DNA from: an uncultured Chloroflexia bacterium | Lineage (GTDB): Bacteria; Chloroflexota; Anaerolineae; Anaerolineales; UBA4823 | DNA length: 64,000 nucleotides | Assembly (NCBI GenBank): GCA_963777965.1 | Contig: CAVZSS010000018.1 | Location: 64,928 to 128,927, forward strand | Direction of reading: 5' to 3' | In this document: in pieces, positions 1-64,000 of the stretch | Layout of the letters: every line of letters starts with the position of its first letter | Position numbering within the stretch: position 1 is the first letter of the stretch | The notes under the pieces: generated by a model | What the model saw: only the letters and a program-made list of their open reading frames with translations | Told to the model about the DNA's origin: nothing | Database searches by the model: none | Position numbers and translations under genes: made by a program

Positions 1-486
1 GCAGGTATCGAGGGCGGTCGAGATTCCCTGCTCCTTCAAGCTGCGCAAGAGCGCTTCGGTAAAGTCCGCTTGATAGGTTGGTTCACCACCGGATAGCGTT
101 ACTCCGCCGCCGGATTTCTCGTAGTAAGCCCGGTCTTTGAGTAGTTCAGCCAGTAATTCTTCTACGGACAAGGTCCTTCCCAGCATCTCGCGCGCACCAG
201 ATGGACAGGTTTCAACACATTTACCGCACGCCTCGCATCGTTGGCGGTCAATCACCAGTCCCGCGCCAGTCATCGCAAGGCATCTATTTGGGCAGGCATC
301 CAAGCATAATTTACAGCCGATGCAGCGCGTTGCGAACCACTGGGTTTGCAATTGCATGGAGATACTCTCCGGGTTGTGGCACCAGGCACACTGCAGAGGG
401 CAGCCCTTGAAGAAAACCGTGCTGCGGATGCCTGGCCCGTCCTCAGTGGAGAGGCGCTGGAGGTGCAGGATTCGGCCGGTGGTCAT
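1..486 (-). CDS. glycyl-radical enzyme activating enzyme (radical SAM, PflA-like); C-terminal part cut by window edge
   Basis: Absent from the ORF track because it runs off the window. My minus-strand translation from ATG 486..484 gives MTTGRILHLQRLSTEDGPGIRSTVFFKGCPLQCAWCHNPES... This holds the CxxxCxxC radical-SAM motif, two ferredoxin-like clusters (CIGCKLCLDACP, CEACGKCVETCP) and GGGVTLSGGEP. The ATG overlaps the TGA of the upstream GRE (ATGA). Confidence 0.85.
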   Translation of the reverse strand, partial: MTTGRILHLQRLSTEDGPGIRSTVFFKGCPLQCAWCHNPESISMQLQTQWFATRCIGCKLCLDACPNRCLAMTGAGLVIDRQRCEACGKCVETCPSGAREMLGRTLSVEELLAELLKDRAYYEKSGGGVTLSGGEPTYQADFTEALLRSLKEQGISTALDTC

Positions 487-3003
487 TTCATCTGGTGGCT
501 TTCACGGGAGATGATCTCGTTCTGGAGTTCCCTTCCAATGGAGGTGAAATAAGCGTTGTAGCCGGTGACGCGCACCAGCAGGTGCCGATAGTTCTCTGGG
601 TGAGACTGGGCGTCTCGCAACAGGTCAGCATTGACCAAATTTACCTGCAATGCGGAACCGCCATTTTCTATGTAACCCTTCAGGAAGGCCTTGAACTTCT
701 CACGGTGTTCAGGATCGCGCAGCATGGACGGGTTGAAGGTCATCGTGTGGCTGCCACCGTTGGGCAGAAGGTTCAGGTATTCCTCCCAATCTCCACGGCC
801 ATCTGCGGCTTTTCCACCCAGGGCTTTACCCACCGAGTTGACATTTGCTGTAGGTCCGTTGATATCTGCGCCATTGGAAGGGCACAATGCATTCGATAGG
901 AATTTTCCACGCGGGCGTCCATCTGGGCTGGCAGGCAGGATGAATGAATCAGCTACCCAATAGTTCCACGACAACATGCCGGGTCGGAATTGACGGCTGG
1001 TGGATTTTGTCTTGTATTTCCAGGTTTCTCCAGTCCATAATTCCATAACCTGGCGAGCCAGCGCATCGGCTGCCTCATCATCTCTGCCATACTTGGGAGC
1101 CTTGTGAAGGGCGCGTGCCTGTAGAACTTCGTGCCCACTCCAGTTATCCTTGAGTGCCTGGATGAGCTCTGCCATTGTGCATGCTTTTTGATCGAAGACG
1201 AGATACTTCACAGCCAGTAAAGAATCAACCGTGGTGGCGTATGTCACCGCCTCGATCGTTACGTAGCCTAATTCCGCGCCACCTTCGGTGATGTCCATCC
1301 CTTTCTGAGCGCAGCCTTTAACCAGGCAGGAGACATACGGTGTAGGTGCAAATTGGGCACGAATGGACTCGCTTTGCTCGTATAGTTCCACGATTCGGCG
1401 GATGATGTGTTGGGTCTGAGCAGCATACGCCTCCCAGAATTGCTCCCACGTATGGAATTGGGTAGCATCACCTGTGTCCGCTCCCCAGCGGGAGCGCGGG
1501 TCAGTCTTGCCGGTCATAGGGTCGGTGAACGGGATCAGGTCATAGCCTCCGGTCAGTGCCAATTCCACAGCCTTCAACAAATTCAAGTTGGCATCCACGG
1601 TGCCGGAGCGGTCGTTTCCAACCATCGTGTTTTCGAGGCAGCCGACTGGGGCATACTCAAAGACATTTTTCTCATGGATGAGTTGCGTCACCCCCGATTT
1701 CTTTGCTTGCAGCATCATGCCGGCCATGGAGCGTTCATCGAAATTGAGCAGGAAGGGCGATCCCTGGCTGGATGCGATCATTTCCACCACGCGGTCAAGC
1801 AATCTGTCTGGCGAGCCGCGGTGCAGGCGCACATTGGGTTTGGGCTCCAGGACGGGTGACATCTCGTCAATCACATCCAGCAGGATATACGTCAGATCGT
1901 TCGACATATCCTTCCCACCCGCTCCCATGCCTGAGATGGTGAAAAGTTGTCCATAACCTGCTGTAATTCCCTGGTTGCCGCCTGTGCGGATCATGCCATC
2001 GTAGGCGGTGTTGCAATGCAGCCAGAAGCATTTCAGGATCTCCTTGCCGAGTTCCGGGTCCATGCCTTCGCGGATGGACTGTTCCCATAAGGGAAATAAG
2101 TACTGATCGAACCGACCGAAGGAATCACCCGGGCCTGGGTAATTTTCATCCGACATGACCAGCATGTGAGTTAGCCAAAGGGACTGCAGCGCTTCCCAGA
2201 AATTTTGTGCAGGTTCCCAGGGGACGCGCGATCAGGTTATTGGCCATTTGGAGCAATTCCTGGCGACGTTGTGGGTCAGCTTCTATCTTTGCCAGTTGCT
2301 GGCATTCCTTGGAATATTCCGCTGCCAGGTCGCGTGGCATGCTTGCAGCAGTCATCATCGCGCGCAGTTGCGCACCTTTTTTGCCATTTTTATCCCCTTC
2401 GGCTAACGCTGCGTAGGTTGATTCAAGTTCGGCATGCACAGCTTTCCACCCATAGCGGATGATACGACCGTAATCGGGGATCAGGTGCCCGGACGTAGCG
2501 CCAACATTACCGTAGCCATGGTTGTGGAACCAGAGCATCGCTGCGCGGCTGCCCTTGAGGCCGTAGACCAGGCGATCGCGGTCTTTTGTCTCCTTTTCCG
2601 TCAGGCAGGTGGATGTCTGTATGTTGAAGCGCCCACCAGCAAGCAGGTCCCCGGGTAGGATTTCCTTTGGTAGATAATGTACCATCACCTCGCGGTTGAA
2701 CCAGGCGCGCCGCTCCGGCAGTGACCACTTCCAGAAATCAGGATGTAGGTTGACAGGGTGCGCCACTTGTTTAAAGGATGAGCGAAAAGTCTGCAGGAAA
2801 GAGTATGTCTCCGGGACGATATAGAAGGTTAATTCGTTATACTGGAAATCCCAGGGCGTTCCGGTGCTCCAGGAGGTGTACTCGTTGTTCCAGGCGCGGT
2901 TAACCCCCTGGAAATAATAATCACGTAGCCATTGGATGCGTGGTGACAAATTGGTAGGTGTTTTGATGGAAAAGTGGGGCTGAGTATCGGTTATTGTGGT
3001 CAT
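483..3003 (-). CDS. glycyl radical enzyme (PFL/GRE superfamily, single-Cys Cys-x-Glu loop, substrate unknown); frame broken once
   Basis: ORFs 2146..3003 (285 aa) and 483..2165 (560 aa) are the N- and C-terminal parts of one ~840-aa GRE. It has the glycyl-radical motif LLVRVTGYNAYF near the C-terminus and the thiyl loop APVGCLENTM. The conserved FWEALQSLWLTHM can be joined to the N-terminal ORF only by changing frame at the G4 run 2220..2223. An overlapping activase gene follows. Confidence 0.85.
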
Positions 3004-3388
3004 CGGCGTTCTCCTCTAAGATTTACTACCATGAACGTGCATCTCTTCTAGGAAGGTGTGTTAGTTTTATACGCATCGGCTGGTTGGGTCGTGCGGCAGG
3101 AGAAAAAAGTTGATTCAGGGTAAACCTTCCGGCATACGGGGATTATATCGCTAAGGCGTTAGATATGGTAATTCCTAATTTAGGAGTATATTTCCCTGAA
3201 AATTTTATAAAGTCCCCAAAAGGATATATCGAACATTTTTATCAGAAGATAAAATTGGTCCCACCGGGTAAATGATTGTTTTTCCAGTTCTATCAATCCG
3301 GGTTATACTTATTTTATTGTAACTACTCACCGGCCATCTATTATTACCATCACCTGCGAGTATTTGAGGCGGCAATATCCAGAAAACA

Positions 3389-3428
3389 GGGATCCGCAGG
3401 TGGTTTTCCCTGCGGATCCCTATTTTCT
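3389..3428 (+). terminator. perfect 12-bp hairpin with flanking A- and T-tracts (terminator/attenuator-like) inside a divergent intergenic region
   Basis: GGGATCCGCAGG (3389..3400), 8-nt loop, CCTGCGGATCCC (3409..3420), then TATTTTCT. AGAAAACA lies upstream. It sits ~110 nt before the aminotransferase start. Confidence 0.35.
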
Positions 3429-3539
3429 GACCTTTTCCCCCCATCCCAGACAATTTTGGGAAGGCGGAAAGGGGGGACTAAGGGGGGATGGGTGAGTAAT
3501 TACATTTTATTGGATCCAATATTAAATCGGAGGAAGGAC

Positions 3540-4901
3540 ATGACCCCAGACATCAATCCACTTGAACAACTTTACCGTTCGCGCACATCTGCATCCAAGC
3601 AATTATCTGATTTGGCAGGCAAATATCTGCCAGGTGGTGTAGCCGCCAATGGCAAATACCTCCCGCCCTACCCAATTTACATGGTCGGCGGCCAGGGTGC
3701 AGAGATGGTCGATATCGACAACAATAAATACATAGATTTATTGATGGGTGCGGGTGTTCATATCCTGGGACATTCACCTGAGTGTGTCCTGCGTGCTGTG
3801 CACAAGCAGCTCGACATTGGAGTGCACTATTATCTCCCGGCCGAAGCAGAGGTCAAACTGGCACAGAAGGTTTGTAAGCTGATGCCCTCGGTCGAGATGG
3901 TTCGCTTCTTGAACAGCGGTTCTGAATCAACCTTGATGGCTTTACGTGCTGCACGTGCCTACCGTAAGCGCCCCAAGATTGTAAAATTCGAAGGTAACTT
4001 TCACGGCCAGCATGATACAGTCCTGGTCAGTACCCTGGCAGTGGAAGGTGATCCGGGAACCCCTCAACCCCATCTGGATAGCGCTGGCATCCCTGAGAAT
4101 GTAAAAGACAACCTTATCATCCTGCCCTACAATGATCCGGACACCGCTGTCAAGCAGATCAAGCTGCACGCCAACGAGTTGGGTGGGGTAATCGTCGAAC
4201 CGGTCTCGGCTTTCGGTTTGGGGGTGGTGCCAGCTGATATCGAATTCCTCAAAGCCTTGCGCCAGGTGACTGCTGAAACAGGCGTCCCGCTGATTTTCGA
4301 TGAGGTAGTGACCAATTTCCGCATCGCACTCGGTGGTGCCCTCGAATACTTTGGCGTCCTGCCCGACCTGGTTTGCCTGGGAAAAATCCTGGGTGGTGGC
4401 TTCGCGATTGGGGGATTCGGCGGTAAGCGTGAGATTATGGACAAGGTAGTCACCCCAAAGGTCGGCCTGTGGGACCTGTCCGAACAAATCTTCCAGTCCG
4501 GCTGTTTCTCTGGCAATCCGGTCTCGATGATGGCTGGCCTTGCGGTCCTGGAGGAGCTCGAGAAAGGCACAACTTACCCGTATATCAATGCATTGACAGA
4601 AACCCTCTGCCGCGGAATGGATAGTCTTGGCGAACGTCTGGGTGTTCCTCTTATGGCTGCCAGGGTGGCATCTATCTTCCAATTCCACTTCACTTCCATA
4701 GGGATCAAGAATAAGCGCGATGCCATGAAAGCCAACAAGCAAGCTGCAGGCTTGTTCCACCTTGGCCTGCGCGCCAATGGTATTATGGCCAGTGCCCACC
4801 CGCTCTTTATGTCCACTGCGCACAATCAGAGCCATGTTGACAGGGTCTTGGAGGTCTCCGAAACAGTTCTCAAGCAGATGCTGATCAACAAGATGTTTTA
4901 A
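3540..4901 (+). CDS. class-III (PLP-dependent) aminotransferase, glutamate-1-semialdehyde aminomutase-like paralog
   Basis: In-frame ATG 3540 is preceded by GGAGGAAGG. The product MTPDINPLEQLYRS...GKYLPGGVA...DLLMGAGVHILGH...LIFDEVVTNFR...GKILGGGFAIGGFGG matches the GSA-AM/class-III pattern, including the Lys-containing GK-I-x-GGG segment. It lacks the canonical HemL GGVNSPVRAF, so I do not call it hemL. Confidence 0.85.
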   Translation: MTPDINPLEQLYRSRTSASKQLSDLAGKYLPGGVAANGKYLPPYPIYMVGGQGAEMVDIDNNKYIDLLMGAGVHILGHSPECVLRAVHKQLDIGVHYYLPAEAEVKLAQKVCKLMPSVEMVRFLNSGSESTLMALRAARAYRKRPKIVKFEGNFHGQHDTVLVSTLAVEGDPGTPQPHLDSAGIPENVKDNLIILPYNDPDTAVKQIKLHANELGGVIVEPVSAFGLGVVPADIEFLKALRQVTAETGVPLIFDEVVTNFRIALGGALEYFGVLPDLVCLGKILGGGFAIGGFGGKREIMDKVVTPKVGLWDLSEQIFQSGCFSGNPVSMMAGLAVLEELEKGTTYPYINALTETLCRGMDSLGERLGVPLMAARVASIFQFHFTSIGIKNKRDAMKANKQAAGLFHLGLRANGIMASAHPLFMSTAHNQSHVDRVLEVSETVLKQMLINKMF

Positions 4902-5106
4902 CCTGTTTTTATGGAGACTGGATAATACATATCAGGAATCCAAACGCTGCCAAGTTTTTCGAGCAGTTCCTCTTCTTGGAACCTCCCTCGATAAGTTCGA
5001 AGCCTGTCTTTGGAATCATATAGCCATCAAGGCGGAACGCATTGGATTGGAATTCGTCTACCGCATCGATAGTGAACTGATCACTGCGAGTTTGTTAACA
5101 GCACTT

Positions 5107-5136
5107 AAAAAATCCGCCTTTTGTGGCGGATTTTTG
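5107..5136. terminator. bidirectional intrinsic terminator between convergent genes
   Basis: AAAAAATCCGCC-TTTTGT-GGCGGATTTTTG: a GC-rich stem flanked by an A-tract and a T-tract. It lies between the aminotransferase (+) and the DmsC-like gene (-). Confidence 0.6.
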
Positions 5137-5153
5137 TGTGCCCCAATGAGGTT

Positions 5154-6622
5154 TTAACTTTTGTTTCGGCCTCGAGAGGACCGCACTTTATAAATACGAT
5201 AAGTCCCCGCATGATTGGCATTCATGGGAAACGGCTTACGAATAGCGTAAAACTGCCACCGGCCAATAATTTCGGCTGCCATGACTACCAGGAAAATTGG
5301 AATAGCCAGCCATGCTTGATTGGCCTGAGGTACGATAGCTAAGAACAGAGTCCCGATAATTCCCAGGCCGAGAAAAGCAATTCGCAGCTTACGTGCCGTG
5401 TCGTTATTGGTGGATTGTGTTGTCAGCATCATTAGTATTCCTGCTATCATTCCGATCCCGGCAAGGATTACCCATTCAGGGTGCGGTGCAGCGAAGTTTA
5501 CGCCAAGTGCTCCAAGAGTCACTGCGCTCAAGAAAAATGCTGCAGAGGTGCGCCAGTTGTTCCAGGCTGGGACCGCTCTAAGGTGGTAGACTTGGGTCAT
5601 GCAGTAAATCAGCCCGAGGCCTAATATCGCCAAAGGCCAGGGATTGGGAGAAATTTTCCAGAAAAATTGAAGTCCAACTGCTACCGCCCAGGTTGCTCCG
5701 AACAAGCCTGCCACCAGGATTTCCCGGCTCAGCCAGGATTTTTTGAGATGTATGACCGACCGCCAGGCATTGCCTTTCCTGCCCAGGTGCAGGAACGAAA
5801 TTATTCCCCCCGCTGCCCAGTAGAATACCGATGGCCAGACAGCACAGGCAGGGGTACTGGAGAAAGCACCAGGCTGAAAACTGCCATACCTGCTGCCGCC
5901 TGGGCGAGCAGGGTAAAGCCAACTAATGGCAGTTCGCGCACAGTGTCGATTCGATGGGTATTCTCAAACGAATGGGGTGGCCGGAGTTCTTCTTGGTTGG
6001 AAACCGTTTTGGTAAGCGGGTTATTCATCCCTGCATGTGGTTTGATGGCCAGATGCGGCTCCGTGCGTGAATAATCTGGCAATGGGAAAGGATGTTCGGT
6101 CGCTGGCAGCTGCCATAAATTCTGACCTTTATTTACTGTACTCAATTCTTCGATTGTTTCATAATCTAATACCCGGAGCGGGCAGGCTGCCACGCAACTC
6201 GGTGGCATACCAGCATCAAGTCGATCGTAACAAAAGTCGCATTTGGTCATGATGCCTTGCATGGTATCGTACTGCGGTGCTCCATACGGACATGCCCAGG
6301 CGCAGTAATCGCAACCCATGCACTTGGACGAGTCGATCAATACGATCCCATCCGGGCGGACGGTGTAGGCATCCACTGGGCATACGCCCGCGCATTTTGG
6401 ATGGGTGCAGTGGTTGCATGCAAGGGATAGGTTATAGGCGAAAACGCTGTTCTCCCACGCACTGCTGGCCATATGCCAATCCCCACCAGAGATTTCAATC
6501 ACCCGCCGCCACATTATTCCAATCGGCAGGTTGTTTTTATCCTTACAGGCTTCCTGGCAGGTCTTGCAACCCGAACAGGCACTTGCGTCAAAGGTGAATG
6601 TATAGCTCATCTCTCGAATCAT
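5154..6622 (-). CDS. fused 4x[4Fe-4S] ferredoxin subunit (DmsB-like) and DmsC-like membrane anchor; frame broken once
   Basis: ORF 5801..6622 carries the Cys clusters CSGCKTCQEAC, CNHCTHPKCAGVC, CMGCDYCAWAC and CDFCYDR...CVAAC. It then runs without a stop into a TM helix (LVGFTLLAQAAAGMAVFSLVL). The DmsC signature ISFLHLGRKGNAWRSVIHLKKSWLSREIL appears only in the frame of ORF 5154..5714 extended upstream. The frame change is most likely at the G4 run 5851..5854. Confidence 0.75.
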
Positions 6623-6635
6623 TCACTCCGCAGGT

Positions 6636-9017
6636 TCAAGGATTTCCTGAATCTCTCTGCTGTTTTTTTAGGTTGGATTTTTCAACTTGAACCATGATCG
6701 TATGCTGCGTCGAGCCGAATGCCAGTGGAGTCCAACGGTGGGAAGTCAGCACATTGATACAACCGCCATGATCAACACCCTCCGGGTCGGGGTCCCACCA
6801 GGCACCCTGCGGGATGTCGACCACGCCTGGCAAGATACGCTGGGTGAGGCGGGCATGTATGACCAGCTCCCCTCGTTCATTCCAGACCCGTACCAAATCG
6901 CCATCCTCGATACCCCTTGCCTTTGCATCCAGTGGATTGATGAAGATCCGCTGTGGGAAAGCCTCCTGAAGCCAGTCATTGTTAGCATGTGTGGAGTGCA
7001 CCCGGGCGAGGCTGTGATGCCCAATGGCTTGCAGTGGATATTGTTTTTCCCCATGTTTATTTGAGGCATTTGATCCATTGTCTCCCTCAGGGAATGGATT
7101 TTCCCATTCCGGGATGTATTTAGGTACCGCAGGGATATCATAGGGTCTGTCCATGTCATACAGGGTCTTGGAAAAGATCTCGATTTTACCGCTGGGTGTC
7201 TTCAAAGGGTATTTTTGTGGATCACGGCGGAAATCAGCCAGGCCAACGGCAGGTTGGGTGACTGGTTTTGAGTAGGCACCCAGGTTTTGCTCAATGAATG
7301 TTTCCAGGCTGGGCAGGTCAGGGAAGCGTGTTTCCCTGTAACGGTCAAGGCACCATTCCACCCAGCCTTTTTCGTCACGGCCTTCTGTATAAGCATCCCC
7401 AAAGCCTAAACGATCCGCCAGGTCTGCGCAGATTCGGTAATCACTCTTACACTCACCGAGTGGCTCGACCAGTTTGGGTTGTAAAATAACTTCATCTCCA
7501 TACTTCCAGCCGTCCTCCACTCCCCAGGTTTCGAACTGGGTGCAGGCTGGTAGCACAACATCCGCAAATTTTGCGGTGGAAGTCAGGAAGTTATCCTGAA
7601 CTACAATAAATTCAACTTTTGACTCGTCCCTCAGTATTGCTGCCGAGCGGTTGATATCAGCATGCTGGTTGATGAGGCAGTTGGTGGCAACGCCATAGAT
7701 CAGCTTAATGTCGGTCTTCAAGTTTGGGGCGCCGATCACACCCTCAGCCGAAGTCATCTCATGTCCACGCAGGCACGCTTCACTCCACAGAAAAACTGGG
7801 ATACTCGCTTTTACTGGGTTCTCTCCCGTCGGGAAAAGCGTCCAAAAAGGACCGCCGTCGGGTGCTTGCATACCCAGTCCACTTGCCCACCCACCCGGTA
7901 TCCCCACGTTACCAGTGATGGCAGCCAGCACACAACCGGCACGCACCACCTGTTCTCCATAAGCGCGGCGCTGCATTCCGTATCCCTGGTAGAGCACCCC
8001 GGGTTTGATCGTGGCATACTCATGTGCGATACGGGAGATGGTCGCCGCAGGCACTGCGGTGATGGCTTCAGCCCACTGCGGGGTTTTGGGGACTCCGTCA
8101 CGCACACCGAGCAGATAATCGGAATATGATTCTGAGCTCTCTGCACCTGGAGGCATGTGGGAGCCATCCCAACCTATGCAGTGGGTGCGAACAAAATCGG
8201 CATCGTATAGATCCTCGGTTAGCATCACATAGGCCATGGCGCTCATCATGGCCGTGTCGGTGCCCGGGCGGATGGGGATCCACTCATCGGCCAGGGATGC
8301 TGCTGAAAGTGAATGGCGCGGGTCGATGCACACAACTTTTGCGCCGTTCTCATGTGCCAGCTTGACGAAGTAATCGCTGTTGGTGCCATCGCGCATTTCG
8401 GCGGGATTCCAGCCCCACATAATGATGTAGCGGCTGTTCAACCAATCCTGGCGTTGGTTGCCAGTGACCAGGGTTCCATAAACAGTCGGAGTGGCGATAT
8501 TGATTGCGCCCCACGAATAGGAATTGTAAATACCGAGGCAACCGCCGAACAGGTTCATCAGGCGGCGAGCGGTGTGCGAGCCGTTGAGCTGGTTGTAGCT
8601 GCCCGTTCCGTAGGGTACAAACAAGGCTTCATTACCATATTTTTCTCTAACACGGTGAAGCTGCCCAACCACAGTCTCCAAAGCTTCCTCCCACGTACAG
8701 CGCACGAATTGGCCTTCACCGCGTTCACCCACCCGTTTAAGCGGATACTGCAGGCGGTCGGGATGGTACTGGCGGCGTAGGTAGGCGCGTCCCCGGGCAC
8801 AAGCCCGCAGCTGTGGAGCAGCCAGGCTGTCCGGGCGGTCGTCCGTATCCAGTTGGGTGATCCTGCCGTTTTCGATGGAGGCGATGAGCAGGCAGCGTCC
8901 TCCGCAGTTATGTGCCGGACATCCAACCCGGATTCGGGAGACAATCTGCCCGTTGTATCCTGGCCCCGTTTGCCGTAGAGAGGATGGATTGGATTTTGCT
9001 TTGCTGAAAAATTTCAT
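6636..9017 (-). CDS. molybdopterin (bis-MGD) oxidoreductase catalytic subunit, DMSO-reductase family, no obvious Tat signal
   Basis: 793-aa ORF with an N-terminal FeS motif GCPAHNCGGRC...C, followed by molybdopterin oxidoreductase and C-terminal dinucleotide-binding regions (...VVQDNFLTSTAKFADVVLPACTQFE...). The N-terminus MKFFSKAKSNPSSLRQTG has no RR-x-F-L-K motif. Confidence 0.85.
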   Translation of the reverse strand: MKFFSKAKSNPSSLRQTGPGYNGQIVSRIRVGCPAHNCGGRCLLIASIENGRITQLDTDDRPDSLAAPQLRACARGRAYLRRQYHPDRLQYPLKRVGERGEGQFVRCTWEEALETVVGQLHRVREKYGNEALFVPYGTGSYNQLNGSHTARRLMNLFGGCLGIYNSYSWGAINIATPTVYGTLVTGNQRQDWLNSRYIIMWGWNPAEMRDGTNSDYFVKLAHENGAKVVCIDPRHSLSAASLADEWIPIRPGTDTAMMSAMAYVMLTEDLYDADFVRTHCIGWDGSHMPPGAESSESYSDYLLGVRDGVPKTPQWAEAITAVPAATISRIAHEYATIKPGVLYQGYGMQRRAYGEQVVRAGCVLAAITGNVGIPGGWASGLGMQAPDGGPFWTLFPTGENPVKASIPVFLWSEACLRGHEMTSAEGVIGAPNLKTDIKLIYGVATNCLINQHADINRSAAILRDESKVEFIVVQDNFLTSTAKFADVVLPACTQFETWGVEDGWKYGDEVILQPKLVEPLGECKSDYRICADLADRLGFGDAYTEGRDEKGWVEWCLDRYRETRFPDLPSLETFIEQNLGAYSKPVTQPAVGLADFRRDPQKYPLKTPSGKIEIFSKTLYDMDRPYDIPAVPKYIPEWENPFPEGDNGSNASNKHGEKQYPLQAIGHHSLARVHSTHANNDWLQEAFPQRIFINPLDAKARGIEDGDLVRVWNERGELVIHARLTQRILPGVVDIPQGAWWDPDPEGVDHGGCINVLTSHRWTPLAFGSTQHTIMVQVEKSNLKKQQRDSGNP

Positions 9018-9100
9018 AACACCAGTATATAGTTTTTGGTACGATGTGAGAAGTGTCAGAGAGCACTTTTATATAACATATGGGATTATTTCTTCATAGA

Positions 9101-9137
9101 TTAAACAAAGAAAACTCGGAGGTGAACTCTGAGTTTT
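9101..9137 (-). terminator. weak terminator-like hairpin after the tRNA/repeat array
   Basis: On the minus strand, AAAACTCAGAG-TTCAC-CTCCGAGTTTT is followed by CTTTGTTT. The stem is AU-rich with one mismatch. Confidence 0.3.
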
Positions 9138-9140
9138 CAG

Positions 9141-9429
9141 GTGCCCCCAACGAGGTTCGAACTCGGTTGGCCTCAAGTCCCTGGAACGGGGATGAGAGAG
9201 CCGGGTTTCTGTGCCCCCAACGAGGTTCGAACTCGTGTTTCGGCCTCAAGTCCCTGGAACGGGGATGAGAGAGCCGGGTTTCTGTGCCCCCAACGAGGTT
9301 CGAACTCGTGTTTCGGCCTCAAGTCCCTGGAACGGGGATGAGAGAGCCGGGTTTCTGTGCCCCCAACGAGGTTCGAACTCGTGTTTCGGCCTCAAGTCCC
9401 TGGAACGGGGATGAGAGAGCCGGGTTTCT
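9141..9429 (-). repeat. four head-to-tail tRNA-Glu-derived units (one 70-bp variant 9141..9210; three identical 73-bp units 9211..9283, 9284..9356, 9357..9429)
   Basis: Direct reading of the sequence. The plus-strand unit is GTGCCCCCAACGAGGTTCGAACTCGTGTTTCGGCCTCAAGTCCCTGGAACGGGGATGAGAGAGCCGGGTTTCT. Its first 36 nt are identical to the 3' end of the adjacent tRNA gene. Confidence 0.95.
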
Positions 9430-9430
9430 G

Positions 9431-9503
9431 TGCCCCCAACGAGGTTCGAACTCGTGTTTCGGCCTTGAGAGGGCCGTGTCCTGGGCCGCTAGACAATGGG
9501 GGC
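9431..9503 (-). tRNA. tRNA-Glu (anticodon CUC)
   Basis: Manual cloverleaf: acceptor GCCCCCA/TGGGGGC, D stem GTCT/GGAC, anticodon arm CGGCC-CTCTCAA-GGCCG, variable AAAC, T arm ACGAG-TTCGAAC-CTCGT, discriminator A. 73 nt, with no encoded CCA. Confidence 0.9.
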
Positions 9504-9516
9504 GGAGAGCGACGGA

Positions 9517-9545
9517 ATTTTACCATCACCCTTAGGCTTCGTCAA
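9517..9545 (-). promoter_or_regulatory. sigma-70-like promoter for tRNA-Glu
   Basis: Minus strand TTGACG (9545..9540), 17-nt spacer, TAAAAT (9522..9517). This lies 13 nt upstream of the tRNA 5' end. Confidence 0.5.
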
Positions 9546-9616
9546 TTATAAGCCTTTAAAAATACTATAAATGTTCCTGGATCTATTTTGAATGTTTCTC
9601 AATAAGCAAGCCTGGT

Positions 9617-10861
9617 TTATTCCATAGCCCGCAAAGAAGGTCGCTGCCAGATAACCCATACCGCAAAGACGAATAAAATCAATGCGCTGATGATAACCGT
9701 AAGCGGCTCACCAATAATATCAGCTGTCCAGCCAGAGATCAGCGAGCCCAGCGGCATGGCTCCAAAAAAGAATAATGTATAAACGCCCATTACCCGACCG
9801 CGCATCTCATCTGCGATCCTGGTTTGGACCATCGAATTGGAAAGATTGACGATCATCATGAAAGCAAACCCCATTAAGGCCATGGCTAATAAAGACGGGA
9901 TCAACCATTGCATGAAGGCGAAGATGATCATCGAGATTGGCAATAGGATGCTGTTGATCGTCCATAGCTTTCCGTGCACTCGCATCCTTCCCAGGGCAGC
10001 GATCATCAGGGCTCCAATCAACGATCCAATACCCCGCGCGGCCATTAAAAATCCATTTGTCGTCGCATTGCCCCCCAAAACTTCCACGGACCAGGCCGGT
10101 ATCAGTGCTGCAATACCTAATCCCAAGAAGGTGATGATAGACAGATTGAAAATCAGCATTTTTACACTGGGATGGTTGAAGACGTATTTCAATCCCTCCT
10201 TTACGTCGCGGAAGGCACTGCTGTTGGTCAGAACTGGAGAAAATGGCTTTAATTTCATTAAAACGAGTGCAATAATCACCGCAATAAACGAAATGCCATT
10301 AATGGTAAAACACCAGCCTGGTCCAATCCAGGCATAGATCAAACCACCAAAGGCTGGTCCTAATACCATCGCTAAATTGAACATGGTTGAATTTAAGGCA
10401 ATCGCATTGGTCAGGTCCTTCCGGTCCACTATTTCGACCACGAATGCCTGCCGGGCAGGTGCGTCAAAAGCGTTACATACTCCCAGTAAAAATGCCAGGA
10501 TGAGGATGTGCCACCATTGAACCGCATTGGTAAAGGTTAAAAATGCCAGGATGAATGCCAGAACCATCATGCCGCTCTGGGTAATCACCATAAGAGTCCG
10601 CCTGGAGACTCTATCGGCTATTGCTCCGGCATATAGGGTGAATATCCAGGTTGGCAGACCATTCGCAAAACTAACATACCCAAGGTAGGCTGGGGATTTT
10701 GTTAATTCGTAGATCAGGTATCCCTGGGCAGCGGATTGTGCCCAGGTTCCAACCAGGGAGACTAATTGCCCGGCGAACCATAAACGATAATTGGGATACT
10801 TCAGCGATGTAAAAGTATTATGAAGGGAGAACTCCTGGGATACGCCCGCCTCTCGCACCAA
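9617..10861 (-). CDS. MFS transporter
   Basis: 414-aa polytopic ORF with the MFS motif-A-like GAIADRVSRRTLMV between predicted TM2 and TM3 and about 12 hydrophobic segments. TTG or GVG start. Confidence 0.85.
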   Translation of the reverse strand: MVREAGVSQEFSLHNTFTSLKYPNYRLWFAGQLVSLVGTWAQSAAQGYLIYELTKSPAYLGYVSFANGLPTWIFTLYAGAIADRVSRRTLMVITQSGMMVLAFILAFLTFTNAVQWWHILILAFLLGVCNAFDAPARQAFVVEIVDRKDLTNAIALNSTMFNLAMVLGPAFGGLIYAWIGPGWCFTINGISFIAVIIALVLMKLKPFSPVLTNSSAFRDVKEGLKYVFNHPSVKMLIFNLSIITFLGLGIAALIPAWSVEVLGGNATTNGFLMAARGIGSLIGALMIAALGRMRVHGKLWTINSILLPISMIIFAFMQWLIPSLLAMALMGFAFMMIVNLSNSMVQTRIADEMRGRVMGVYTLFFFGAMPLGSLISGWTADIIGEPLTVIISALILFVFAVWVIWQRPSLRAME

Positions 10862-10862
10862 G

Positions 10863-11939
10863 CTACTCCTCCTCGTCAGAAACTGCCAGCCATTGTGTAA
10901 TAGAGGGTAAGCTTAACAACATCAACCCGGTTATTAAGATAGCTGAAGACAGGCACCAGATACAAACTGCATGGATGACAAACAGCTCAAGGTAGGTCAG
11001 GTATATGGAAAACAGCGTACCGAACAGCGCCATTCCAAACATGGCAGGACCGGCAATCCTGGCGAGTGTATCGGTTTTAAAATGACGCCATAACCAGACA
11101 ACCAGGATGACAATATATCCGATTGCCCCGGCCAGTCCAATCGGTAATACCCCAAACAATTTTGCATATGGGCTGTTTTGGACAGCATTACAGTCGCCCA
11201 CCGGGCCGCATAAGGCGCGTGTGCTTGTAAATTCGACATAGGTCAGGTAAAGGGATACAATCAAGCCTATTATTGCGAGAACCGGGATGGCAATATCCAG
11301 CCATCGATTAACCTTGCCGATTGGCTTGCCTTGAAACGCGCGCAGGATCATCACGATCGCCAGGATTAAAGCAATTACCATGAAGACCATAATTCCCCAT
11401 GCCAGGGCCATACCAGTCGCCTTGGTCTCGTTTGCGGTTTGAGGAATAAGCTGAGACTCGGGATCAAATGATGTGAAAGCAATTCCCTTGGGTAGCATCT
11501 TGTCAGCTTGAGGTAAATCGGGGTACCCCAGCCCCCCCGTGGAGAGATGCTTTTCAACTAGTCCAGGAAATTTTTCCTGAATTTCATCTGCGCCTATCAG
11601 TGACGTGTGGTCGATGAGAAGGAATGGAACTGCAATCTGCTCCTTGGGTAGTCCTAAATCCGACCCTAATGAGTAAAGGGTATTGATATCCTCTGCACTC
11701 ACGACCTCGATCATCAGGATGTTCAATCCGGAATCATATTTTTCCTGAAGGGGTGGCAAAATATCTGTCAAAACTTGTGCGCAATTAGGGCAGCCGTTTG
11801 ACCAAAATAAGATAGCATTCACCTGGGGCTGTTCGTTTTGCAAGGCTGCTGTGCTTGCGTTGACTGGCAAACCAAACCCAAGGATGAAAACAAAAAGGAT
11901 GATTAAAGTTTTTTGCATTATAAATTTCCGATTTAGCAA
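10863..11939 (-). CDS. thioredoxin-like domain fused to vitamin K epoxide reductase (VKOR) family membrane domain
   Basis: Signal/TM segment, then a Trx-like domain with WSNGCPNCAQV, then a VKOR-like 4-5 TM core. The core has a loop Cys pair (ALCGPVGDCNAV) and the active-site CxxC (AVCIWCLSS). Confidence 0.8.
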   Translation of the reverse strand: MLNRKFIMQKTLIILFVFILGFGLPVNASTAALQNEQPQVNAILFWSNGCPNCAQVLTDILPPLQEKYDSGLNILMIEVVSAEDINTLYSLGSDLGLPKEQIAVPFLLIDHTSLIGADEIQEKFPGLVEKHLSTGGLGYPDLPQADKMLPKGIAFTSFDPESQLIPQTANETKATGMALAWGIMVFMVIALILAIVMILRAFQGKPIGKVNRWLDIAIPVLAIIGLIVSLYLTYVEFTSTRALCGPVGDCNAVQNSPYAKLFGVLPIGLAGAIGYIVILVVWLWRHFKTDTLARIAGPAMFGMALFGTLFSIYLTYLELFVIHAVCIWCLSSAILITGLMLLSLPSITQWLAVSDEEE

Positions 11940-11943
11940 ATAT

Positions 11944-11982
11944 TACCTCTCGGCTGTTCATTATGTTGAGAACCGAGAGGTA
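11944..11982 (-). terminator. 10-bp perfect hairpin downstream of the lipoprotein gene
   Basis: TACCTCTCGG ... CCGAGAGGTA with a 19-nt loop and AT-rich flanks. Confidence 0.3.
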
Positions 11983-12045
11983 GTTTATTAAAATTATAAT
12001 GCTTTTGAAAACAAGATGAATAATAAAAAATTAATCTTCAGCCAC

Positions 12046-12580
12046 CTAAGGATTATCAGAACCTACCGTCACCTGCATGAAAACCGGATCACCAAAGGGC
12101 TCTCCCTGTGGATTGTAAGCTTGCCAGGCGCTCTGATAGGTACCTGGTTCGGACGGGGCTGTAAATATTATTCGGATGGTTGCTGTAGATGCACTGCGTG
12201 CGGGATAAAGTGCCTGGTCTAAAGGAGCGCTTAATTCAGCACCAGACATGAATTTCAATCGATATTTCTCATCCCAATTACACGAACCACTATTCTCGAC
12301 CAACCAGCGCTTATCCAAAGGAGCTCCAGGTTTAACAACTGTCCCATCTGGTAGCGAAAGGTCTTCCAGGAATGTAAGATTATCCGTGCATGCTGGCGTG
12401 GATACGGGAAATGGAGTAACAGCAACTTGCGCTGTGGCAGTTGGTGTTGTGGAAACCTGAACAGGTCTGGTAACCTGGGCAACAATGGTGGGCGGACGGT
12501 ATGGTGTGGGCTGTTCACTGCAACCCGCCCCACAAAGCGAGAGAAGAGTCAGGAATAAAACGATACGCTGGGTTCCCCAT
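12046..12580 (-). CDS. secreted lipoprotein with NBR1-type Ig-like domain; start separated from body by a frame break
   Basis: The frame of ORF 12046..12318 stays open upstream through ...QRIVLFLTLLSLCGAGCSEQPTPYRPP... (lipobox) and LTFLEDLSLPDGTVVKPGAPLDKRWLVENSGSCNW (N_BRCA1_IG-like pattern). The only start (ATG 12580..12578) is one nucleotide out of frame. Removing one C from the C4 run 12575..12578 gives MGTQRIVLFLTLLSLC. Confidence 0.55.
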
Positions 12581-12663
12581 AATTTACGATACGCAATATG
12601 GAAGCCAATATTGCGTATCGATACTACAAGGTGTGACTATACTTTTAACCAATCGCCTGCTGT

Positions 12664-13746
12664 TCACAAATCTCCATCGTCTGAACTGCTTTCGTCTGCC
12701 ACACTACCGAAACCGAGGGCAGCCTCACCACTGGCAGCGCGCTCACGTACTGCCATTTCAATCTCTGACGACAATTCTTTATGTGCACGCAGGTAATCCT
12801 TGGCATTTTCGCGCCCCTGGCCAAGGCGAAGCTCTCCATAATTGAAGAAAGAACCTCTTTTGCTGATTATTTCCATTGCGGTTGCCAGGTCGAGTAAGTC
12901 GCCAGCCTTGGATATTCCTTCGTTGTACATAATGTCAAATTCGGCAGTTCGGAATGGAGGCGCAACCTTGTTTTTAACCACCCTGACCCGCGTACGGTTG
13001 CCAATGATCTCAGCCCCAAGTTTAATGGATTGGATCCTGCGGACATCAAGGCGCACCGATGCATAGAACTTCAGCGCCATACCTCCCGTGGTTGTCTCAG
13101 GGTTGCCAAACATGACTCCAATTTTCTGGCGAAGCTGGTTGGTGAAAATTACAGAAGTGTTGGTTTGCTTAATCGCCCCTGAAAGTTTACGCAAAGCCTG
13201 CGACATTAAGCGTGCCTGCATACCCATGGTGGCATCTCCCATATCACCTTCAATTTCAGCCCTGGGGACGAGTGCGGCTACCGAATTGATCACGATAACA
13301 TCAATCGCACCAGACCGGACCAGGGTTTCAGTGATTTCCAGGGCTTGTTCGCCCATATCTGGTTGTGAAATGAGCAAATTCTCCACGTCGACACCACAGC
13401 GGGAAGCATAAGTAGGGTCGAGGGCATGTTCCATATCGATATAGGCAGCGGTTCCGCCTAACTTTTGTGACTCAGCGACGATGTGCTGGCATATAGTTGT
13501 TTTACCCGATGATTCGGGGCCATAAATCTCTGTGATACGTCCGCGTGGTACCCCACCAACACCCAAAGCAATGTCCAATGACAGCGAGCCTGTAGGAATG
13601 GATTCGACAAATAGTTGGTGAGCCTCTCCCAAGCGCATGATGGAACCATCCCCATAACGCTTGGTGATGTCTCCAACCGCCTTATTCAATGCTGCCTGGC
13701 GAGCTTCATCCATTTCGGGATGCTGGGATACTGACTTTTTAGCCAT
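12664..13746 (-). CDS. recA: recombinase RecA
   Basis: 360-aa ORF with Walker [10 protein letters not shown] and the motifs [30 protein letters not shown] and [11 protein letters not shown]. Confidence 0.97.
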
Positions 13747-13781
13747 ATGAGACGCTCCTCGTTAATTCGAATAGTGTTTAT

Positions 13782-13809
13782 AGTTTAGCACATATGTTCG
13801 ACGTGTCAA
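13782..13809 (-). promoter_or_regulatory. recA promoter with embedded LexA (Cheo-box-like) operator
   Basis: Minus strand TTGACA (13809..13804), 16-nt spacer, TAAACT (13787..13782). The spacer contains CGAACATATGTGC (13788..13800), which has one mismatch to GAAC-N4-GTTC. SD GAGGAG lies further downstream. Confidence 0.55.
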
Positions 13810-14991
13810 GGGGCTGGCGTTTCAAACGGTGCCGGGGTAAACTCGGCACCCGGTGGCGCTGGGGTTTGGGTTGATATACCCTCGTAGCCTTTGAAGGTGA
13901 AATAATTAACCATCCCTGGCAGAACATCGATTGTTGCAGAGAAATAAACACCCCCGAAAGCTATTCTGATAAGATATGTACCAGCTGGCATACCACCTAC
14001 AACCAGGTTCTCCTGATAGTATTGGTCGCTGTTTACTGAAGTTTTTCCATAAGACCAGGCGAACCAATTCTGCTCTTTTTGTTTATCAGTAACGATGATC
14101 ATTTGGTCATTTAATGGTTGACCAGCAGTATTCATCACTCGACCGGCAATCACACCCCAACCGATGGAAGGCACCAGCCATAATTCAGGATTTCGGGTAG
14201 TGAAAAAACTGTTTTCCCCAATCCGCACTTCAAAATGCAGATGTGGTCCAGTGACCATGCCTGTCTCTCCCACCAATCCTAACTGGTCACCAGTCTCCAC
14301 ATGCTGGCCATCGGCAACATCAATCCGATCTAAATGCCCATAGATTGTATATAGCATCTGGTTTTGGTAACCAAAGTCATGTCTAATCGTGACTGCCTGT
14401 CCATATGGATCTGAGGTGTCCAATCCACCCCTGTACACACCATATCCTGCCCATACAACCGTTCCTGATCCGGCCGCTAAAACGGGAGTTCCCTTGGATG
14501 CAGGGATATCCACGCCGGTGTGGACCACATCCTTGAAGAAAATCCCTCCATATCTATAGTCTGCTACCGGGAGGTTCACTTCATTGGCAGCAATAGGGCT
14601 GGCAAAGTAAAAATGATCGTATGGGGTGGGTGCCCAGGGTGTGGTGTAGAGAGGGGGCCTCCAGTCAGGGATGGGGGTTGATCCTTGCGTAGGCATTAAA
14701 ATTTGCATAGGATCAGGCACAATGGTTGAGATATGGGTTGGTGAAATTTCTGGGGGTGGTGTAGATTCTGGCATCAGGGTAACACCCGGGGTGGGAGTGG
14801 CTGGCTTGGATACAGTGGCGGATGGCCGGGCGTTAAATTTGTAGGTTGGAAATGCTGGTATAGGTGTGATCGTTTTGAGTAAATGGCTGGCAGGCAGTAA
14901 GGAAAAATATGATCGTCACTGCCTGCAGCAAGCAGATTACTTGTTTCAACCTGCCTGTTTTCCCCAGGGTCGTTTTTGTAGATGATGGCAT
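13806..14991 (-). CDS. M23 family metallopeptidase, probably a lipoprotein (ORF-track part 13806..14774; N-terminal extension needs a frame change)
   Basis: M23 motifs HTGVDI and GPHLHFEVRIG. The M23 frame is open upstream to ~14900 (KTITPIPAFPTYKFNARPSATVSKPATPTPG). A lipoprotein signal peptide MPSSTKTTLGKTGRLKQVICLLQAVTIIFFLTAC (ATG 14991) lies in the neighbouring frame. Confidence 0.8.
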
Positions 14992-15031
14992 AGGAAATGG
15001 GAAAGTAAACTCCTGTATTTCCAGATCAACC

Positions 15032-17119
15032 TCAGGGAGTTGGCGAGGCGGTCTGCATTGGCACCGGTGATGCTGGAGAGATGGTAGGGGAAACCTGGTA
15101 TGGCGTAAGGTTGGGCGAGGGGTGCTTGTGGCGGTCGGTGTAGGAGACACATACCACCGCGACGTAGGAGAGGCTGTGCGTGTGGGTGGATAAACGGGAG
15201 AAGGTGTGATCATTGTTTCTGGCGGATATATCTCGAGCATTGCGGTTTGCCAATCCAACCCGTTGGTTATTACAAATTCATTGAAACGTGTCGCTGGGTA
15301 GGAAGCCCTCCAGGTGTTAAGTGCAGGCAGTCGCTCCCATCCATAGGAACGTGCCAACGCCGTGAAATCTATCCAATAACCCGGTGGAATCGATATTTGT
15401 TTTGCGCCTCCCTGTTCATAGGTGGTTGTATCCCCGTTATTGCGGGAGTAGAAATCCCATGGTTGGTCATGCAGGGGAATACCTGCCGAACCATCCTGAT
15501 AAAGAGACCGTATGTAAATCCGCCAGTAGGTTTCTGAACCAAAATCATCTCGAATCACCACCAGCCAGCCTGCGTCTATCGGCAGCGTGTTAAGAGCATA
15601 AGCACGCCCAGTATATAACCAATCATTGCCCATGCCAGGGTCCAGTGGGGTGGTAAGAGGAACATACGCATTTTCGAGGCTGGATAGGAAATCCCAACCC
15701 GCCTCTGTGCCAATCTGCGCCCGTAAGGCCGAAAAACTTTCATCGGTCATATCGTGCAGATAGGGTTGGGGTGCCTCTACACTCGCCAAGGGTGATAGTT
15801 GGTACCGTCCACCATTATCACTTGGCTGGGCTGTCAGGACCGGATAATATATGGGAGTTGGTGTAAGCTCGGCAGCCATTTGGTAGATCACTTGCAAGGG
15901 TGTGGTTGATTCAATCTTTCCCCAGCTCAACCCGCGTAGCGCTCCAGGCAATTCAAGGGTTGGAAGCACCAAACCCGGGTATTGAGCGCGATAGGCGGTC
16001 AGGTAAACCCGGTTCGGTGCCTGTAGGCTTGTCAGGATAATTTCACCATCGGTGCTCCAGACAGGCCAATCACCACTTCCAAGGTTATGTTGTTGTACAG
16101 CAGTGAGGGTGGTGTTCGCCTCATCGGTAGGCGGAAGTCCCATTAGAAAAAGTTGGTGCAATCCATCCAGTTCACCAACCCAGACCAAGGATTGTCCATC
16201 CGGAGCCCAGGCAGGATGGGTATCTTCGCCGTTGGGATTTTGGCTTATATTCTGGAAGAGCGTCTCTTCGCTTTTATCTAGATCAGCAAGCCAAATGTCA
16301 TTTTCGCCACCGCGGTTGGATACGAAAGCGATCCGCCTGCCATCGGGTGACCAGGCTGGGCTAAAATCAGCCGCAGGGTTACTTGTAAGCTGGATGGTTT
16401 CCTCTGGAGAAGCAATAGATTGGATCCAGACATCCAGGTTTTCTTTCACATAGGCTTCATAAACAAGCCATTTGTTGTCTGGAGACCAGGCTGGTGAGGC
16501 TTCGTATTCAAGCGTGTCTGTCAGGCGCGTGATGTCACCAGTATTCAAATTTAATAAGGTATATATCCCAATAGCCGCTCCGGTTGGAGGCGAAAGCTAT
16601 GCTCTGTCCATCTGGACTGATGGCAGGGGTGATATCATCCCAGGGGCCGTAGGTTAACCTGGTAAGTGGTAGTGGCAGCCCCGCACCAACTTCTTCCGGT
16701 TGGTATGCAAACAAATGAGTATCCCCACCCTCATCCAAAGCCAGGATGATCAAACCCTGGTTTAGGGTCAGGGTGGCTAAAGGCTGAGGGCTTGCTGTAG
16801 CAGGGTCTGGTGTGGATGTGTCTGTAGATTGAGCTGTTGGTGAGGCAGTCGGTTGCCTTGTAGCTGTCACTTCGGCAGGAGTATAGGTAACACTTACTTC
16901 CATCGGAGTCTCCGATGGTTTATCTGTGCTTTCCTGGCCAGGAATGACCGATCCATTCATGAATCGGGTTATTCCATATACCCACCCACCCAGGATGAGC
17001 AGATTGATCACGACAAGCAGCAGCACACCTGCAGGAGTGATGCGTATTGTCCACCCCCTCCGTCGGCGCTGATCACGTATAGGACGGGGTGTGCTGGAAG
17101 GTTCAGATTGGCTGCTCAT
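15032..17119 (-). CDS. TolB-like PD40 beta-propeller protein with N-terminal TM anchor; frame broken at least once
   Basis: ORFs 16535..17119 and 14833..16548 join as ...SNRSGYWDIYL|LNLNTGDITRLTD... by a 1-nt shift near 16550..16558. PD40 repeats are present (SPAWSPDGRRIAFVSNRGGENDIWL etc.). The C-terminal end is uncertain: a PT-rich tail reads more plausibly in the frame ending at 15032. Confidence 0.75.
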
Positions 17120-17269
17120 AAGAGGTCGATCATCCTATTTTACCCGATGCAAGAAATGTGCACAGTCAAATTTCATCATACCCCACAAAAAGCTCTTTAC
17201 GAGATTCTTGCAGATGATATGCGCCTATTACTATTGGCTGGTTTGGAGGATTACCGATCTAGTTTTGGA

Positions 17270-17656
17270 TTAAGGAAATATAAACTTTGCTGTATGGTGG
17301 TCCACGATCATGGGATCCGGCAGCGGCACAACCACAGGGGTATCGCTCGGTTCCGGCAGCTTTTGGTAATATACGATGGACTCGAATGTATATTCATTAC
17401 CTGGTTCAGACTCGCCCATATGCATGGTAATTTCCAATTTACGTAACATGGTCTCAAGGATGCTTGTTTGTGCTACTACCTTTCCAGTCCCATTGGAGAG
17501 GATGATTTCAATATTTGGTCTCTTGATGAAAGATGTAAGCTCTAGAAAGACCTTAACCCGGTTGGTACCATGCAAAGGCGTGATTTGGCTCTGAATTAGA
17601 CGCACTTGCTCGGGAGGTAGTCGAGCTTCGTCTTGGTCCTGGAAAAAGATATCCAT
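17270..17656 (-). CDS. hypothetical protein (128 aa)
   Basis: Clean ORF in the same orientation as and closely packed with its neighbours. I recognise no motif. Confidence 0.5.
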   Translation of the reverse strand: MDIFFQDQDEARLPPEQVRLIQSQITPLHGTNRVKVFLELTSFIKRPNIEIILSNGTGKVVAQTSILETMLRKLEITMHMGESEPGNEYTFESIVYYQKLPEPSDTPVVVPLPDPMIVDHHTAKFIFP

Positions 17657-17672
17657 GGATAGGAATGCCGCC

Positions 17673-18989
17673 TCAGATTATTTCCCTGCATTCCATATAA
17701 AAACGCTTCTCATGGGCTTCGCCCATAGAAAATGTCTTGCGCGGCAGCGCTCCATCCAGGATGACAGTCCTAAACAAGTCGCTCTTATTCATCCCAGGTA
17801 AATAGAAGGCGATATTTCCAGGGGTCTTTCCAAGAGAAAGGATCACCTCTTCACCGTGTATGTAGTCAATTTTCTCGGCTCCACCATGCTTCAGAAAGTC
17901 ATCCAGGAAAGTTTGCAGGGTACCAACAGGTAAATTTGAAGTTGGGTTGGCGATTTCAATGACTCCGCATCCTTGTGGCGAGATCACCCCAATGATTTGA
18001 TGTGCACTGGTCGACTGGCAGACCCGGCTGAGCATCTCGGATTGGTCCCTGCTAGGCATAAAAGAATACCCGGATTGGAAGGAAGTCCTCATGGCTTTGA
18101 ATACATCTTGCTTTAGACCAAAAACCACACGATGGATGGGTGCAAAATCCAAACCTTCATCGTGTACGTTCTCAATTTCCACCAACGCATAACGAGACGG
18201 GTGGTCCATTCCTACCTGGGCTTTTTTCATCTCCCAAATTGCTTTAGCGGTTGCCAGTGAATGGTTGCCATCCCCCATGGCGAACAGTAGCACTGGTTGA
18301 TCCTTTGCTATATCATACTTGTTAGTGAATATCTGCGGGTTTGCCAGCTGCTCCAGGGCTTTAACCACACCAGACTCGATGGACATGTCATCCACCTGGT
18401 ACCCACTTAAATGGCCGGAACCAGCCATCAATTCAAAATCATATAACTTTCTCAGGTGGGCTTTGGATTTTCCAACCGGTTCAATCACTGTGCATTCCGG
18501 GTCATCGATCAACACCAATATGTGTGGTAGCTCCAACCTGGCGCCTTCCCTTATACGTATCCGTGGAGGCAGGCGTTCGACGATCGTCCCTTCTGTTGCA
18601 CGGATGAGCGAATGTGAGCCTTTGTTATACTCATATTGTTCCAGGTCAAGTGCCAGAACCAGACCTCTGCGCGTTTTTCCCCCCGTGAACCGTTCAACGT
18701 ACACCATGCCCTCATAGGGCACCAATAGACCATCGGACAAGTAGTTTTGCATATTTTGTTGGATATGCTGGATGCGTTCTTCTGCCCCTGGCAGATCTAG
18801 ATAAACCTCGGGGAAGACCAGGTTGAGCGTGGAAGGTGCATTACCCACAGTCTCCTCAACTGTCTTCCAGTATTCCGGTTGTGAAGTGAATTGATCACAG
18901 GCAATAACCGCCCATTTACCCAGGTCTACACCTGGGCGGGGCAAATATACACGCGGAACCTGTATGCCAAGATTAGGGTAAGACTTCAT
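17673..18989 (-). CDS. DUF1015 family protein
   Basis: Start ATG 18989 is preceded by GGGAGA. The ORF-track start at 19136 would cross the degV terminator. The segment LLFAMGDGNHSLATAKAIWE resembles the conserved DUF1015 core (family name from memory). Confidence 0.7.
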   Translation of the reverse strand: MKSYPNLGIQVPRVYLPRPGVDLGKWAVIACDQFTSQPEYWKTVEETVGNAPSTLNLVFPEVYLDLPGAEERIQHIQQNMQNYLSDGLLVPYEGMVYVERFTGGKTRRGLVLALDLEQYEYNKGSHSLIRATEGTIVERLPPRIRIREGARLELPHILVLIDDPECTVIEPVGKSKAHLRKLYDFELMAGSGHLSGYQVDDMSIESGVVKALEQLANPQIFTNKYDIAKDQPVLLFAMGDGNHSLATAKAIWEMKKAQVGMDHPSRYALVEIENVHDEGLDFAPIHRVVFGLKQDVFKAMRTSFQSGYSFMPSRDQSEMLSRVCQSTSAHQIIGVISPQGCGVIEIANPTSNLPVGTLQTFLDDFLKHGGAEKIDYIHGEEVILSLGKTPGNIAFYLPGMNKSDLFRTVILDGALPRKTFSMGEAHEKRFYMECREII

Positions 18990-19094
18990 AGTATCTCCCG
19001 AGCGTGGATGAGTTCTAGTAATTGTACCAGAGCAGCCTTTCCTGCAATTTCTGGTCGCAAGTCGCATGGATCTACCATCTATTACGATTTTACC

Positions 19095-19133
19095 TTTAAA
19101 TAAAAGGCCGCGGGTATGATTGCCCGCGGCTTT
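19095..19133 (-). terminator. intrinsic terminator of degV
   Basis: Minus strand AAAGCCGCGGG-CAATCATA-CCCGCGGCCTTTTATTT. Confidence 0.65.
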
Positions 19134-19149
19134 CATGATGATTTTTAGA

Positions 19150-20001
19150 TTACATACCAGCCATGTATGTCAAACCCACAACCCCTGGGCCAATGTTGGC
19201 ACCGATGGCTGGACTGACCTCAGAGGAGTATGATTTTACTGGTTTGAATTTCTTGATAGCTTCCTCAAGCACAACGCGTGCATCCTCGGGTGCGCTTGCA
19301 TGCAGGGATGCCAGGCGGACAGGGGTGCGACCACCTATTTGTTCTCCCACAAGCTCAATAATCCGGCTTAGCGACTTGGTGCGCGTACGTACCCGTTCTG
19401 CCGCTTCAACTCTACCATCACGCAGCTCAAGGATAGGTTTGAAATTCAATACGGTCCCGAGGAAACGGCTTGCGCCTCCAATCCGCCCACCCCGGTGTAG
19501 GAATTCCAGTGTGTCCACAGCAAAAAAGAGACCGGTATTCTGAGAAGCTTTCTGGGCTAATTCAACACATTCTGCTAGGCTGGCTCCCTGTTCAATGGCT
19601 CGAGCCACGGATAGAAGGTGAAAACCCAATGCCATGGCTGTGGAATTTGAATCGATAATTTCCACTGGTGCATCAGGAGCCAGCATCGCTTTAGCCTGGA
19701 CAGCCGAGTTAACCGTACCTGATAACTTGGACGAGATGAGAATGGACACGATTTGGTAATCTTGCGCAAGCAGATTGTTATATATTTCGAGAAATTTGCC
19801 TATGGTCGCCTGTGAAGTGGACGGCATAACGGTTGCTTTTTTTAGGCGCGTGTAAAAATCACCCGGCGTGATATCCACACCGTCCTCAAAGGTCTCTTTT
19901 CCCCAGATTAAAACCTGCGGAGCAACTGTAATGTTATACTTCTTGATCAATTCCTCTGGCATGGAACATGTGCTGTCTGTTACGATTGCAATTTTTGACA
20001 T
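19150..20001 (-). CDS. DegV family fatty-acid-binding protein
   Basis: 283 aa. MSKIAIVTDSTCSMPEELIKKYNITVAPQVLIW...STSQATIGKF fits the DegV pattern. Confidence 0.9.
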   Translation of the reverse strand: MSKIAIVTDSTCSMPEELIKKYNITVAPQVLIWGKETFEDGVDITPGDFYTRLKKATVMPSTSQATIGKFLEIYNNLLAQDYQIVSILISSKLSGTVNSAVQAKAMLAPDAPVEIIDSNSTAMALGFHLLSVARAIEQGASLAECVELAQKASQNTGLFFAVDTLEFLHRGGRIGGASRFLGTVLNFKPILELRDGRVEAAERVRTRTKSLSRIIELVGEQIGGRTPVRLASLHASAPEDARVVLEEAIKKFKPVKSYSSEVSPAIGANIGPGVVGLTYMAGM

Positions 20002-20180
20002 TAATAACTCCTTGGCGAAGATATAGCTTATGTCTATAGGATGATATTTCTGATTCTGTAAAGTATTTCTAGTGATAATACAACCCTTCCAGTAGCTTAA
20101 AGTTGCACATGTGTAGACCCAATCATAAGAGAGCCGCTATTGAGCACACGCATGGGCTGGACTCTCTTCATTATCTACTC

Positions 20181-20209
20181 TTGACCATTCTAGGCTTACA
20201 CGCTAAAAT
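20181..20209 (+). promoter_or_regulatory. sigma-70-like promoter immediately upstream of the ffh start codon
   Basis: TTGACC (20181..20186), 17-nt spacer, TAAAAT (20204..20209). The GTG start at 20218 is only 8 nt beyond the -10 element, and there is no SD. Confidence 0.5.
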
Positions 20210-20217
20210 GCAGTCCT

Positions 20218-21540
20218 GTGTTTGAGAACCTGACTGAACGCCTGAATAATGTATTCACGCAACTACGCCGCCGGGGAAAACTCTCGGCGGCTGATGTTGA
20301 TACTGCCATGCGCGAAGTTCGGCTTGCTTTACTGGAAGCTGATGTCAACTACGGCGTGGTAAAGGATTTTGTTGCCCGTGTACGTGAACGGTCGATTGGC
20401 GTAGAAGTATCGAAAGCCCTGAACCCAGCGCAGCAGGTTATCAAGATAGTTAACGAGGAATTGATTAACACGCTTGGTAATCCTGAACGGCTTAATCTGA
20501 CTGGTTCACGCCCTTGTGTCTTTATGTTGGTTGGGCTACAAGGTTCAGGTAAGACCACCGCAACTGCAAAACTGGCACGCCAGCTGCGTGGCCAAGGTGA
20601 ACGGGTGATGATGGTTGCTGCTGACCCATACCGCCCGGCAGCAGTGAAACAGCTTGAAACGCTGGGTGAAAAATTGGCTGTCCCTGTATATTCAGAGCCC
20701 GGAGTTAAACCACCCGACCTGGCAGCGCATGCCCTGGATAAAGCCCAAAAAGGCGGCATTACAGTCCTCATTCTGGATACAGCCGGACGTTCACAGCTCG
20801 ACAGTACCTTAATGGATGAACTGACTGCCATTGCCAAAAAAGTTCACCCGGTTGAGACACTCTTGGTGGTGGACTCGATGATTGGTCAGGAAGCAGTCAA
20901 TATCGCCAAAGGCTTCCGCGAGGCTATTCCGCTTACGGGTTTAATCCTGACCAAGATGGATGGGGATGCCCGGGGTGGTGCGGCAATTTCGATCCGTGCT
21001 GTGACAGGCGTTCCGATTAAGTACATTGGCACGGGTGAAGCTTTGGACGCGCTTGAAGTATATGACCCTGGTCGCCTGGCTTCCCGCATTCTGGGAATGG
21101 GTGATATGCTGGGGTTGATAGAAAAGGCAGAGGCTGCCTTCGACCAGCAGCAATCCCAGAAAGATGCCGAGAGACTGTTAAAAGGTGAGTTTTCTTTGGA
21201 AGATTTCGCCAATCAGCTCAGGCAGGTAAGGAAGATGGGCCCAATTGCCCAGGTGCTGGAGATGTTGCCTGGTGGGATGGGTCAGTTAGCACGCCAGATT
21301 GACCCGAAGGATGCTGAAAAACAGCTTAAAATGACTGAAGCGATCATCAACTCGATGACGCCCCACGAACGGCGCCGGCCAGATGTATTAAATGCCAGCC
21401 GCCGTCGACGCATTGCCACGGGTTCTGGAACTGAAGTCCAGGATGTCAATCGCCTGATCAAGCAGTACCACGAGGCACAGCGTTTGTTCAAGAATATTAA
21501 GAAGTCTGGCGCGCGTGGGTTACCACGCATGTTTGGATGA
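20218..21540 (+). CDS. ffh: signal recognition particle protein Ffh
   Basis: MFENLTERLNNVF..., GTPase motifs GLQGSGKTT and DTAGR, and a Met-rich M domain. Confidence 0.96.
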   Translation: MFENLTERLNNVFTQLRRRGKLSAADVDTAMREVRLALLEADVNYGVVKDFVARVRERSIGVEVSKALNPAQQVIKIVNEELINTLGNPERLNLTGSRPCVFMLVGLQGSGKTTATAKLARQLRGQGERVMMVAADPYRPAAVKQLETLGEKLAVPVYSEPGVKPPDLAAHALDKAQKGGITVLILDTAGRSQLDSTLMDELTAIAKKVHPVETLLVVDSMIGQEAVNIAKGFREAIPLTGLILTKMDGDARGGAAISIRAVTGVPIKYIGTGEALDALEVYDPGRLASRILGMGDMLGLIEKAEAAFDQQQSQKDAERLLKGEFSLEDFANQLRQVRKMGPIAQVLEMLPGGMGQLARQIDPKDAEKQLKMTEAIINSMTPHERRRPDVLNASRRRRIATGSGTEVQDVNRLIKQYHEAQRLFKNIKKSGARGLPRMFG

Positions 21541-21677
21541 CGGGATGGGGTTGCCCCATTTCGACTGGGAAATAATACCGGTGGTGCGCGACCCTTCCGC
21601 GTTCCCCTCATACTCACCGGGTATGTGACCCAGAAAAATTGATCAAGATTATTAGATAGAAGGAGACTAGTTAAAAA

Positions 21678-22025
21678 ATGGTACGTATCCGTTTACGCCG
21701 TGTAGGTGCAAAGAAGCAGCCCAGTTACCGAATCGTGGCTGCAGATATCGAACATCCCCGCGATGGTCGTTTCCTGGAAATCTTGGGTTTTTATAATCCA
21801 CGCACTCAACCGGGGACGATTGAGTTGAATGAAGAGCGAATATACGACTGGATCAGCAAAGGCGCTCAGCCCAGCGAGTCAGTCAGCAAGCTTTTCAAAA
21901 CCAGTGGTTTGACAGGCCGCTTTGAACGTTTAAAAGCTGGTGAGCCACTTGAGACACTGTTGGCCGAGGCAAAAGCTGCCCAGGCATCACGCCAACCGAG
22001 CCCTCAAACCAGCCAGCGCAAGTGA
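21678..22025 (+). CDS. rpsP: 30S ribosomal protein S16
   Basis: MVRIRLRRVGAKKQPSYRIVAAD...GFYNP, with SD GAAGGAGA upstream. Confidence 0.96.
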   Translation: MVRIRLRRVGAKKQPSYRIVAADIEHPRDGRFLEILGFYNPRTQPGTIELNEERIYDWISKGAQPSESVSKLFKTSGLTGRFERLKAGEPLETLLAEAKAAQASRQPSPQTSQRK

Positions 22026-22136
22026 TGGATTAAGAAATATAACAACCAGATCCTTGGGCAATTGCGCATGCTGATCGAATGTGGCAATGCCTCATAGAAG
22101 AAAGCTGCGTAAACTGCCAGGAACAGGGAGTGATTT

Positions 22137-22373
22137 ATGAAAGAACTCATCGAGTTCATCGCCACTTCATTGGTGGACGATCCTACGCAAGTAAGGGTCT
22201 CGCAAGAACAACGGGGTGGTAAAACGTATATTAAGCTGAAGGTTGCCAAGGAGGATATGGGGCGCGTGATAGGCCGGCAGGGAAGGGTCGCCAATGCCAT
22301 GCGCATGCTCCTGAATGTATCTGCTTCACGGCAGGGCAAACAAGCTTACCTGGATGTTGAAGATCCTCAATGA
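22137..22373 (+). CDS. KH-domain RNA-binding protein (YlqC/UPF0109 family)
   Basis: 78 aa with GRVIGRQGRVANAMR (GxxG KH motif). It sits in the canonical position between rpsP and rimM. Confidence 0.85.
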   Translation: MKELIEFIATSLVDDPTQVRVSQEQRGGKTYIKLKVAKEDMGRVIGRQGRVANAMRMLLNVSASRQGKQAYLDVEDPQ

Positions 22374-22945
22374 GGAGAGCCAGGGGTTATTCAACCAGAG
22401 CGAACGCTGCAGGCTCGCCACCGCTCGGCGAGCCTGCATTCATTGCTGTTGGTAAATTGCGCCATGCCCATGGGGTACATGGTGAGATACTTATGGAAGT
22501 CTACACCGACTTTCCTGATCGCCTTCAGCCAGGAGTTATTTTATACCTGGGCGAAGAAGATTTGCAATTACGGCTGATAAAATGCCGTCAGCATGGGAAA
22601 GGTCTGTTGATGACCTTTGAAGGTTTCTCATCACCGGAAGAGATTGGCCAGTACCGTAACCAGATCGTATATGTCAAATCTATCGACCGCCCACCACTGG
22701 AGAATGGCGAATATTACCATCACCAGTTGATCGGATTGCGCGTAGTTACCCGTGACGGGAAGACCATTGGGACAGTTACCGAGATATTGGAGACTGGAGC
22801 CAGCGATGTCTTGCTGGTTCTCCCAGAATCTGGCCCTGAAATCCTGATCCCGGTTGTTGACTCATTTGTCAACGAAATTAACCTTGACCGGCGTGAGATA
22901 ACTGTGCAGCTTATCCCGGGCATGCTGGCGGAGGAGGCTGGATAG
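22370..22945 (+). CDS. rimM: 16S rRNA processing protein RimM
   Basis: IAVGKLRHAHGVHGEILMEVYTDFPDR plus a PRC-barrel C-terminus. It overlaps the preceding KH gene. Confidence 0.9.
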   Translation: MRRARGYSTRANAAGSPPLGEPAFIAVGKLRHAHGVHGEILMEVYTDFPDRLQPGVILYLGEEDLQLRLIKCRQHGKGLLMTFEGFSSPEEIGQYRNQIVYVKSIDRPPLENGEYYHHQLIGLRVVTRDGKTIGTVTEILETGASDVLLVLPESGPEILIPVVDSFVNEINLDRREITVQLIPGMLAEEAG

Positions 22946-24054
22946 TGACCGATCCCAGGATGTATTGGGTGGGGCTGAATATGGTTAAAGGGATAGGCTC
23001 GGTTAGGTTCAAGGCCTTACTGGATGTATTGGGTGATCCAGAAACTGCCTGGAATGCCTCGCCTGATGCGTGGCTCAACATGGGGTTAAACCAGAAGATT
23101 GTCGACTCCTTCCAGCGAGTGCGGAAGGGAGTTTCGCTGGACCAGGTTTGGGACCGCATCCAGTCTCTGGGTGTGGAGGTGCTCACCTGGGATGATGGAG
23201 CATACCCACGGCTTTTAAAGGAAATAGACCAGCCTCCACCGGTATTGTACGTGCGGGGCTCATTGTTACCCGAGGATGACTGGTCGGTGGCCATCGTGGG
23301 CACACGCCGTGTAACAGCTTATGGCCGCCAGGTGGCTGAAGAAGTTGCCACCAACCTGGCACAAAATGGGGTGACGGTTGTGAGTGGTTTGGCGCGTGGG
23401 GTCGATTCAATTGCCCACCAATCTGCCATCAGTGCTGGTGGTCGCACCCTGGCTGTCTTGGGTAATGGCGTCGATGTTGTTTACCCCCCGGAAAACAGGA
23501 ATTTAGCTGCCCAGATCATGGAACATGGTGCATTGGTCAGTGATTACCCGCTTGGCACGCAGCCGGATGGGATCAACTTTCCGCCCCGAAACCGTATCAT
23601 TTCAGGCTTATCCAGGGCGGTCATCATTGTGGAAGCCGGTTCAACCAGCGGCGCGCTGATCACCGCCACATTTGCAGCTGAGCAAGGCCGGGATGTATTC
23701 GCAGTGCCTGGGAATATCAATGCCCCTCAAAGCCAGGGCACCAACCGGCTCATCCGTGATGGAGCATTCCCGCTTCTGAATCCGCAGGATGTACTCGAAA
23801 CTCTAAACCTGACCATGGTCACTGAGCATCGCACCGTCCGGGTGGTACTTCCTGCCGACCCGATTGAAGCCCGCTTATACCAATTGCTCTCCCAGGAACC
23901 AAGGCATGTGGATGAAATCCGTTCCCAAGCCAATATGCCCATCGAAAAAGTCTCTGCCACGCTGGCCATGATGGAGCTGAAGGGGATGGTACGCCAGGTG
24001 GGTGGGATGAATTATGTGGCAGTGCGGGAACACCCCGAAGTCTACGAGGTATAA
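22945..24054 (+). CDS. dprA: DNA processing protein DprA (Smf)
   Basis: VSGLARGVDSIAHQSAISAGGRTLAVLGNGVDVVYPPEN, a Rossmann-like DprA core, plus a C-terminal winged-helix-like tail. Confidence 0.9.
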   Translation: MTDPRMYWVGLNMVKGIGSVRFKALLDVLGDPETAWNASPDAWLNMGLNQKIVDSFQRVRKGVSLDQVWDRIQSLGVEVLTWDDGAYPRLLKEIDQPPPVLYVRGSLLPEDDWSVAIVGTRRVTAYGRQVAEEVATNLAQNGVTVVSGLARGVDSIAHQSAISAGGRTLAVLGNGVDVVYPPENRNLAAQIMEHGALVSDYPLGTQPDGINFPPRNRIISGLSRAVIIVEAGSTSGALITATFAAEQGRDVFAVPGNINAPQSQGTNRLIRDGAFPLLNPQDVLETLNLTMVTEHRTVRVVLPADPIEARLYQLLSQEPRHVDEIRSQANMPIEKVSATLAMMELKGMVRQVGGMNYVAVREHPEVYEV

Positions 24055-24127
24055 ATGATTGACCATCTCAAGCTTGAAATCGAAGCTTTGTAATTCATTT
24101 TGTTGTTAAAGAACCAGGAGGTTTACT

Positions 24128-26437
<2,310 letters not shown>

Positions 26438-26460
26438 AAACAAGTTTATCTGGATATGTA

Positions 26461-26490
26461 GAGACGCCCCGGCAAGGCGTCTCATTCTTA
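26461..26490 (+). terminator. hairpin terminator after topA
   Basis: GAGACGCC-CCGGCAA-GGCGTCTC followed by ATTCTTAT (a weak T-tract). Confidence 0.45.
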
Positions 26491-26654
26491 TAAAGGTTTC
26501 ATTCGGCAGAGCTCTTGCGCCGTGTAAATTCAATGATTAAATTTAGTTGCATGTTTCCTAAGTATGGTCTAAAATAGGAGACGGCTTATACGATAGGCAG
26601 TTTTATGCATTCGCCTCGTCATGATCATTAGAATCCTAGTCCTGGAGTGAAATT

Positions 26655-27662
26655 ATGGACCAAATGCGTGAATATTCCAAACGACCGCTTGTAATCGGTA
26701 TCCTTGCTTTTATTGTGGGCGTGATCATCGGTCTGGTAGTGCTCGGCTGGTGGTTATGGCCTGTTGAATGGGCTGATGCCTCACCTGCACAACTTCAGGC
26801 AGGCTGGCAGGATATGTGGCTGGAAATGTCAATCCATTCTTATCAGGCCACGGGTGATGCAGCTGCAGCAAAAGTGCAATACGATGCACTGGGTGATTTC
26901 GCTGACGATACACTGGCTCGGGTACAGTCCAACCCCAAGGGGATTGATCCAAACCTGATCTCGCAATATGCAGCCGTGGTGGGAGCAACTACCCAGGTTC
27001 CACCTGGGGTCACTCCCACTGCACCCCCGGCAGAGGGCGGACAGAAAAGCATTACCACGCTTTTGATTGTGATGTGCGTGGTGACGCTGTTGGTGGGAGC
27101 AGCGATCGTGATTTATTTCGTCCTTCAGGGTCGCAAGAAAGCCGGCGGCGTTGAGCCCATAACCCCGATGCCCATCTCGGAAGGTGAAGCCCCAGCTGAT
27201 TGGGGAAATTACGCTGCACCAAGTGATCAAGCCCCCATGGCACAGTTTATGGCCTCCTACAAGGCCGGAGATGACCTGTTCGACGACTTATTCAGCATTG
27301 ATTCACCCTCTGGCGAGTTCCTGGGTGAATGTGGCGTTGGCATCTCCGAGACCATTGGTGTGGGTGTGCCTAAAAAGGTGACTGCCTTTGAGGTATGGCT
27401 GTTCGATAAGAATGACATTCAAACGGTGACCAAGGTACTGATGAGTGCCCATGCCTTCAGCGACCCCGCCATCCGGCAAAAGCTGGAAGCCAAGGGTGAG
27501 CCCTTCCAGGCAAATTCGGGCGGGCAGACTATCCTCGAAACCGCCACCCTGCGCCTGGTTGCCCGTGTGGTGGATATGACCTACGGGCAGGGTGCGTTAC
27601 CCGAGAGCAGCTACTTCGACTCGCTGGTGCTTGAGCTGGCTATCTGGCAGAAGCAGCAGTAA
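26655..27662 (+). CDS. hypothetical two-TM membrane protein (335 aa)
   Basis: ORF with an N-terminal TM (LVIGILAFIVGVIIGLVVLGWWLW), a PT linker, a second TM (ITTLLIVMCVVTLLVGAAIVIYFVL) and a ~170-aa C-terminal soluble region. I recognise no family. Confidence 0.6.
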   Translation: MDQMREYSKRPLVIGILAFIVGVIIGLVVLGWWLWPVEWADASPAQLQAGWQDMWLEMSIHSYQATGDAAAAKVQYDALGDFADDTLARVQSNPKGIDPNLISQYAAVVGATTQVPPGVTPTAPPAEGGQKSITTLLIVMCVVTLLVGAAIVIYFVLQGRKKAGGVEPITPMPISEGEAPADWGNYAAPSDQAPMAQFMASYKAGDDLFDDLFSIDSPSGEFLGECGVGISETIGVGVPKKVTAFEVWLFDKNDIQTVTKVLMSAHAFSDPAIRQKLEAKGEPFQANSGGQTILETATLRLVARVVDMTYGQGALPESSYFDSLVLELAIWQKQQ

Positions 27663-27682
27663 ACCGGCATCTCTTTAAATTA

Positions 27683-27719
27683 AGAGTGGATTGGTTGGTG
27701 CCAATCCACTCTTTTTGTT
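27683..27719. terminator. bidirectional intrinsic terminator between convergent genes
   Basis: AGAGTGGATTGG-TTGGTG-CCAATCCACTCT followed by TTTTGTT. Confidence 0.75.
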
Positions 27720-27725
27720 AAACAC

Positions 27726-28193
27726 CTATTCAATTTTGAGTATTTTAAGTTTGATCTCCCCACCGGGCGTGGTGGCTGTTACCACATCACCCACATGGCA
27801 GCCCATCAAGACCCTTCCGATGGGAGACTCATTGGAGATTTTCCCGTTGCGTGGGTCGGCTTCTTTGGCTCCCACCAGGTAATATGTCTCCTCCGGGTCA
27901 TCACCTTCCTGGACAGTGACACACGACCCCACCTGGATCGTATCAGTGGATCGCTCGGAGACATCCACGATCGTGGCTTTCTTCAGGATATACTCCAACT
28001 CCTGGATCCTCCCTTCCAGGAATGACTGATCTTCTTTTGCCTTATGGTAATCTGCGTTCTCAGAAAGGTCGCCCATCTGGATGGCTGAACGCAAACGTTT
28101 GGCGATTTCATCCCGTTTTGGACCTTTCAATTCTTCCAACTCAGCCGATAATTTTGCAGCACCTTCTTGTGTTAAATATGTCTCCTGCTCCAT
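27726..28193 (-). CDS. greA: transcription elongation factor GreA
   Basis: 155 aa. LTQEGAAKLSAELEELKGPKRDEIAKRLRSAIQMGDLSENADYHKAKEDQ is classic GreA. Confidence 0.95.
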   Translation of the reverse strand: MEQETYLTQEGAAKLSAELEELKGPKRDEIAKRLRSAIQMGDLSENADYHKAKEDQSFLEGRIQELEYILKKATIVDVSERSTDTIQVGSCVTVQEGDDPEETYYLVGAKEADPRNGKISNESPIGRVLMGCHVGDVVTATTPGGEIKLKILKIE

Positions 28194-28203
28194 AGGCTTA
28201 CCT

Positions 28204-29356
28204 TTAAGGTTTCATCACCGGGTCAAACAGCTTTTGGTATTCTTCCACCGCGAACCGGTCGGTCATACCGGCAATATAATCGCAGATGGTGCGCTCCAGG
28301 CCGCGTTCTTTCGTCCAATCCTGCACGTGATTTGGCAATATGGCTGGTTCCAGCTTATAAGCCCGGAAAAGGTCATTGATGATTCGCTCTGCCTTGACCG
28401 CCATCCTGACTACACGGTGGTGGCGGTAAAGATTGGTATACAGGAAAGTCCTTTAACTCCCGGTTACGCCGGTGCATTTCTTCACTGAAACTCACCACGT
28501 TATACGGCAGGTGCTGTAAGTCAAGCACTGACCTTGTCCCACTCTCACGCAAGCGCTGGTCGGTGGCATGGATCAGGTCGCTGACCTCCATATCGATCAG
28601 GTTGCGGATCATCCTATGGCGAGAGAGATCGTCCAACACCTGCCCACGCCAACCCACGCTTTCCACCAGGATTTCCCAAAGTGAGATGCCTTCCAACATG
28701 CGGGAGGTAATCATCCCCGAGTGCAGTCCATCATCCAGGTCATGGGCGGTATACGAAAGTTCATCAGCTGCGTTCGTTACCTGGGCTTCCAGGGGTCCTC
28801 TCAGCTCAACGTCGAAATCGCGCGCGTCCGCAACATCATATTCCGATTCGTGTTTTACGATGCCTTCACGCACTTCCCAGGTCAGGTTAAGACCGGGAAA
28901 ATCCTGGTAGCGCTGCTCAAGCTTGGTGACGATGCGCAGGGATTGCCGGTTGTGATCAAAGCCGCCGTAATCCTTCATCAGGCGTGCCAGGGTGGTCTCG
29001 CCATTATGGCCGAATGGCGGGTGTCCCAGGTCGTGTGCCAGGCAGATTGCCTCGGTTAGATCCGGGTTCGCACCCAAAGCACGCGCAATCGTCCGCCCGA
29101 TCTGCGAAACCTCAAGTGTGTGGGTTAACCTTGTGCGATAATAATCCCCCTCATAATTGATAAAAACCTGCGTTTTATACTCCAGGCGGCGGAAGGCTGT
29201 GGTATGCAGGATGCGGTCCCGGTCGCGCTGGTATGCAGTGCGGTACTCCGGCTCCTCTTCCGGGTAACAGCGCCCTTTTGTATTCTTGCTGCGTATCCCA
29301 TAAGGTGCCAGGCTTTGGTCTTCAATGGATTCAAGTTCTTTTCGGGTGAAAAACAT
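28204..29356 (-). CDS. dGTP triphosphohydrolase-like HD-domain protein; frame broken once
   Basis: HD motifs RLTHTLEV and LAHDLGHPPFGH. ORFs 28373..29356 and 28204..28404 join as ...ELKDF|LYTNLYRHHRVVRMAVKAERIINDLF... by a 1-nt shift near 28443..28447. Confidence 0.85.
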
Positions 29357-29438
29357 AATTTCCCTTTATCAAAGGACAATTTTGGTTTAATTTATCCAAA
29401 CCGTATTATAACGCTTCTTATTTGAGGGGAAACAAACC

Positions 29439-30239
29439 CTAAGAATGAATTGTCGTTCCAATGGGCTCGCCAAGCAGTGCCCGTTGGATGTTTCCCGGTA
29501 TCTCCCCGGAAAAGATGGACCCTTTTAATCCAGGGAATGCCTCAACCAGAGACAAAACCTGTCTCACCTTTTCAGCCATACCGCCGGTTACATCCGTAGC
29601 AGATGAACCACCCAGGCCGGCCTTAACGAGCGATAAGCTTCCGGGTGTGATCTCTTGAAGAAGGCGTGTGTTCTTTGGGAAATCTGCCCAAACTCCGGGT
29701 TCGATCCCCACTAACAGGAGTTGTGTTGCCGGGATATGGTATACCAGGTGGGTAAACAGGTCTTCCGTGGATAAAATGGTCCCTCCAAGCAATGAATCGA
29801 AGACGACATCCCCATAGATCACGGGGAGAAGTTCCTTATCCAGCGCCTCCAGCAGCGTGTCCAGGTTCCAGCTCGCCACCCTTCCCTTCCGGGCGATGAC
29901 CATGGCTGAGGGGGGAAATGCGAGCGCAGGCAGGTTGGCTTTTGCAAGCGCCTCTAAAACCAGGTGGTTTAGATCCGCTGCCTCACGCCACACCTCCACG
30001 AACCCGGCCCACTCTTCGGCAGTTTTCACTCCCTGGCGGGTTTGATATTTACTTGCCGGGTAATGACCAAAAGAACCGGAACCATGACCCAGCACGATTT
30101 GCAAATCCCTGTCATCCATCCGGGCAGCCGCGATTTCCCTTGCCAGCCGTTCCAATACATCCAGCCTGGCAGTATGCGCTTGATTTTTATCTGTGATCAA
30201 TGAACCGCCCAGTTTTAAGAACACTAGCTTTCGGCTCAT
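29439..30239 (-). CDS. isopentenyl phosphate kinase (amino-acid-kinase fold)
   Basis: LVFLKLGGSLITDK and VLGHGSGSFGH motifs. It overlaps the upstream mevalonate kinase gene by 4 nt. Confidence 0.75.
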   Translation of the reverse strand: MSRKLVFLKLGGSLITDKNQAHTARLDVLERLAREIAAARMDDRDLQIVLGHGSGSFGHYPASKYQTRQGVKTAEEWAGFVEVWREAADLNHLVLEALAKANLPALAFPPSAMVIARKGRVASWNLDTLLEALDKELLPVIYGDVVFDSLLGGTILSTEDLFTHLVYHIPATQLLLVGIEPGVWADFPKNTRLLQEITPGSLSLVKAGLGGSSATDVTGGMAEKVRQVLSLVEAFPGLKGSIFSGEIPGNIQRALLGEPIGTTIHS

Positions 30240-31183
30240 GTTGCCCGGACCTCCGTTATGATAGTCCGCTTCGCTCCTGCGTTGGCAAGAGCTCCTGCCA
30301 GCGCTTCAGAATTATCAGGCATGACCAGGGCAATCATATTGCCTCCGCGCCCTGCCCCTGAGAGCTTGGCTCCCAACGCGCCTGCTGAGCGGGCAGCCTC
30401 CACCAGCCGATCAAGCTCTGGAGATGACACGTTCATATCTTGCAATCTTGCGTGGTTTTCATTCATTAATGGTCCAAGTAGCTCGATCGAACCTGACTCA
30501 ATGGCTTCACGGGCAGAAGCAGAGATCGCTCCAATTGCATCAAAAAAAGCCTCTAATGGACCACTCGCCTTTTCCCAGGCAAGACGCACATCACCCACCA
30601 CACTTGCTGTAGGGCTTTGAACCCCGGTATCACCGATCACCAGGGTGAAAGGATGTTTAACTTTAAGGATTTCAAGCATTTCCCCTTTTTCAAAATATAC
30701 GGGCTTGGCATACGTGATGACAGTATTATCGATCCCAGACGGAGTACCGTGGTGGAGCACCTCCACCTCATATGCCAGCTTGGAGACCTGTTCATCACTC
30801 AATGGGTGCCCCAACGAGGTGGAAAATGCGCGCAGGATCGCCACCGAGACAGCTGCACCTGAACCCATCCCACCAGCGATCGGGATATTGGATGCAACTT
30901 GAATGGTACATGCCGGGATATGGCTTAAATTCATGGCAGATGCTGCTTTCCAGATCACCGCCGCAAGAGGGTGATTTTCTGGTAAGTCAGACAGCGCAGA
31001 CTCAAGGCTAATATCAGGTGCCCGGAATAGTACTTTTCCTGGAGCGCTTCTTAGGTCAAAGGTGACGGTTGCCTTTGCCCTCACCTGCAGGACGGGGACG
31101 GCAATCGCCGGACGCCCATAAACAACAGCATGCTCGCCGAAAAGGATAATTTTACCCGGTGCAGTTGCATAATAAGCTGGCAT
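30236..31183 (-). CDS. mvk: mevalonate kinase (GHMP kinase)
   Basis: APGKIILFGEHAVVYG and the GHMP motif PIAGGMGSGAAVSVA. Confidence 0.85.
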   Translation of the reverse strand: MPAYYATAPGKIILFGEHAVVYGRPAIAVPVLQVRAKATVTFDLRSAPGKVLFRAPDISLESALSDLPENHPLAAVIWKAASAMNLSHIPACTIQVASNIPIAGGMGSGAAVSVAILRAFSTSLGHPLSDEQVSKLAYEVEVLHHGTPSGIDNTVITYAKPVYFEKGEMLEILKVKHPFTLVIGDTGVQSPTASVVGDVRLAWEKASGPLEAFFDAIGAISASAREAIESGSIELLGPLMNENHARLQDMNVSSPELDRLVEAARSAGALGAKLSGAGRGGNMIALVMPDNSEALAGALANAGAKRTIITEVRAT

Positions 31184-31210
31184 TTTATTTGTAGCGGAGC
31201 CTTGTATCAG

Positions 31211-32098
31211 TTAACTTGGGGCTAGATAGTATATAAATAGGACGGAAAGACCCCATAATAATATGGCTGCCTGCAGAGACCGGTCTGTAAACAGCACCTC
31301 CTCTGGTTCACCACCACGCTGTTCCATGTGGACAAGATAGAAATAGCGGAAGATACCATAAATTACAAAGGGAATGGTAAGCATCATGGCGTGGTTCGCT
31401 GGTAGGTTAGGGGCTGAAAACGTATACAGGCTGTATGTGATAATGGCGCTGCTGGAAACAATCAGCATGAGCTGGTCAAGTAATGATAATGAATAACCTT
31501 CCAATGACTTGCGATGTGAATTTGCATCATCTGCCAGGAGATATAACTCTGCCCGTCGTTTTCCGATCCCTAAAAATAGTGCTAAAAAGGTGGTAAACAG
31601 GTAAAGCCAGGGCGAGAATTGGTGTACCTCGATCAGCACTACGCCTGCCCCCACGCGCAAGACGTAGAAACTGGCCAGGATCATGACATCCAGGATTGGA
31701 GTGTGCTTGAGCCAGGCTGAATATACCAGGTTTAGCGCAAGGTAAATCAGACCAATCAGTGCAAATTCGGGCGATAGCCATATCGCTGAGACAAAGAAGA
31801 CCAATGCAAGCACCCCAGCAGCAATGCGCGCCGTCGAGGCTTTCAACCTTCCCGATGCAATAGGCCGCTGGCGTTTCAGTGGGTGTTTCCGGTCAGCCTC
31901 AAAGTCCATCAGGTCATTAATAATATATACCATGCTGGCCAATATACAGAAAAGCACGAAACCCAACCCAACCCGCGCGAATGCCGGCCAGTTGGTCAGC
32001 TGCTTATCGAAGATGAGGGGTATGAATAAAAGCCCATTTTTCACCCACTGGCGCGGGCGCATGCTTTGGACCAGTGGTTTTAACCATACAATCGACAT
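31211..32098 (-). CDS. UbiA-family prenyltransferase (decaprenyl-phosphate phosphoribosyltransferase-like)
   Basis: RPRQWVKNGLLF N-terminus, Asp-rich NDLMDFEADRKH, and about 8 TM segments. Confidence 0.75.
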   Translation of the reverse strand: MSIVWLKPLVQSMRPRQWVKNGLLFIPLIFDKQLTNWPAFARVGLGFVLFCILASMVYIINDLMDFEADRKHPLKRQRPIASGRLKASTARIAAGVLALVFFVSAIWLSPEFALIGLIYLALNLVYSAWLKHTPILDVMILASFYVLRVGAGVVLIEVHQFSPWLYLFTTFLALFLGIGKRRAELYLLADDANSHRKSLEGYSLSLLDQLMLIVSSSAIITYSLYTFSAPNLPANHAMMLTIPFVIYGIFRYFYLVHMEQRGGEPEEVLFTDRSLQAAILLWGLSVLFIYYLAPS

Positions 32099-32163
32099 GT
32101 ACTAATGATAGTAGCTTATCCGAGAATCGTCAATTCAGGAACTTGAGAATGGAGAAAACTTGT

Positions 32164-32192
32164 TTTACCGAAACTGGATTCTCGATTAATAT
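32164..32192 (+). promoter_or_regulatory. promoter-like element abutting the tlyA start
   Basis: TTTACC (32164..32169), 17-nt spacer, TAATAT (32187..32192). ATG 32193 is adjacent and GTG 32199 is 6 nt downstream. Confidence 0.4.
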
Positions 32193-33008
32193 ATGCATGT
32201 GAAGAAAATCCGTCTGGACCTGCTCCTGGTCGAACGTGGCTTGGCAGAGAGCCGCTCAATTGCCCAGCGCCTGGTAATGGCAGGACAGGTGCGCGTGAAT
32301 GGTGAGGTTGTGCTTCGTTCAGCCGTCAATGTTGTGCCTGATGTACGCCTTGAGGTGGAGACCAGGCAACAATTTGTCTCTCGGGGAGGCGAGAAGCTCG
32401 AGGCCGCATTAAAAGCATTTGAAGTGCATGTTGAAGGGCAAACTTGCGCCGATGTGGGTTCTTCAACCGGGGGCTTCACGGACTGCCTTTTGCAGCATGG
32501 TGCGACAAAGGTCTATGCAATAGACGTCGGGCAGGGCATCCTGGACTGGAAGCTGCGCCAGGACAGGCGTGTGATGGTCATGGAAGGCACCAATGCCCGC
32601 TATATCGATCGCCTGCCGGAGGCGGTCGGGATCATCACGATCGATGCATCCTTTATTTCATTGAAGGTATTGCTTCCAGTTATAAAGAACTGGTTTTTCT
32701 CAGAAACCCATACCCGGTCAACTGCACAAGGAATGATGATTGCTTTAATCAAACCTCAATTTGAGGCTGGCCGTCAGCAGGTCAGGCGCGGCAAGGGTGT
32801 GATCCGTGATCCTGCAATCCATCGACAGGTGTTGACGGATGTGCTGGGTTATGCTCTCCAACAAGGTTACGGAATAAGAGGCTTGATACGTTCGCCCCTG
32901 GTTGGGCCAAAGGGCAACGTTGAATTCCTGGCATGGCTCGAATATCCTGGAGAGCAGGCAAAATCAATCGATGGACTGGTTGATTTGGTGCTGGCGGAGC
33001 CTCAATAA
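32193..33008 (+). CDS. tlyA: TlyA-family rRNA 2'-O-methyltransferase (S4 + FtsJ-like)
   Basis: RLDLLLVERGLAESRSIAQRLVMAG (S4 domain), SRGGEKLEAAL and DVGSSTGGFTDCLL. The true start may be GTG 32199. Confidence 0.9.
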   Translation: MHVKKIRLDLLLVERGLAESRSIAQRLVMAGQVRVNGEVVLRSAVNVVPDVRLEVETRQQFVSRGGEKLEAALKAFEVHVEGQTCADVGSSTGGFTDCLLQHGATKVYAIDVGQGILDWKLRQDRRVMVMEGTNARYIDRLPEAVGIITIDASFISLKVLLPVIKNWFFSETHTRSTAQGMMIALIKPQFEAGRQQVRRGKGVIRDPAIHRQVLTDVLGYALQQGYGIRGLIRSPLVGPKGNVEFLAWLEYPGEQAKSIDGLVDLVLAEPQ

Positions 33009-33066
33009 GGCATACATTACCGCCCTGCCTTCCATAGGTTAAAATCGGTTATACTAAACCCCGTCA

Positions 33067-34869
33067 ATGACCTCTGAACATATTCGTAACTTCTGCATCA
33101 TTGCCCATATTGATCACGGCAAGTCCACGCTGGCCGACCGCTTGCTGCATCTCACCGGCACGGTCTCGGACCGCGATACCACGGAGCAGATCCTGGACAG
33201 CATGGACCTGGAACGTGAGAAGGGTGTGACAATCAAGGCTTCCGCCGTGCGCATGAACTACACCACCAAGGATGGTGAAATATTCGAATTAAACCTGATC
33301 GATACGCCCGGGCACGTGGATTTCGGGTATGAAGTCAGCCGAGCCTTGGAGGCTTGCGAAGGCGCATTACTGGTGGTGGATGCCAGCCAGGGGATCGAAG
33401 CCCAGACCCTCGCCAATCTTTATAGCGCGCTGGAAGCTGACCTGGAAATCATCCCGATCATCAACAAGATCGACCTGCCCTCAGCCAGACCGGATGAAGT
33501 GGCGCAGGATATCAGCAGCCTCTTGGGCACACCTCCAGGCGAGATCATACGCATTTCCGCCAAGGAAGGGACCAACATCGATGCGGTACTGGAAGTAATC
33601 GTCAGGGAAATACCTCCACCCAAAGGGGACGATAATGCCCCTTTAAGTGCGCTGATATTCGATTCACATTATGATTCTTACAAAGGGGTGGTCGCCTACG
33701 TGCGCTTGATGGATGGCACCATCAACCACACCGATATCCTGCATTTGATGGCTACTGGTTTTGATATTAAGCCAGTTGAGATTGGAATTTTTGCCCCAGA
33801 TTTGCGGCCTGTTCCCACGTTGATGGCGGGTGAAGTGGGTTATATCGCCACCGGGCTGAAGACAGTTCACGAGTGCCGGGTGGGTGATACGATCACAAGC
33901 GCGACCAATCCTGCTCCTTCCCCACTGCCTGGTTACCGCAAGGTAAAGCCGATGGTTTTCGCGGGGATTTACCCGGTGGAGGGTGAGGATTACGCCAACC
34001 TGAAGGATGCGTTGGAAAAATTGCAACTTAATGACGCCTCCCTGGTATATGAGCCTGAAACCTCCCAGGCGCTCAACTTCGGCTTCCGTTGCGGCTTCCT
34101 GGGGATGTTCCATATGGAGATCATCCAGGAACGTTTGGAACGCGAGTACAACCTGGATATCATTGTCACCTCACCATCGGTGGAATACGAAGTAGTGCTT
34201 CAAACGGGCGAGACCATCCTGATCGACTCTCCAGCTGATCTACCAGATGAAATGCTGATCGAGCAGGTTCGTGAACCGTGGATGAACATCGAAATCTTCA
34301 GCCCCACTGAATTTTATGGGGTGATCATGGAGTTGACCAAGAAAAAGCGCGGTGTGTTCATCTCGCAGGATTATCCTGCCCCCAACCGGGTGCAGCTGAA
34401 TTTTCAAATCCCACTCTCTGAGCTGATCGTTGATTTCTTTGACCTGTTGAAATCGCGCACGCGAGGCTACGCCTCGCTGGACTACCAATTTGCAGAGTAT
34501 CGGCCGGACGACTTGGTCAAGCTTGAGATCCTGGTCAATGAAGAGCCGGTGGACGCCCTGGCGACGATAGTCCACCGGGATGATGCTTATCACAAGGGGC
34601 AAGCTGTCATTACCAAACTTAAAGACGTGATTCCCCGCCAGTTATTCCTGGTGCCTATCCAGGCATACGCTGCCGGGCGTGTCATCTCGCGCGCCAATAT
34701 AAAGCCGATGCGGAAAGACGTGCTTGCCAAGTGTTATGGAGGCGATATCTCGCGTAAGAAGAAGCTGTTGGAAAAGCAAAAACGCGGCAAGAAACGCATG
34801 AAGATGGTTGGGAATGTCGAAATTCCCCAGGAGGCTTTTCTAGCGGTATTGCGCATTGGGGAGGAGTAA
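33067..34869 (+). CDS. lepA: elongation factor 4 (LepA)
   Basis: [35 protein letters not shown], and a C-terminal LepA domain. Confidence 0.97.
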
Positions 34870-35881
34870 GATCACTAATTCTTCAACCAGGAACAATTGG
34901 AAGCGCATTCTGCCTGGCCTGATCGTCAGCGTGGTTGCCTTGGCTGTGATAATTTCCATGCTGGATTTTAAAAAGTTTGCCCAGGTATTATTACAGGCTG
35001 ATTTACGCTTTATTTTATTAGGGATTGGTGCCTCATTACTTTGGTTGATTATCCGGGGATTTGTCTGGCGCACACTGTTGCTCAACAGGGCTTCCTACCG
35101 CGACTCCTTTCTGACAATAAACGAAGGATACCTGTTGAATAATATTCTCCCATTCCGGCTTGGAGAGATTGCGCGGGCGTTTCTCATGAGCCGCAAGGCA
35201 GGCATGAATTTTTGGCAGGTCATCCCTTCCATAATTATTGAACGCTCATTAGACCTGGCATTTGCTGCCGGCTTGTTTTTATGCACCTTACCCCTTGTTA
35301 TTGGTGTCCCTTGGGCTCAGCAGGCGGCAATAGGTATCGGCATTGTCGTGATAATCGGGTTGGGACTATTTTATATCCTGGCACGCAGCCGGGAGCGCGT
35401 CTTGGATTGGGTGGCTAAGATGGGTGAGCGCTTCAGCCTGATGAAAAAGCTGGCAGGCCGGCGTGTGATCGCTTTTTTTGACGGGCTGGCGATATTGACC
35501 GATGGCAGGTTATTCCTAAAAGCATTAGGTTGGGAAGGCCTCAATTGGCTTGTGGGAATCTTGATGTACTATTTATTTTTACACGCATTTTTCCCCCATC
35601 CAAGCTTGCTCTGGGTGATTTTTACAGTGGGCGTAGGCGCGCTTGGCATCGCTTTACCTTCCTCTCCGGGGGCGATCGGGGTGTACGAGGCTGCCTTGGT
35701 GGGGGCGCTGGCTGTCTTTGGGCTGGAGACATCTGTAACCTTTGCCTTTGCACTATCCATGCATATCATCAGTTATTTAATCACCGGGTTGATTGGCGGG
35801 TACGCCTTATACAAGGATGGCGAATCTCTTTCCAGTATGTATTCACGGCTTGGGAAGATGAAAACTGAAGGAGAGGCGTAG
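34856..35881 (+). CDS. flippase-like membrane protein (UPF0104 / lysyl-PG-synthase TM-region family)
   Basis: 8-TM ORF with [16 protein letters not shown] and [12 protein letters not shown], both typical of PF03706-type proteins (family name from memory). Confidence 0.7.
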
Positions 35882-35932
35882 AGCTGGAAAGGGTGAGACA
35901 TTATCCCACTCTGATCCGTCATTCTTATTAGC

Positions 35933-37087
35933 ATGCGAATATTAACCGCCCTCACCTATTACCGCCCATATTATTCCGGGCTGACGATATATGCTGAAAG
36001 GCTTGCCCGTGCCCTGGTGGGACGTGGTCATCAAGTGACCGTTTTGACCTCGCGTTATGACCCCAGCTTGCCTGCCCGAGAGCTTCTTGACGGCGTGCAG
36101 GTCATTCGCTCATACATATTAATGAATATCAGCAAGGGCGTGCTCATGCCTACAATGTTCTATTCGGCATGGGTAAATATCCAGAAAGCGGATGTCGTTC
36201 ACCTGCACCTGCCACAGCTGGATGCCGCATACATTGCATGGATTGGCCACCTGCTCAAGAAACCTGCTGTACTTACCTACCATTGTGACCTGCTCCTTCC
36301 ACCAGGGTTAATTCATTCCTTTGCCAACCATGTATCTCACTTGGCTAACAAAATATCTATGCGCTATGCCAACCAGGTGGTGGTGAACACAATGGATTAT
36401 GCGGAACAATCTTTATTTTTACGTCAATACCTCCCAAAAATCCGTGCCATACCAACCCCGGTGGAGCTGTTGACCCCGACCCAGGCAGATGAACACTCCT
36501 TGAAGCTCAAAGCCGGAGTGGAGCCGGGGCAGCGTATCATTGGCATGGTAGCCCGACTGGCAGCCGAGAAAGGGGTGGAATACCTGGCAGGAGCGATGCC
36601 AGAAATCCTAAAAAAACACCCGAATGCACGCGTGTTGTATGTTGGGCAATTTCAAAATGTGTTGGGTGAGGAGGTTTATATAAATAAGCTGCGCCCGATG
36701 ATCGATGCCTTGGGTGACCGGTGGACATTCCTGGGGATATTGCCCCCTGGGGAGCTGGCTGCTTTTTACCGGCAATGTGATGTAACCGTCTTGCCCAGCA
36801 CAAACAGCACTGAATCGTTTGGAATTGTGCAGGTGGAGTCGATGTCCTACGGAACACCCGTAGTTGCTTCCGATCTACCTGGTGTGCGCCAACCGGTGAA
36901 GATGACTGGTATGGGGCGCGTGGTACCTCCGGCCGATGCACACGCCTTGGCTGAGGGGATCAGTGAAGTGCTGTCCCACCCCGAACAGTATAACGGGGAT
37001 GTGGATGCTCTGATTAATACATATTCTCCTCAACATACCGCACAGGAGTACGAGTCAGTTTTTCAGGAAGTGCTCAGAAACCGTTAA
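35933..37087 (+). CDS. glycosyltransferase family 4 (GT-B)
   Basis: MRILTALTYYRPYYSGL N-terminus and the E-x7-E region ESFGIVQVESMSYGTPVVASD. Confidence 0.85.
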   Translation: MRILTALTYYRPYYSGLTIYAERLARALVGRGHQVTVLTSRYDPSLPARELLDGVQVIRSYILMNISKGVLMPTMFYSAWVNIQKADVVHLHLPQLDAAYIAWIGHLLKKPAVLTYHCDLLLPPGLIHSFANHVSHLANKISMRYANQVVVNTMDYAEQSLFLRQYLPKIRAIPTPVELLTPTQADEHSLKLKAGVEPGQRIIGMVARLAAEKGVEYLAGAMPEILKKHPNARVLYVGQFQNVLGEEVYINKLRPMIDALGDRWTFLGILPPGELAAFYRQCDVTVLPSTNSTESFGIVQVESMSYGTPVVASDLPGVRQPVKMTGMGRVVPPADAHALAEGISEVLSHPEQYNGDVDALINTYSPQHTAQEYESVFQEVLRNR

Positions 37088-37151
37088 ATTACCATGCAGC
37101 AGGATCGCGATTTTCGTACGAATACCATTGTGACTCAATGCCCAAACATCT

Positions 37152-37937
37152 ATGGATAATAAAGACTTCTTGTGGTTAAACCTGCGTGACCTGCCATATT
37201 TCCGAGCCATGCTCAGGGCGGTGGAAGCACGGTTTTATCAAGACCTTGAGCTGGATGCGCCGACACTCGACCTTGGTTGTGGAGATGGTCATTTTGCTTC
37301 CATTACCTTCGACCGTAAATTGGAGGTGGGATTAGATCCGTGGGCGGGTCCGATCCAACAGGCATCTAAAAGTGGCGGATATTGCTCACTCGTTCAGGCA
37401 GACGGGGGCAGGATTCCCTTCCCGGATGGGTACTTTGCCAGCGCTCTCAGCAACTCAGTGCTTGAACACATCCCACAGGTCCAGGCTGTATTGGCAGAGT
37501 TGCGGCGGGTGTTGAAGCCTGGGGCACAATTTTTATTCTGTGTACCCAACCCGCGTTACCTGAGTGAGCTATCCATCCCGGCAATGCTTGCAAAGGTTGG
37601 ATTGAAGGCTACCGGTCAGGCATACAGGGATTGGTTCCGGCGCATGTCACGCGTTGAGCACGCCGAATGGCCTGAGACCTGGCAGAATTGGCTCGAATGT
37701 GCTGGTTTTCGGTTGGAAAAATGGTGGCATTATTTTTCACCCCAGGCGATGCGTGCGCTGGAATGGGGTCACTACTTGGGTGCTCCCACGCTGCTTCCCC
37801 ACGCCGTCAGCAAGAAATGGATCATTGCTCCCTGGCGTTGGAGTTTATTCCTGACCGAGCGATACGCAAGGAGGTACACGGTTGCCGAGCCAGATTCTCA
37901 AGGGACTTTCACATTTTATGTTTCCAGAAGTATCTAG
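37152..37937 (+). CDS. class I SAM-dependent methyltransferase
   Basis: Motif I LDLGCGDGHF, plus post-I and post-II regions (VLEHIP, LKPGAQFLF). Confidence 0.8.
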   Translation: MDNKDFLWLNLRDLPYFRAMLRAVEARFYQDLELDAPTLDLGCGDGHFASITFDRKLEVGLDPWAGPIQQASKSGGYCSLVQADGGRIPFPDGYFASALSNSVLEHIPQVQAVLAELRRVLKPGAQFLFCVPNPRYLSELSIPAMLAKVGLKATGQAYRDWFRRMSRVEHAEWPETWQNWLECAGFRLEKWWHYFSPQAMRALEWGHYLGAPTLLPHAVSKKWIIAPWRWSLFLTERYARRYTVAEPDSQGTFTFYVSRSI

Positions 37938-37942
37938 CCTCC

Positions 37943-38683
37943 ATGAGCCAAACCGATTCTAAAGGCCAGCCTTTCAATCAAGATTACTTCTCTACCGGGC
38001 CATATGCAGGGGTAGACTTTACCCGTTACAGCCAATACTGGTGGTCAAACCGGTACTATGCCAGGCTTGCTCAGCGGTATGGACCGCCCCAGGGGAAGGT
38101 ACTGGAGCTGGGTTGTGGAATGGGACACCTGCTGGCATGGTTGGTAGAACGGTACCATGTCTTTGGGTGTGATATCAACGCATGGGCCTTAGCCCAGGCC
38201 AGGTTGAACGTGCCCCAAGGAAATTTTATCCTGCTTTCTGGCGACATGCCCTACACCTTCCAGGAGGCAGTTTTTAATATTGTAATTGCTAAACATGTCG
38301 TTGAGCATCTAGCTCGCCCTGAGCAGGCGCTCGCTGAGATGGCACGTGTGCTTAAACCGGGTGGTTTGCTGATTCTGGTAACCCCAAATCTCAGCTCACC
38401 GATGCGTGAGCGAAAAAAGGGGGATTGGATCGGCTACAAGGATCCCACTCACATCAGCCTGAAACCTCCGGAAGAGTGGCTTACGTCCCTGCGTTGCCAC
38501 GGGTTGCGTCCTCGCAAGGTATTCTCAGACGGTTTTTGGGATGCCCCGTATATCCCGATTGTTCCTAGCGCCCTTCAAAAGCTGGTCTTCGGCTTTCCAG
38601 GGGGCTTGCAAGCTATTCTTGGATGGAGTATTATTCCCCTTCGTATGGGTGAAAGCTTGATCATCCTGGCGGAAAAAGCATGA
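37943..38683 (+). CDS. class I SAM-dependent methyltransferase
   Basis: Start ATG 37943 (MSQTDSKGQPF...). Motif I LELGCGMGHL, plus VVEHLARP and LKPGGLLILV. The longer ORF-track start at 37688 lies inside the previous gene. Confidence 0.8.
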   Translation: MSQTDSKGQPFNQDYFSTGPYAGVDFTRYSQYWWSNRYYARLAQRYGPPQGKVLELGCGMGHLLAWLVERYHVFGCDINAWALAQARLNVPQGNFILLSGDMPYTFQEAVFNIVIAKHVVEHLARPEQALAEMARVLKPGGLLILVTPNLSSPMRERKKGDWIGYKDPTHISLKPPEEWLTSLRCHGLRPRKVFSDGFWDAPYIPIVPSALQKLVFGFPGGLQAILGWSIIPLRMGESLIILAEKA

Positions 38684-40875
38684 ATCACGAGCCATCGGTT
38701 CTGGATTACGTAAAATCAATTTTTCGTGGGAAACCTATTAAGATTCCTGCCGCAGACGAATCAGCGTTGCCTTCTCAGCCATTGGTAGAACAGCCTCTAG
38801 AGCAGCCTGTTATGGCAGATGAACAGGCAGCGCCTGCTCCAGCCCCAGAAGTTCCTGCGAGAAGGTTCACCCTTCCTTGGCGCTCACTGTTGGCGCTTGG
38901 GCTGGCAATGGCAGCTCAAATTTCTCTAGAGCCTGGCGCTAACCGCACCTGGATGCCTGGAGTCATTTTGTATGTGCTGTCTGCTGCTTGCTTGGTTTGG
39001 GCGGTCTTGAAAGGAGAATTGAGCCCCACCGAACTGCCCGAAGAGCAAGGCAAAAATGAAGATTACCGGGTGCGCGCCCGATGGCTGTACATCAGCCTGC
39101 CCCTTGCTCTGGCAGCATTCCTCACCCTGGGAGGCAACCGCTTTAACGCCCTGAATGTCACTTTATGGGTGCTCGCAGCCATTTTTACATGCCTGGCGTT
39201 TTGGCAGGGGGAATATCCATTTATTGGTTGGTGGCGATGGCTGAAAGAACATTTTCACCTGCCCTGGAAGTTGTCCATCCCAGCCTGGACGTTGCTGGTG
39301 GTGGCATCTGTCCTTCTGGTGTTGTTCTTTCGTGCGTATCGGATCGACCAGGTGCCACCTGAGATGGTCAGTGACCATGCAGAGAAGTTGTTGGATGTTT
39401 GGGATGTCCTGCATGGGCAGACCAGCATTTTCTTCCCGCGTAATACCGGGCGTGAAGCTCTCCAGATGTATTTGACTGCAGGTATTATCCAATTTTTACG
39501 CACAGGCTATACATTCCTCAGCCTGAAGATTGGCATGCTCCTGGCAGGCTTGTTGACTTTGCCTTATCTATACCTGCTGGGGAAAGAACTAGGCAATAAA
39601 CGGGTGGGTTTATTTGCCCTGTTGTTTGCAGGCATGGCATACTGGCCGAATGTCATCTCACGCGTGGGGCTGCGTTTTTCACTCTACCCCCTGTTTGTCG
39701 CTCCTGTGTTGTATTACTTGATTTGTGGGATTTGTACTTCCAACCGCAACGATTTCATCCTGGCAGGTCTGTTTTTGGGAATCGGCTTGCATGGATACGT
39801 ACCCATCCGCATTCTGCCGATCGTCATACTGATCATCATCGGAACGTATTTGTTGCACCCCCAGGCCCGAGATAAGCGTATGCAGACCGTATCTGGCTTG
39901 CTGGTTCTGATCCTGGTATCGTTGATCATCTTCTTACCGTTATTACGATTTGCGATTGAATACCCTACCATTTTTGACCTGCGGGCACTCTCCCGCCTTG
40001 GGACGACGGAACGCCCATTGCCTGGTCCTGCGCTGATAATCTTCCTTAAAAACCTGTGGAATGCCTCAACCATGTACTTCTGGTCGGATGGCCAAATCTG
40101 GGTACATTCGGTCACCAACCGCCCTGCCTTGGATGTCATTTCTGCTGGATTGTACTTTCTGGGGGTAGTTCTTTTAATCGCCAGGTATGTCAGGCAACGC
40201 ATCTGGCAGGATTTGGTCCTGCTCTTTACGGTTCCCTTGTTAACGTTGCCTTCCATCCTTTCACTGGCTTTTCCAGACGAGAACCCAGCCCTGAATAGGG
40301 CTTCGGGTGCCATCATTCCGGTTTTTTTGATCATCGCGATTGCCCTGGATGGGCTGATGTCGGGTGTCGAAAGGCGAGTACCATCCAAGGCTGGGGCGAC
40401 TCTATCCTGGGCAATGGCAGTTATGTTGATCCTGATATCGGCGTTGGGTAATTATGACCTGGTTTTCAACCAATACCAGCGTTCATATGAATTATCATCC
40501 TGGAACACCTCAGAAATGGGTGAAGTGGTGCGTGATTTTGGGACAATGTACGGGAGCACTGAGACTGCCTATGTGGTGCCATACCCGTATTGGGTGGATA
40601 CGCGCCTGGTTGGTATGAATGCTGGCGACCCGACCCGCGATTATGCCATCCCACCTGATCAAATCTCTGCCACATTGAGCGACTTCCGCCCCAAGATGTT
40701 CCTTGTAAATCTTGAAGATCAAACAGGCCTGGGCTTGCTGCGCCAACTTTTCCCTCAAGGGTATCTTTCAACGTATCCATCGAAAGTTGGAAAGGATTTT
40801 TATATTTACATGGTGCCGCCCGCATCAAACAGTCCCGATGGAATTCCTGACGCAGGTTGGACAACCTCACCATAG
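38680..40875 (+). CDS. GT-C-fold (ArnT/PMT-like) polytopic membrane glycosyltransferase-like protein
   Basis: 731 aa with at least 12 TM segments. The first extracytoplasmic loop RIDQVPPEMVSDHAEKLLDVWDVLHG resembles the DE...HG loop of GT39/TIGR03663-like proteins. A C-terminal soluble domain follows. Confidence 0.6.
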   Translation: MNHEPSVLDYVKSIFRGKPIKIPAADESALPSQPLVEQPLEQPVMADEQAAPAPAPEVPARRFTLPWRSLLALGLAMAAQISLEPGANRTWMPGVILYVLSAACLVWAVLKGELSPTELPEEQGKNEDYRVRARWLYISLPLALAAFLTLGGNRFNALNVTLWVLAAIFTCLAFWQGEYPFIGWWRWLKEHFHLPWKLSIPAWTLLVVASVLLVLFFRAYRIDQVPPEMVSDHAEKLLDVWDVLHGQTSIFFPRNTGREALQMYLTAGIIQFLRTGYTFLSLKIGMLLAGLLTLPYLYLLGKELGNKRVGLFALLFAGMAYWPNVISRVGLRFSLYPLFVAPVLYYLICGICTSNRNDFILAGLFLGIGLHGYVPIRILPIVILIIIGTYLLHPQARDKRMQTVSGLLVLILVSLIIFLPLLRFAIEYPTIFDLRALSRLGTTERPLPGPALIIFLKNLWNASTMYFWSDGQIWVHSVTNRPALDVISAGLYFLGVVLLIARYVRQRIWQDLVLLFTVPLLTLPSILSLAFPDENPALNRASGAIIPVFLIIAIALDGLMSGVERRVPSKAGATLSWAMAVMLILISALGNYDLVFNQYQRSYELSSWNTSEMGEVVRDFGTMYGSTETAYVVPYPYWVDTRLVGMNAGDPTRDYAIPPDQISATLSDFRPKMFLVNLEDQTGLGLLRQLFPQGYLSTYPSKVGKDFYIYMVPPASNSPDGIPDAGWTTSP

Positions 40876-40902
40876 GCCGCTTCTTGTAAAAATACTACAT
40901 CA

Positions 40903-43900
40903 ATGATTACACCTGACTCTATGAATGATGGTATGCCTGCTCCTCCAGGCCAGGTTGCCCCGAAGAAGAAGATTCGCTGGGTAACCCCGTTTATATTCGA
41001 TGTTTTGCTGTTATTTGTCCTCCTCTTTGGAGGGTTGTTTCGTTTTGTTGGCCTGAAGTGGGGAGATTGGCAATATCTTCACCCGGATGAGCGTTTTCTG
41101 ATCTGGGTTGGTACGGATATTCAACCCATTGGGACACCTGCTGAAGCCCTTGGTACACCGCCGAATTCTGATAATATCCCATATCGGACAGCCTTTGGAG
41201 ATGCCTACCCCGATTGTGAAACCTGGGGCGGTTATTTTGATGCTTCATGCTCTCCGCTCAATCCAAACAACCGGGGCCATTCATTTTACGTGTATGGCAC
41301 CCTTCCCATGTTCCTCACCCGTTACGTGGTGCAGTGGATTTACGGTCATGCTGGTTTTAATGAAATGACTGTTGTTGGAAGGGTATTTTCCGCAATGGTG
41401 GATTTTCTGGCCATCCTTCTTGTGTATGCAATCGGCTCGCGGGTATTTAACAAGCCGGTGGGCCTGCTGGCGGCTGCTTTTTCTGCCTTCACCGTGCTGA
41501 ACATCCAGCAGTCCCACTTTTTCACCATGGATACCTTCTCCAACTTCTTCACCTTGTTGGCGGTCTATTTTGCGGTCAGGATTGGTTTGACGGAGGGCAT
41601 ATCCACAGTCGATCAAGGGCAAAACCTTGATCGACTCCTCTCCGGATCCACGGATATAGAAGATAACTCAGGACCGCAAACATTTCTCTCCCGCATCACC
41701 CAATTTATCAAACATCCATTCTTTGGGTTTTCCGTTGCCTTCGGGATTGCACTTGGCTGTGCAGTCGCCTCCAAGCTGAATTCAGCCCCGGTGGCTTTCG
41801 TGCTCCCTGTGGCGTTTGGGGTGATTCTTTGGAAAAAATCAGCCCATGAACGCACAGGTTGGTTGGTGAAAGCTGTCGTTTACATGGGCATCGCTGCCTT
41901 TGTGAGTATCCTGGTCTTTCGAATTTTTCAGCCCTATGCCTTTTATGGTCCCGGTTTCTTTGGCGTCCGTCCAAATCCCCAGTGGGTTGCAAATATTAAA
42001 GAGCAGCGCAATCAGGCTGCAGGTGATGTGGATTTTCCGCCCTCCCTTCAGTGGGCACGCCGTCCAGTCTGGTTCTCTGCCCAGAACTTGATCGAATGGG
42101 GATTGGGTATACCCCTGGGAATCCTGGCGTTCATTGGTTTCATTTGGGCTGGGTGGCGTATGATTAAAGGGGATTGGACACGCCATATCTTGTTATGGTT
42201 GTGGGGCGGCTTCTACTTCACATGGCAATCCTTGCAATTTAACCCGACCATGCGCTACCAGATGCCCACCTACCCCATCTTGGTGATTTATGCTGGGTGG
42301 GCAGTGGTGGAGATATGGAATTACCGAAAGCAGACGAAAAACCAGGGATTTACCGAGGCAAGCAATCCTCGCAGACTTACGCCCGGCTGGCCCCGTTGGG
42401 TATCCATCCTGGTTGGCGGCGCTGTTCTCATTGCTACTTTTCTCTGGGCGTTCAGTTTCAGCCAGATTTATTCCCGCCCAATCACTCGTGTGGCCGCCTC
42501 TGACTGGATTTACCAAAATATCCCTGGACCTATTAATCTGCACATCCAGGGAAAGGACGAAACTTACAACCAGCCCCTTTCAATCCCATATGGCAGCACA
42601 GTCCAACCGGGTGTGCCGTACCAAATGATGTTCACTGCCAATGCCAGTGGCACGCTCAACGAAGTTTACCTGGCACATATCCTCGACATTCAGGCTTTGC
42701 AGCCTGCTGCCTTGAATGTCACTCTTGCAGGATTTCCCGATGGAACTGTGCCGCTTATGTCAGCCGTGATCGCTGTATCGCCCCCGAAAGTGGATGATGC
42801 ATCGCCGGCTGGATACCAATTGAATTTTAATACTCCGGTAGCCGTGGAAGCAGGCCAAGTTTATTACCTGTTGCTAACCCTTGCTGCAGGGGAGCAAGCA
42901 CTGGATGCTTGCGGGGCTGTAGGTTTTATCATTAAGACCCCCACCGAGCTGATGACGCAGACAGTAGCAGGCTCGGAGCAGTGTGTGATCAGCCTGGAGA
43001 CACCTTTTGTCCTTGCCATCAACCCTCTGGAAAGCGGATTGTTGGAAGGGGTTGTTCTTAGTAAGCTGGATGACCATACCCCTGCCTCCACTCCCAAGAC
43101 CTTGCAACTCACCATTGGGTCTTCCGGTGACGACCAGGTGATTGCAACCGCCAGCCTCACCGCAGACTTCACCCAAGGGGCTGAAAGTGGAGGGGCTGGA
43201 TATACCATGCTCCTCAACCATCCGGTCAACCTTGAAAAAGGTAACAACTATCGCTTGTCCCTGGCCTTGGAATCAGACCGCGGCATGATCAGCGTGCGTG
43301 GTTCTGCGGTTGCGAACGAAGGGGATTGGGATGATGGGCTGCCGCTGCGTGTGGATGGCTATGACGCTTTTGGAGGAATTTATCCGCCGGGCTTGAACTT
43401 CAACATGTATACCGATGATAGCCTGGAGAAGCTGGAGCATTTTATTAATATCTACGACCAGGCTGAGTACATCCTGGTCAGCTCCAACCGCCAGTGGGGT
43501 TCATTGCCACGCCTGCCCGAGCGTTTTCCAATGACTACCCTGCATTATCGCCATCTATTGGGGTGCCCCGAGAACCGCTCCATTTATTGGTGTTACAGCG
43601 TCGCCCAACCCGGTATTTTCCATGGTGACCTTGGTTTCGACCTGGTGGAAATATTCCAATCAGACCCGGTGATCGGTTCCTTACCGATCAACGACCAGTT
43701 TGCCGAGGAAGCGTTCACGGTCTATGACCATCCAAAAGTTCTCGTCTTCCATAAAAACGAGGCTTATAACACCGAACAAGCCAATAAAATCCTGAGCCAG
43801 GCAAATTTCACCGAGATGGTGCGCATTACTCCCAAGAAAGCTGCCTACCACCCTGCCAACCTGAAATTTCCTGATACTCGCCTGGCTGCACAGACGGATG

Positions 43901-45570
43901 GCGGCACCTGGTCGGATTTGTTTAACTCGCAGGGATGGCAGAACCGCTACCAGGTACTGGGGGTTATCGCCTGGTATATTTCAGTAAGCTTGTTGGGCTT
44001 GCTGGTGTATCCCCTGCTGAGAGTTACCCTGCCTGGCTTACCTGACCATGGATATCCACTCATCCGCACGGCCGGGATGCTAGTTTTGGCTTACTTTACC
44101 TGGCTGGCGGGATCGGTAAACATTCCCTTCAATCGGCTGACGATCACAATTGTGATTCTGCTGATTGCCATGCTTGGAGCTTTCTCTGGCTTATCGCCAG
44201 CGGATGAACTACGCAAGGAATGGCATTCAAAACGGGGATATTTCCTGATCATTGAAGGTTTAGTCCTGGCATTCTTCCTCATTTTCCTGTTCATCCGCTT
44301 AGGAAATCCCGATCTATGGCACCCATGGAAGGGTGGCGAGAAGCCGATGGATTTTTCCTATTTCAATGCTGTATTAAAAAGCACAACCTTTCCACCTTAC
44401 GATCCTTGGTACGCCGGTGGATACATGAATTACTATTATTGGGGCTATGTCTTTGTGGGTGTGCTGGTTAAGGAATTGGGCATCGTCCCGTCGTTTGCAT
44501 ATAACCTGATCATCCCCACCCTTTTCTGTATGGTCACGATGGGAGCATTCTCCATCGGTTACAACCTGAGCCGCTCACGCAGCATGGAGGACAAATCTCC
44601 AGGCACAGAGATTGATGGACTGTCACCTCCAAAATCCAAATGGCAGCCTTACCTTATTGGGCTGGCAGCTGCATTTGGCATGTCTATCCTCGGCAACCTG
44701 GGCACGATACGCATGATCATTAAAGGCTGGCAGCAGATAGGTGTTCCAGGTGGGTTGACCGAAAGCACTGGTTTCTTCACCCGCTTAATGGGCGTGCCTC
44801 TCGGGCTGTATCAAAACGTGATCCAGGGTGCAAAAATGCCTTATAGCATAGGAGATTGGTATTGGCTTCCAAGCCGGGCGATTCCCGCCCCAGGTGATGT
44901 GGAACCGATTACCGAGTTTCCCCTATTCACTTTTCTCTATGGAGACCTGCATGCTCACATGATTGCCCTGGCAATTGCCATGCTTGCCCTCACCTGGGTG
45001 GTGGCTGTGCTGATGGGCAAAGCACGCTGGCAGAATATTGGGGTGGGGGTTATGGGTATCCTCTTGGGCGGCCTGGCAATTGGAGCTCTCTACCCGACCA
45101 ATCTATCCGATATCTATACCTACCTGCCCATCGGGATGGTTGTTTTTGGATACGCCATATTCCGTTATGCGGATGTTGGTATTTTTTCCAGGTTACCGCA
45201 GGTCAGCCTCACCTTAAAACGCCTCATCCTGGCTGGTACCGGGATGCTCTTGCTGGTTGTGGCTGCTTATGGTTTATATCTTCCTTACCGGTTATGGTAT
45301 GCCCAGGGGTACAGCTCAATCATTCCCTGGTTTGGAACCCACACGCCTCTTTGGGCATACTTGACCCATTGGGGTTTATTCCTTTTTGTGATCGTTTCCT
45401 GGATGGTCTGGGAAACCCGCCAATGGATGGCATATACACCGCTTACCTCCTTGCGCAAGCTTGAAAAATTCAGCGGGTTAATCATCCTGCTATTGGTCAT
45501 CCTCTTCCTGGTCTGCCTGCTCTTAAGTATCAGGATACCCGGAATAGAAAGCACTCAGCTTGCTGAGTAA
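40903..45570 (+). CDS. very large membrane protein: GT-C-like N-terminus, ~500-aa soluble middle, Chlor_Arch_YYY (DUF2298) domain
   Basis: 1555-aa ORF with HPDERFLIW in the first loop, then later WKGGEKPMDFSYFNAVLKSTTFPPYDPWYAGGYMNYYYWGYVFVG, the YYY signature. Confidence 0.75.
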   Translation: MITPDSMNDGMPAPPGQVAPKKKIRWVTPFIFDVLLLFVLLFGGLFRFVGLKWGDWQYLHPDERFLIWVGTDIQPIGTPAEALGTPPNSDNIPYRTAFGDAYPDCETWGGYFDASCSPLNPNNRGHSFYVYGTLPMFLTRYVVQWIYGHAGFNEMTVVGRVFSAMVDFLAILLVYAIGSRVFNKPVGLLAAAFSAFTVLNIQQSHFFTMDTFSNFFTLLAVYFAVRIGLTEGISTVDQGQNLDRLLSGSTDIEDNSGPQTFLSRITQFIKHPFFGFSVAFGIALGCAVASKLNSAPVAFVLPVAFGVILWKKSAHERTGWLVKAVVYMGIAAFVSILVFRIFQPYAFYGPGFFGVRPNPQWVANIKEQRNQAAGDVDFPPSLQWARRPVWFSAQNLIEWGLGIPLGILAFIGFIWAGWRMIKGDWTRHILLWLWGGFYFTWQSLQFNPTMRYQMPTYPILVIYAGWAVVEIWNYRKQTKNQGFTEASNPRRLTPGWPRWVSILVGGAVLIATFLWAFSFSQIYSRPITRVAASDWIYQNIPGPINLHIQGKDETYNQPLSIPYGSTVQPGVPYQMMFTANASGTLNEVYLAHILDIQALQPAALNVTLAGFPDGTVPLMSAVIAVSPPKVDDASPAGYQLNFNTPVAVEAGQVYYLLLTLAAGEQALDACGAVGFIIKTPTELMTQTVAGSEQCVISLETPFVLAINPLESGLLEGVVLSKLDDHTPASTPKTLQLTIGSSGDDQVIATASLTADFTQGAESGGAGYTMLLNHPVNLEKGNNYRLSLALESDRGMISVRGSAVANEGDWDDGLPLRVDGYDAFGGIYPPGLNFNMYTDDSLEKLEHFINIYDQAEYILVSSNRQWGSLPRLPERFPMTTLHYRHLLGCPENRSIYWCYSVAQPGIFHGDLGFDLVEIFQSDPVIGSLPINDQFAEEAFTVYDHPKVLVFHKNEAYNTEQANKILSQANFTEMVRITPKKAAYHPANLKFPDTRLAAQTDGGTWSDLFNSQGWQNRYQVLGVIAWYISVSLLGLLVYPLLRVTLPGLPDHGYPLIRTAGMLVLAYFTWLAGSVNIPFNRLTITIVILLIAMLGAFSGLSPADELRKEWHSKRGYFLIIEGLVLAFFLIFLFIRLGNPDLWHPWKGGEKPMDFSYFNAVLKSTTFPPYDPWYAGGYMNYYYWGYVFVGVLVKELGIVPSFAYNLIIPTLFCMVTMGAFSIGYNLSRSRSMEDKSPGTEIDGLSPPKSKWQPYLIGLAAAFGMSILGNLGTIRMIIKGWQQIGVPGGLTESTGFFTRLMGVPLGLYQNVIQGAKMPYSIGDWYWLPSRAIPAPGDVEPITEFPLFTFLYGDLHAHMIALAIAMLALTWVVAVLMGKARWQNIGVGVMGILLGGLAIGALYPTNLSDIYTYLPIGMVVFGYAIFRYADVGIFSRLPQVSLTLKRLILAGTGMLLLVVAAYGLYLPYRLWYAQGYSSIIPWFGTHTPLWAYLTHWGLFLFVIVSWMVWETRQWMAYTPLTSLRKLEKFSGLIILLLVILFLVCLLLSIRIPGIESTQLAE

Positions 45571-45578
45571 ATTACCCT

Positions 45579-46493
45579 TTGGGAGAGGCGCAACCCTGGC
45601 TTGGGTTATCCTGCCGCTTGGCCACCTGGGCGGGGGTCTTGCTGATACGACCAGGGATGCCGGATGCCAAGCGGCTGGTCCTTTTTTGGGTGGGGACCGG
45701 GCTGTTAATCACGTTAATGGTCGAAGTGGTCGTGGTCAGGGGAGATATTGGCCGCATGAATACCGTGTTCAAGTTCTACCTGCATTCGTGGGTGCTGTTT
45801 GCCTTGAGCGCAGCGGCTGCCCTTGGCTGGTTGCTCGAGCCGGTCCGCCATTGGCTTACAGGTTGGCGGGTTGCCTGGCGGGTGGTATTCGCAGCCCTGG
45901 TAATTTGCACTGCCCTGTTCACCCTGTATGGCAGCTTGGCGAAGATTCAAGACCGTTGGGTACCCAACGCGCCTCATACCCTGGACGGTATGGCTTATAT
46001 GCCATTCACCTCGTATTATGAGAGTTATCCAAAGGTTAGCGAGTCAGCACCGGTTGATGCAGAAGGTATAACCATGGATTTAAGCCAGGATTACCGCGCC
46101 ATCCGCTGGATGCAGGAAAATATCCAGGGCTCACCTGTGATTGTGGAAGCCATCTCTCGTAATTTATACCGCTGGTATACTCGTTTTACCATCAACACCG
46201 GCCTGCCTGGGGTAGTCGGTTGGGAATGGCATGAGCAGCAGCAGCGTGCTGTCAATCCGCCCGATTGGGTAACAAAGCGGGTGAGTGATATTGATCAGTT
46301 CTATAATACTGTGGATACAGACATAACCAGGCAATTTATAAACTTGTACGGAGTGAAATATATCGTCCTTGGGCAGCTCGAAGGTGTCACCTATCCCGGA
46401 CCTGGGCTCGATAAATTCCCGGCTTTTAACGGCATCTTATGGAATGAGGTTTACCGGGATGCAAACACGGTCATCTATGAGGTGATTCAATGA
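45579..46493 (+). CDS. C-terminal module of YYY-domain protein (TM segments + soluble domain), separate ORF in this assembly
   Basis: 304-aa ORF containing RGDIGRMNTVFKFYLHSW. It is paralogous to 48237..49136 (DSFGVRMNTVFKFYYQAW), and both share GWEWHEQQQR / GWAVHESQWR. Confidence 0.65.
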   Translation: MGEAQPWLGLSCRLATWAGVLLIRPGMPDAKRLVLFWVGTGLLITLMVEVVVVRGDIGRMNTVFKFYLHSWVLFALSAAAALGWLLEPVRHWLTGWRVAWRVVFAALVICTALFTLYGSLAKIQDRWVPNAPHTLDGMAYMPFTSYYESYPKVSESAPVDAEGITMDLSQDYRAIRWMQENIQGSPVIVEAISRNLYRWYTRFTINTGLPGVVGWEWHEQQQRAVNPPDWVTKRVSDIDQFYNTVDTDITRQFINLYGVKYIVLGQLEGVTYPGPGLDKFPAFNGILWNEVYRDANTVIYEVIQ

Positions 46494-48307
46494 TCCAGGT
46501 ATTGGTTTGGTGGTTGATCATGCAGGTGCTGGGTTGGTTGGCATTTCCAACCGCTATGCGTATTTTCCGCTGGCTGCCTGATCGTGGTTATACGTTTTCC
46601 AAATCGCTTGGGCTATTATTGATCAGCTATATCCTGTGGATCGGGGCAAGCACCGGCCTGTTAGCCAACAACCTGGGGGGTATCCTGTTTTCCATTATTA
46701 TCCTGGCAGGTATCTCCGCCTGGTTTTACTTTCGCTGCAAGGGCAGCCTTCTCCCGGATATACGGGTATTTGTGCGCGATAAATGGAAGCTGATCCTGAC
46801 AGTTGAGCTGCTTTTTGCACTTGCCCTGGTGGGATGGTCATTATTGCGAGCATACGCTCCATATAAAATCGAGCCTACCGGTGGCGAAAAGTTTATGGAA
46901 ATCGCCTTCCAGAATGCCATTTTACGCAGTGAAAACTTCCCGCCACTAGATTCTTGGTTGTCAGGCTTTGCAATCTCTTATTATTACTTTGGTTACACAA
47001 TGATGGCACTGCTGACACGCTTGTCTGGAGCGGTCCCTGGTGTGGGATTTGACCTGTATGATGCCCTGCTTTTCGCCCTCGCTCTGATCGGGTCATTTGG
47101 GGTCGTGTATAACCTGGTGGCATTCACGCGCCAGTCTCGTCGTAAGCAAGACGAAGCTGCTCCACGCCAGGGCCCACCCCTGGCGGCAGGTATATTGGGT
47201 GGGTTGTTGGTTACAGTGATGGGCAACCTGGAAGGTGCGCTGGAATCATTGCATGCCTGGGGAGTGCTACCTGAAAGATTTTGGGCCTGGATTGATATCC
47301 CTGGATTGGCAGGCGCACCTGTAATTCACTCCTGGTACCCCGGTGAGGTGTTCATGTGGTGGTGGCGCGCTTCGCGTGTCTTGGCTGATAAAAATCTTAC
47401 TGGGCTGGATATGGGCGTTCAACCCATCGACGAATTCCCCTTTTTTAGCTTCCTGTTGGGTGATAACCACCCGCATGTTCTGGCACTGCCATTTGTCTTA
47501 TTGGCAATCGGGCTGGCTCTGAATCTATTTTTACGGCAGACGAGCAAGGCAGGGAATGTCTCAACAAACGCTAGCGATGGTTTCGAACCTATCAACCTCA
47601 GGCAGTGGTGGAATCCACCCGCTTTTACCCTCGCTAACGATTGGATGCTGTTTATTTTCTCTGCCTTGATCCTTGGTGCGTTGGGCTTCTTGAATACCTG
47701 GGACCTGCCGATTTACCTGGGTTTGGTGATGCTGGCTTATGGTTTGGGTGCTCTCATGGTGAAAGGCCGCCTGGATCGAGATGTCATCTTACGCTCTATG
47801 ATCCTCGGCCTGGGCTTGGGAATCCTTTCGGGGCTGATGTATGCCTTTTTCTACCTTAGTTTTAGCTCGCAAGCTGCGGGTATCTTGCCTTATATCTTCC
47901 CTCCCACACGTTTGCCTCAATATCTGGTCATGTTTGGCACCTTCATCTTCCTTGTGGCAAGCTTCCTGGTGATTTACTTAATAAAACAAAGCCACGAAAA
48001 TGGCGGGGTAATAAAATCAGCCTTAAACTGGTTGTGGCGCATCCTCTTGATATGTATCGGATCATATTTGGTGATCCAGTTATTAATTGCCCTGGTGCTC
48101 TTCCTCCAGAAATTGATACCGGACAGCACGATGCTGGTAACCATCCAATCCGTACTGGGTGGGTACAGCTTAGGCCAGGCTTTTATTGCCAGTGTGAGCG
48201 CCCGGTTGCGCGACCCTTGGCTCTTGCTGATGATTTGTGCTCTGCTGGCACTGGTCATGGCTAACCTGGGCAGCTTGCTGCGTCGAACGTGCAAAGCCTG
48301 GGGATGA
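46490..48307 (+). CDS. Chlor_Arch_YYY (DUF2298) domain membrane protein
   Basis: 605 aa with GGEKFMEIAFQNAILRSENFPPLDSWLSGFAISYYYFGYTMMALL and DEFPFFSFLLGDNHPH. Confidence 0.8.
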   Translation: MIQVLVWWLIMQVLGWLAFPTAMRIFRWLPDRGYTFSKSLGLLLISYILWIGASTGLLANNLGGILFSIIILAGISAWFYFRCKGSLLPDIRVFVRDKWKLILTVELLFALALVGWSLLRAYAPYKIEPTGGEKFMEIAFQNAILRSENFPPLDSWLSGFAISYYYFGYTMMALLTRLSGAVPGVGFDLYDALLFALALIGSFGVVYNLVAFTRQSRRKQDEAAPRQGPPLAAGILGGLLVTVMGNLEGALESLHAWGVLPERFWAWIDIPGLAGAPVIHSWYPGEVFMWWWRASRVLADKNLTGLDMGVQPIDEFPFFSFLLGDNHPHVLALPFVLLAIGLALNLFLRQTSKAGNVSTNASDGFEPINLRQWWNPPAFTLANDWMLFIFSALILGALGFLNTWDLPIYLGLVMLAYGLGALMVKGRLDRDVILRSMILGLGLGILSGLMYAFFYLSFSSQAAGILPYIFPPTRLPQYLVMFGTFIFLVASFLVIYLIKQSHENGGVIKSALNWLWRILLICIGSYLVIQLLIALVLFLQKLIPDSTMLVTIQSVLGGYSLGQAFIASVSARLRDPWLLLMICALLALVMANLGSLLRRTCKAWG

Positions 48308-49136
48308 GGTAACAGAGGACGTTACATCCGCGCACACTATCAGCAGTGACCCATTTGTTTTCCTGCTCATCTTTACCGGCCTGGCGCTTACCCTGATCGT
48401 TGAGTTTATCTACCTCCGTGATAGCTTCGGTGTGCGTATGAACACTGTGTTTAAGTTCTACTACCAGGCATGGGTGATGCTGGGTTGTGCCAGCGCCTAT
48501 GCTGTTTGGTGGATTTTGAACCGCTTGGAGAGACCAGCCAGCCGTCTCCTGTTCTTGCTTGTAGCTGTTATTTTAATTGGCCTTGGAATGGTTTATCCGC
48601 TAATGGCTATCCCCAGCCGGGCAGCTGATTTTAAAGGACCAGCCAACTTGGATGGAGCAAGCACGGTGGCCAGGAATAATCCCGACGATTGGGCTGCCAT
48701 CCAGTGGTTGAATGAAAATGCCCTCGAAGGTCTCCCATCTGGGAAGGTGCCGGTCATCCTGGAAGCACCCAGTGTCCCACCGGGGGGCGGCTCATATACC
48801 TACGAGGGCAGGATCAGCGCTTTTAGCGGCTTCCCCACCTTGCTCGGATGGGCGGTTCACGAAAGCCAGTGGCGCGGTAATTATGACGAGCAAGGCAAAC
48901 GTGAACCCGACATTGCCACCATCTATACCACCTCAGATGCCCAAACCGCCTTGGATTTGCTGCACAAGTGGAATGTGAGTTATCTCATTCTCGGCAGCCC
49001 TGAGCTCAGCTATATTCAACGTTTATGCAGCCAGCCTGAGCGAGGTTGCACCATGAGCACTGCCCTGCGAAAGTTTGAGCGTGTGTTTCAGCCCGTCTTT
49101 AGCCAGGGGCAGACGACAATCTACAGGGTTCCATAA
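48237..49136 (+). CDS. C-terminal module of the second YYY-domain protein, separate overlapping ORF in this assembly
   Basis: 299-aa ORF overlapping the previous one by 71 nt in another frame. The only in-frame start is GTG 48237. It is a paralog of 45579..46493. Confidence 0.65.
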   Translation: MLCWHWSWLTWAACCVERAKPGDEVTEDVTSAHTISSDPFVFLLIFTGLALTLIVEFIYLRDSFGVRMNTVFKFYYQAWVMLGCASAYAVWWILNRLERPASRLLFLLVAVILIGLGMVYPLMAIPSRAADFKGPANLDGASTVARNNPDDWAAIQWLNENALEGLPSGKVPVILEAPSVPPGGGSYTYEGRISAFSGFPTLLGWAVHESQWRGNYDEQGKREPDIATIYTTSDAQTALDLLHKWNVSYLILGSPELSYIQRLCSQPERGCTMSTALRKFERVFQPVFSQGQTTIYRVP

Positions 49137-49152
49137 GTGCTATTCGTAATAA

Positions 49153-49431
49153 ATAATTGAAGGGTTAGCCGCTCAGGACGACAGCCCAACTTTACTGCGA
49201 GGAACGGCCACCTTTACCGCGACGATAAAGGACGGCACCAGCGTGCTCTACACCTGGGATTTTGATGCTGGGATCACGATGACCGGGCAGGTGGTGGCAC
49301 ATGTCTATCAATTCCCCGGGGAGTATGCTGTTACTGTAACGGCTACGAATTCTCTGGGCTTTGTAAGTGCTGAGACGGTGGCGGTCATTAAGCCATTGAG
49401 CTTTTTCTTTCCGTTCACATTCAAGGTATAG
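49153..49431 (+). pseudogene. orphan PKD-domain fragment (no start codon, no signal peptide)
   Basis: The frame opens at 49153 and reads ...PTLLRGTATFTATIKDGTSVLYTWDFDAGITMTGQVVAHVYQFPGEYAVTVTATNSLGFVSAETVAVIKP. This is one PKD repeat (WDFGDG-like, HxY, GxYxVxLxxTN). Confidence 0.5.
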
Positions 49432-49457
49432 GATTTACCTTTTCTCAGATCGTCCAT

Positions 49458-49490
49458 GGGGTTGGCAATAATTTGCCAACCCCGAAACTT
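49458..49490 (+). terminator. perfect 11-bp hairpin terminator
   Basis: GGGGTTGGCAA-TAAT-TTGCCAACCCC followed by GAAACTTTT. Confidence 0.55.
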
Positions 49491-49523
49491 TTAATACTGA
49501 GGGTATAATACGGTCGATAATTT

Positions 49524-51293
49524 ATGAAAGAATATAAAATCACGACTGAGAATTTGTTGTATTGGCTGGCTTTCTTGCTTGCCCTGGGCATGCGCTTCTT
49601 CATGCTCGGTGATACCCCACTTGCAGACGCCGAAGCCAGCTGGGCTCTTCAAGCCTTGGGCCTGGTGCATGGTGAAACCGCAGCCTTGGGAGCGCAGCCT
49701 GCGTATATCCTGCTCACTAGCCAGCTTTTCTCCATCTTCGGCGACACCAATTTCCTGGCACGCTTCCTCCCCGCTATGGCTGGCAGTCTGATCATCTGGT
49801 TGCCTTATTATTTCAGGGATTGGATGGGAGATTCGCGCTGGCTTCGACGGGCAGGTCTGATCATGGCTTTCGGTCTGGCGATTGACCCGGGTCTGGTATC
49901 TCTCTCCCGGCAAGCTGGCAGCCTGATGCCCGCCATGACATTCACCTTATTGGGGCTTGCTAGTCTTTACAATCGGCGTATGGTCTGGGCTGGCATCTTA
50001 GCCGGGTTGGCCCTGCTCTCAGGAATGGCATTCTTGCAAGGGGTTCTCATCCTGGGGATAAGCTGGGGTTTCTATCGCCTGGCATGGCGGAAGTCTTTCC
50101 AAGCTCAAAGGGGTGAATTTGATCGTGAGCCACCTACGGAATCGATTTCTTCCAGGTCTATAATGGTTTTGCTTGCAGCTTTGGCGGGGACTGTACTTGC
50201 TGTTGGAACGCTTTTCCTGCGTTTCCCGGGGGGTTTAGGGGCATTGGCAGAAACGATCCCGGCTTTCATAAATGCCTGGATAAAACCGTCCGGGATTCCC
50301 GTCCTTCGCCTGCCTGCCAGCCTGTTGGTATACCAGCCGATGCTATTGATCTTTGGCCTGTTTGGCGCAGTGCACATCTGGTTTGGGGTTCCTGATGATC
50401 AGCGCATTCGCCAATTCGTATCGGGATTAAGCATCTGGACAGTGGTGGCTTTGCTATTACCATTGCTCTATGCTGGCCGGCAGGTGGGTGACATGGCATG
50501 GGCACTGATCCCTCTTTGGGCATTGACCGCAGTCGAGATCAGCCGCTTGTTGATCACCGAGCTGGAAGATTCATTGACGCGCCTGGTTGCCGCTGGCCTG
50601 GGAGTGCTTCTCTTTGTCCTGGCAGTTGTTAGCTGGATCAATTTACTCGCCATTGGTCGTTACCAGGTGAACGTGGTAGTCTATTGGGCGATTATCATTG
50701 GAGCGTTCCTGCTGGGGTTTATCGCCTTTTTATTGGTGGCTGTGGCATGGTCTACATCCGCCGCCAGGATAGGCGCAGTAGGTGCACTCTGCCTCATTTT
50801 CGGGTTGTGGTTGTTTTCCAATTCATGGGGAATGGCCATCGTGCGGAAAAATGGCGCTCAGGAGTTGTGGCCAATTCCAGCGACCACCGGACAGGCTGAT
50901 TTGCTTAACGATACACTATCTGACCTATCCAGCTGGGACACAGGTCTAAAAGACCAGTTGGAAATTGTTACGTTGGTGGATTCACCAGCCCTCAAATGGG
51001 ATTTGCGGCACTTTCCAAATGTCCGTTTTGGGTCTACGCTATCTGCCGATGAAACTCCAGCGGTTGTCATCACCCCTAAAGATGCCGATTTTCCCAGCCT
51101 ATCAGAAAAATACCGCGGCCAGGATTTCATCTGGAAGCTTACCCCAGGCTGGCAGGGGGTTTTTCCACCCAACCTGATTAACTGGCTGGCGTTTCGCCAG
51201 GCTCCGTTAAACCAGGAACTGATTATTCTCTGGGCAAGGTCAGATATCTTCCCAGGTAGCACATCAAGCAAATCCGATAGTATTATTCCATAA
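49524..51293 (+). CDS. GT-C-like polytopic membrane protein (TIGR03663-like partner of YYY proteins)
   Basis: 589 aa. N-terminal RFFMLGDTPLADAEASWALQALGLVHGE loop, about 12 TM segments and a C-terminal soluble domain. The family assignment is from memory of the TIGR03662/TIGR03663 pairing. Confidence 0.55.
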   Translation: MKEYKITTENLLYWLAFLLALGMRFFMLGDTPLADAEASWALQALGLVHGETAALGAQPAYILLTSQLFSIFGDTNFLARFLPAMAGSLIIWLPYYFRDWMGDSRWLRRAGLIMAFGLAIDPGLVSLSRQAGSLMPAMTFTLLGLASLYNRRMVWAGILAGLALLSGMAFLQGVLILGISWGFYRLAWRKSFQAQRGEFDREPPTESISSRSIMVLLAALAGTVLAVGTLFLRFPGGLGALAETIPAFINAWIKPSGIPVLRLPASLLVYQPMLLIFGLFGAVHIWFGVPDDQRIRQFVSGLSIWTVVALLLPLLYAGRQVGDMAWALIPLWALTAVEISRLLITELEDSLTRLVAAGLGVLLFVLAVVSWINLLAIGRYQVNVVVYWAIIIGAFLLGFIAFLLVAVAWSTSAARIGAVGALCLIFGLWLFSNSWGMAIVRKNGAQELWPIPATTGQADLLNDTLSDLSSWDTGLKDQLEIVTLVDSPALKWDLRHFPNVRFGSTLSADETPAVVITPKDADFPSLSEKYRGQDFIWKLTPGWQGVFPPNLINWLAFRQAPLNQELIILWARSDIFPGSTSSKSDSIIP

Positions 51294-51310
51294 CAATAAT
51301 AAATCCGGGA

Positions 51311-51997
51311 GTGAGCATGGGAATTGCCAGAATTATCGCCATCGATGGTCCGGCTGCATCAGGTAAATCCACCCTGGGGCATAAGCTAGCTCAGGTTTTG
51401 GGATACCTGTATTTTGATACAGGTGTGATGTACCGTGCTATTACATGGTTGGCATTGACCCGAGGGATCGAAATAAGTGACGAACCTGCCATCACAAGGC
51501 TAGCAGAGAACACGAAAATCGATGTCCGGCCTCCATCCATCCAGGATGGTCGTGCTTATGACGTTATTGTGGATGATCAGGATATCACCTGGGATATCCG
51601 CCGCCCCGAAGTGGATGGAAATGTTTCGCCAGTATCAGTATATGCTGGAGTACGTAGAGCTTTATCTGCCCAGCAGCGCCAAATTGGCCTGCGCGGGAAT
51701 GTGGTCATGGTTGGTCGGGATATTGGCACCGTTGTATTGCCAGAGGCCGACTTAAAGATCTACCTGGATGCGTCTGCTGATGAGCGTGCCCGCCGCCGGT
51801 TTAGGGAGTTGTGCCAACGCGGTGAATCAGCTGATTATGACGCTATCCTCCAGGTCATACTTACGCGTGATCGGATCGATTCCAACCGGGAAGTCTCGCC
51901 GTTGCGTCCGGCCGCAGATGCATATCTTCTGAGTTCGGATGGTCTGGACGCAGACCAGGTCCTTGAACGGGCGAAAGCATTGGCCTTGGGAAGATGA
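51311..51997 (+). CDS. cmk: cytidylate kinase
   Basis: IAIDGPAASGKSTLGHKLAQVLGYLYFDTGVMYRA. GTG 51311 or ATG 51317 could be the start. Confidence 0.93.
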   Translation: MSMGIARIIAIDGPAASGKSTLGHKLAQVLGYLYFDTGVMYRAITWLALTRGIEISDEPAITRLAENTKIDVRPPSIQDGRAYDVIVDDQDITWDIRRPEVDGNVSPVSVYAGVRRALSAQQRQIGLRGNVVMVGRDIGTVVLPEADLKIYLDASADERARRRFRELCQRGESADYDAILQVILTRDRIDSNREVSPLRPAADAYLLSSDGLDADQVLERAKALALGR

Positions 51998-52728
51998 CTA
52001 AAAAAAGTGCAGGGACATCAGTTTGGTCGCCTGGCGGTTATGACCATTCACGCTTCGAGGCACGCCGTCGTTTCACGCGATTTTTACTACGGACGATTGG
52101 TTTTACCTTGTTGGCGAAAATAGATCACGTGGAAGGGGTTGAGAAAGTGCCTGCGAAGGGTCCGGCAATCCTGATGATCAACCACATCAATTTTATTGAT
52201 CCTTTTGTTGTTTTAAATGTCCTGCCACGCAATATTGTTCCAATGGCGAAAATAGAAGTGTATTCCTACCCAATTGTTGGCATATTTCCCCGCATCTATG
52301 GAGTCGTTCCAGTCCAGAGGGAGGAAATTGACAGGCGGGCTGTCCAGGGAGCTCTGGACGTCTTGCGGGCTGGTGAAATTATCCTGGTGGCACCTGAAGC
52401 CCACCGTGGCCCACAGCTCCGCACGGGTAAAGAGGGCATTGCATACCTGGCCACCCGGGCAAATGTGCCCATTGTGCCTGTGGCAATCGATGGCACGATT
52501 GGTTTCCCTACTTTTCGGCTGTTACCGCGCTGGCGGGAGCCCGGTGCCAATGTGTGTTTTGGGAATCCTTTTCTTTTCAAAAACTCTGGAAAGCGCGCAG
52601 GCAAGGAAGATTTACGAAAAATGACGGATGAAGCCATGTATATCCTGGCCTCTTTGCTTCCGGAATATCGCCGGGGTGTCTACGCCGATTTATCACTTGC
52701 CACGCAAGAAACGATTGAGTGGGTTTAA
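51994..52728 (+). CDS. plsC: 1-acyl-sn-glycerol-3-phosphate acyltransferase
   Basis: H-x4-D motif NHINFIDP and LVAPEAHRG (a PEG-like block). Confidence 0.85.
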   Translation: MTKKSAGTSVWSPGGYDHSRFEARRRFTRFLLRTIGFTLLAKIDHVEGVEKVPAKGPAILMINHINFIDPFVVLNVLPRNIVPMAKIEVYSYPIVGIFPRIYGVVPVQREEIDRRAVQGALDVLRAGEIILVAPEAHRGPQLRTGKEGIAYLATRANVPIVPVAIDGTIGFPTFRLLPRWREPGANVCFGNPFLFKNSGKRAGKEDLRKMTDEAMYILASLLPEYRRGVYADLSLATQETIEWV

Positions 52729-52836
52729 ACGTACGGTTTGGAAAAAATATAGAAGAAGTTTTGTTTTATCCGCATTATGGTGTCTACATACATGCTATAA
52801 TCATTTGAGCTAATCACCCTATGTTATTCCACCGAT

Positions 52837-55800
52837 ATGGTTATTGATTTCACCCTGCTTGGTAATCCCATTTACGTCGATCTACCACAAGATTTAATTG
52901 GGTGGGTAGGCTGGCTCATTTTATTCAGCGTTGTTATTCTGCTTGCAATTCCGTTGGAGAAGGCTTAATAAACGCTGGTCACGTTTACACTGGGGGATTT
53001 TCATCGGATTGCTGATTCTGACAATCCTGACCAATATACTCTTCGTCATTCGCTTTCCTGATGCCCAGTCTCTGCTGCAGCAAGGTCCACCGGTCGATAC
53101 GGGTGGGTTATCCTTGGTTGTATTCACTGCCTTACCTTGGGTGTTGGCAGCAGGGTTGTTGGGAGTTTTTCCTGCAACGATCCTGGGTTTTCTCTCCGGG
53201 TTGATGGTCACCCTATTGAGTACCCATAGGTCTTTTACTCTCCTTGAGTTTGCTTTGATGGCCACCCTTCTTGGGGCAGCATTCCATCAACGTTACCGAA
53301 CTTGGGTTTTCCGTGCATTACGCCACCCAATCGTCTCAACCACTCTGCTCGCTTTGATCTATCCGGTGCTATATGTAATTGACACCACCCTCTCCACTGC
53401 CGGAAACCTGGCAGGTCGTCTGGAATATGCTTTTTCAAACGTGGAATTGTTTTCCATTCTTGTTGCAATTGAACTGCTGGTTGGGGGTCTGCTTTCAGAA
53501 GCGGTCGCCCTCGTTTTTTCGCGGCTGTGGGGTTTTTCCAGTCCACTGGAGCCCTCTCCGGTTGAGCGCCGATTACAGAGTCGCTTCCTTTCCAGCCTGA
53601 CACCTCTGGCAATCATATTAGTGGTTGGATTAATGGGTGGTGGTTGGATTGTTTCCAGGAAAGCCGCCAGCGATATGTTAAATAATCGCCTGGAAAACAC
53701 GGCCATGATGGCTGCTAATAGTGTTCCAACTTTCCTTGAGACTGGTCAGAACTTAATCCAAATCATGGCTAAAGACCCCACCTGGTCGACAGGCACTCTC
53801 TCTGAGATAGAACATCCTGCTTCAGGAGATAACCTTCGTACGACCCCATATTTTGATGAATTTTACCTGCTGGATGCCCAGTGGCAGGCTGTGACTGGTT
53901 ACCCGGTGGATGATTTTTATGCTGCCTTCCCTTCTCCGGAAGAGAGTATAGGGAATTACTCTGGCATTAAATGGATTACCGATCCAGATGTATACCCTTC
54001 CCCCAGATTCGGGCGGATTGTCTGCTCGCTTGTCATTTATAGCACTGATTACCGATTCAGCTGGGGCGCGCGCCGGGGTTTTGGTGGGCAGGACTGAGCT
54101 GGCAACCAATCCATTTCTTTGAGCCGATTACGATTGCCCTGAATAGCTTGTCTGGTGCAAGTGGTAATGGGATGCTGATTGATGAAAACGGGATTATTCT
54201 GTACAGCTCGTCGCCCGATTGGGTGATGGATACCTATACTGGTCAAACGTCCCTGGAGGGGATTTCCTTTGATGGGATTGGATCCGGATGGCACCCAAAG
54301 CATGATGTTTTACCAGCCGGTATGGGGTCGATCCCGTGGGCTGTGATCGTATCAGTGCCGGTGCAGGAAGCCCAGCAGCTGGCGCTTACAAATTGCCGCA
54401 CCACTGTTGATCATGATCATGATCCTCTTTTCGATTGCAGCACTGGTGTTGCGCTTTTCACTCCGGGCGGTGACTGCATCATTGCAAAATCTGGCGCTCG
54501 GAGACAAACCGCATATCCAGTGGTCAATTGGATAGCCCATTGGCAATCGACGGTAATGATGAAGTTGGGCAGTTGCGCCATGCTTTCGAGAATATGCGCT
54601 CAAGTCTTAAAGCACGCCTGGATGAGCTGAACCGCTTGTTACAGGTCAGCAGAGGTGTCGCTTCCAGCCTGGAATTTGAGGAATCGGTCAAGCCTGTCAT
54701 GGAAGCAGCCCTGAGCACCGGAGCCAATGCTGTCCGCGTGGTTCTCTCACCTGAAGCTCTGCCGGAAATGAAGGGTGGATCTGCACCGGTTACCCGTTTC
54801 GGATTCTGGTCGTGGTAATGAGCAGTTTGCTTACTTGGATGACCAGATCTTGCCGATGACACGCCAAAAAGAGCGTGTGGCACTGAATAATTTAGGCCGA
54901 GTCAGGTTGCTCACTTTCCCGCCCAATGCTCCCCGACCGGAAGCGCTTTTGGCCTTGCCGTTGCATCACGAAAATATGTTTTATGGAGCTCTCTGGCTGG
55001 CCTATGATAAACCGCACCAATTCAGCGAGGACGAAATCCGCTTCCTGACCACCATTGCCGGGCAGGCAGCCCTGGCATCAGCAAATTCGCAGCTTTTTGC
55101 AAATGCAGAGATCGGTCGTCAGCGCCTGGCTGCCATCCTCAATTCAACCCCCGACCCAGTGTTGGTGACTGATTACCAGGGGCGGCTGCTTCTGGCAAAT
55201 CCTGCCGCCTGGCAGGTGCTGGAGTTGCCGGGTGAGACAGTCAATGGAAAAGCCGATCGATACAATCATTCAACAACCATCCTTATTACAGCTTTTGCAG
55301 GTTGTGTCGGAAGAAAAACAATCAGCTGAAGTAGAGTTGATGGATGGCAAGATTTACCTGGCAACTGCTTCTTCCGTGATTGTTGAGGGTCAGCCAGTCG
55401 GTCGGATATGTATCATGCGCGATGTCACCCGTTTCAAGGAGCTTGACACACTCAAATCTGAGTTTGTTTCCACAGTAAGCCATGATCTGCGCTATCCACT
55501 TACCACCATGCGTGGATATGCCACCATGCTTGAGATGGTCGGGGAGATGAACGAGCAGCAGACAGGATATGTTCGCAAAATTCTCACCAGCGTCGATGGA
55601 ATGATCCAGCTGGTGACAAGCTTGCTGGACCTGGGCAGGATTGATGCGGGGGTTGACTTGCAGCTGGAGATGATCCCCGTCCAGGATGTGGTGGAGCGCG
55701 TGATTGGTGCCTTGCAGCTTCAGGCTTCTCAAAAGCAAGTAGTCATCTCCAGTGATATTTCACCGCATGCAATCCCACTGGTGGAAGCAGATTACGCTTT

Positions 55801-56155
55801 GTTGCAGCAGGCCTTGCATAACTTGGTGGAGAATGCCGTTATATACACCGAACCCAGAGGCAAGGTGACCGTGCGGGTTGAGCCGGATAAGGACCAGATG
55901 GTATTCTCCGTGTGTGATACAGGCATTGGTATAGCCCCGGTTGATATTCCCCGCATTTTTGAGAAATTCTACCGTGGTGGTCAAAAAGAAGCCAAGAAAC
56001 GCCAGGGAACAGGCTTGGGATTGGCAATTGTAAAATCGATTACTGAGCGCCATAAAGGCAGAGTATGGGTGGAGAGCCAGCTCGGAAAAGGCAGTACTTT
56101 TTATATGGCTATTCCTTTCCGGCAGCATAAAGGGGAAAACAAGAATAACGGGTAA
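52837..56155 (+). pseudogene. membrane sensor histidine kinase (multi-TM, Cache-like, HAMP, GAF, PAS, HisKA, HATPase_c) with about nine frame breaks
   Basis: ORFs 52931..54097, 54148..54630, 54528..54818, 54775..55329 and 55232..56155, plus a 43-codon piece from ATG 52837, tile one ~1100-aa protein. Domains seen: HAMP DEVGQLRHAFENM, H-box SHDLRYPLTTM, N-box LHNLVENAVIYT, G1 DTGIGI, G2 GTGLGLAIV. Conserved stretches alternate between frames. Confidence 0.8.
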
Positions 56156-56187
56156 AAAATCCTAATCTTCCTCTTATTTAATCCCTC

Positions 56188-56217
56188 TTGACCAAATCCT
56201 ATCATTTTAGGTATAAT
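56188..56217 (+). promoter_or_regulatory. consensus sigma-70 promoter of rpoC
   Basis: TTGACC (56188..56193), 18-nt spacer, TATAAT (56212..56217). Confidence 0.6.
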
Positions 56218-56258
56218 CTAAGTTTGCATGAATCGAGGATATGACTGTTAACCGCCTG

Positions 56259-56298
56259 GCGCTTGAGAAGATGAATCTCAAGCGCGGGCTTTTGTTCG
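56259..56298 (+). promoter_or_regulatory. terminator-like hairpin (possible attenuator) in the rpoC leader
   Basis: GCGCTTGAGA-AGATGAA-TCTCAAGCGC is a perfect 10-bp stem, followed by GGGCTTTTGTT. It lies between the promoter and SD CCAGGAGG (56307..56314). Confidence 0.45.
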
Positions 56299-56320
56299 TC
56301 TAATTTCCAGGAGGCACTGA

Positions 56321-60625
<4,305 letters not shown>

Positions 60626-60646
60626 CCCACAACCTTAACCCTAACG

Positions 60647-60678
60647 GGGCTGGCAAAACCAGCCCTGTTGTTATTTAT
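60647..60678 (+). terminator. first rpoC terminator hairpin
   Basis: GGGCTGG-CAAAA-CCAGCCC followed by TGTTGTTATTTAT. Confidence 0.6.
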
Positions 60679-60692
60679 GGTCGGTATCACTA

Positions 60693-60731
60693 CTGTAGAG
60701 ACGCCTCGCCAAGACGTCTCTACAGTTTTTT
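60693..60731 (+). terminator. second rpoC terminator hairpin
   Basis: CTGTAGAGACG-(11 nt)-CGTCTCTACAG followed by TTTTTT. Confidence 0.7.
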
Positions 60732-61864
60732 AAATCTGTTGCAATCGATCCCAAAAAATGCTATAGTAATTTCACCATTAATTTTTTGGTATTCTCAGGT
60801 TAAATGGTAAGCCGATTATCCTCCGCACCGTGGATTTATATACCCCTCTTATCAATGAGTATAAAGAGAAAGGCTTATTATCAGCCTGCACGGAATGCCT
60901 GGAAAATTAGTCAAATGCCATCTGCCTGGCGGCTGAAGCCTATCCTATCCCATTCATCCATCGTTATGATATCTATAACGGTGTGAACCATGCTGAAGAC
61001 GCAGTCGCAAAGGGATTTATACTGGAAGATGGAGAGCCCCCCAGTGATCTTGGGGCACAGTTAATTGCCGAACAGTTATCAACGTTGGGATATGAACCAG
61101 TGCCACCACCATGATCGTGTTGAGGTTTACAGATTTCTAGAATAGCCACCCAACTATCCTGCCAACTTATCCTGCTTCGCTATGCTTTCATGTAGATGAA
61201 GCCGAATGTTGAAGCCAAGATAATCTACTTCATGGGTGGCACAATATAGCCAGGGTCTGTAGGATCATATATTGGGCAACTGCATGATCTAAATGCTAGT
61301 AATAAAATCCTCAATATTCTGGTCGTTGAAGACCGCCCAAGAGTAAAGGTCAAACAGCCTTACCCTCCTGAGGAAAAATGAGCTTACAGGCTAAGCAAAT
61401 CGAATTGGATGATACAAAGCCTGATAGGATTGCGTCTGCAGTGCTGATCATTGGTATTTGCATAGTTTGCCAATTTGTTCTTTATGGCATAAAATTCCGG
61501 TTAATGGGACGATGAATACAACCACCACTTATCCAGCCATCTATCTTCCTGGGTGGAATTGGCATAGTTTATGGCTCGTTCAGAACCGTAAGGGGAAGTT
61601 CACTAACCATGCAGTTTGTCAAAGACCTACTAATAAAAATGAGCAAAGAAGCAATCGCGGGTACTGAAACAGCATCAATAGTGATAACACTTACTCAAGT
61701 TATTGCAGGTGGAGGATTTTTGGTTATGCCATTCCTTTTCATTGGAATCCCTGGGGTATTATTTTTTGGGCATCTCTCCAGGTTACGCAAACCTGGCATA
61801 TTCTTTTTAACCCGCTGCGCAAGCAACCGGGTTGATCTCTGACTAAAGAAAGGAGAATCATTAC

Positions 61865-62353
61865 ATGTACCTCTGGATCGTATTTCTGCATGTACTTGCC
61901 GCGTTTGCCTACCTGATGGCACACGGAGCGGCGGCAAATGTCGCTTTTAAACTGCGTGGTGAGACGAGTCGCGAGCGCATCGCTGCTTTACTTGACCTTT
62001 CGTCCATGGCTTTCAATTTGATGTATCTGGCACTGCTGGTAATCCTGGTGGCAGGCATCGCCCTGGGCTTCATGGGTGACTGGTGGAGCAGTGTATGGAT
62101 CTGGCTGGTGCTGGTGCTGATTATTGTGAAAGTAGTTGCTATGTTTATGGTGGGATCACGCTCTTTAACACAGCTCCGCAAAGCTGCCGGTCTACCCTAC
62201 TTTGAGGGCATGAAGCCCCATCCTGCCCTACCACCAGCCAGCCCTGAGGAGATTGCCGAAAGTGCTGCCTCCATTAATCCAATCCCTATTGCTGCCATTG
62301 GTTTCGGCGGACTGGCAATCATGCTGTGGTTAATGATGTTTAAACCATTTTGA
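61865..62353 (+). CDS. small integral membrane protein (4 TM; DUF2269-like, uncertain)
   Basis: 162-aa ORF with SD GAAAGGAGA upstream. Hydrophobic helices include MYLWIVFLHVLAAFAYLMAHG. Confidence 0.6.
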   Translation: MYLWIVFLHVLAAFAYLMAHGAAANVAFKLRGETSRERIAALLDLSSMAFNLMYLALLVILVAGIALGFMGDWWSSVWIWLVLVLIIVKVVAMFMVGSRSLTQLRKAAGLPYFEGMKPHPALPPASPEEIAESAASINPIPIAAIGFGGLAIMLWLMMFKPF

Positions 62354-62535
62354 GATAGTTAGTAGAAAGTATTCGTGAATTCTAGAAGAACATAACATTG
62401 GATAATTAAAATCAAAATACTCAAACCAAAAGCTGCCCAGCACCGCGGTCAGTGGATGGTGAGCATTAATCCAGGATTATTCAGTGCACCTATAAGTTAT
62501 GTTGTAAATTATTCCAGAAAGGATTTCCTTCTAAT

Positions 62536-62964
62536 ATGTCTATACCAATTCCAAACTATCCTGTCCATGAATTGCGTATCGCCCTCACAACCAGAGATTA
62601 TGATCGATTGGTAAAATTCTATTGCGATGGACTCGGAATTGAACCGGCTGCAATTTGGGACAACGGTCAAGGTCAAGCACTCGTTCTCAACATGGGCAAC
62701 GCCACCCTTGAGATTTTCGACGAAGCCCAGGCAGAGACGATTGACCAAATCGAAGTAGGACAACGCATTAGTGGGCAGATTCGGTTTGCGCTTCAAGTGC
62801 CTGACCTGCAAACGGCGATGGCGCGGTTACTCGCCAATGGGGCGACATTGGTTCATCCACCCATTATGACTCCCTGGGGTGATTATAACGTGCGGCTGCA
62901 AGACCCCGACGGTATGCAGATTACGCTGTTTCAGATACCTGATAATAAGGAACAAGGTAAGTAG
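62536..62964 (+). CDS. VOC (glyoxalase/bleomycin-resistance) family protein
   Basis: 142 aa with beta-alpha-beta-beta-beta module hallmarks (VHELRIALTTRDYDRLVKFYCDGLG ... YNVRLQDPDGMQITLFQ). Confidence 0.8.
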   Translation: MSIPIPNYPVHELRIALTTRDYDRLVKFYCDGLGIEPAAIWDNGQGQALVLNMGNATLEIFDEAQAETIDQIEVGQRISGQIRFALQVPDLQTAMARLLANGATLVHPPIMTPWGDYNVRLQDPDGMQITLFQIPDNKEQGK

Positions 62965-63238
62965 TTTTGGATGGAGTTAGCCATACCGTTCGGGCCAATG
63001 TAATCGAGGCATTATTTGAGATTTAAATTCAAGTTTTTGGTACCGGCTCTTATAAGAAAAATGCTCCCAACAAAGCATGCACTGGACGGTAGGGATTCTG
63101 ATGTAATTTCAGGCGTTTTTTTGCTTCGAGTTTTTTCTATTCCCAAGCAGAATCCACGCCCGTCCGACTACTGACACTAACGCCAACCGGTGGGCACCAT
63201 ACTTGGGTGGTTTTGAGCTATTGAATTGATGACTTGAA

Positions 63239-64000
63239 ATGAAACAATTTACGCTGTTATCTATCACAGCAGTCCTTCTTGTTGTAAGTGGTTGTGATGC
63301 TAATCGTGTTGAATTGCAGCTGAGCACACCCACTGCAGGGCAGGTAGATCTGCCAATTACCGAGACGCCCGTCTCACTCCCCGGTGACACAAGGGTCCGT
63401 TCACTAGATGGAATGGTAATGGTATACGTGCCAGCAGGCGAGTTTGATATGGGGAGTAACGATGAAGAAGTAGAATATGCACTGGGGCAATGTCGGGAGT
63501 ATGACACCAACTGCAGTATGGAGTTATTTTTCGGTAGAACAACCGGTACACACAGTAGAACTGGATGGATTCTGGATAGATAAGACAGAAGTGACGAACG
63601 ACCAGTACGAGCAGTGCAAGGAAGTAGGGGTTTGTAGCAGCTTGGGATGTCAGGACGAAAACCAACTGGGTGGCGCGAATCAACCAGTGGTGTGTGTGAC
63701 ATGGCTTCAAGCTGAAGCATACTGCGAGTGGGTCGGGGCGCGTTTGCCGACTGAGGCAGAGTGGGAGTATGCCGCCCGCGGACCAGAGAGAGCGCAGGTA
63801 TCCTTGGGGTGATGAATTTGATGGAAAATTATTGAACTACTGCGATACCAATTGTACGCTCGCAAAAAGTGACGAGACGTTTAATGACGGATATATTAGG
63901 TCAGCACCGGTGGGGAGCTACCCACAAGGAGCCAGTTGGATTGGGGCACTGGATATGGCGGGCAATGTATGGGAGTTGGTGGCAGATTGGAATGGAGAGT
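63239..64000 (+). CDS. formylglycine-generating-enzyme (SUMF1/FGE-sulfatase) domain lipoprotein; two frame breaks; 3' end beyond window
   Basis: Lipoprotein signal MKQFTLLSITAVLLVVSGC. The FGE motifs are spread over three frames: MVYVPAGEFDMGS; VEQPVHTVELDGFWIDKTEVTNDQY...RLPTEAEWEYAARG; RRYPWGDEF...GNVWELVADW. The breaks are at the T5 run 63527..63531 and near 63785..63795. Confidence 0.8.

Follow-up and report, generated by a model that had tools for sequence, protein, structure and literature searches.

This locus raises the question of what a glycyl-radical enzyme (GRE) encoded by an interrupted gene does, and whether the class-III aminotransferase transcribed divergently beside it serves the same pathway. 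The GRE lies at the left end of the window, that is, the whole stretch of 64,000 nucleotides analysed. The best explanation as a whole, which we consider reasonably likely, is a conserved operon that encodes a C-O-cleaving GRE, with an unrelated aminotransferase next to it and a frameshift that is either an error or recent. The features under discussion are as follows.

1..486, minus strand: GRE-activating radical-SAM enzyme, N-terminal 162 aa visible; the gene leaves the window at its left edge
483..3003, minus strand: GRE, 839 aa after removal of one inserted base, with Pfam PFL-like and Gly_radical domains
2146..3003 (285 aa) and 483..2165 (560 aa), minus strand: the two open reading frames of the split GRE, one gene with a single extra base
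2228..2232 (about 2230), minus strand: single-base insertion in the GRE gene, seen as a gap against the related loci L005 and L094
3004..3173, minus strand: native sequence ahead of the GRE, with its promoter and 5' leader, 96% identical to the GRE upstream sequence of L005-L008
3174..3319, no strand: deletion junction and remnant, from blastn against L005 and L094 and from gene tables
3320..3503, no strand: 184-bp segment missing from L005, with two hairpins
3540..4901, plus strand: HemL-like class-III (PLP) aminotransferase, 453 aa, ribosome-binding site GGAGGAAGG; outside the conserved GRE module

The first-pass annotation had read the two minus-strand frames as one split GRE gene with the motifs RVTGY and single-Cys GCLE. 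The split gene and both motifs were confirmed, but the repaired protein has 839 residues, not the 840 given there. With the extra base deleted, the protein reads ...ANNLMRVPWEPAQNFWEALQ..., matching L005, and the insertion at about 2230 was the sole gap in a 3.2-kb DNA alignment with that relative; the same site was gapped against L094. The pN/pS of the GRE gene was 0.14 upstream of the frameshift and 0.07 downstream, and a search for further lesions in the 2.5 kb of the locus found none. In addition, a second one-base insertion was present in a nearby Dms gene (DmsBC), as an extra C in a C6 run. Because of the low downstream pN/pS and this second insertion in a C-run, the GRE frameshift is probably either an assembly artefact or very recent. 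It is possible, though in our judgement unlikely, that the GRE gene of this strain is instead a true pseudogene, which the frameshift has inactivated in a decaying locus: the frame is broken at a site that is not a homopolymer, five neighbouring genes are missing from the strain, and DmsBC has the second frameshift. However, the gene shows no other lesion and keeps its pN/pS of 0.07 past the shift, the extra C in DmsBC is typical of assembly errors, and about 75 species have an intact member of the GRE family.

The repaired GRE is a member of a separate clade without characterised function that is widespread in Anaerolineae. It matched the Pfam families PF02901 (397 bits) and PF01228 (75 bits), and NCBIfam profiles gave 301-393 bits against cut-offs of 678-1100, so that no equivalog cut-off was reached. 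The best matches in a PDB sequence search scored about 280 bits (top phmmer match CutC, 287 bits). The AF2 model (pLDDT 91.9) was equidistant from glycerol dehydratase (GD), 1,2-propanediol dehydratase (PD), CutC and HypD in Foldseek (TM about 0.8), and solved GREs were 22-26% identical to it by structural alignment. A 2026 review that covers every characterised GRE has none of this type. In a scan of 1.8 billion representatives the protein fell into a clade of its own. More than 120 clusters of homologues of 838-841 aa (mostly 839 aa) were found at 82-97% identity. Full-length relatives that share the N-terminus extend down to about 40% identity, and the remaining GREs, outside the clade, are about 30-35% identical, with alignments starting only at about residue 170. 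Members of the clade were found mainly in Anaerolineae, and also in Dehalococcoidia, Desulfobacterales, Syntrophaceae and Bacillota. The description of this protein as an uncharacterised GRE was thus upheld by the profile scores below cut-off, the modest PDB scores and its own clade in the scan. Its N-terminus had also been described as unfamiliar, and residues 1 to about 170 indeed matched no Pfam or NCBIfam profile. In the AF2 model this region was mostly of high confidence (pLDDT below 50 only at residues 1-8), and it retains the general GRE landmarks R22, A100 and G123. The N-terminal 170 or so residues are a diverged region common to the clade, not a foreign domain.

Active-site residues were assigned by sequence alignment. 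The motifs RVTGYNAYF, with the putative radical Gly814, and VGCLENT, with Cys455 and Glu457, supply two groups of the key residues, the others being His173 and Ser294. G454-C455 aligned with the Cys invariant in 103/103 GRE sequences outside the clade, and C455-L-E457 is invariant within the close clade. His173 corresponds to His164 of GD by HMMER alignment coordinates only (query 171-838 against 1R8W 162-787), and 85 of the 103 other GREs have His in this column. The roles of these residues, including that of the Glu two positions after the catalytic Cys, have been described (PMC13450708). In solved eliminases the leaving group is read by a residue for which this GRE has His173, CutC has Asp and IseG has Gln, and the IseG sulfonate triad R187, Q191 and R676 is replaced in this GRE by Ala169, His173 and Gly675.

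From these alignments, we infer that the GRE may be a C-O-cleaving eliminase or isomerase. The first-pass argument that a single-Cys CXE loop separates this enzyme from pyruvate formate-lyase (PFL), with its Cys-Cys pair, was correct. Decarboxylases and isomerases among the GREs have the CXE motif too, and the sequence therefore does not fix the reaction class. In the proposed mechanism, the activase would place a radical on Gly814, after which Cys455 would become a thiyl radical and take a hydrogen from the carbinol carbon of the substrate; Glu457 would deprotonate the carbinol hydroxyl and His173 would protonate the vicinal oxygen leaving group, so that a 1,2-elimination with C-O cleavage, or a ring-opening isomerisation, would yield a carbonyl product. 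A small metabolite that is both anionic and hydroxylated is the probable substrate, since FadR-type regulators are related to LldR, GlcC, NanR and PdhR, and since galactonate-transporter-like MFS genes lie upstream in Dehalococcoidia. This guess is weak because no consistently linked transporter, dehydrogenase or other pathway gene was found among 80 GRE loci.

The neighbourhood of the GRE was counted by tblastn over these 80 GTDB species-level loci, and a conserved module was observed: the activase in 73/80, a split-barrel partner in 72/80 and a FadR/GntR regulator in 38/80. De novo clustering of the neighbours gave no other family in more than 12 of the 80. The activase start codon at 486 overlaps the GRE stop codon (ATGA), and its translation contains CPLQCAWC (CX3CX2C) and two ferredoxin-like Cys clusters; the protein scored 208.5 bits with TIGR02494 (cut-off 174) and is 95% identical to that of L005. 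The operon runs from the GRE through the activase to a third gene, beyond the left edge, for a 283-aa tandem split-barrel protein, and in about half of the lineages a FadR-type GntR regulator precedes it.

The AF2 model of the 283-aa partner showed two split barrels at moderate confidence (pLDDT 75), with Foldseek matches to PNPOx-like, FMN-binding, F420-reductase and HupZ proteins (2HTD, 3IN6, 3F7E and HupZ, with E about 1e-5 and a target TM of 0.6-0.7 for each domain). Its Pfam PNPOx_N score was 26.1 bits against a cut-off of 28.1, and it retains an F-T-x-G-x-S-K...N-P motif, with 17 invariant columns in 43 sequences. The partner still adjoins GRE-like genes even where the activase is missing, and in L090 it is coupled by a 7-nt overlap to a GRE-like gene of 49% identity. 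The split-barrel partner probably binds a flavin and works directly with the GRE, perhaps as a subunit, as an electron donor or as an enzyme that processes the product or the substrate.

These observations also bear on a rather improbable alternative, namely that the GRE carries out another radical reaction that needs a flavin-type partner, either net redox chemistry, with electrons passing through the split barrel and a second conserved Cys, Cys707, or a decarboxylation. The frequency of the partner and its persistence beside activase-less GRE-like genes are in line with this, as are the CXE loop of decarboxylases and Cys707, which is clade-specific in the alignment, other GREs having Ser there; several further pocket-strand residues are likewise clade-specific. 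On the other hand, the pair His173/Glu457 is the dehydratase signature, and an external reductant is not known for any PFL-like GRE. A bolder claim, which we raise tentatively and judge to be on the unlikely side, is that the clade represents a new type of GRE system with an obligate tandem split-barrel flavoprotein partner (a reductant, redox subunit or coupled enzyme) and a central-metabolite reaction new to GREs. If so, the "pyruvate formate-lyase" routinely assigned in metabolic reconstructions of Anaerolineae would be something else.

The aminotransferase is a catabolic gene of the omega-transaminase type that is unrelated to the GRE. It matched PF00202 (Aminotran_3, 172 bits) and PDB HemL (277 bits), and its Schiff-base lysine motif LGKILGGG aligned with LGKVIGGG of HemL, but it fell below the HemL cut-offs (NF000818, 376.8 against 398; TIGR00713, 369.5 against 527.3). 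Homologues of 65% identity are found in a PucR, peptide-transporter, peptidase and aldehyde-oxidoreductase cluster that has no GRE. The first-pass annotation had paired the two genes and likened them to the route from taurine to isethionate and IslA. The pairing did not hold up, with an orthologue within 10 kb of the GRE in 1/80 species-level loci, and neither did the analogy, given the replaced sulfonate triad.

The two genes are divergent and separated by 536 bp (3004-3539), where 535 bp of structured DNA had been noted. Structure was indeed found: a hairpin at 3380-3429 has a near-perfect 21-bp stem with flanking T-runs on both strands (folding energy of the surrounding 71-nt stretch, -36 to -45 kcal/mol), and 3320..3503 also holds a second, G/C-run hairpin. 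An Rfam search of the intergenic region gave no credible match, the sub-threshold miRNA-like ones being generic hairpins. At 3174..3319, relatives have 2-4.4 kb of extra DNA with 3-5 genes, which encode a membrane protein, a TrmB-like protein and a 57-aa protein; L094 adds a 280-aa protein and a TPR protein. L094 has an aminotransferase of 97% identity, and there it is five genes and 4.4 kb away from the GRE. The aminotransferase abuts the GRE only because the strain lacks this segment of about 4.4 kb present in close relatives.

That the aminotransferase supplies the GRE substrate from an amino-alcohol or amino-sulfonate, or handles the product, is accordingly very improbable. In its favour, the genes are divergent neighbours in the window, and in close relatives (GRE identity at least 90%) the aminotransferase lies 2-9 kb from the GRE in four different arrangements, which could point to a weak link specific to the lineage and not to synteny alone. 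Its position varies among close relatives, from 2.3-9 kb upstream to the opposite, downstream side. However, 79 of the 80 loci have no orthologue within 10 kb, the adjacency arises from the strain-specific loss, the GRE lacks both the sulfonate triad and the Asp of CutC, and the 65%-identical homologues belong to a peptide-catabolic cluster without a GRE.

We give hardly any credence to the GRE being PFL or trans-4-hydroxy-L-proline dehydratase (HypD), as automatic pipelines name its homologues: the JGI names and the general PFL-like fold agree with this, but it has a single Cys (GCLE) in place of the PFL Cys-Cys pair, scored 78 bits with TIGR01255 (cut-off 994) and 358 bits with the HypD equivalog NF043068 (cut-off 1100), and is 23% identical to HypD by structural alignment.

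Compared with known systems, the aminotransferase shares with HemL (glutamate-1-semialdehyde 2,1-aminomutase) the class-III fold, the LGKxxGGG motif and a full-length alignment; unlike HemL, it lies under both cut-offs and has its 65%-identical homologues in catabolic clusters. The orphan PFL2 of Archaeoglobus fulgidus (2F3O), a PFL2-type GRE of debated function, shares GH...CXE with the GRE (about 276-280 bits) but is 26% identical by structural alignment, does not have the N-terminus of the clade and has no known split-barrel partner. The fold and CXE loop are in common with IslA/IseG and HpsG (DHPS), HpsG being the second-best NCBIfam match (NF048011, 362 bits), whereas the cut-off is 1000 bits and sulfite reductase and taurine genes are absent near the GRE. 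CutC, the top phmmer match, also has the CXE loop, but its trimethylammonium-reading Asp is His173 here, and TIGR04394 gave 301 bits against 1050. The HypD, HpyG and HpzG dehydratases and the HplG, YbiW and PflD isomerases are of the CXE type, act on hydroxylated, often anionic substrates and have the type of mechanism proposed for this GRE; however, identity is 22-25% by structural alignment, and the P5C reductase, aldolase or PTS neighbours are missing. The best structural matches were the B12-independent GD of C. butyricum (1R8W/1R9D) and PD (5I2G), at TM 0.78-0.85. The GRE resembles them in its CXE loop, in the His at GD position 164 and the SxGR Ser, in its C-terminal glycyl loop and in having an adjoining activase. 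In contrast to them (24% identity by structural alignment), the GRE has a diverged N-terminal 170 aa, a 7-residue insertion before the His and different pocket strands (F448, D464/R465, D470, N472, W679-N-Y-W682 and C707), and its locus has no microcompartment or diol-pathway gene; the obligate split-barrel partner is unique to the clade.

The locus forms the beginning of an orphan operon for a glycyl-radical enzyme (GRE), whose accessory protein, a 283-aa product referred to here as the partner, is of a type not described before. The genes at and beside the left end of the window are:

483..2165, minus strand: second-half ORF of the GRE (560 aa), one gene with 2146..3003
2146..3003, minus strand: first-half ORF of the GRE (285 aa), one gene with 483..2165
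start at 486, minus strand: radical-SAM activase, overlapping the GRE stop (ATGA), 162 aa visible before it runs off the window edge
just left of the window: 283-aa partner, expected from its conserved module position
start at 3540, plus strand: class-III aminotransferase, 453 aa, 536 bp from the GRE, ribosome-binding site GGAGGAAGG

Pfam assigned PFL-like and Gly_radical domains to the GRE, Fer4 and Radical_SAM to the activase, and Aminotran_3 to the aminotransferase. The GRE motifs quoted in the first-pass annotation, RVTGY and GCLE, were found in the window translation as RVTGYNAYF (radical Gly814) and VGCLENT (Cys455, Glu457), and so was the unusual N-terminal sequence that it had quoted.

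The GRE reading frame is broken by one extra base. Aligned to L005, the closest homologous locus, the window DNA was 95.7% identical over 3173 bases with one gap only, at ~2230 in the context GAT[C]GCGCG (the L005 protein is 97% identical), and the alignment to another homologous locus, L094, has a gap at the same position. Without this base the GRE is 839 aa long and reads ...ANNLMRVPWEPAQNFW..., matching L005 at the site. Its pN/pS against L005 was 0.14 before the frameshift and 0.07 after it, indicating that purifying selection on the 583 downstream codons has been strong. Another one-base insertion, a surplus C in a six-C run (5806-5811), breaks a DmsB-DmsC fusion gene of the window into ORFs of 273 and 186 aa; the gene is unbroken (478-484 aa) in L094 and in the contig of the GRE homologue P0004. 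Finding two one-base insertions within a 6-kb span, each in a low-complexity context, suggests assembly error, a very recent lesion being a conceivable alternative. The fusion gene follows one for a DmsA-like molybdopterin oxidoreductase (6636-9017, minus strand), in a region spanning 5154-9017. Close by, at 9141-9503, a 73-nt unit is present in 4.5 tandem copies (98% matches); the array adjoins a tRNA-Glu(CTC) gene (9431-9503, minus strand) and runs into its 3' part, and the repeated unit includes a tRNA T-arm-like sequence. The array could consist of duplicated remnants of an integration site, or be an artefact of assembly.

The GRE belongs to a distinct, widespread clade. In a profile search it reached no NCBIfam equivalog cut-off, scoring 393 bits against TIGR01774 (PFL2-3 subfamily; cut-off 678), 362 against HpsG (1000), 358 against HypD (1100), 301 against CutC (1050) and 78 against PFL (994). 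The top solved-structure matches were CutC, IseG, A. fulgidus PFL2, HypD, HpsG and glycerol dehydratase (GD), all at ~260-287 bits with alignments beginning only at about residue 170, and the AF2 model (pLDDT 91.9) superposed about equally on GD, 1,2-propanediol dehydratase, CutC and HypD (TM 0.78-0.85, identity 22-26%). A search of 5.8 billion proteins returned homologues 838-841 aa long (mostly 839 aa) and 82-97% identical, in more than 120 clusters, from Chloroflexi/Anaerolineales metagenome bins, which shows this GRE to be very strongly conserved in Anaerolineae over 839 aa; pipelines had named the homologues "pyruvate-formate lyase", "formate C-acetyltransferase" or "trans-4-hydroxy-L-proline dehydratase". 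A scan for GREs among 1.84 billion representatives clustered at 50% identity showed a sharp gap in identity: a few (64%, 49%, 39-43% and 34-38%) have the clade's N-terminal region, and the remaining GREs are ~30-35% identical and align from about residue 170 only. Nothing matching this clade is among the characterised GREs, all of which are listed in a review of June 2026 (PMC13450708); the review states that entire GRE clades lack validation or are still unassigned. From the scores, the identity gap and the review, the earlier description of the GRE as uncharacterised therefore stands.

A novel fused domain was considered for the N-terminus and rejected: in both the multiple alignment and the AF2 model, this region has the helices typical of GRE N-termini, with insertions. 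Its 170 residues are modelled as helices, mostly at high confidence, and keep R22, A100 and G123, nearly invariant landmarks across GREs.

Genomic context was examined in 80 loci from species-representative genomes with 63-93% GRE identity and in nine additional loci from metagenomes, mostly from Anaerolineae, with some from Dehalococcoidia, Desulfobacterales, Syntrophaceae and Bacillota. The activase lies directly 3' of the GRE in 73 of the 80 loci, the 283-aa protein immediately 3' of the activase in 72, and a FadR-type GntR regulator directly 5' of the GRE in 38. Loci lacking the 283-aa protein were mostly short or truncated contigs, together with a few 22-kb loci that likewise had no filter-passing match. 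De novo clustering of neighbouring ORFs revealed no further family in more than 12 loci; housekeeping genes, e.g. those for MinCD and ribosomal protein L9, recur near the GRE. Close relatives (L005:9239-10306, L010:14440-15504, L011 and L025) have an unusually long (355-aa) formate/nitrite-transporter-family gene at a distance of 2-7 kb from the operon. It was dropped as a functional clue because it occurs in 3 of the 80 loci, the closest relatives only, outside the conserved module.

The partner matched PNPOx_N of Pfam below threshold (26.1 vs 28.1 bits). Its AF2 model, built on a shallower alignment, is a tandem pair of split beta-barrels (pLDDT 75), and Foldseek searches with the single domains matched PNPOx-like proteins, a Desulfovibrio FMN-binding protein, F420-dependent reductases and HupZ (E ~1e-5, target TM 0.6-0.7). 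The first barrel retains an F-T-x-G-x-S-K...N-P stretch, which we take to be the flavin-phosphate motif of PNPOx-like proteins, and a second motif, PMFRYNAYFG, is almost invariant. A homologous partner gene also overlaps by 7 nt the gene of P0122 (L090:260-3669), a 49%-identical GRE-like protein in which Phe replaces the catalytic Cys (GFHE), the glycyl motif is degraded and no activase adjoins. This overlap with an activase-less gene is an argument for a partner that cooperates with the GRE body itself and not solely with the activase; the partner could be a subunit, a flavoenzyme that processes product or substrate, or an electron donor. P0122 is followed in its locus by genes for an enoyl-CoA hydratase, a SnoaL-like protein and an amino-acid-type ABC transporter. 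It falls, with P0126, P0128, P0134 and P0140, in a side branch lacking the catalytic Cys and/or the glycyl-radical motif, whose members may be non-radical GRE-like proteins. In the literature on GREs with PNPOx-like partners and on GREs in Chloroflexi, we found nothing describing such a module; a PNPOx-like LssP is mentioned in a limonenylsuccinate synthase operon (PMC12583861).

The first-pass annotation had further suggested that the aminotransferase may feed the GRE, and had offered conservation of the pair as a check. The pairing is not kept next to orthologous GREs: an orthologue of the aminotransferase lies within 10 kb in 1 of the 80 loci. In the closest relatives it is near the GRE, in a different position in each, namely 2.3 kb upstream with three genes between (L005), 3.3 kb upstream with four between (P0004 contig), ~9 kb upstream (L010), and beyond the 283-aa gene, downstream and on the other strand (L009). 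In L094, whose aminotransferase is 97% identical to that of the window, five genes (280, 273, 209, 57 and 289 aa; 4.4 kb) separate it from the GRE. The adjacency in the window is therefore accidental, arising from a strain-specific deletion, and the aminotransferase is a bystander. The earlier interpretation was thus half right, sound on the uncharacterised GRE and mistaken on the role of its neighbour. The aminotransferase scored below both HemL model cut-offs and at 277 bits against solved HemLs. Homologues 65% identical to it occur in a conserved cluster without any GRE (L095:6126-17325 and L096), ordered PucR-type regulator, aminotransferase, oligopeptide ABC transporter, AAT/peptidase C45-like gene, M20 peptidase and aldehyde:ferredoxin oxidoreductase, which suggests a catabolic omega-transaminase. 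A gene of ~1870-1876 aa lies near the aminotransferase gene in L009 (16185-22520) and in the upstream region of L010; the L009 gene follows a 324-aa gene and its product carries an Aminotran_1_2 domain. The window contains no homologue of this giant gene.

The 536-bp spacer between the two genes is a composite with a clean junction:

3007-3173: native GRE upstream region, 96% identical to L005-L008
3185-3319: diverged remnant, by DNA homology
3320-3503: 184-bp segment absent from L005, with a 21-bp-stem hairpin at 3380-3429
3504-3539: the aminotransferase's own upstream region

The hairpin stem is near-perfect and flanked by T-runs on both strands, and 3320-3503 also has a second, G/C-run hairpin; the segment resembles a bidirectional terminator or else a small element that was inserted here. 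No second copy of it was found in the window or the fetched loci, and tblastn detected no traces of the GntR regulator, TrmB-like, 277-aa or 57-aa genes in the spacer. A riboswitch or sRNA was rejected, the Rfam matches being sub-threshold, miRNA-like and confined to the hairpin.

The leaving group is read, in solved eliminases, by the residue that occupies the GD His164 position. This is a His in dehydratases that cleave C-O bonds, an Asp in CutC, and in IslA, IseG and HpsG a Gln flanked by two Arg (PMC13450708). By alignment coordinates (query 171-838 to 1R8W 162-787), His173 of the window GRE occupies this position; the same column is Asp in K. pneumoniae CutC and, after correction for a 20-residue chain offset, Gln191 in IseG. 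Where IseG has Arg187 and Arg676, the window GRE has Ala169 and Gly675; it retains Glu457 and, in the SxGR motif, Ser294. This pattern excludes an IslA- or CutC-type function, so that the IslA analogy drawn earlier fails, and the residue set is the dehydratase/isomerase signature. From it we infer the canonical mechanism, in which the Cys455 thiyl radical would take a hydrogen from the carbinol carbon, Glu457 would then deprotonate the hydroxyl, and His173 would protonate the vicinal oxygen leaving group to give a carbonyl compound. The predicted pocket strands carry clade-invariant features: a 7-residue insertion just ahead of Gly172-His173, Phe448 (Arg in other GREs), Asp464/Arg465, Asp470, Asn472, Met676-Leu-Ser-Trp-Asn-Tyr-Trp682, and Cys707 (Ser in other GREs). 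The substrate is thus likely a new one. The regulators upstream of the GRE resemble NanR, LldR, GlcC and PdhR. Directly upstream of the GRE in six Dehalococcoidia loci (L057, L058, L061, L064, L069 and L088), a 430-aa MFS transporter gene on the same strand takes the place of the FadR-type regulator; its product scores best, at a sub-cut-off 145 bits, against the D-galactonate transporter subfamily and is a candidate importer of the GRE substrate. Together, regulators and transporter hint faintly at a small anionic hydroxylated metabolite.

A well-delimited clade, a fixed three-/four-gene module and an accessory protein fold unreported for GREs make the locus a well-defined, practical target for enzyme discovery. 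Anaerolineae are among the commonest fermenters of anaerobic digesters, sediments and soils. PFL has a Cys-Cys pair, whereas the window GRE lacks it; this, and its falling short of every equivalog model, mean that genome-based claims of PFL-dependent formate production in Anaerolineae, of which PMC5481317 is one candidate case, could partly reflect misannotation, this clade being a likely source of genes misnamed as PFL.

Follow-up and report, generated by a model that had tools for sequence, protein, structure and literature searches.

An array of four short tandem units follows the intact tRNA-Glu(CUC) gene in the window, i.e., in the whole 64,000-nucleotide stretch of uncultured Chloroflexia DNA analyzed here, and is best read, at a probability which we put at roughly 60%, as a set of att-type fragments of this tRNA gene; these would be minimal cassettes without genes, amplified by unequal recombination and persisting as relics at the DNA level, and are probably not genes themselves. 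The tRNA-Glu(CUC) gene at 9431-9503 probably represents the attB-bearing target of an integration hot spot, at which larger cassettes have been inserted in the window and in related genomes. The following features, all on the minus strand and listed 5' to 3', are needed for the argument.

9517..9545, minus strand: sigma-70-type promoter of the tRNA-Glu gene (TTGACG, 17-nt spacer, TAAAAT, with TG preceding the -10 element), found by promoter scan
9431..9503, minus strand: intact tRNA-Glu(CUC) gene without encoded CCA, from ARAGORN, the Rfam tRNA model and its fold
9358..9430, minus strand: unit 1, 73 nt, from dissection and TRF (89.3 bits with our unit model R1)
9285..9357, minus strand: unit 2, equal to unit 1, from exact dissection and unit model R1
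9212..9284, minus strand: unit 3, equal to unit 1, from exact dissection and unit model R1
9142..9211, minus strand: unit 4, a 70-nt edge variant with GGCCAACCGAG replacing GGCCGAAACACGAG, from dissection (71.1 bits with R1)
9103..9141, minus strand: intrinsic terminator 3' of the array (AAAACTCAGAG-TTCAC-CTCCGAGTTTT, then a T-rich tail), from fold energy and relatives
9018..9096, minus strand: putative dms cassette left end and promoter region (TGAAGAAATAATCCCATATG...CTCTGACACTTCTC...TATACTGGTG), from alignment with loci L001-L004
6636-9017, minus strand: dmsA, from Pfam
5801-6622, minus strand: dmsB-like gene, from Pfam
5154-5714, minus strand: dmsC-like gene, from Pfam
5139..5183, minus strand: decayed, hairpin-less partial tRNA-Glu copy (positions 27-73), from unit model R1 and alignment to the tRNA
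5107..5138, minus strand: presumed ancestral tRNA terminator (AAAAATCCGCC-ACAAAA-GGCGGATTTTT), from its fold and a match in L008

ARAGORN called a single tRNA-Glu(CUC) at 9430-9503 (-), the Rfam tRNA model scored 59.2 bits at 9431-9503, and the cloverleaf was the minimum-free-energy fold of the gene (z = -2.5). The promoter proposed in the preliminary description of this DNA was recovered by the scan, with 10 of 12 matches for TTGACG-17-TAAAAT at 13 nt 5' of the tRNA, and its sequence was almost unchanged across all orthologous loci. The terminator hairpin after the last unit likewise proved stable (-12.3 kcal/mol, z = -4.3); a simple consensus scan did not flag it, and L005 and L006/L007 have kept it, the latter pair with a perfect 11-bp stem. 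Between the two, the minus strand of the assembled sequence carries, over 9430-9142, three 73-nt units of identical sequence and a variant of 70 nt, an arrangement already described and now confirmed by exact dissection and by TRF, which over 9141-9465 returned a period of 73, 4.5 copies and 98% matches. The 37-nt non-tRNA core occurred four times in the window, with 0 occurrences expected by chance. An edge repeat that is more diverged than the rest, as unit 4 is, is typical of tandem arrays evolving in concert.

The anatomy of the unit differed in part from what had been described. Unit 1 consists of an 8-nt linker CAGAAACC, tRNA positions 27-37 (CGGCTCTCTCA), a 19-nt insert and tRNA positions 38-73. 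The anticodon loop has therefore not been exchanged for other sequence: its positions 32-37 are retained along with the 5' strand of the anticodon stem (CGGCTCTCTCA vs. CGGCCCTCTCA in the tRNA), and the palindromic insert TCCCCGTTCCAGGGACTTG (TCCCC-GTTCC-AGGGA-CTTG) falls precisely at the junction of positions 37 and 38. The unit lacks no more than positions 1-26, with the 5' acceptor strand and the D arm, and has the linker instead; its exact identity to the tRNA 3' end comes to 35 nt rather than 36 nt. The equality of unit and tRNA length, which had been taken as meaningful, is a coincidence, since homologous units in relatives measure 75, 89, and 98-100 nt. ARAGORN and the Rfam tRNA model found the one tRNA-Glu in the region and called none of the units (E up to 10), and Rfam returned no family besides tRNA over 8800-9900 (E up to 10), with no RtT match; hits to Plastid-ycf2, antisense to the tRNA, and to snoU49 were regarded as noise. 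A REP-like dispersed hairpin was rejected, as TCCCCN5GGGGA had 0 other matches in the 64 kb. All partial tRNA copies, i.e., the units (9430-9142) and the fragment at 5183-5139, lie downstream of the intact gene in the same orientation, and in both the block of identity runs from position 27 to the 3' end, interrupted in the units by the 19-nt insert.

Comparison with related Chloroflexota genomes and metagenome contigs revealed at least 11 other loci where the same tRNA is followed by such units, from 1 to at least 6 per locus, at periods of 75-100 nt and frequently with a strong terminator within each unit. At the orthologous locus (M23-RecA-VKOR-MFS-tRNA), the window has four units and L006/L007 one, and units are absent from L005, L008, L009, L010/L011, and L012. 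The flanks of the window and L006 are 93-98% identical, whereas the non-tRNA part of the unit is only 72.5% identical (11 of 40 positions differ; P = 9e-8 at the divergence rate of the flanks), and since this part diverges far faster than the flanks, the units have not simply been inherited. The variation is unevenly distributed, with 0 of 8 variable columns in the invariant blocks of the unit vs. 11 of 12 (saturated) in the hairpin loop and spacer (Fisher p = 7e-5); the scans by which units were collected demanded CTCTCA together with the tRNA 3' half, a requirement that biases the conservation seen in both of these blocks. The palindrome core was conserved across more than 10 lineages, including L015, in which the tRNA-Glu is differently placed.

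The same tRNA end gathers small gene cassettes in the relatives (Fic, MazE/PIN, AAA_14, and dmsABC), and cassettes and units alike are flanked by att-type repeats and carry no integration genes of their own. Three cassettes stand in tandem in L009 (a 119-aa ORF, Fic, and MazE-like plus PIN), and single insertions were found in L005, L008 (AAA_14/DUF4143), L010, L012, and L017. The insertions end in TGGGGGCA(C), or in L012 in a decayed form of this right end, after a conserved right-end motif, except that the right end of L008 lacks the motif and that of L010 lies beyond the locus. The repeats of these cassettes begin at the T-stem/acceptor junction, (G)TTGGGGGCAC. Two forms of the right end were distinguished: a short form with CCCTCTCRA, ~7 nt, TTATCCGYATATACA, ~8 nt containing a C-run, and GGGGGCA, and a long form with tRNA positions 27-37, the C4/G4 palindrome and the true positions 38-73. 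The blocks that units and cassette right ends have in common, CCCTCTCA and the palindrome of C-run and G-run, are the invariant parts of the units. Moreover, the order tRNA-unit-unit-cassette in L017 places a cassette after the 3' end of a unit and not only of the tRNA, units lie between cassettes in L003 with no tRNA gene nearby, and units follow a cassette end in L019.

In the window, dmsABC (5154..9017) is in our judgment likely to be the cargo of such an integrase-less cassette, inserted at the same hot spot. The region at 9018-9096 aligned to the DNA just upstream of dmsA in unrelated contexts (L001, L002, L003, and L004), synteny upstream of dmsA was not kept in relatives, and since orthologous dmsA loci lie in several unrelated contexts, the dms operon appears to be mobile. 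When dmsA was used as a synteny anchor, no identical protein was on record and the four orthologous loci were without a tRNA gene. In L001 and L002, the operon directly follows a copy of the tRNA-Glu 3' end, with the left end TAGAACC (cf. CAGAAACC); in L003, such a copy lies ~2 kb upstream of dmsA with another cassette between them, and none was found near the dms operon within the region of L004 that was examined. The window operon is bracketed by tRNA-Glu repeats, the array being one of them. On the far side, the copy at 5183-5139 (CGGTC CTCTCGA GGCCG AAAC AAAAG TTAAAAC CTCAT TGGGGCA) scored 28.5 bits with R1 (E about 5e-7), has 38/46 identities to the tRNA and starts at position 27. It adjoins the stable terminator at 5107-5138 (-15.7 kcal/mol, z = -7.7); in L008, the repeat TGGGGGCAC is followed by this same terminator and the same downstream DNA, and the class-III aminotransferase gene on the far side of this terminator (3276-4901, +) shows synteny with L008 and L014. 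Since a partial tRNA-Glu copy here adjoins a terminator and flank shared with L008, we consider 9430-5184 to be inserted DNA. The sequence TTATCGTATTTATAAAGTG at the right end of the dms segment resembles the cassette right-end motif weakly, the likeness requiring an indel and lying inside the dmsC reading frame, and it was not relied on.

These observations could be accounted for as follows. The 3' end of tRNA-Glu(CUC) would serve as a site-specific integration hot spot in an Anaerolineae-like lineage, where cassettes would start right after TGGGGGCA(C) and close with a right end which derives from tRNA-Glu and restores TGGGGGCA(C). A window unit would then be the 8-nt left end of a cassette (CAGAAACC) fused straight to a 65-nt right end of the long form. 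As a module of 73-100 bp falls well below the size at which a circle could integrate, an origin by deletion followed by amplification has to be assumed. The first unit behind the tRNA would have created direct repeats of at least 35 bp, prone to unequal crossing-over or replication slippage, or alternatively a recombinase may have acted between att copies on sister chromosomes; either route could yield three identical copies and an older edge variant. The dmsABC segment would be a further cassette of the hot spot, closed by the copy at 5183-5139 beside the ancestral terminator. Loss of the units would join the tRNA 3' end to CCTGAAAAC, and loss of the whole insert would join it to CACAAAAATCCGCC; no excision product, empty-site read or viral/attP counterpart was seen. 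Amplified attachment-site copies had been one of three guesses in the preliminary description, which settled on none of them, and this guess is now favored by the hot spot, the boundary at position 27 (as is typical for att identity blocks of the anticodon type), the end blocks shared with cassettes and the copy at 5139-5183. The recombinase is in this scheme a purely postulated enzyme, and that the palindrome is its site is a guess, since selection on the fold of an RNA or of single-stranded DNA would fit as well; a relic origin of the units explains the conservation of the palindrome only loosely.

The searches for an enzyme were negative: no recombinase domain was found in the 30 window ORFs (Pfam), among the genes examined in L001-L012 (gene tables with precomputed Pfam hits), or in selected ORFs of L014, L015, L017, L019, and L021. 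A group II intron reverse transcriptase beside a terminator in L019 was the only recombination-related find and is unrelated. A phage attP or prophage border was discarded, since viral contigs scanned in turn for the unit pattern, the 3' half of the tRNA and the right end of the cassettes gave no match in any of the three scans. As to membership among integrons, no IntI-type integrase was found, the upstream neighbor is a conserved MFS transporter, and no R/L boxes of the GTTRRRY type were recognized by eye in the units. These results bear on the alternative of an integron-like platform for cassette capture in the chromosome, to which the pseudo-tRNA module with its hairpin would belong as a dedicated recombination site, the units being spare docking sites or empty cassettes kept by selection. 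The arrays of small, integrase-less, single-function cassettes with conserved ends, the cassette behind a unit in L017, the conserved sequence of the palindromic core, and L015, where the module is tied to the tRNA and not to the locus, are all consistent with a platform of this kind. Nevertheless, we regard it as improbable, as no integrase adjoins the array, attC-like boxes were not recognized, units are dispensable in many relatives, recent neutral amplification better explains the identical copies, and the whole case is drawn from sequence comparison.

Whether the units act as RNA was addressed through transcription signals, folding and covariation. Co-transcription with the tRNA, as proposed earlier, is a fair inference for the window, where the stretch from tRNA to units contains no terminator (likewise in L006 and L016) and the array is flanked by promoter and terminator, both conserved, but it does not hold across the family, in which a strong terminator precedes each unit at eight loci (L013, L014, L015, L019, L021, L022, L024, and L025). 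The window array is thus probably part of the tRNA transcript, forming its 3' trailer, and since no terminator separates tRNA and units, an RNA product is likely here, for which we infer no function. Such a product could be envisaged as functional tRNA-like RNAs, co-transcribed with tRNA-Glu and cut out as species of ~70 nt in which a T arm and an unpaired 3' acceptor strand follow an enlarged anticodon-like arm. As decoys or sponges, these could sequester a factor that binds tRNA-Glu, e.g., a nuclease, a modification enzyme, RNase Z or the CCA-adding enzyme, or they could regulate the maturation of tRNA-Glu. The conserved promoter, the invariant hairpin core with its variable loop, and the better-than-shuffled fold of the 42-nt extended arm (z = -2.5) point in this direction, as do the position of the inserts in loops, where structured RNAs tolerate expansions (at 37/38 in all units and additionally in the T loop in L015), and one apparent double change in the palindrome of L015, an outgroup (TCCC/GGGA to TACC/GGTA). 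However, among 13 distinct units 0 pairs had changed on both sides, the observed covariation was not above that of shuffles, and the helices deviated through mismatches only, with A·C in the anticodon-like stem in several lineages and a broken T stem in four units. The whole unit folded no better than shuffled sequence (z = +0.25), several close relatives have no units, and the same blocks recur at the ends of gene cassettes. Lacking a 5' acceptor strand, the unit is no standard substrate for RNase P, RNase Z or aminoacyl-tRNA synthetases. With terminators between the units in most relatives, the earlier suggestion of tRNA-derived small RNAs or decoys has gained no support, and we consider a functional RNA quite unlikely; the amplified att-type fragments favored here would be expected to lack RNA function.

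Other RNA-based candidates were likewise set aside: an archaeal-type bulge-helix-bulge intron at 37/38 (the variants allow no consistent drawing of a 4-bp helix flanked by 3-nt bulges), a split or permuted tRNA (no 5' half anywhere), a type III toxin-antitoxin system with a ToxI-like repeat RNA (no adjacent toxin gene, variable unit length), and a tmRNA or Y-RNA-like tRNA mimic (no 5' acceptor strand, no ARAGORN or Rfam hits). The repeats of the Escherichia coli tyrT operon are reportedly co-transcribed tandem units of about 178 bp that include the tRNA 3' end, and one of them is said to yield a small RNA. The window array resembles them as a set of tandem units behind a tRNA gene that is here probably co-transcribed, but its units match them in neither sequence nor structure, Rfam giving nothing beyond tRNA, and the tyrT units are not known to be associated with a hot spot of integration. 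The arrangement of a tRNA gene followed by repeats, with the rtT (rttR) RNA, goes back to Bosl and Kersten (1991), as quoted in PMC3318445.

An expansion of a single unit during assembly is very unlikely. Three copies 100% identical over 219 nt, and related contigs that often break within arrays (L013 and L022-L025), could raise the suspicion, but unique sequence anchors the array on both sides, a distinct variant unit stands at its end, and multi-copy arrays were fully spanned in independent assemblies, with three units in L014 and two in L016-18; at least six units were counted in L013 and at least two in each of L024 and L025. An expansion would at most alter the copy number and not the nature of the unit, and since arrays of 1 to at least 6 units recur in independent JGI, ENA and GTDB assemblies, the architecture as seen in these sequences is not an artifact. 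Tandem copies of tRNA genes are common in bacteria. Decay of tRNA-Glu genes duplicated in tandem, without any mobile element, is an explanation of the units which had also been raised and to which the 73-nt period close to tRNA length lends some appeal. It can nonetheless be set aside as highly improbable, because none of the units in more than 10 lineages has kept anything of the 5' acceptor strand or the D arm, the tRNA-derived part always starts, on its 5' side, with the anticodon stem, the period ranges from 73 to 100 nt as set by the linker, and the locus is demonstrably an insertion hot spot.

Genomic islands detected by the Islander approach are marked by a regenerated tDNA at one end and a displaced fragment at the other, with crossover classes in the anticodon loop and in the T-loop/junction (PMC4383910). 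Similar to such islands and their partial tRNA genes (PMC4383910; PMC9897764), the window has an intact tRNA followed by 3' partial copies in the same orientation, the identity block starts at the anticodon stem ("A" sublocation) or the T-stem/acceptor junction ("J"), and the DNA between tRNA gene and fragment varies among relatives, dmsABC being found elsewhere in other contexts. In contrast, the gap between tRNA and fragment is here only 8-35 nt without genes or integrase, and a conserved 19-nt palindrome at 37/38 is part of a module present in identical tandem copies; Islander-type definitions would filter the units out, since they require an integrase and a minimum length. With no integrase inside the island, the locus fits only the integrase-less (CIME-like) subclass. 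The ssrA islands of Dehalococcoides, also Chloroflexota, are comparable in that tandem modules lie downstream of one small-RNA gene, are bounded by a direct repeat of the gene 3' end with a conserved motif just upstream, often lack integration genes, may be mobilizable in cis, and carry respiratory reductase operons as cargo (PMC3146451). Their target is ssrA, with a 20-bp repeat and the serine recombinase DsiB (PMC3146451), whereas here the target would be tRNA-Glu(CUC), the repeats measure 9-46 bp, no recombinase was found, and the smallest modules are without genes. CIMEs, as they are summarized from Pavlovic et al. (2004) in PMC3146451, are decayed elements that keep their att sites, have no integrase and accumulate next to one another at a tRNA. 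Tycheposons that integrate one after another have nothing but partial tRNAs between them, and their remnants likewise collect at the tRNA (10.1101/2020.12.28.424599). Both resemble the present array but are kilobases long, compared to units of 73 nt, and the literature that we examined describes no tandemly amplified element of 73 nt that would consist of little more than an att site.

For annotation, the arrays should not be labeled as tRNA genes, pseudogenes or sRNA genes but would serve as markers of a hot spot of recombination; the breaks that short-read contigs of this clade show immediately behind tRNA-Glu are explained by these arrays. The anaerobic respiratory operon dmsABC appears to travel as a small integrase-less cassette between tRNA-Glu-derived sites, in a host group that is uncultured and environmentally abundant, and this cassette echoes the reductive-dehalogenase islands at ssrA in Dehalococcoides. 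More tentatively, Anaerolineae-type Chloroflexota may possess an undescribed integron-like cassette system anchored on tRNA-Glu(CUC), which we consider unlikely on present sequence comparisons. If it exists, cassettes for toxin-antitoxin, Fic, ATPase and even dmsABC functions would be shuffled between genomes via degenerate 3' parts of tRNA-Glu with a conserved C4/G4 palindrome, and a putative trans-acting recombinase would recognize the 73-100-nt units, possibly as folded single strands, as empty cassettes or as docking sites in reserve. Should the palindrome be the dedicated recognition site of that recombinase, this would constitute a new tRNA-anchored cassette system, and the tag CCCTCTCA...C4/G4...TGGGGGCA could be used to map cassette cargo in metagenomes.

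Tandem units behind tRNA-Glu(CUC), as a preliminary description had proposed, were borne out by ARAGORN, Rfam, TRF and exact dissection of the assembled sequence:

13 nt upstream of tRNA-Glu: promoter TTGACG-17-TAAAAT
9503-9431, minus strand: tRNA-Glu(CUC), the single tRNA found (ARAGORN and Rfam)
9430-9358, 9357-9285 and 9284-9212, minus strand: units 1-3, identical, 73 nt each (exact dissection)
9211-9142, minus strand: unit 4, variant, 70 nt (exact dissection)

TRF reported a period of 73 nt with 4.5 copies at 98% identity, and the window contains four occurrences of the unit's non-tRNA core, where none is expected by chance. The promoter and the terminator-like hairpin that had been placed around the array likewise held, the former being almost invariant across all relatives and the latter forming a stable terminator 3' of the array (z = -4.3). 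Since the tRNA call, repeat period, dissection, core count, promoter and terminator agree, we consider the array real. Its units, however, are not composed of 37 novel nt joined to 36 nt of tRNA as first described, but of an 8-nt linker (CAGAAACC), a stretch corresponding with one mismatch to tRNA positions 27-37, namely the 5' anticodon-stem strand and loop positions 32-37 (CGGCTCTCTCA), a 19-nt insert (TCCCC-GTTCC-AGGGA-CTTG) and 35 nt identical to tRNA positions 38-73. The unit thus reproduces the tRNA from position 27 on, interrupted exactly at 37/38 by a palindromic insert; it has no acceptor 5' strand or D arm, and no unit was called as a tRNA by ARAGORN or the Rfam tRNA model.

Orthologous loci in related Chloroflexota were reached via the upstream genes M23 peptidase, RecA, VKOR and MFS, and the sequence following the identical tRNA-Glu was found to vary genome by genome. 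Two independent assemblies (L006 and L007; MFS 97% identical) carry one 75-nt unit, then the same terminator, then dmsA, and no unit was present at the orthologous loci L005, L008, L009, L010/L011 and L012. A scan with the pattern CTCTCA, 8-38 nt and the tRNA 3' half revealed further arrays: three GTDB MAGs of Chloroflexota and ten contigs from metagenomes carry 1 to at least 6 units per array, with periods of 89 and 98-100 nt, and a unit is usually separated from the 3' end before it by a strong intrinsic terminator. Adjacent units differ in loci L024 and L025, and several contigs break off within arrays. Since periods vary in relatives and terminators usually separate their units, the match between unit and tRNA length, on which weight had been placed, is incidental at 73 nt, and co-transcription with the tRNA, while probable in the window, is not a trait of the family.

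Some units share a variant, non-random 3' end, …TTCGAAG(G/A)CTCGCTCTGGGCA, replacing the CCTCGTTGGGGGCA of the tRNA (L016 ~285-305; L019 ~290-307; L021, reverse strand, ~115-135, where it is CGCGCTCTCGGGGCA), which may represent a copy displaced long ago or one taken from the tRNA-Glu of another host. The last visible unit of L013 (4470-4499, at the contig end) lacks the palindromic insert and is a plain 5'-truncated tRNA copy with two mismatches (CGGCCCTCTCAAGGTCGAAACATGAGTTCG). In the outgroup MAG L015, the tRNA-Glu(CUC) that precedes the units differs in its acceptor stem and lies in another neighbourhood (CysRS, PIN). There (3220-3410) the anticodon-loop palindrome is TACC/GGTA, compared to TCCC/GGGA elsewhere, and a second palindromic insert of ~20 nt separates the T loop from the 3' strand of the T stem (GCGAAGCGCACCCTCGGGTG), the two inserts occupying the two canonical integrase crossover sublocations. 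Just past the terminator that follows the L019 unit, a group II intron reverse transcriptase/maturase (RVT_1 + GIIM) is encoded at 474-1325 (minus strand); terminator hairpins are targets of some bacterial group II introns.

The sole hint that the units form a structured RNA came from L015, with its TACC/GGTA palindrome and second palindromic insert in the T loop. No compensatory change was detected across 13 distinct units, and the three unit helices depart by mismatch only; A·C mismatches occur in the anticodon-like stem, and some T stems are broken. Folding of the complete unit showed no advantage over shuffled sequence, and terminators lie between units in most lineages. Conservation was seen at the sequence level, as the palindrome does not vary in its TCCCC and GGG, with loop and spacer saturated (0/8 vs 11/12 variable columns, p = 7e-5), all of these columns lying outside the search pattern. 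Moreover, the flanks of the window and L006 are 93-98% identical compared to 72.5% for the non-tRNA part of the unit (P = 9e-8), therefore indicating that this part was replaced or independently acquired rather than vertically inherited. Taken together, the lack of covariation, poor fold, terminators, sequence-level conservation and fast turnover favour a horizontally turned-over recombination-site module over a structured RNA gene.

The tRNA end collects modules, each bordered by tRNA-end copies. Three modules stand behind the L009 tRNA (a 119-aa ORF; Fic; MazE-like plus PIN), every one starting directly after TGGGGGCAC, and the two with right ends inside the locus show a conserved right end and then TGGGGGCAC. 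Single insertions of the same style occur in L005, L008 (AAA_14/DUF4143), L010, L012 and L017. L017 has the order tRNA-unit-unit-cassette, and the 3' end of a unit can therefore receive an insertion; the order is cassette-terminator-unit in L019 and L003, with no nearby tRNA gene in L003. Cassette right ends consist of CC(C)CTCTC(A/G)A, ~7 nt, TTATCCGYATATACA, ~8 nt closing in a C-run and then (T)TGGGGGCA, and left ends open with (C/T)AGAAC or GGAAYATAT. Right ends and units have CCCTCTCA and the C-run/G-run palindrome in common, both invariant in units, and the linkers CAGAAACC of the window and CACAAATAT of L006 resemble the initial few nucleotides of cassette left ends. Units have cassette-like ends, and are polymorphic and amplified. 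No recombinase gene was found among the 30 window ORFs or the genes examined in the fetched loci, and no viral counterpart in the collection scanned. The cassettes in tandem behind tRNA-Glu encode Fic, MazE-like plus PIN, the 119-aa ORF (no Pfam match) and a PD40-repeat lipoprotein-like ORF, with common ends GAAYAYATAGTCCATATTTTCYATAT (left) and CCCTCTCRA...TTATCCGYATATACA...TGGGGGCA (right). Sites of the family are:

L009 4431-7242
L005 5433-6215
L017 ~970-2415, reverse strand
L003 1440-1600
L001 ~615-668

A covariance model of 13 distinct units recovered all units and, at 5183-5139, a decayed, hairpin-less copy of tRNA positions 27-73 (28.5 bits, E ~5e-7; 38/46 identical to the tRNA). This copy sits where the dmsC-like ORF ends and is followed by a strong terminator (z = -7.7). 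The L008 island ends in a TGGGGGCAC repeat, followed by the same terminator and downstream DNA as in the window, up to a class-III aminotransferase gene. Since the 5183-5139 copy adjoins the terminator and flank found after the L008 repeat, the ancestral order was MFS, tRNA-Glu, terminator, aminotransferase, and 9430-5184 (four units plus dmsABC) is inserted DNA in the window. Consistent with this, dmsABC lies in at least four unrelated contexts in other genomes. A copy of the tRNA-Glu 3' end immediately precedes dmsABC in L001 and L002 and lies ~2 kb upstream of dmsA in L003, and in the window tRNA-Glu repeats flank dmsABC on both sides. The operon (DMSO/selenate-type molybdopterin reductase; 5139-9141, minus strand) behaves as a mobile, integrase-less cassette.

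The dmsB/dmsC region of the window (5154-6622, minus strand) is divided into two ORFs of 273 and 186 aa, fused as one of 462-470 aa in L001, L002 and L004, and a pyruvate-formate-lyase-like gene (483-3003, minus strand) is broken into overlapping ORFs 483-2165 and 2146-3003; these splits may be frameshifts, due to either pseudogenisation or long-read assembly indel errors. At 40903-49136 (plus strand), a 1555-aa ORF is followed by ORFs 45579-46493 and 48237-49136, each matching the DUF2298 C-terminal end only, perhaps a membrane-protein cluster that was duplicated or fragmented.

We propose that cassettes were inserted at ...TGGGGGCA(C) by a putative site-specific recombinase acting in trans; the identity blocks agree with the crossover classes known for the anticodon loop and the T/acceptor junction (PMC4383910). 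Each unit would be a cassette cut down to its ends by deletion and hence CIME-like, of which larger analogues exist (PMC3146451; tycheposon preprint, 10.1101/2020.12.28.424599). Direct repeats of at least 35 bp would then allow unequal crossing-over or slippage, which would leave internal copies identical and the edge copy diverged, and the window array is probably transcribed within the tRNA 3' trailer with no function of its own. The array is best classified as a set of tRNA-gene fragments of attachment-site type, or minimal cassettes, which were amplified at an integration hot spot behind tRNA-Glu; it is a small-scale new version of a well-known feature, not a new RNA gene class. A notable by-product is evidence for an integrase-less cassette family, including dmsABC, with tRNA-Glu-derived ends in uncultured Chloroflexota.

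Follow-up and report, generated by a model that had tools for sequence, protein, structure and literature searches.

Candidate two-stage assembly of a cell-envelope glycoconjugate encoded by eight clustered genes in an uncultured Anaerolineales bacterium

A dense run of genes for membrane glycosyltransferase-like proteins, built around two proteins of the YYY family (DUF2298), raises the question of what an uncultured Anaerolineales bacterium assembles with them. We addressed this question in a 64,000-nucleotide stretch of its DNA (the window).

Gene content and reading frames

The cluster (34856-51293) was an unbroken run of plus-strand genes between the housekeeping genes LepA upstream and Cmk and PlsC downstream (Table 1). 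The gaps were, in order, +51, +64, +5, -4, +27, -4, +387, and +17 nt, in agreement with the co-directional and tight packing described in an earlier note on this DNA. HMM searches (Pfam and NCBIfam) bore out the gene families and gene order given there (UPF0104, GT4, methyltransferases, GT-C, and YYY), with PF10060 found in both YYY genes and PMT_2 in the 731-aa protein and the giant. The gene order was also kept in related genomes; thus, the HMM assignments and the synteny, on which the note had staked its reading beforehand, both held. The "C-terminal modules" of the YYY paralogs, which the note had listed as separate genes, proved to be the 3' parts of the YYY genes themselves, set apart by frameshifts, and the cluster therefore comprises 8 genes rather than 10. 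These encode five membrane GT-C-like modules, two of which are YYY/DUF2298. A polyprenyl-phosphate sugar synthase (GT2) is not encoded within the cluster.

Table 1. Positions in the window and best evidence for the features of the locus
Feature	Positions	Strand	Evidence (bits)
UbiA-family decaprenyl-phosphate phosphoribosyltransferase-like gene	31211..32098	-	NF008977 249 vs cutoff 234; NF008978 222.3 vs 207
PplT/UPF0104 (LPG_synthase_TM) flippase-like membrane protein	34856..35881	+	PF03706 148.5; TIGR00374 82.8 vs cutoff 43.2
GT4 (GT-B) cytoplasmic glycosyltransferase, generic subtype	35933..37087	+	PF00534 110; PF13439 68.7
SAM methyltransferase 1 (Methyltransf_11)	37152..37937	+	PF08241 63.3
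Strain-variable cassette, unalignable to L001 (otherwise 96% identical)	37310..40449		blastn HSPs stop 37309, restart 40450
SAM methyltransferase 2 (Methyltransf_11/23)	37943..38683	+	PF08241 69.7
PMT_2-type GT-C membrane glycosyltransferase, 731 aa (in variable cassette)	38680..40875	+	PF13231 35.0 vs cutoff 26.1
Giant, one gene, about 1856 aa	40903..46493	+	PF10060 306.6; PMT_2 27.3 vs cutoff 26.1
YYY2, second YYY/DUF2298 protein, 881 aa	46490..49136	+	PF10060 301.2
589-aa polytopic protein, distant PMT_2/Agl23-like GT-C relative	49524..51293	+	TIGR03663 47.6 vs cutoff 126.25

Comparison with the 96%-identical contig L001 revealed 1-nt insertions in the window at 45555, 45620, and 48286. The first two divided the giant into pieces of 1555 and 304 aa, and the third divided YYY2 into pieces of 605 and 299 aa; removal of all three restored both ORFs, at 1856 and 881 aa and without any stop. 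Tblastn collinearity and three-frame reading also supported one gene for the giant, and the orthologues were single ORFs (1831 to 1872 aa for the giant and 881 to 897 aa, about 880, for YYY2). The splits are sequencing or assembly errors, because breaks of this kind also affect further genes of the window, namely, rpoC, a PFL-like gene, and a histidine kinase gene. A biological origin (YYY pseudogenes, natural two-part proteins, or programmed frameshifting) is scarcely credible: the cuts in both paralogues map to one variable loop in TIGR03662 (model positions about 465 to 478), which looks nonrandom at first sight, but almost all of about 240 listed orthologues are single ORFs, the giant requires two distinct +1 insertions 65 nt apart, the frames past the shifts keep 92 to 99% protein identity to L001, the NADFDGD motif of the broken, essential rpoC lies in a third frame, and the same type of fragmentation occurs in L017, a nanopore-derived MAG of the same family.

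The PplT/UPF0104 protein showed about 7 TM segments by hydropathy, and both 34856 (TTG, overlapping the LepA stop) and a site further downstream are possible starts. The GT4 reached no cutoff among the NCBIfam equivalogs, with MshA as the best (77.5 versus 462) and the GpgS type at 40.6 versus 480. SAM methyltransferase 2 probably starts at ATG 37943 (246 aa) and not at the mechanical ORF start at 37688 (331 aa), as judged from the start codons and from the L002 orthologue, which has 246 aa.

The UbiA-type gene that had been reported upstream together with mvk and ipk passed two NCBIfam equivalog cutoffs, and mvk and ipk were confirmed. The UbiA gene lies on the strand opposite to the cluster, with two housekeeping genes in between. 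The tie of the cluster to this gene, and thus to a phosphoribosyl/arabinosyl donor, is weak, because the UbiA/mvk/ipk neighborhood was limited to the two closest relatives, L001 and L002, and was absent upstream of LepA in L086.

Conservation and the strain-variable cassette

Throughout the class Anaerolineae, the giant, YYY2, and the Agl23-like 589-aa protein occurred in this order (44/53 and 52/66 informative loci), and the 589-aa gene, which completes this conserved triad, followed YYY2 in 52/66 loci. The full order LepA, PplT, GT4, cassette, PMT_2, giant, YYY2, 590-aa protein, Cmk, and PlsC was found in L001, L002, L085, and L086, and the PplT/UPF0104 gene adjoined GT4 in all four. In many distant loci, unrelated genes stand between the giant and YYY2, and strict operon organization is therefore not universal. 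The cluster is real and widely conserved in uncultured Anaerolineae (Chloroflexota).

The variable cassette begins in the 5' part of the SAM methyltransferase 1 gene and consists of the methyltransferases and the 731-aa GT-C. It was swapped between strains whose proteins are 95 to 99% identical elsewhere. SAM methyltransferase 1 showed 57% identity to its L001 counterpart versus 95 to 99% for the flanking genes, a Methyltransf_21 gene takes the place of SAM methyltransferase 2 in L001, and the 731-aa GT-C showed 54% identity to L001 versus 71 to 77% to more distant genomes. In the same slot, L085 holds NTP_transferase, SIS, GHMP kinase, and Methyltransf_3 genes, an NDP-heptose-like cassette. 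By analogy, this exchange resembles that of surface-glycan loci.

The GT-C-type and YYY modules

The 731-aa protein, the giant N module, and the 589-aa protein were mutually homologous (hhalign, 98%, 96%, and 72%), with values for the 731-aa protein of 98.2% to the giant N module and 95.9% to the 589-aa protein. The 731-aa protein has about 11 TM segments and a conserved acidic first loop, PPEMxSDHAEK, and HPDERF is invariant in the first extracytoplasmic loop of the giant N module. The giant consists of an N-terminal PMT_2-type GT-C module (TM, 25 to 512), a soluble region of about 470 aa that is beta-rich plus alpha/beta (about 535 to 1005), and a YYY/DUF2298 module (1012 to 1856), and its orthologue P0001 matched TIGR03662 with 468.1 versus a cutoff of 300.25. 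Structure prediction for the giant, which the note had proposed, placed the N module in the GT-C fold: all 33 PDB matches of its AF2 model with E values of <1e-3 in Foldseek were GT-C enzymes, including AglB (8.6e-9), Pmt4, Pmt1/2, STT3, EmbA/B/C, ArnT, ALG9/12, PglB, and AftA, and the alignment with EmbA covered 1119 columns. The module is thus predicted to have a GT-C fold.

The YYY signature given in the note was recovered as FPPYDPWYAGGYMNYYYWGY in the giant (NYYY at 44431-44439) and as FPPLDSWLSGFAISYYYFGY in YYY2 (YYY at 46979-46987). Repaired YYY2 matched TIGR03662 in a single stretch with 500.1 bits versus the cutoff of 300.25 and has about 16 TM segments, followed at the C terminus by an alpha/beta domain of about 170 aa. 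The AF2 model of a 96%-identical orthologue gave significant PDB matches only to AglB (1e-4), DPY19 (4e-4), and the AglB C-terminal globular domain, that of AglB-S2 being matched by the C-terminal domain (probability, 1.00; TMt, 0.42 to 0.51). The structural matches were weak globally (TM-score of about 0.3 at an E value of 1e-4), with low pLDDT in the catalytic loops. Sequence profiles linked YYY neither to the PMT_2-type modules (hhalign, <3%) nor to any PDB chain. Sixty-eight residues were kept in all three YYY classes; the conserved residues include E133, K134, D154, R296, E315, D325, H327, H329, N402, D405, E638, R649, and K655, all of which fall within loops or at the ends of helices that the topology assignment places outside. 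Fusion proteins were found with the layouts PMT_2-N+YYY+YYY (2434 and 2445 aa) and YYY+YYY (1722 aa), and a Lachnospiraceae DUF2298 gene was located within a polysaccharide cluster.

The 589-aa protein and 47/47 orthologues, mostly annotated as "hypothetical protein," matched TIGR03663 alone in NCBIfam. Because its score is far below the cutoff, the protein is put forward as a distant relative of TIGR03663 and not as a family member. Members of that family are, as we take from the TIGRFAMs description, encoded beside a TIGR03662 (YYY) gene, and the 589-aa gene likewise adjoins one. In contrast to the presumed family motifs DE and HGP, it has DxE and DPG, and its host is a bacterium. TIGR03663 is now named Agl23, flippase-activity-associated, and genetic and in vitro data from Haloarcula hispanica present Agl23 as a hexose-P-dolichol flippase or a flippase-associated protein; the two best-documented Agl23 activities are flipping, not transfer (PMC11182771). 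The view that neither family has an assigned function therefore no longer applies to TIGR03663, but it stands for DUF2298, for which our literature search found no functional papers.

Proposed function and comparison with known systems

We propose that the eight-gene locus performs two-stage assembly of a cell-envelope glycoconjugate, a reading to which we give slightly better than even credence. In the first stage, at the cytoplasmic face, the GT4 would transfer a sugar from a nucleotide sugar to a lipid of the membrane, this lipid-linked sugar would be modified by both SAM methyltransferases (other strains using a different cassette), and the PplT/UPF0104 protein would carry the product to the outer leaflet (compare MprF, and the role proposed for gpgSDF). 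In the second stage, at the outer face, five GT-C-type modules (the 731-aa PMT_2 protein, the giant N module, the two YYY modules, and the Agl23-like protein) may perform further transfers, as their fold and conserved residues suggest, and would extend the primer or pass it to a final acceptor, with polyprenyl-phosphate-linked sugars as donors. The Agl23-like protein may instead, or also, flip the polyprenyl-P-sugar donor. The beta-rich soluble domain of the giant probably holds the growing glycan, and the YYY modules of the giant and YYY2 probably cooperate as a pair. The most likely product would be a wall polysaccharide or lipoglycan that differs between strains, made by a monoderm filament. 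The earlier suggestion of a methylated glycan on a polyprenyl-phosphate carrier survives in part: glycan assembly fits because of the gene content, the strain-level cassette swap, and the NDP-heptose-like cassette in a relative, but the best precedents for a GT4 and UPF0104 pair, such as gpgSDF, act on glycerolipids (PMC12713373).

Protein glycosylation is an alternative that we consider unlikely. YYY would then be oligosaccharyltransferase-like and would transfer a lipid-linked methylated glycan, built by the GT4 and methyltransferases and flipped by PplT, to S-layer, sheath, or pilus proteins, and the PMT_2-type enzymes would add sugars to the protein-bound glycan. The enzymes that YYY2 matches best in the PDB do modify peptides (AglB in N-glycosylation and DPY19 in C-mannosylation), its polytopic part with an extracytoplasmic, AglB-S2-like alpha/beta C-terminal domain is the STT3/AglB/PglB architecture, the PMT_2 family name derives from protein O-mannosyltransferases, and archaeal neighborhoods with UPF0104, GT, and PMT/STT3-like genes are tied to S-layer glycosylation (PMC5898192). 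However, there was no PF02516/STT3 match, the conserved C-terminal motif is GWxxH[EQ]xQ rather than WWDYG, the acceptor is not predictable from Foldseek rank among GT-C folds, and no conserved candidate acceptor gene lies nearby. Moreover, with its five GT-C modules and its large beta-rich domain, the cluster is closer to polymer builders (Emb/Aft) than to an en-bloc transferase.

It is quite improbable that the locus modifies only membrane-lipid head groups, with the GT4 and PplT making and flipping a small glycolipid, the polymer absent, and the GT-C proteins placing one or a few sugars on membrane lipids, like ArnT, to tune envelope charge or rigidity. GT4 and UPF0104 modules with such a role, gpgSDF of P. 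aeruginosa and hexSDF of C. difficile, are documented experimentally (PMC12713373), the giant N module has ArnT among its structural matches, and many genomes have the lipid genes PlsC and Cmk beside the locus. Such a simple task, however, would not call for as many as five GT-C modules together with a soluble domain some 470 aa long and a variable cassette that includes sugar-nucleotide genes; in addition, the GT4 falls far below the GpgS and MGlcDAG-synthase cutoffs, and a deacetylase is absent.

A slightly smaller chance still attaches to YYY/DUF2298 proteins as nonenzymes (transporters or scaffolds, e.g., glycan exporters or flippases), with transfers made by the PMT_2-type proteins only. 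The modest fold match, weak non-GT-C matches to membrane pyrophosphatases and transporters (probability, <0.3), and the reported flippase activity of the related partner family Agl23 despite its GT-C-like sequence would agree with this, but the matches with a probability of 1.0 were GT-C enzymes only, and invariant acidic, His, and Arg/Lys residues crowd the extracytoplasmic loops and the conserved soluble C-terminal domain in an active-site-like manner.

Among known systems, AglB (archaeal; STT3/PglB family, GT66) is the best PDB match of both YYY2 and the giant N module and shares the layout of YYY2, including the C-terminal domain; unlike AglB, YYY2 has no sequence match to Pfam STT3 or a PDB chain, reaches only the low TM-score given above, lacks WWDYG, and has about 16 TM segments with the conserved loop after TM4 instead of TM1. 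The 731-aa protein and the giant N module resemble PMT/ArnT-type GT-Cs (Pfam PMT_2, GT39/GT83) in the acidic first-loop motif, which is HPDERF in the giant, in the matches of the latter to Pmt4, Pmt1/2, and ArnT, and in their PMT_2 scores, which exceed the gathering score only marginally; the MIR domain of eukaryotic PMTs is absent from the PMT_2-type proteins of the cluster. With gpgSDF/hexSDF and the MprF flippase domain (PplT), the cluster shares an adjacent GT4 and UPF0104/COG0392 flippase-like pair, but this pair precedes five GT-C modules, has no deacetylase, and has a GT4 far below the GpgS cutoff. GT-B-PplT fusions have been reported from Chloroflexi (bioRxiv 2022.03.11.483950).

The proposed logic, a GT4 step on a lipid followed by flipping and outer GT-Cs, is also that of mycobacterial and corynebacterial GT-C pathways, although the host here is a Chloroflexota bacterium. 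In those pathways, PimA/PimB prime a lipid as cytoplasmic GT4 enzymes, the product is flipped, and several polytopic GT-Cs (PimE, MptA/B, EmbA/B/C, and AftA-D) act outside with polyprenyl-P-sugar donors, UbiA Rv3806c being the DPPR synthase. The cluster proteins are outside the Emb, Aft, and GT87 families by sequence, their DUF2298 core is foreign to mycobacterial pathways, no DprE1/DprE2 was seen within the window, and the linkage to UbiA is unconserved. Nevertheless, the two systems share large extracytoplasmic domains on GT-Cs, the giant N module matches Emb and AftA structurally, a DPPR-synthase-like UbiA lies near the cluster, and the EmbA-EmbB hetero-pairs of paralogous GT-Cs parallel the two YYY modules and the YYY fusions.

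Gene content of the cluster and frameshifts in the assembly

The ORF listing gave an uninterrupted run of plus-strand genes at 34856-51293, in agreement with the earlier note, and Pfam and NCBIfam searches bore out its flippase-like, GT4, methyltransferase, GT-C and YYY/DUF2298 assignments. The PplT/UPF0104 protein belongs to LPG_synthase_TM (PF03706, 148.5 bits against a cutoff of 33.4; TIGR00374, 82.8 against 43.2). A GT4 glycosyltransferase and two Methyltransf_11/23 enzymes are also encoded, with 37943 as the most likely start of methyltransferase 2. The GT4 protein is not a GpgS-type GlcNAc-PG synthase, scoring 40.6 bits with NF053787 (cutoff, 480). A 731-aa PMT_2-type GT-C protein, a giant protein with an N-terminal PMT_2-type GT-C module and a C-terminal YYY module, a second YYY/DUF2298 protein (YYY2) and a 589-aa protein complete the cluster, which contains eight genes once the splits discussed below are counted as assembly errors. 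The sole long spacer separates YYY2 from the 589-aa gene. At the equivalent position of L001, a contig 96% identical to the window, a 45-aa minus-strand ORF is called, and among relatives the spacer length varies widely, mostly between -213 and +485 nt, a few being longer. The only Rfam match in the window was a tRNA outside the cluster, and a promoter and terminator scan gave no signals above shuffled expectation.

Coordinates of the cluster, its flanks and other features of the window
Feature	Position	Strand	Remark
PFL-like glycyl-radical enzyme gene	483-3003	-	560-aa and 285-aa ORFs overlapping at 2146-2165
358-aa protein	10863-11939	-	C-terminal VKOR domain
Topoisomerase I	24128-26437	+	N-terminal DUF5679 domain
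335-aa ORF	26655-27662	+	no Pfam match
UbiA, mevalonate kinase, archaeal-type isopentenyl phosphate kinase, dGTPase-like HD protein	28373-32098	-	
LepA	33067-34869		upstream flank of cluster
Segment not aligned with L001	37310-40449		6040-9529 in L001
Giant	40903-46493	+	split in the window
1555-aa ORF			PMT_2 at residues 153-226, DUF2298 at 1061-1542 (Pfam)
304-aa ORF			matches end of DUF2298
YYY2	46490-49136	+	split in the window
605-aa ORF			DUF2298 (Pfam)
299-aa ORF			matches end of DUF2298
Spacer	49137-49523		387 nt
589-aa protein	49524-51293	+	
Cytidylate kinase, then PlsC-type acyltransferase			downstream flank of cluster
Histidine kinase fragments	52931-54097, 54148-54630, 54775-55329, 55232-56155		
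rpoC	56321-60625		

The C-terminal modules previously listed as separate genes are the frameshifted tails of the two YYY genes, displaced where the window carries one inserted base each, at 45555, 45620 and 48286, as located by alignment to L001. In a homologue search, orthologues of the 1555-aa ORF were nearly all 1830 to 1870 aa long, and those of the 605-aa ORF were about 880 aa. P0001, a 97%-identical orthologue of the giant, was collinear with the window over the junction of the 1555- and 304-aa ORFs in tblastn, with changes of frame, and three-frame reading placed two frame shifts 65 nt apart at this junction. Deletion of the three bases yielded stop-free ORFs of 1856 and 881 aa.

Other genes in the window are likewise broken. 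rpoC is read as two ORFs (616 and 809 aa), and a 14-residue segment with its NADFDGD catalytic motif lies between them in the third frame, at about 58160-58200; at least two indels thus disrupt this essential gene, and this points strongly to sequencing error. About ten more insertions of 1 to 2 nt relative to L001 were found downstream of the cluster (52945-54496) and shatter a sensor histidine kinase (dCache-HAMP-PAS-HisKA-HATPase) into four ORFs; the kinase is intact (1101 aa) in the related locus L002. Within 51298-54496, every unpaired difference from L001 is an insertion on the side of the window, a bias that suggests systematic error in the assembly. The split in the PFL-like gene is probably another frameshift error. 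Based on the intact orthologues, the restored ORFs and the broken rpoC and PFL-like genes, the splits of both YYY genes are assembly errors. A programmed frameshift or pseudogenes as their explanation was rejected in view of the intact orthologues and of the two separate insertions in the giant, and the breaks in rpoC, the PFL-like gene and the histidine kinase also speak against it. Gene calls from the window are thus not reliable at face value. In the metagenome-assembled genome MFD00709.bin.2.174 (L017), the orthologous cluster is shattered into dozens of short ORFs by indel damage similar in kind and more severe.

Conservation of the locus and a strain-variable cassette

Relatives of YYY2 were sought in one genome per species, and at least 588 were found. 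Nearly all of the best 80 carry a Chloroflexota label, for the most part within class Anaerolineae, and they include Anaerolineales, Thermoflexales, Caldilineales, Ardenticatenia, Promineifilaceae and Roseilinea. Six-frame ORFs of 82 loci were searched with the proteins of the window. A giant-like PMT_2+YYY protein lies upstream of YYY2 on the same strand in 44 of the 53 loci with enough upstream sequence, the PMT_2-like N module being present in 43 of these 44 proteins, and a 589-aa-like protein lies downstream in 52/66 loci. The neighbourhood comparison that the earlier note had called for thus found the gene order conserved in related genomes. The full order LepA, PplT, GT4, cassette, PMT_2, giant, YYY2, ~590-aa protein, Cmk and PlsC was observed in L001, L002, L085 and L086, and it is kept in several lineages with only 38 to 40% YYY2 identity (L052, L056 and L058). 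Elsewhere among the distant loci, the giant and YYY2 are separated by unrelated genes (DUF362, FGE-sulfatase, nuclease, pentapeptide, GH88, TIR and MscS); these inserts contain neither a conserved extra partner nor a GT2 donor synthase.

From UbiA to PlsC, the proteins of the window and L001 are 95 to 99% identical with three exceptions: methyltransferase 1 (57%), the 731-aa GT-C protein (54%) and methyltransferase 2, in place of which L001 has a Methyltransf_21 gene. The window's proteins from this cassette are closer (71 to 79%) to counterparts from more distant genomes. The nucleotide alignment stops at 37309, inside the methyltransferase 1 gene, and restarts at 40450, towards the 3' end of the gene for the GT-C protein. 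The replacement is recombination-like. At the same slot, L085 carries genes for NTP_transferase, SIS, GHMP-kinase and Methyltransf_3, which together resemble an NDP-heptose pathway. Exchange of sugar-modifying genes and one transferase between near-identical strains would be expected for a surface-exposed glycan locus, and the variable cassette would imply selection at the cell surface.

The UbiA gene upstream of the cluster scored above two equivalog cutoffs for decaprenyl-phosphate phosphoribosyltransferase (NF008977, 249 against 234; NF008978, 222.3 against 207) and did not reach that of a third model (187.4 against 474). In this Chloroflexota genome, the DPPR-synthase-like gene thus appears to share its orientation with genes of the alternative mevalonate pathway. 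Adjacency of the UbiA gene to the cluster was found only in L001 and L002. The UbiA, mevalonate kinase and isopentenyl phosphate kinase genes lie on the opposite strand and are absent upstream of LepA in L086; their link to the cluster is weak, and they are treated here as genomic context. No gene for a polyprenyl-P-sugar donor synthase was found within the cluster.

Family membership and folds of the membrane modules

Family membership was judged by whole-protein scores, with cutoffs of 300.25 bits for TIGR03662 and 27.8 bits for PF10060. The two YYY genes exceeded the PF10060 cutoff (306.6 and 301.2 bits). With TIGR03662, none of the unrepaired ORFs of the window reached the cutoff (262.1 + 201.3 and 279.7 + 214.6 bits). 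Repaired YYY2 (500.1 bits) and P0001 (468.1 bits) matched in a single stretch over positions 2/3-726 of 727. The family signature given in the earlier note was found in both paralogues, as NYYYWGY at 44431 ff. in the giant and SYYYFGY at 46979 ff. in YYY2, and all three classes of the family share Y164, Y165, Y166 and G168 of the YYYxG name motif. An alignment of 365 YYY modules from these classes has 68 conserved positions, including E133, K134, D154, YYY164-166, R296, E315, D325, H327, H329, N402, D405, E638, R649, K655 and a C-terminal GW(x2)H[EQ]xQ motif, and the modules of the window retain all conserved residues. An N-out topology with 16 TM helices, the boundaries of which were taken from the model, is compatible with the positive-inside count (15 K/R per 96 residues inside and 6 per 75 outside) and puts the C-terminal domain, like all of these residues, on the outer side of the membrane. 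In the model, this placement is the pattern of a putative extracytoplasmic active site, as in GT-C enzymes. The YYY proteins fall outside the STT3/AglB/PglB oligosaccharyltransferases (PF02516, GT66): PF02516 gave no match even at E <= 10, and in place of WWDYG the conserved C-terminal motif is GW(x2)H[EQ]xQ.

The DUF2298/TIGR03662 family comprises about 8,000 clusters at 50% identity. Literature searches on DUF2298, TIGR03662 and the YYY domain returned incidental mentions only, functional work not being found; papers on the 'Y_Y_Y domain' were rejected, as this is a different domain. A Chloroflexi DUF2298 gene has been listed adjoining PMT2 proteins (PMC8756737). On a Pseudobutyrivibrio plasmid, a DUF2298 gene is embedded in a polysaccharide cluster that also contains GT2s and a gene of the O-antigen-ligase family, and a Halarchaeum plasmid match was uninformative.

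The AlphaFold2 model of the first 1005 residues of the giant (pLDDT 77, pTM 0.68) showed membrane helices at residues 21-533, followed by a beta-rich stretch (538-800) and an alpha/beta one (816-960). All 33 PDB matches of the N module at E<1e-3 were GT-C glycosyltransferases (AglB, Pmt4, STT3, EmbA/B/C, ArnT, ALG9/12 and PglB), followed by AftA at E 7.9e-3. The structure prediction suggested earlier thus gave a GT-C fold, firmly for this module and more weakly for YYY. The YYY2 model, made from a 96%-identical orthologue (pLDDT 73, pTM 0.81), matched two enzymes with probability 1.0, AglB (E 1e-4) and DPY19, a C-mannosyltransferase (E 4e-4), at global TM-scores of only ~0.3. Its top seven PDB matches were all AglB or DPY19 (probability 0.97-1.00), and its C-terminal domain matched the C-terminal globular domain of AglB-S2. 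This predicted match of YYY to GT-C is modest, with the candidate catalytic loops modelled at low confidence. The first loop of the giant N module contains an invariant HPDERF (D56-E57), the 731-aa protein has the acidic residues E228, D232, E235 and D239, and YYY has E133 and D154 in a putative extracytoplasmic loop, as oriented by the positive-inside count.

PMT_2 scores exceeded the PF13231 gathering threshold of 26.1 bits for the 731-aa protein (35.0), the giant (27.3) and its N fragment (29.3). In profile-profile comparisons, the 731-aa protein, the giant N module and the 589-aa protein were mutually homologous (probabilities of 98%, 96% and 72%, of which the second, 95.9% in hhalign, links the 589-aa protein to the 731-aa GT-C), and the two YYY modules were homologous to each other (100%); YYY and PMT_2-type modules showed no link (<3%). 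Sequence searches of the YYY2, 731-aa and 589-aa proteins or profiles against PDB chains gave nothing meaningful, and the AglB, PglB and STT3 chains had no YYY sequence match. A lenient Pfam scan of YYY2, the 589-aa protein and the giant middle domain for weak GT-C families returned only sub-threshold DUF4082. Metagenomic fusion proteins join PMT_2-N+YYY+YYY (P0293 and P0324; 2434 and 2445 aa) or YYY+YYY (P0298; 1722 aa) in a single chain, which supports the view that the two YYY modules may work together.

The 589-aa protein has no Pfam match. TIGR03663 was the only family matched, with a score too low for membership (47.6 bits against a cutoff of 126.25). All 47 orthologues were also below the cutoff (best E, 1e-16), and by these scores the protein is a distant relative of Agl23 outside TIGR03663. 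The pairing of YYY with TIGR03663 has already been noted in TIGRFAMs; the present locus is a bacterial setting for a pairing otherwise known from Archaea. TIGR03663 is currently named 'flippase activity-associated protein Agl23'. Haloarcula hispanica Agl23 is reported to be a hexose-P-dolichol flippase or an associated protein (PMC11182771), and within the family, flipping of a polyprenyl-P-hexose or a lipid-linked oligosaccharide has been reported for this protein only.

Proposed pathway and comparison with known systems

Alongside the gene families, fold, synteny and cassette swap observed here, we propose the following pathway. At the cytoplasmic face, GT4 and the methyltransferases, or an alternative cassette, would make a modified lipid-linked sugar, which the PplT/UPF0104 protein would flip. 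Outside the membrane, the GT-C modules would extend or transfer it using polyprenyl-P-sugars, and the Agl23-like 589-aa protein may flip the donor. Precedents are the gpgSDF and hexSDF glycolipid operons, in which GT4 is paired with UPF0104, and the MprF flippase domain (PMC12713373). Archaeal neighbourhoods of UPF0104, GT and PMT/STT3-like genes have a predicted glycosylation role (PMC5898192), and GT-B-PplT fusions occur in Chloroflexi (bioRxiv 2022.03.11.483950).

A bolder reading, which we consider improbable, is that the giant-fused and free-standing YYY modules are the obligate halves of one pseudo-heterodimeric GT-C enzyme, whose C-terminal domain is AglB-like. This would be an unrecognised oligosaccharyltransferase or polymerase that attaches or builds the principal surface glycan in monoderm Anaerolineae and, by extension, in family-bearing archaea, with the Agl23-like partner supplying the flipped lipid-linked sugar.

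The families are already catalogued, and the logic of flippase-like, GT and GT-C genes was predicted for Archaea in 2015. Four things appear to be undescribed: a locus with five GT-C-type modules conserved throughout the class Anaerolineae, the fusion that makes up the giant, the assignment of an AglB/DPY19-like fold and candidate active-site residues to DUF2298, and the strain-level cassette swap. Filamentous Anaerolineae abound in sludge, sediments and soils, yet their envelope chemistry has hardly been described. Being conserved across the class, the locus is a candidate for the assembly of their surface glycan, and DUF2298/TIGR03662 gains a role that can be tested through its candidate catalytic residues. 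Overall, the nearest analogue is the mycobacterial machinery for PIM/LM/LAM and arabinogalactan, which we draw as a likeness and not as membership.
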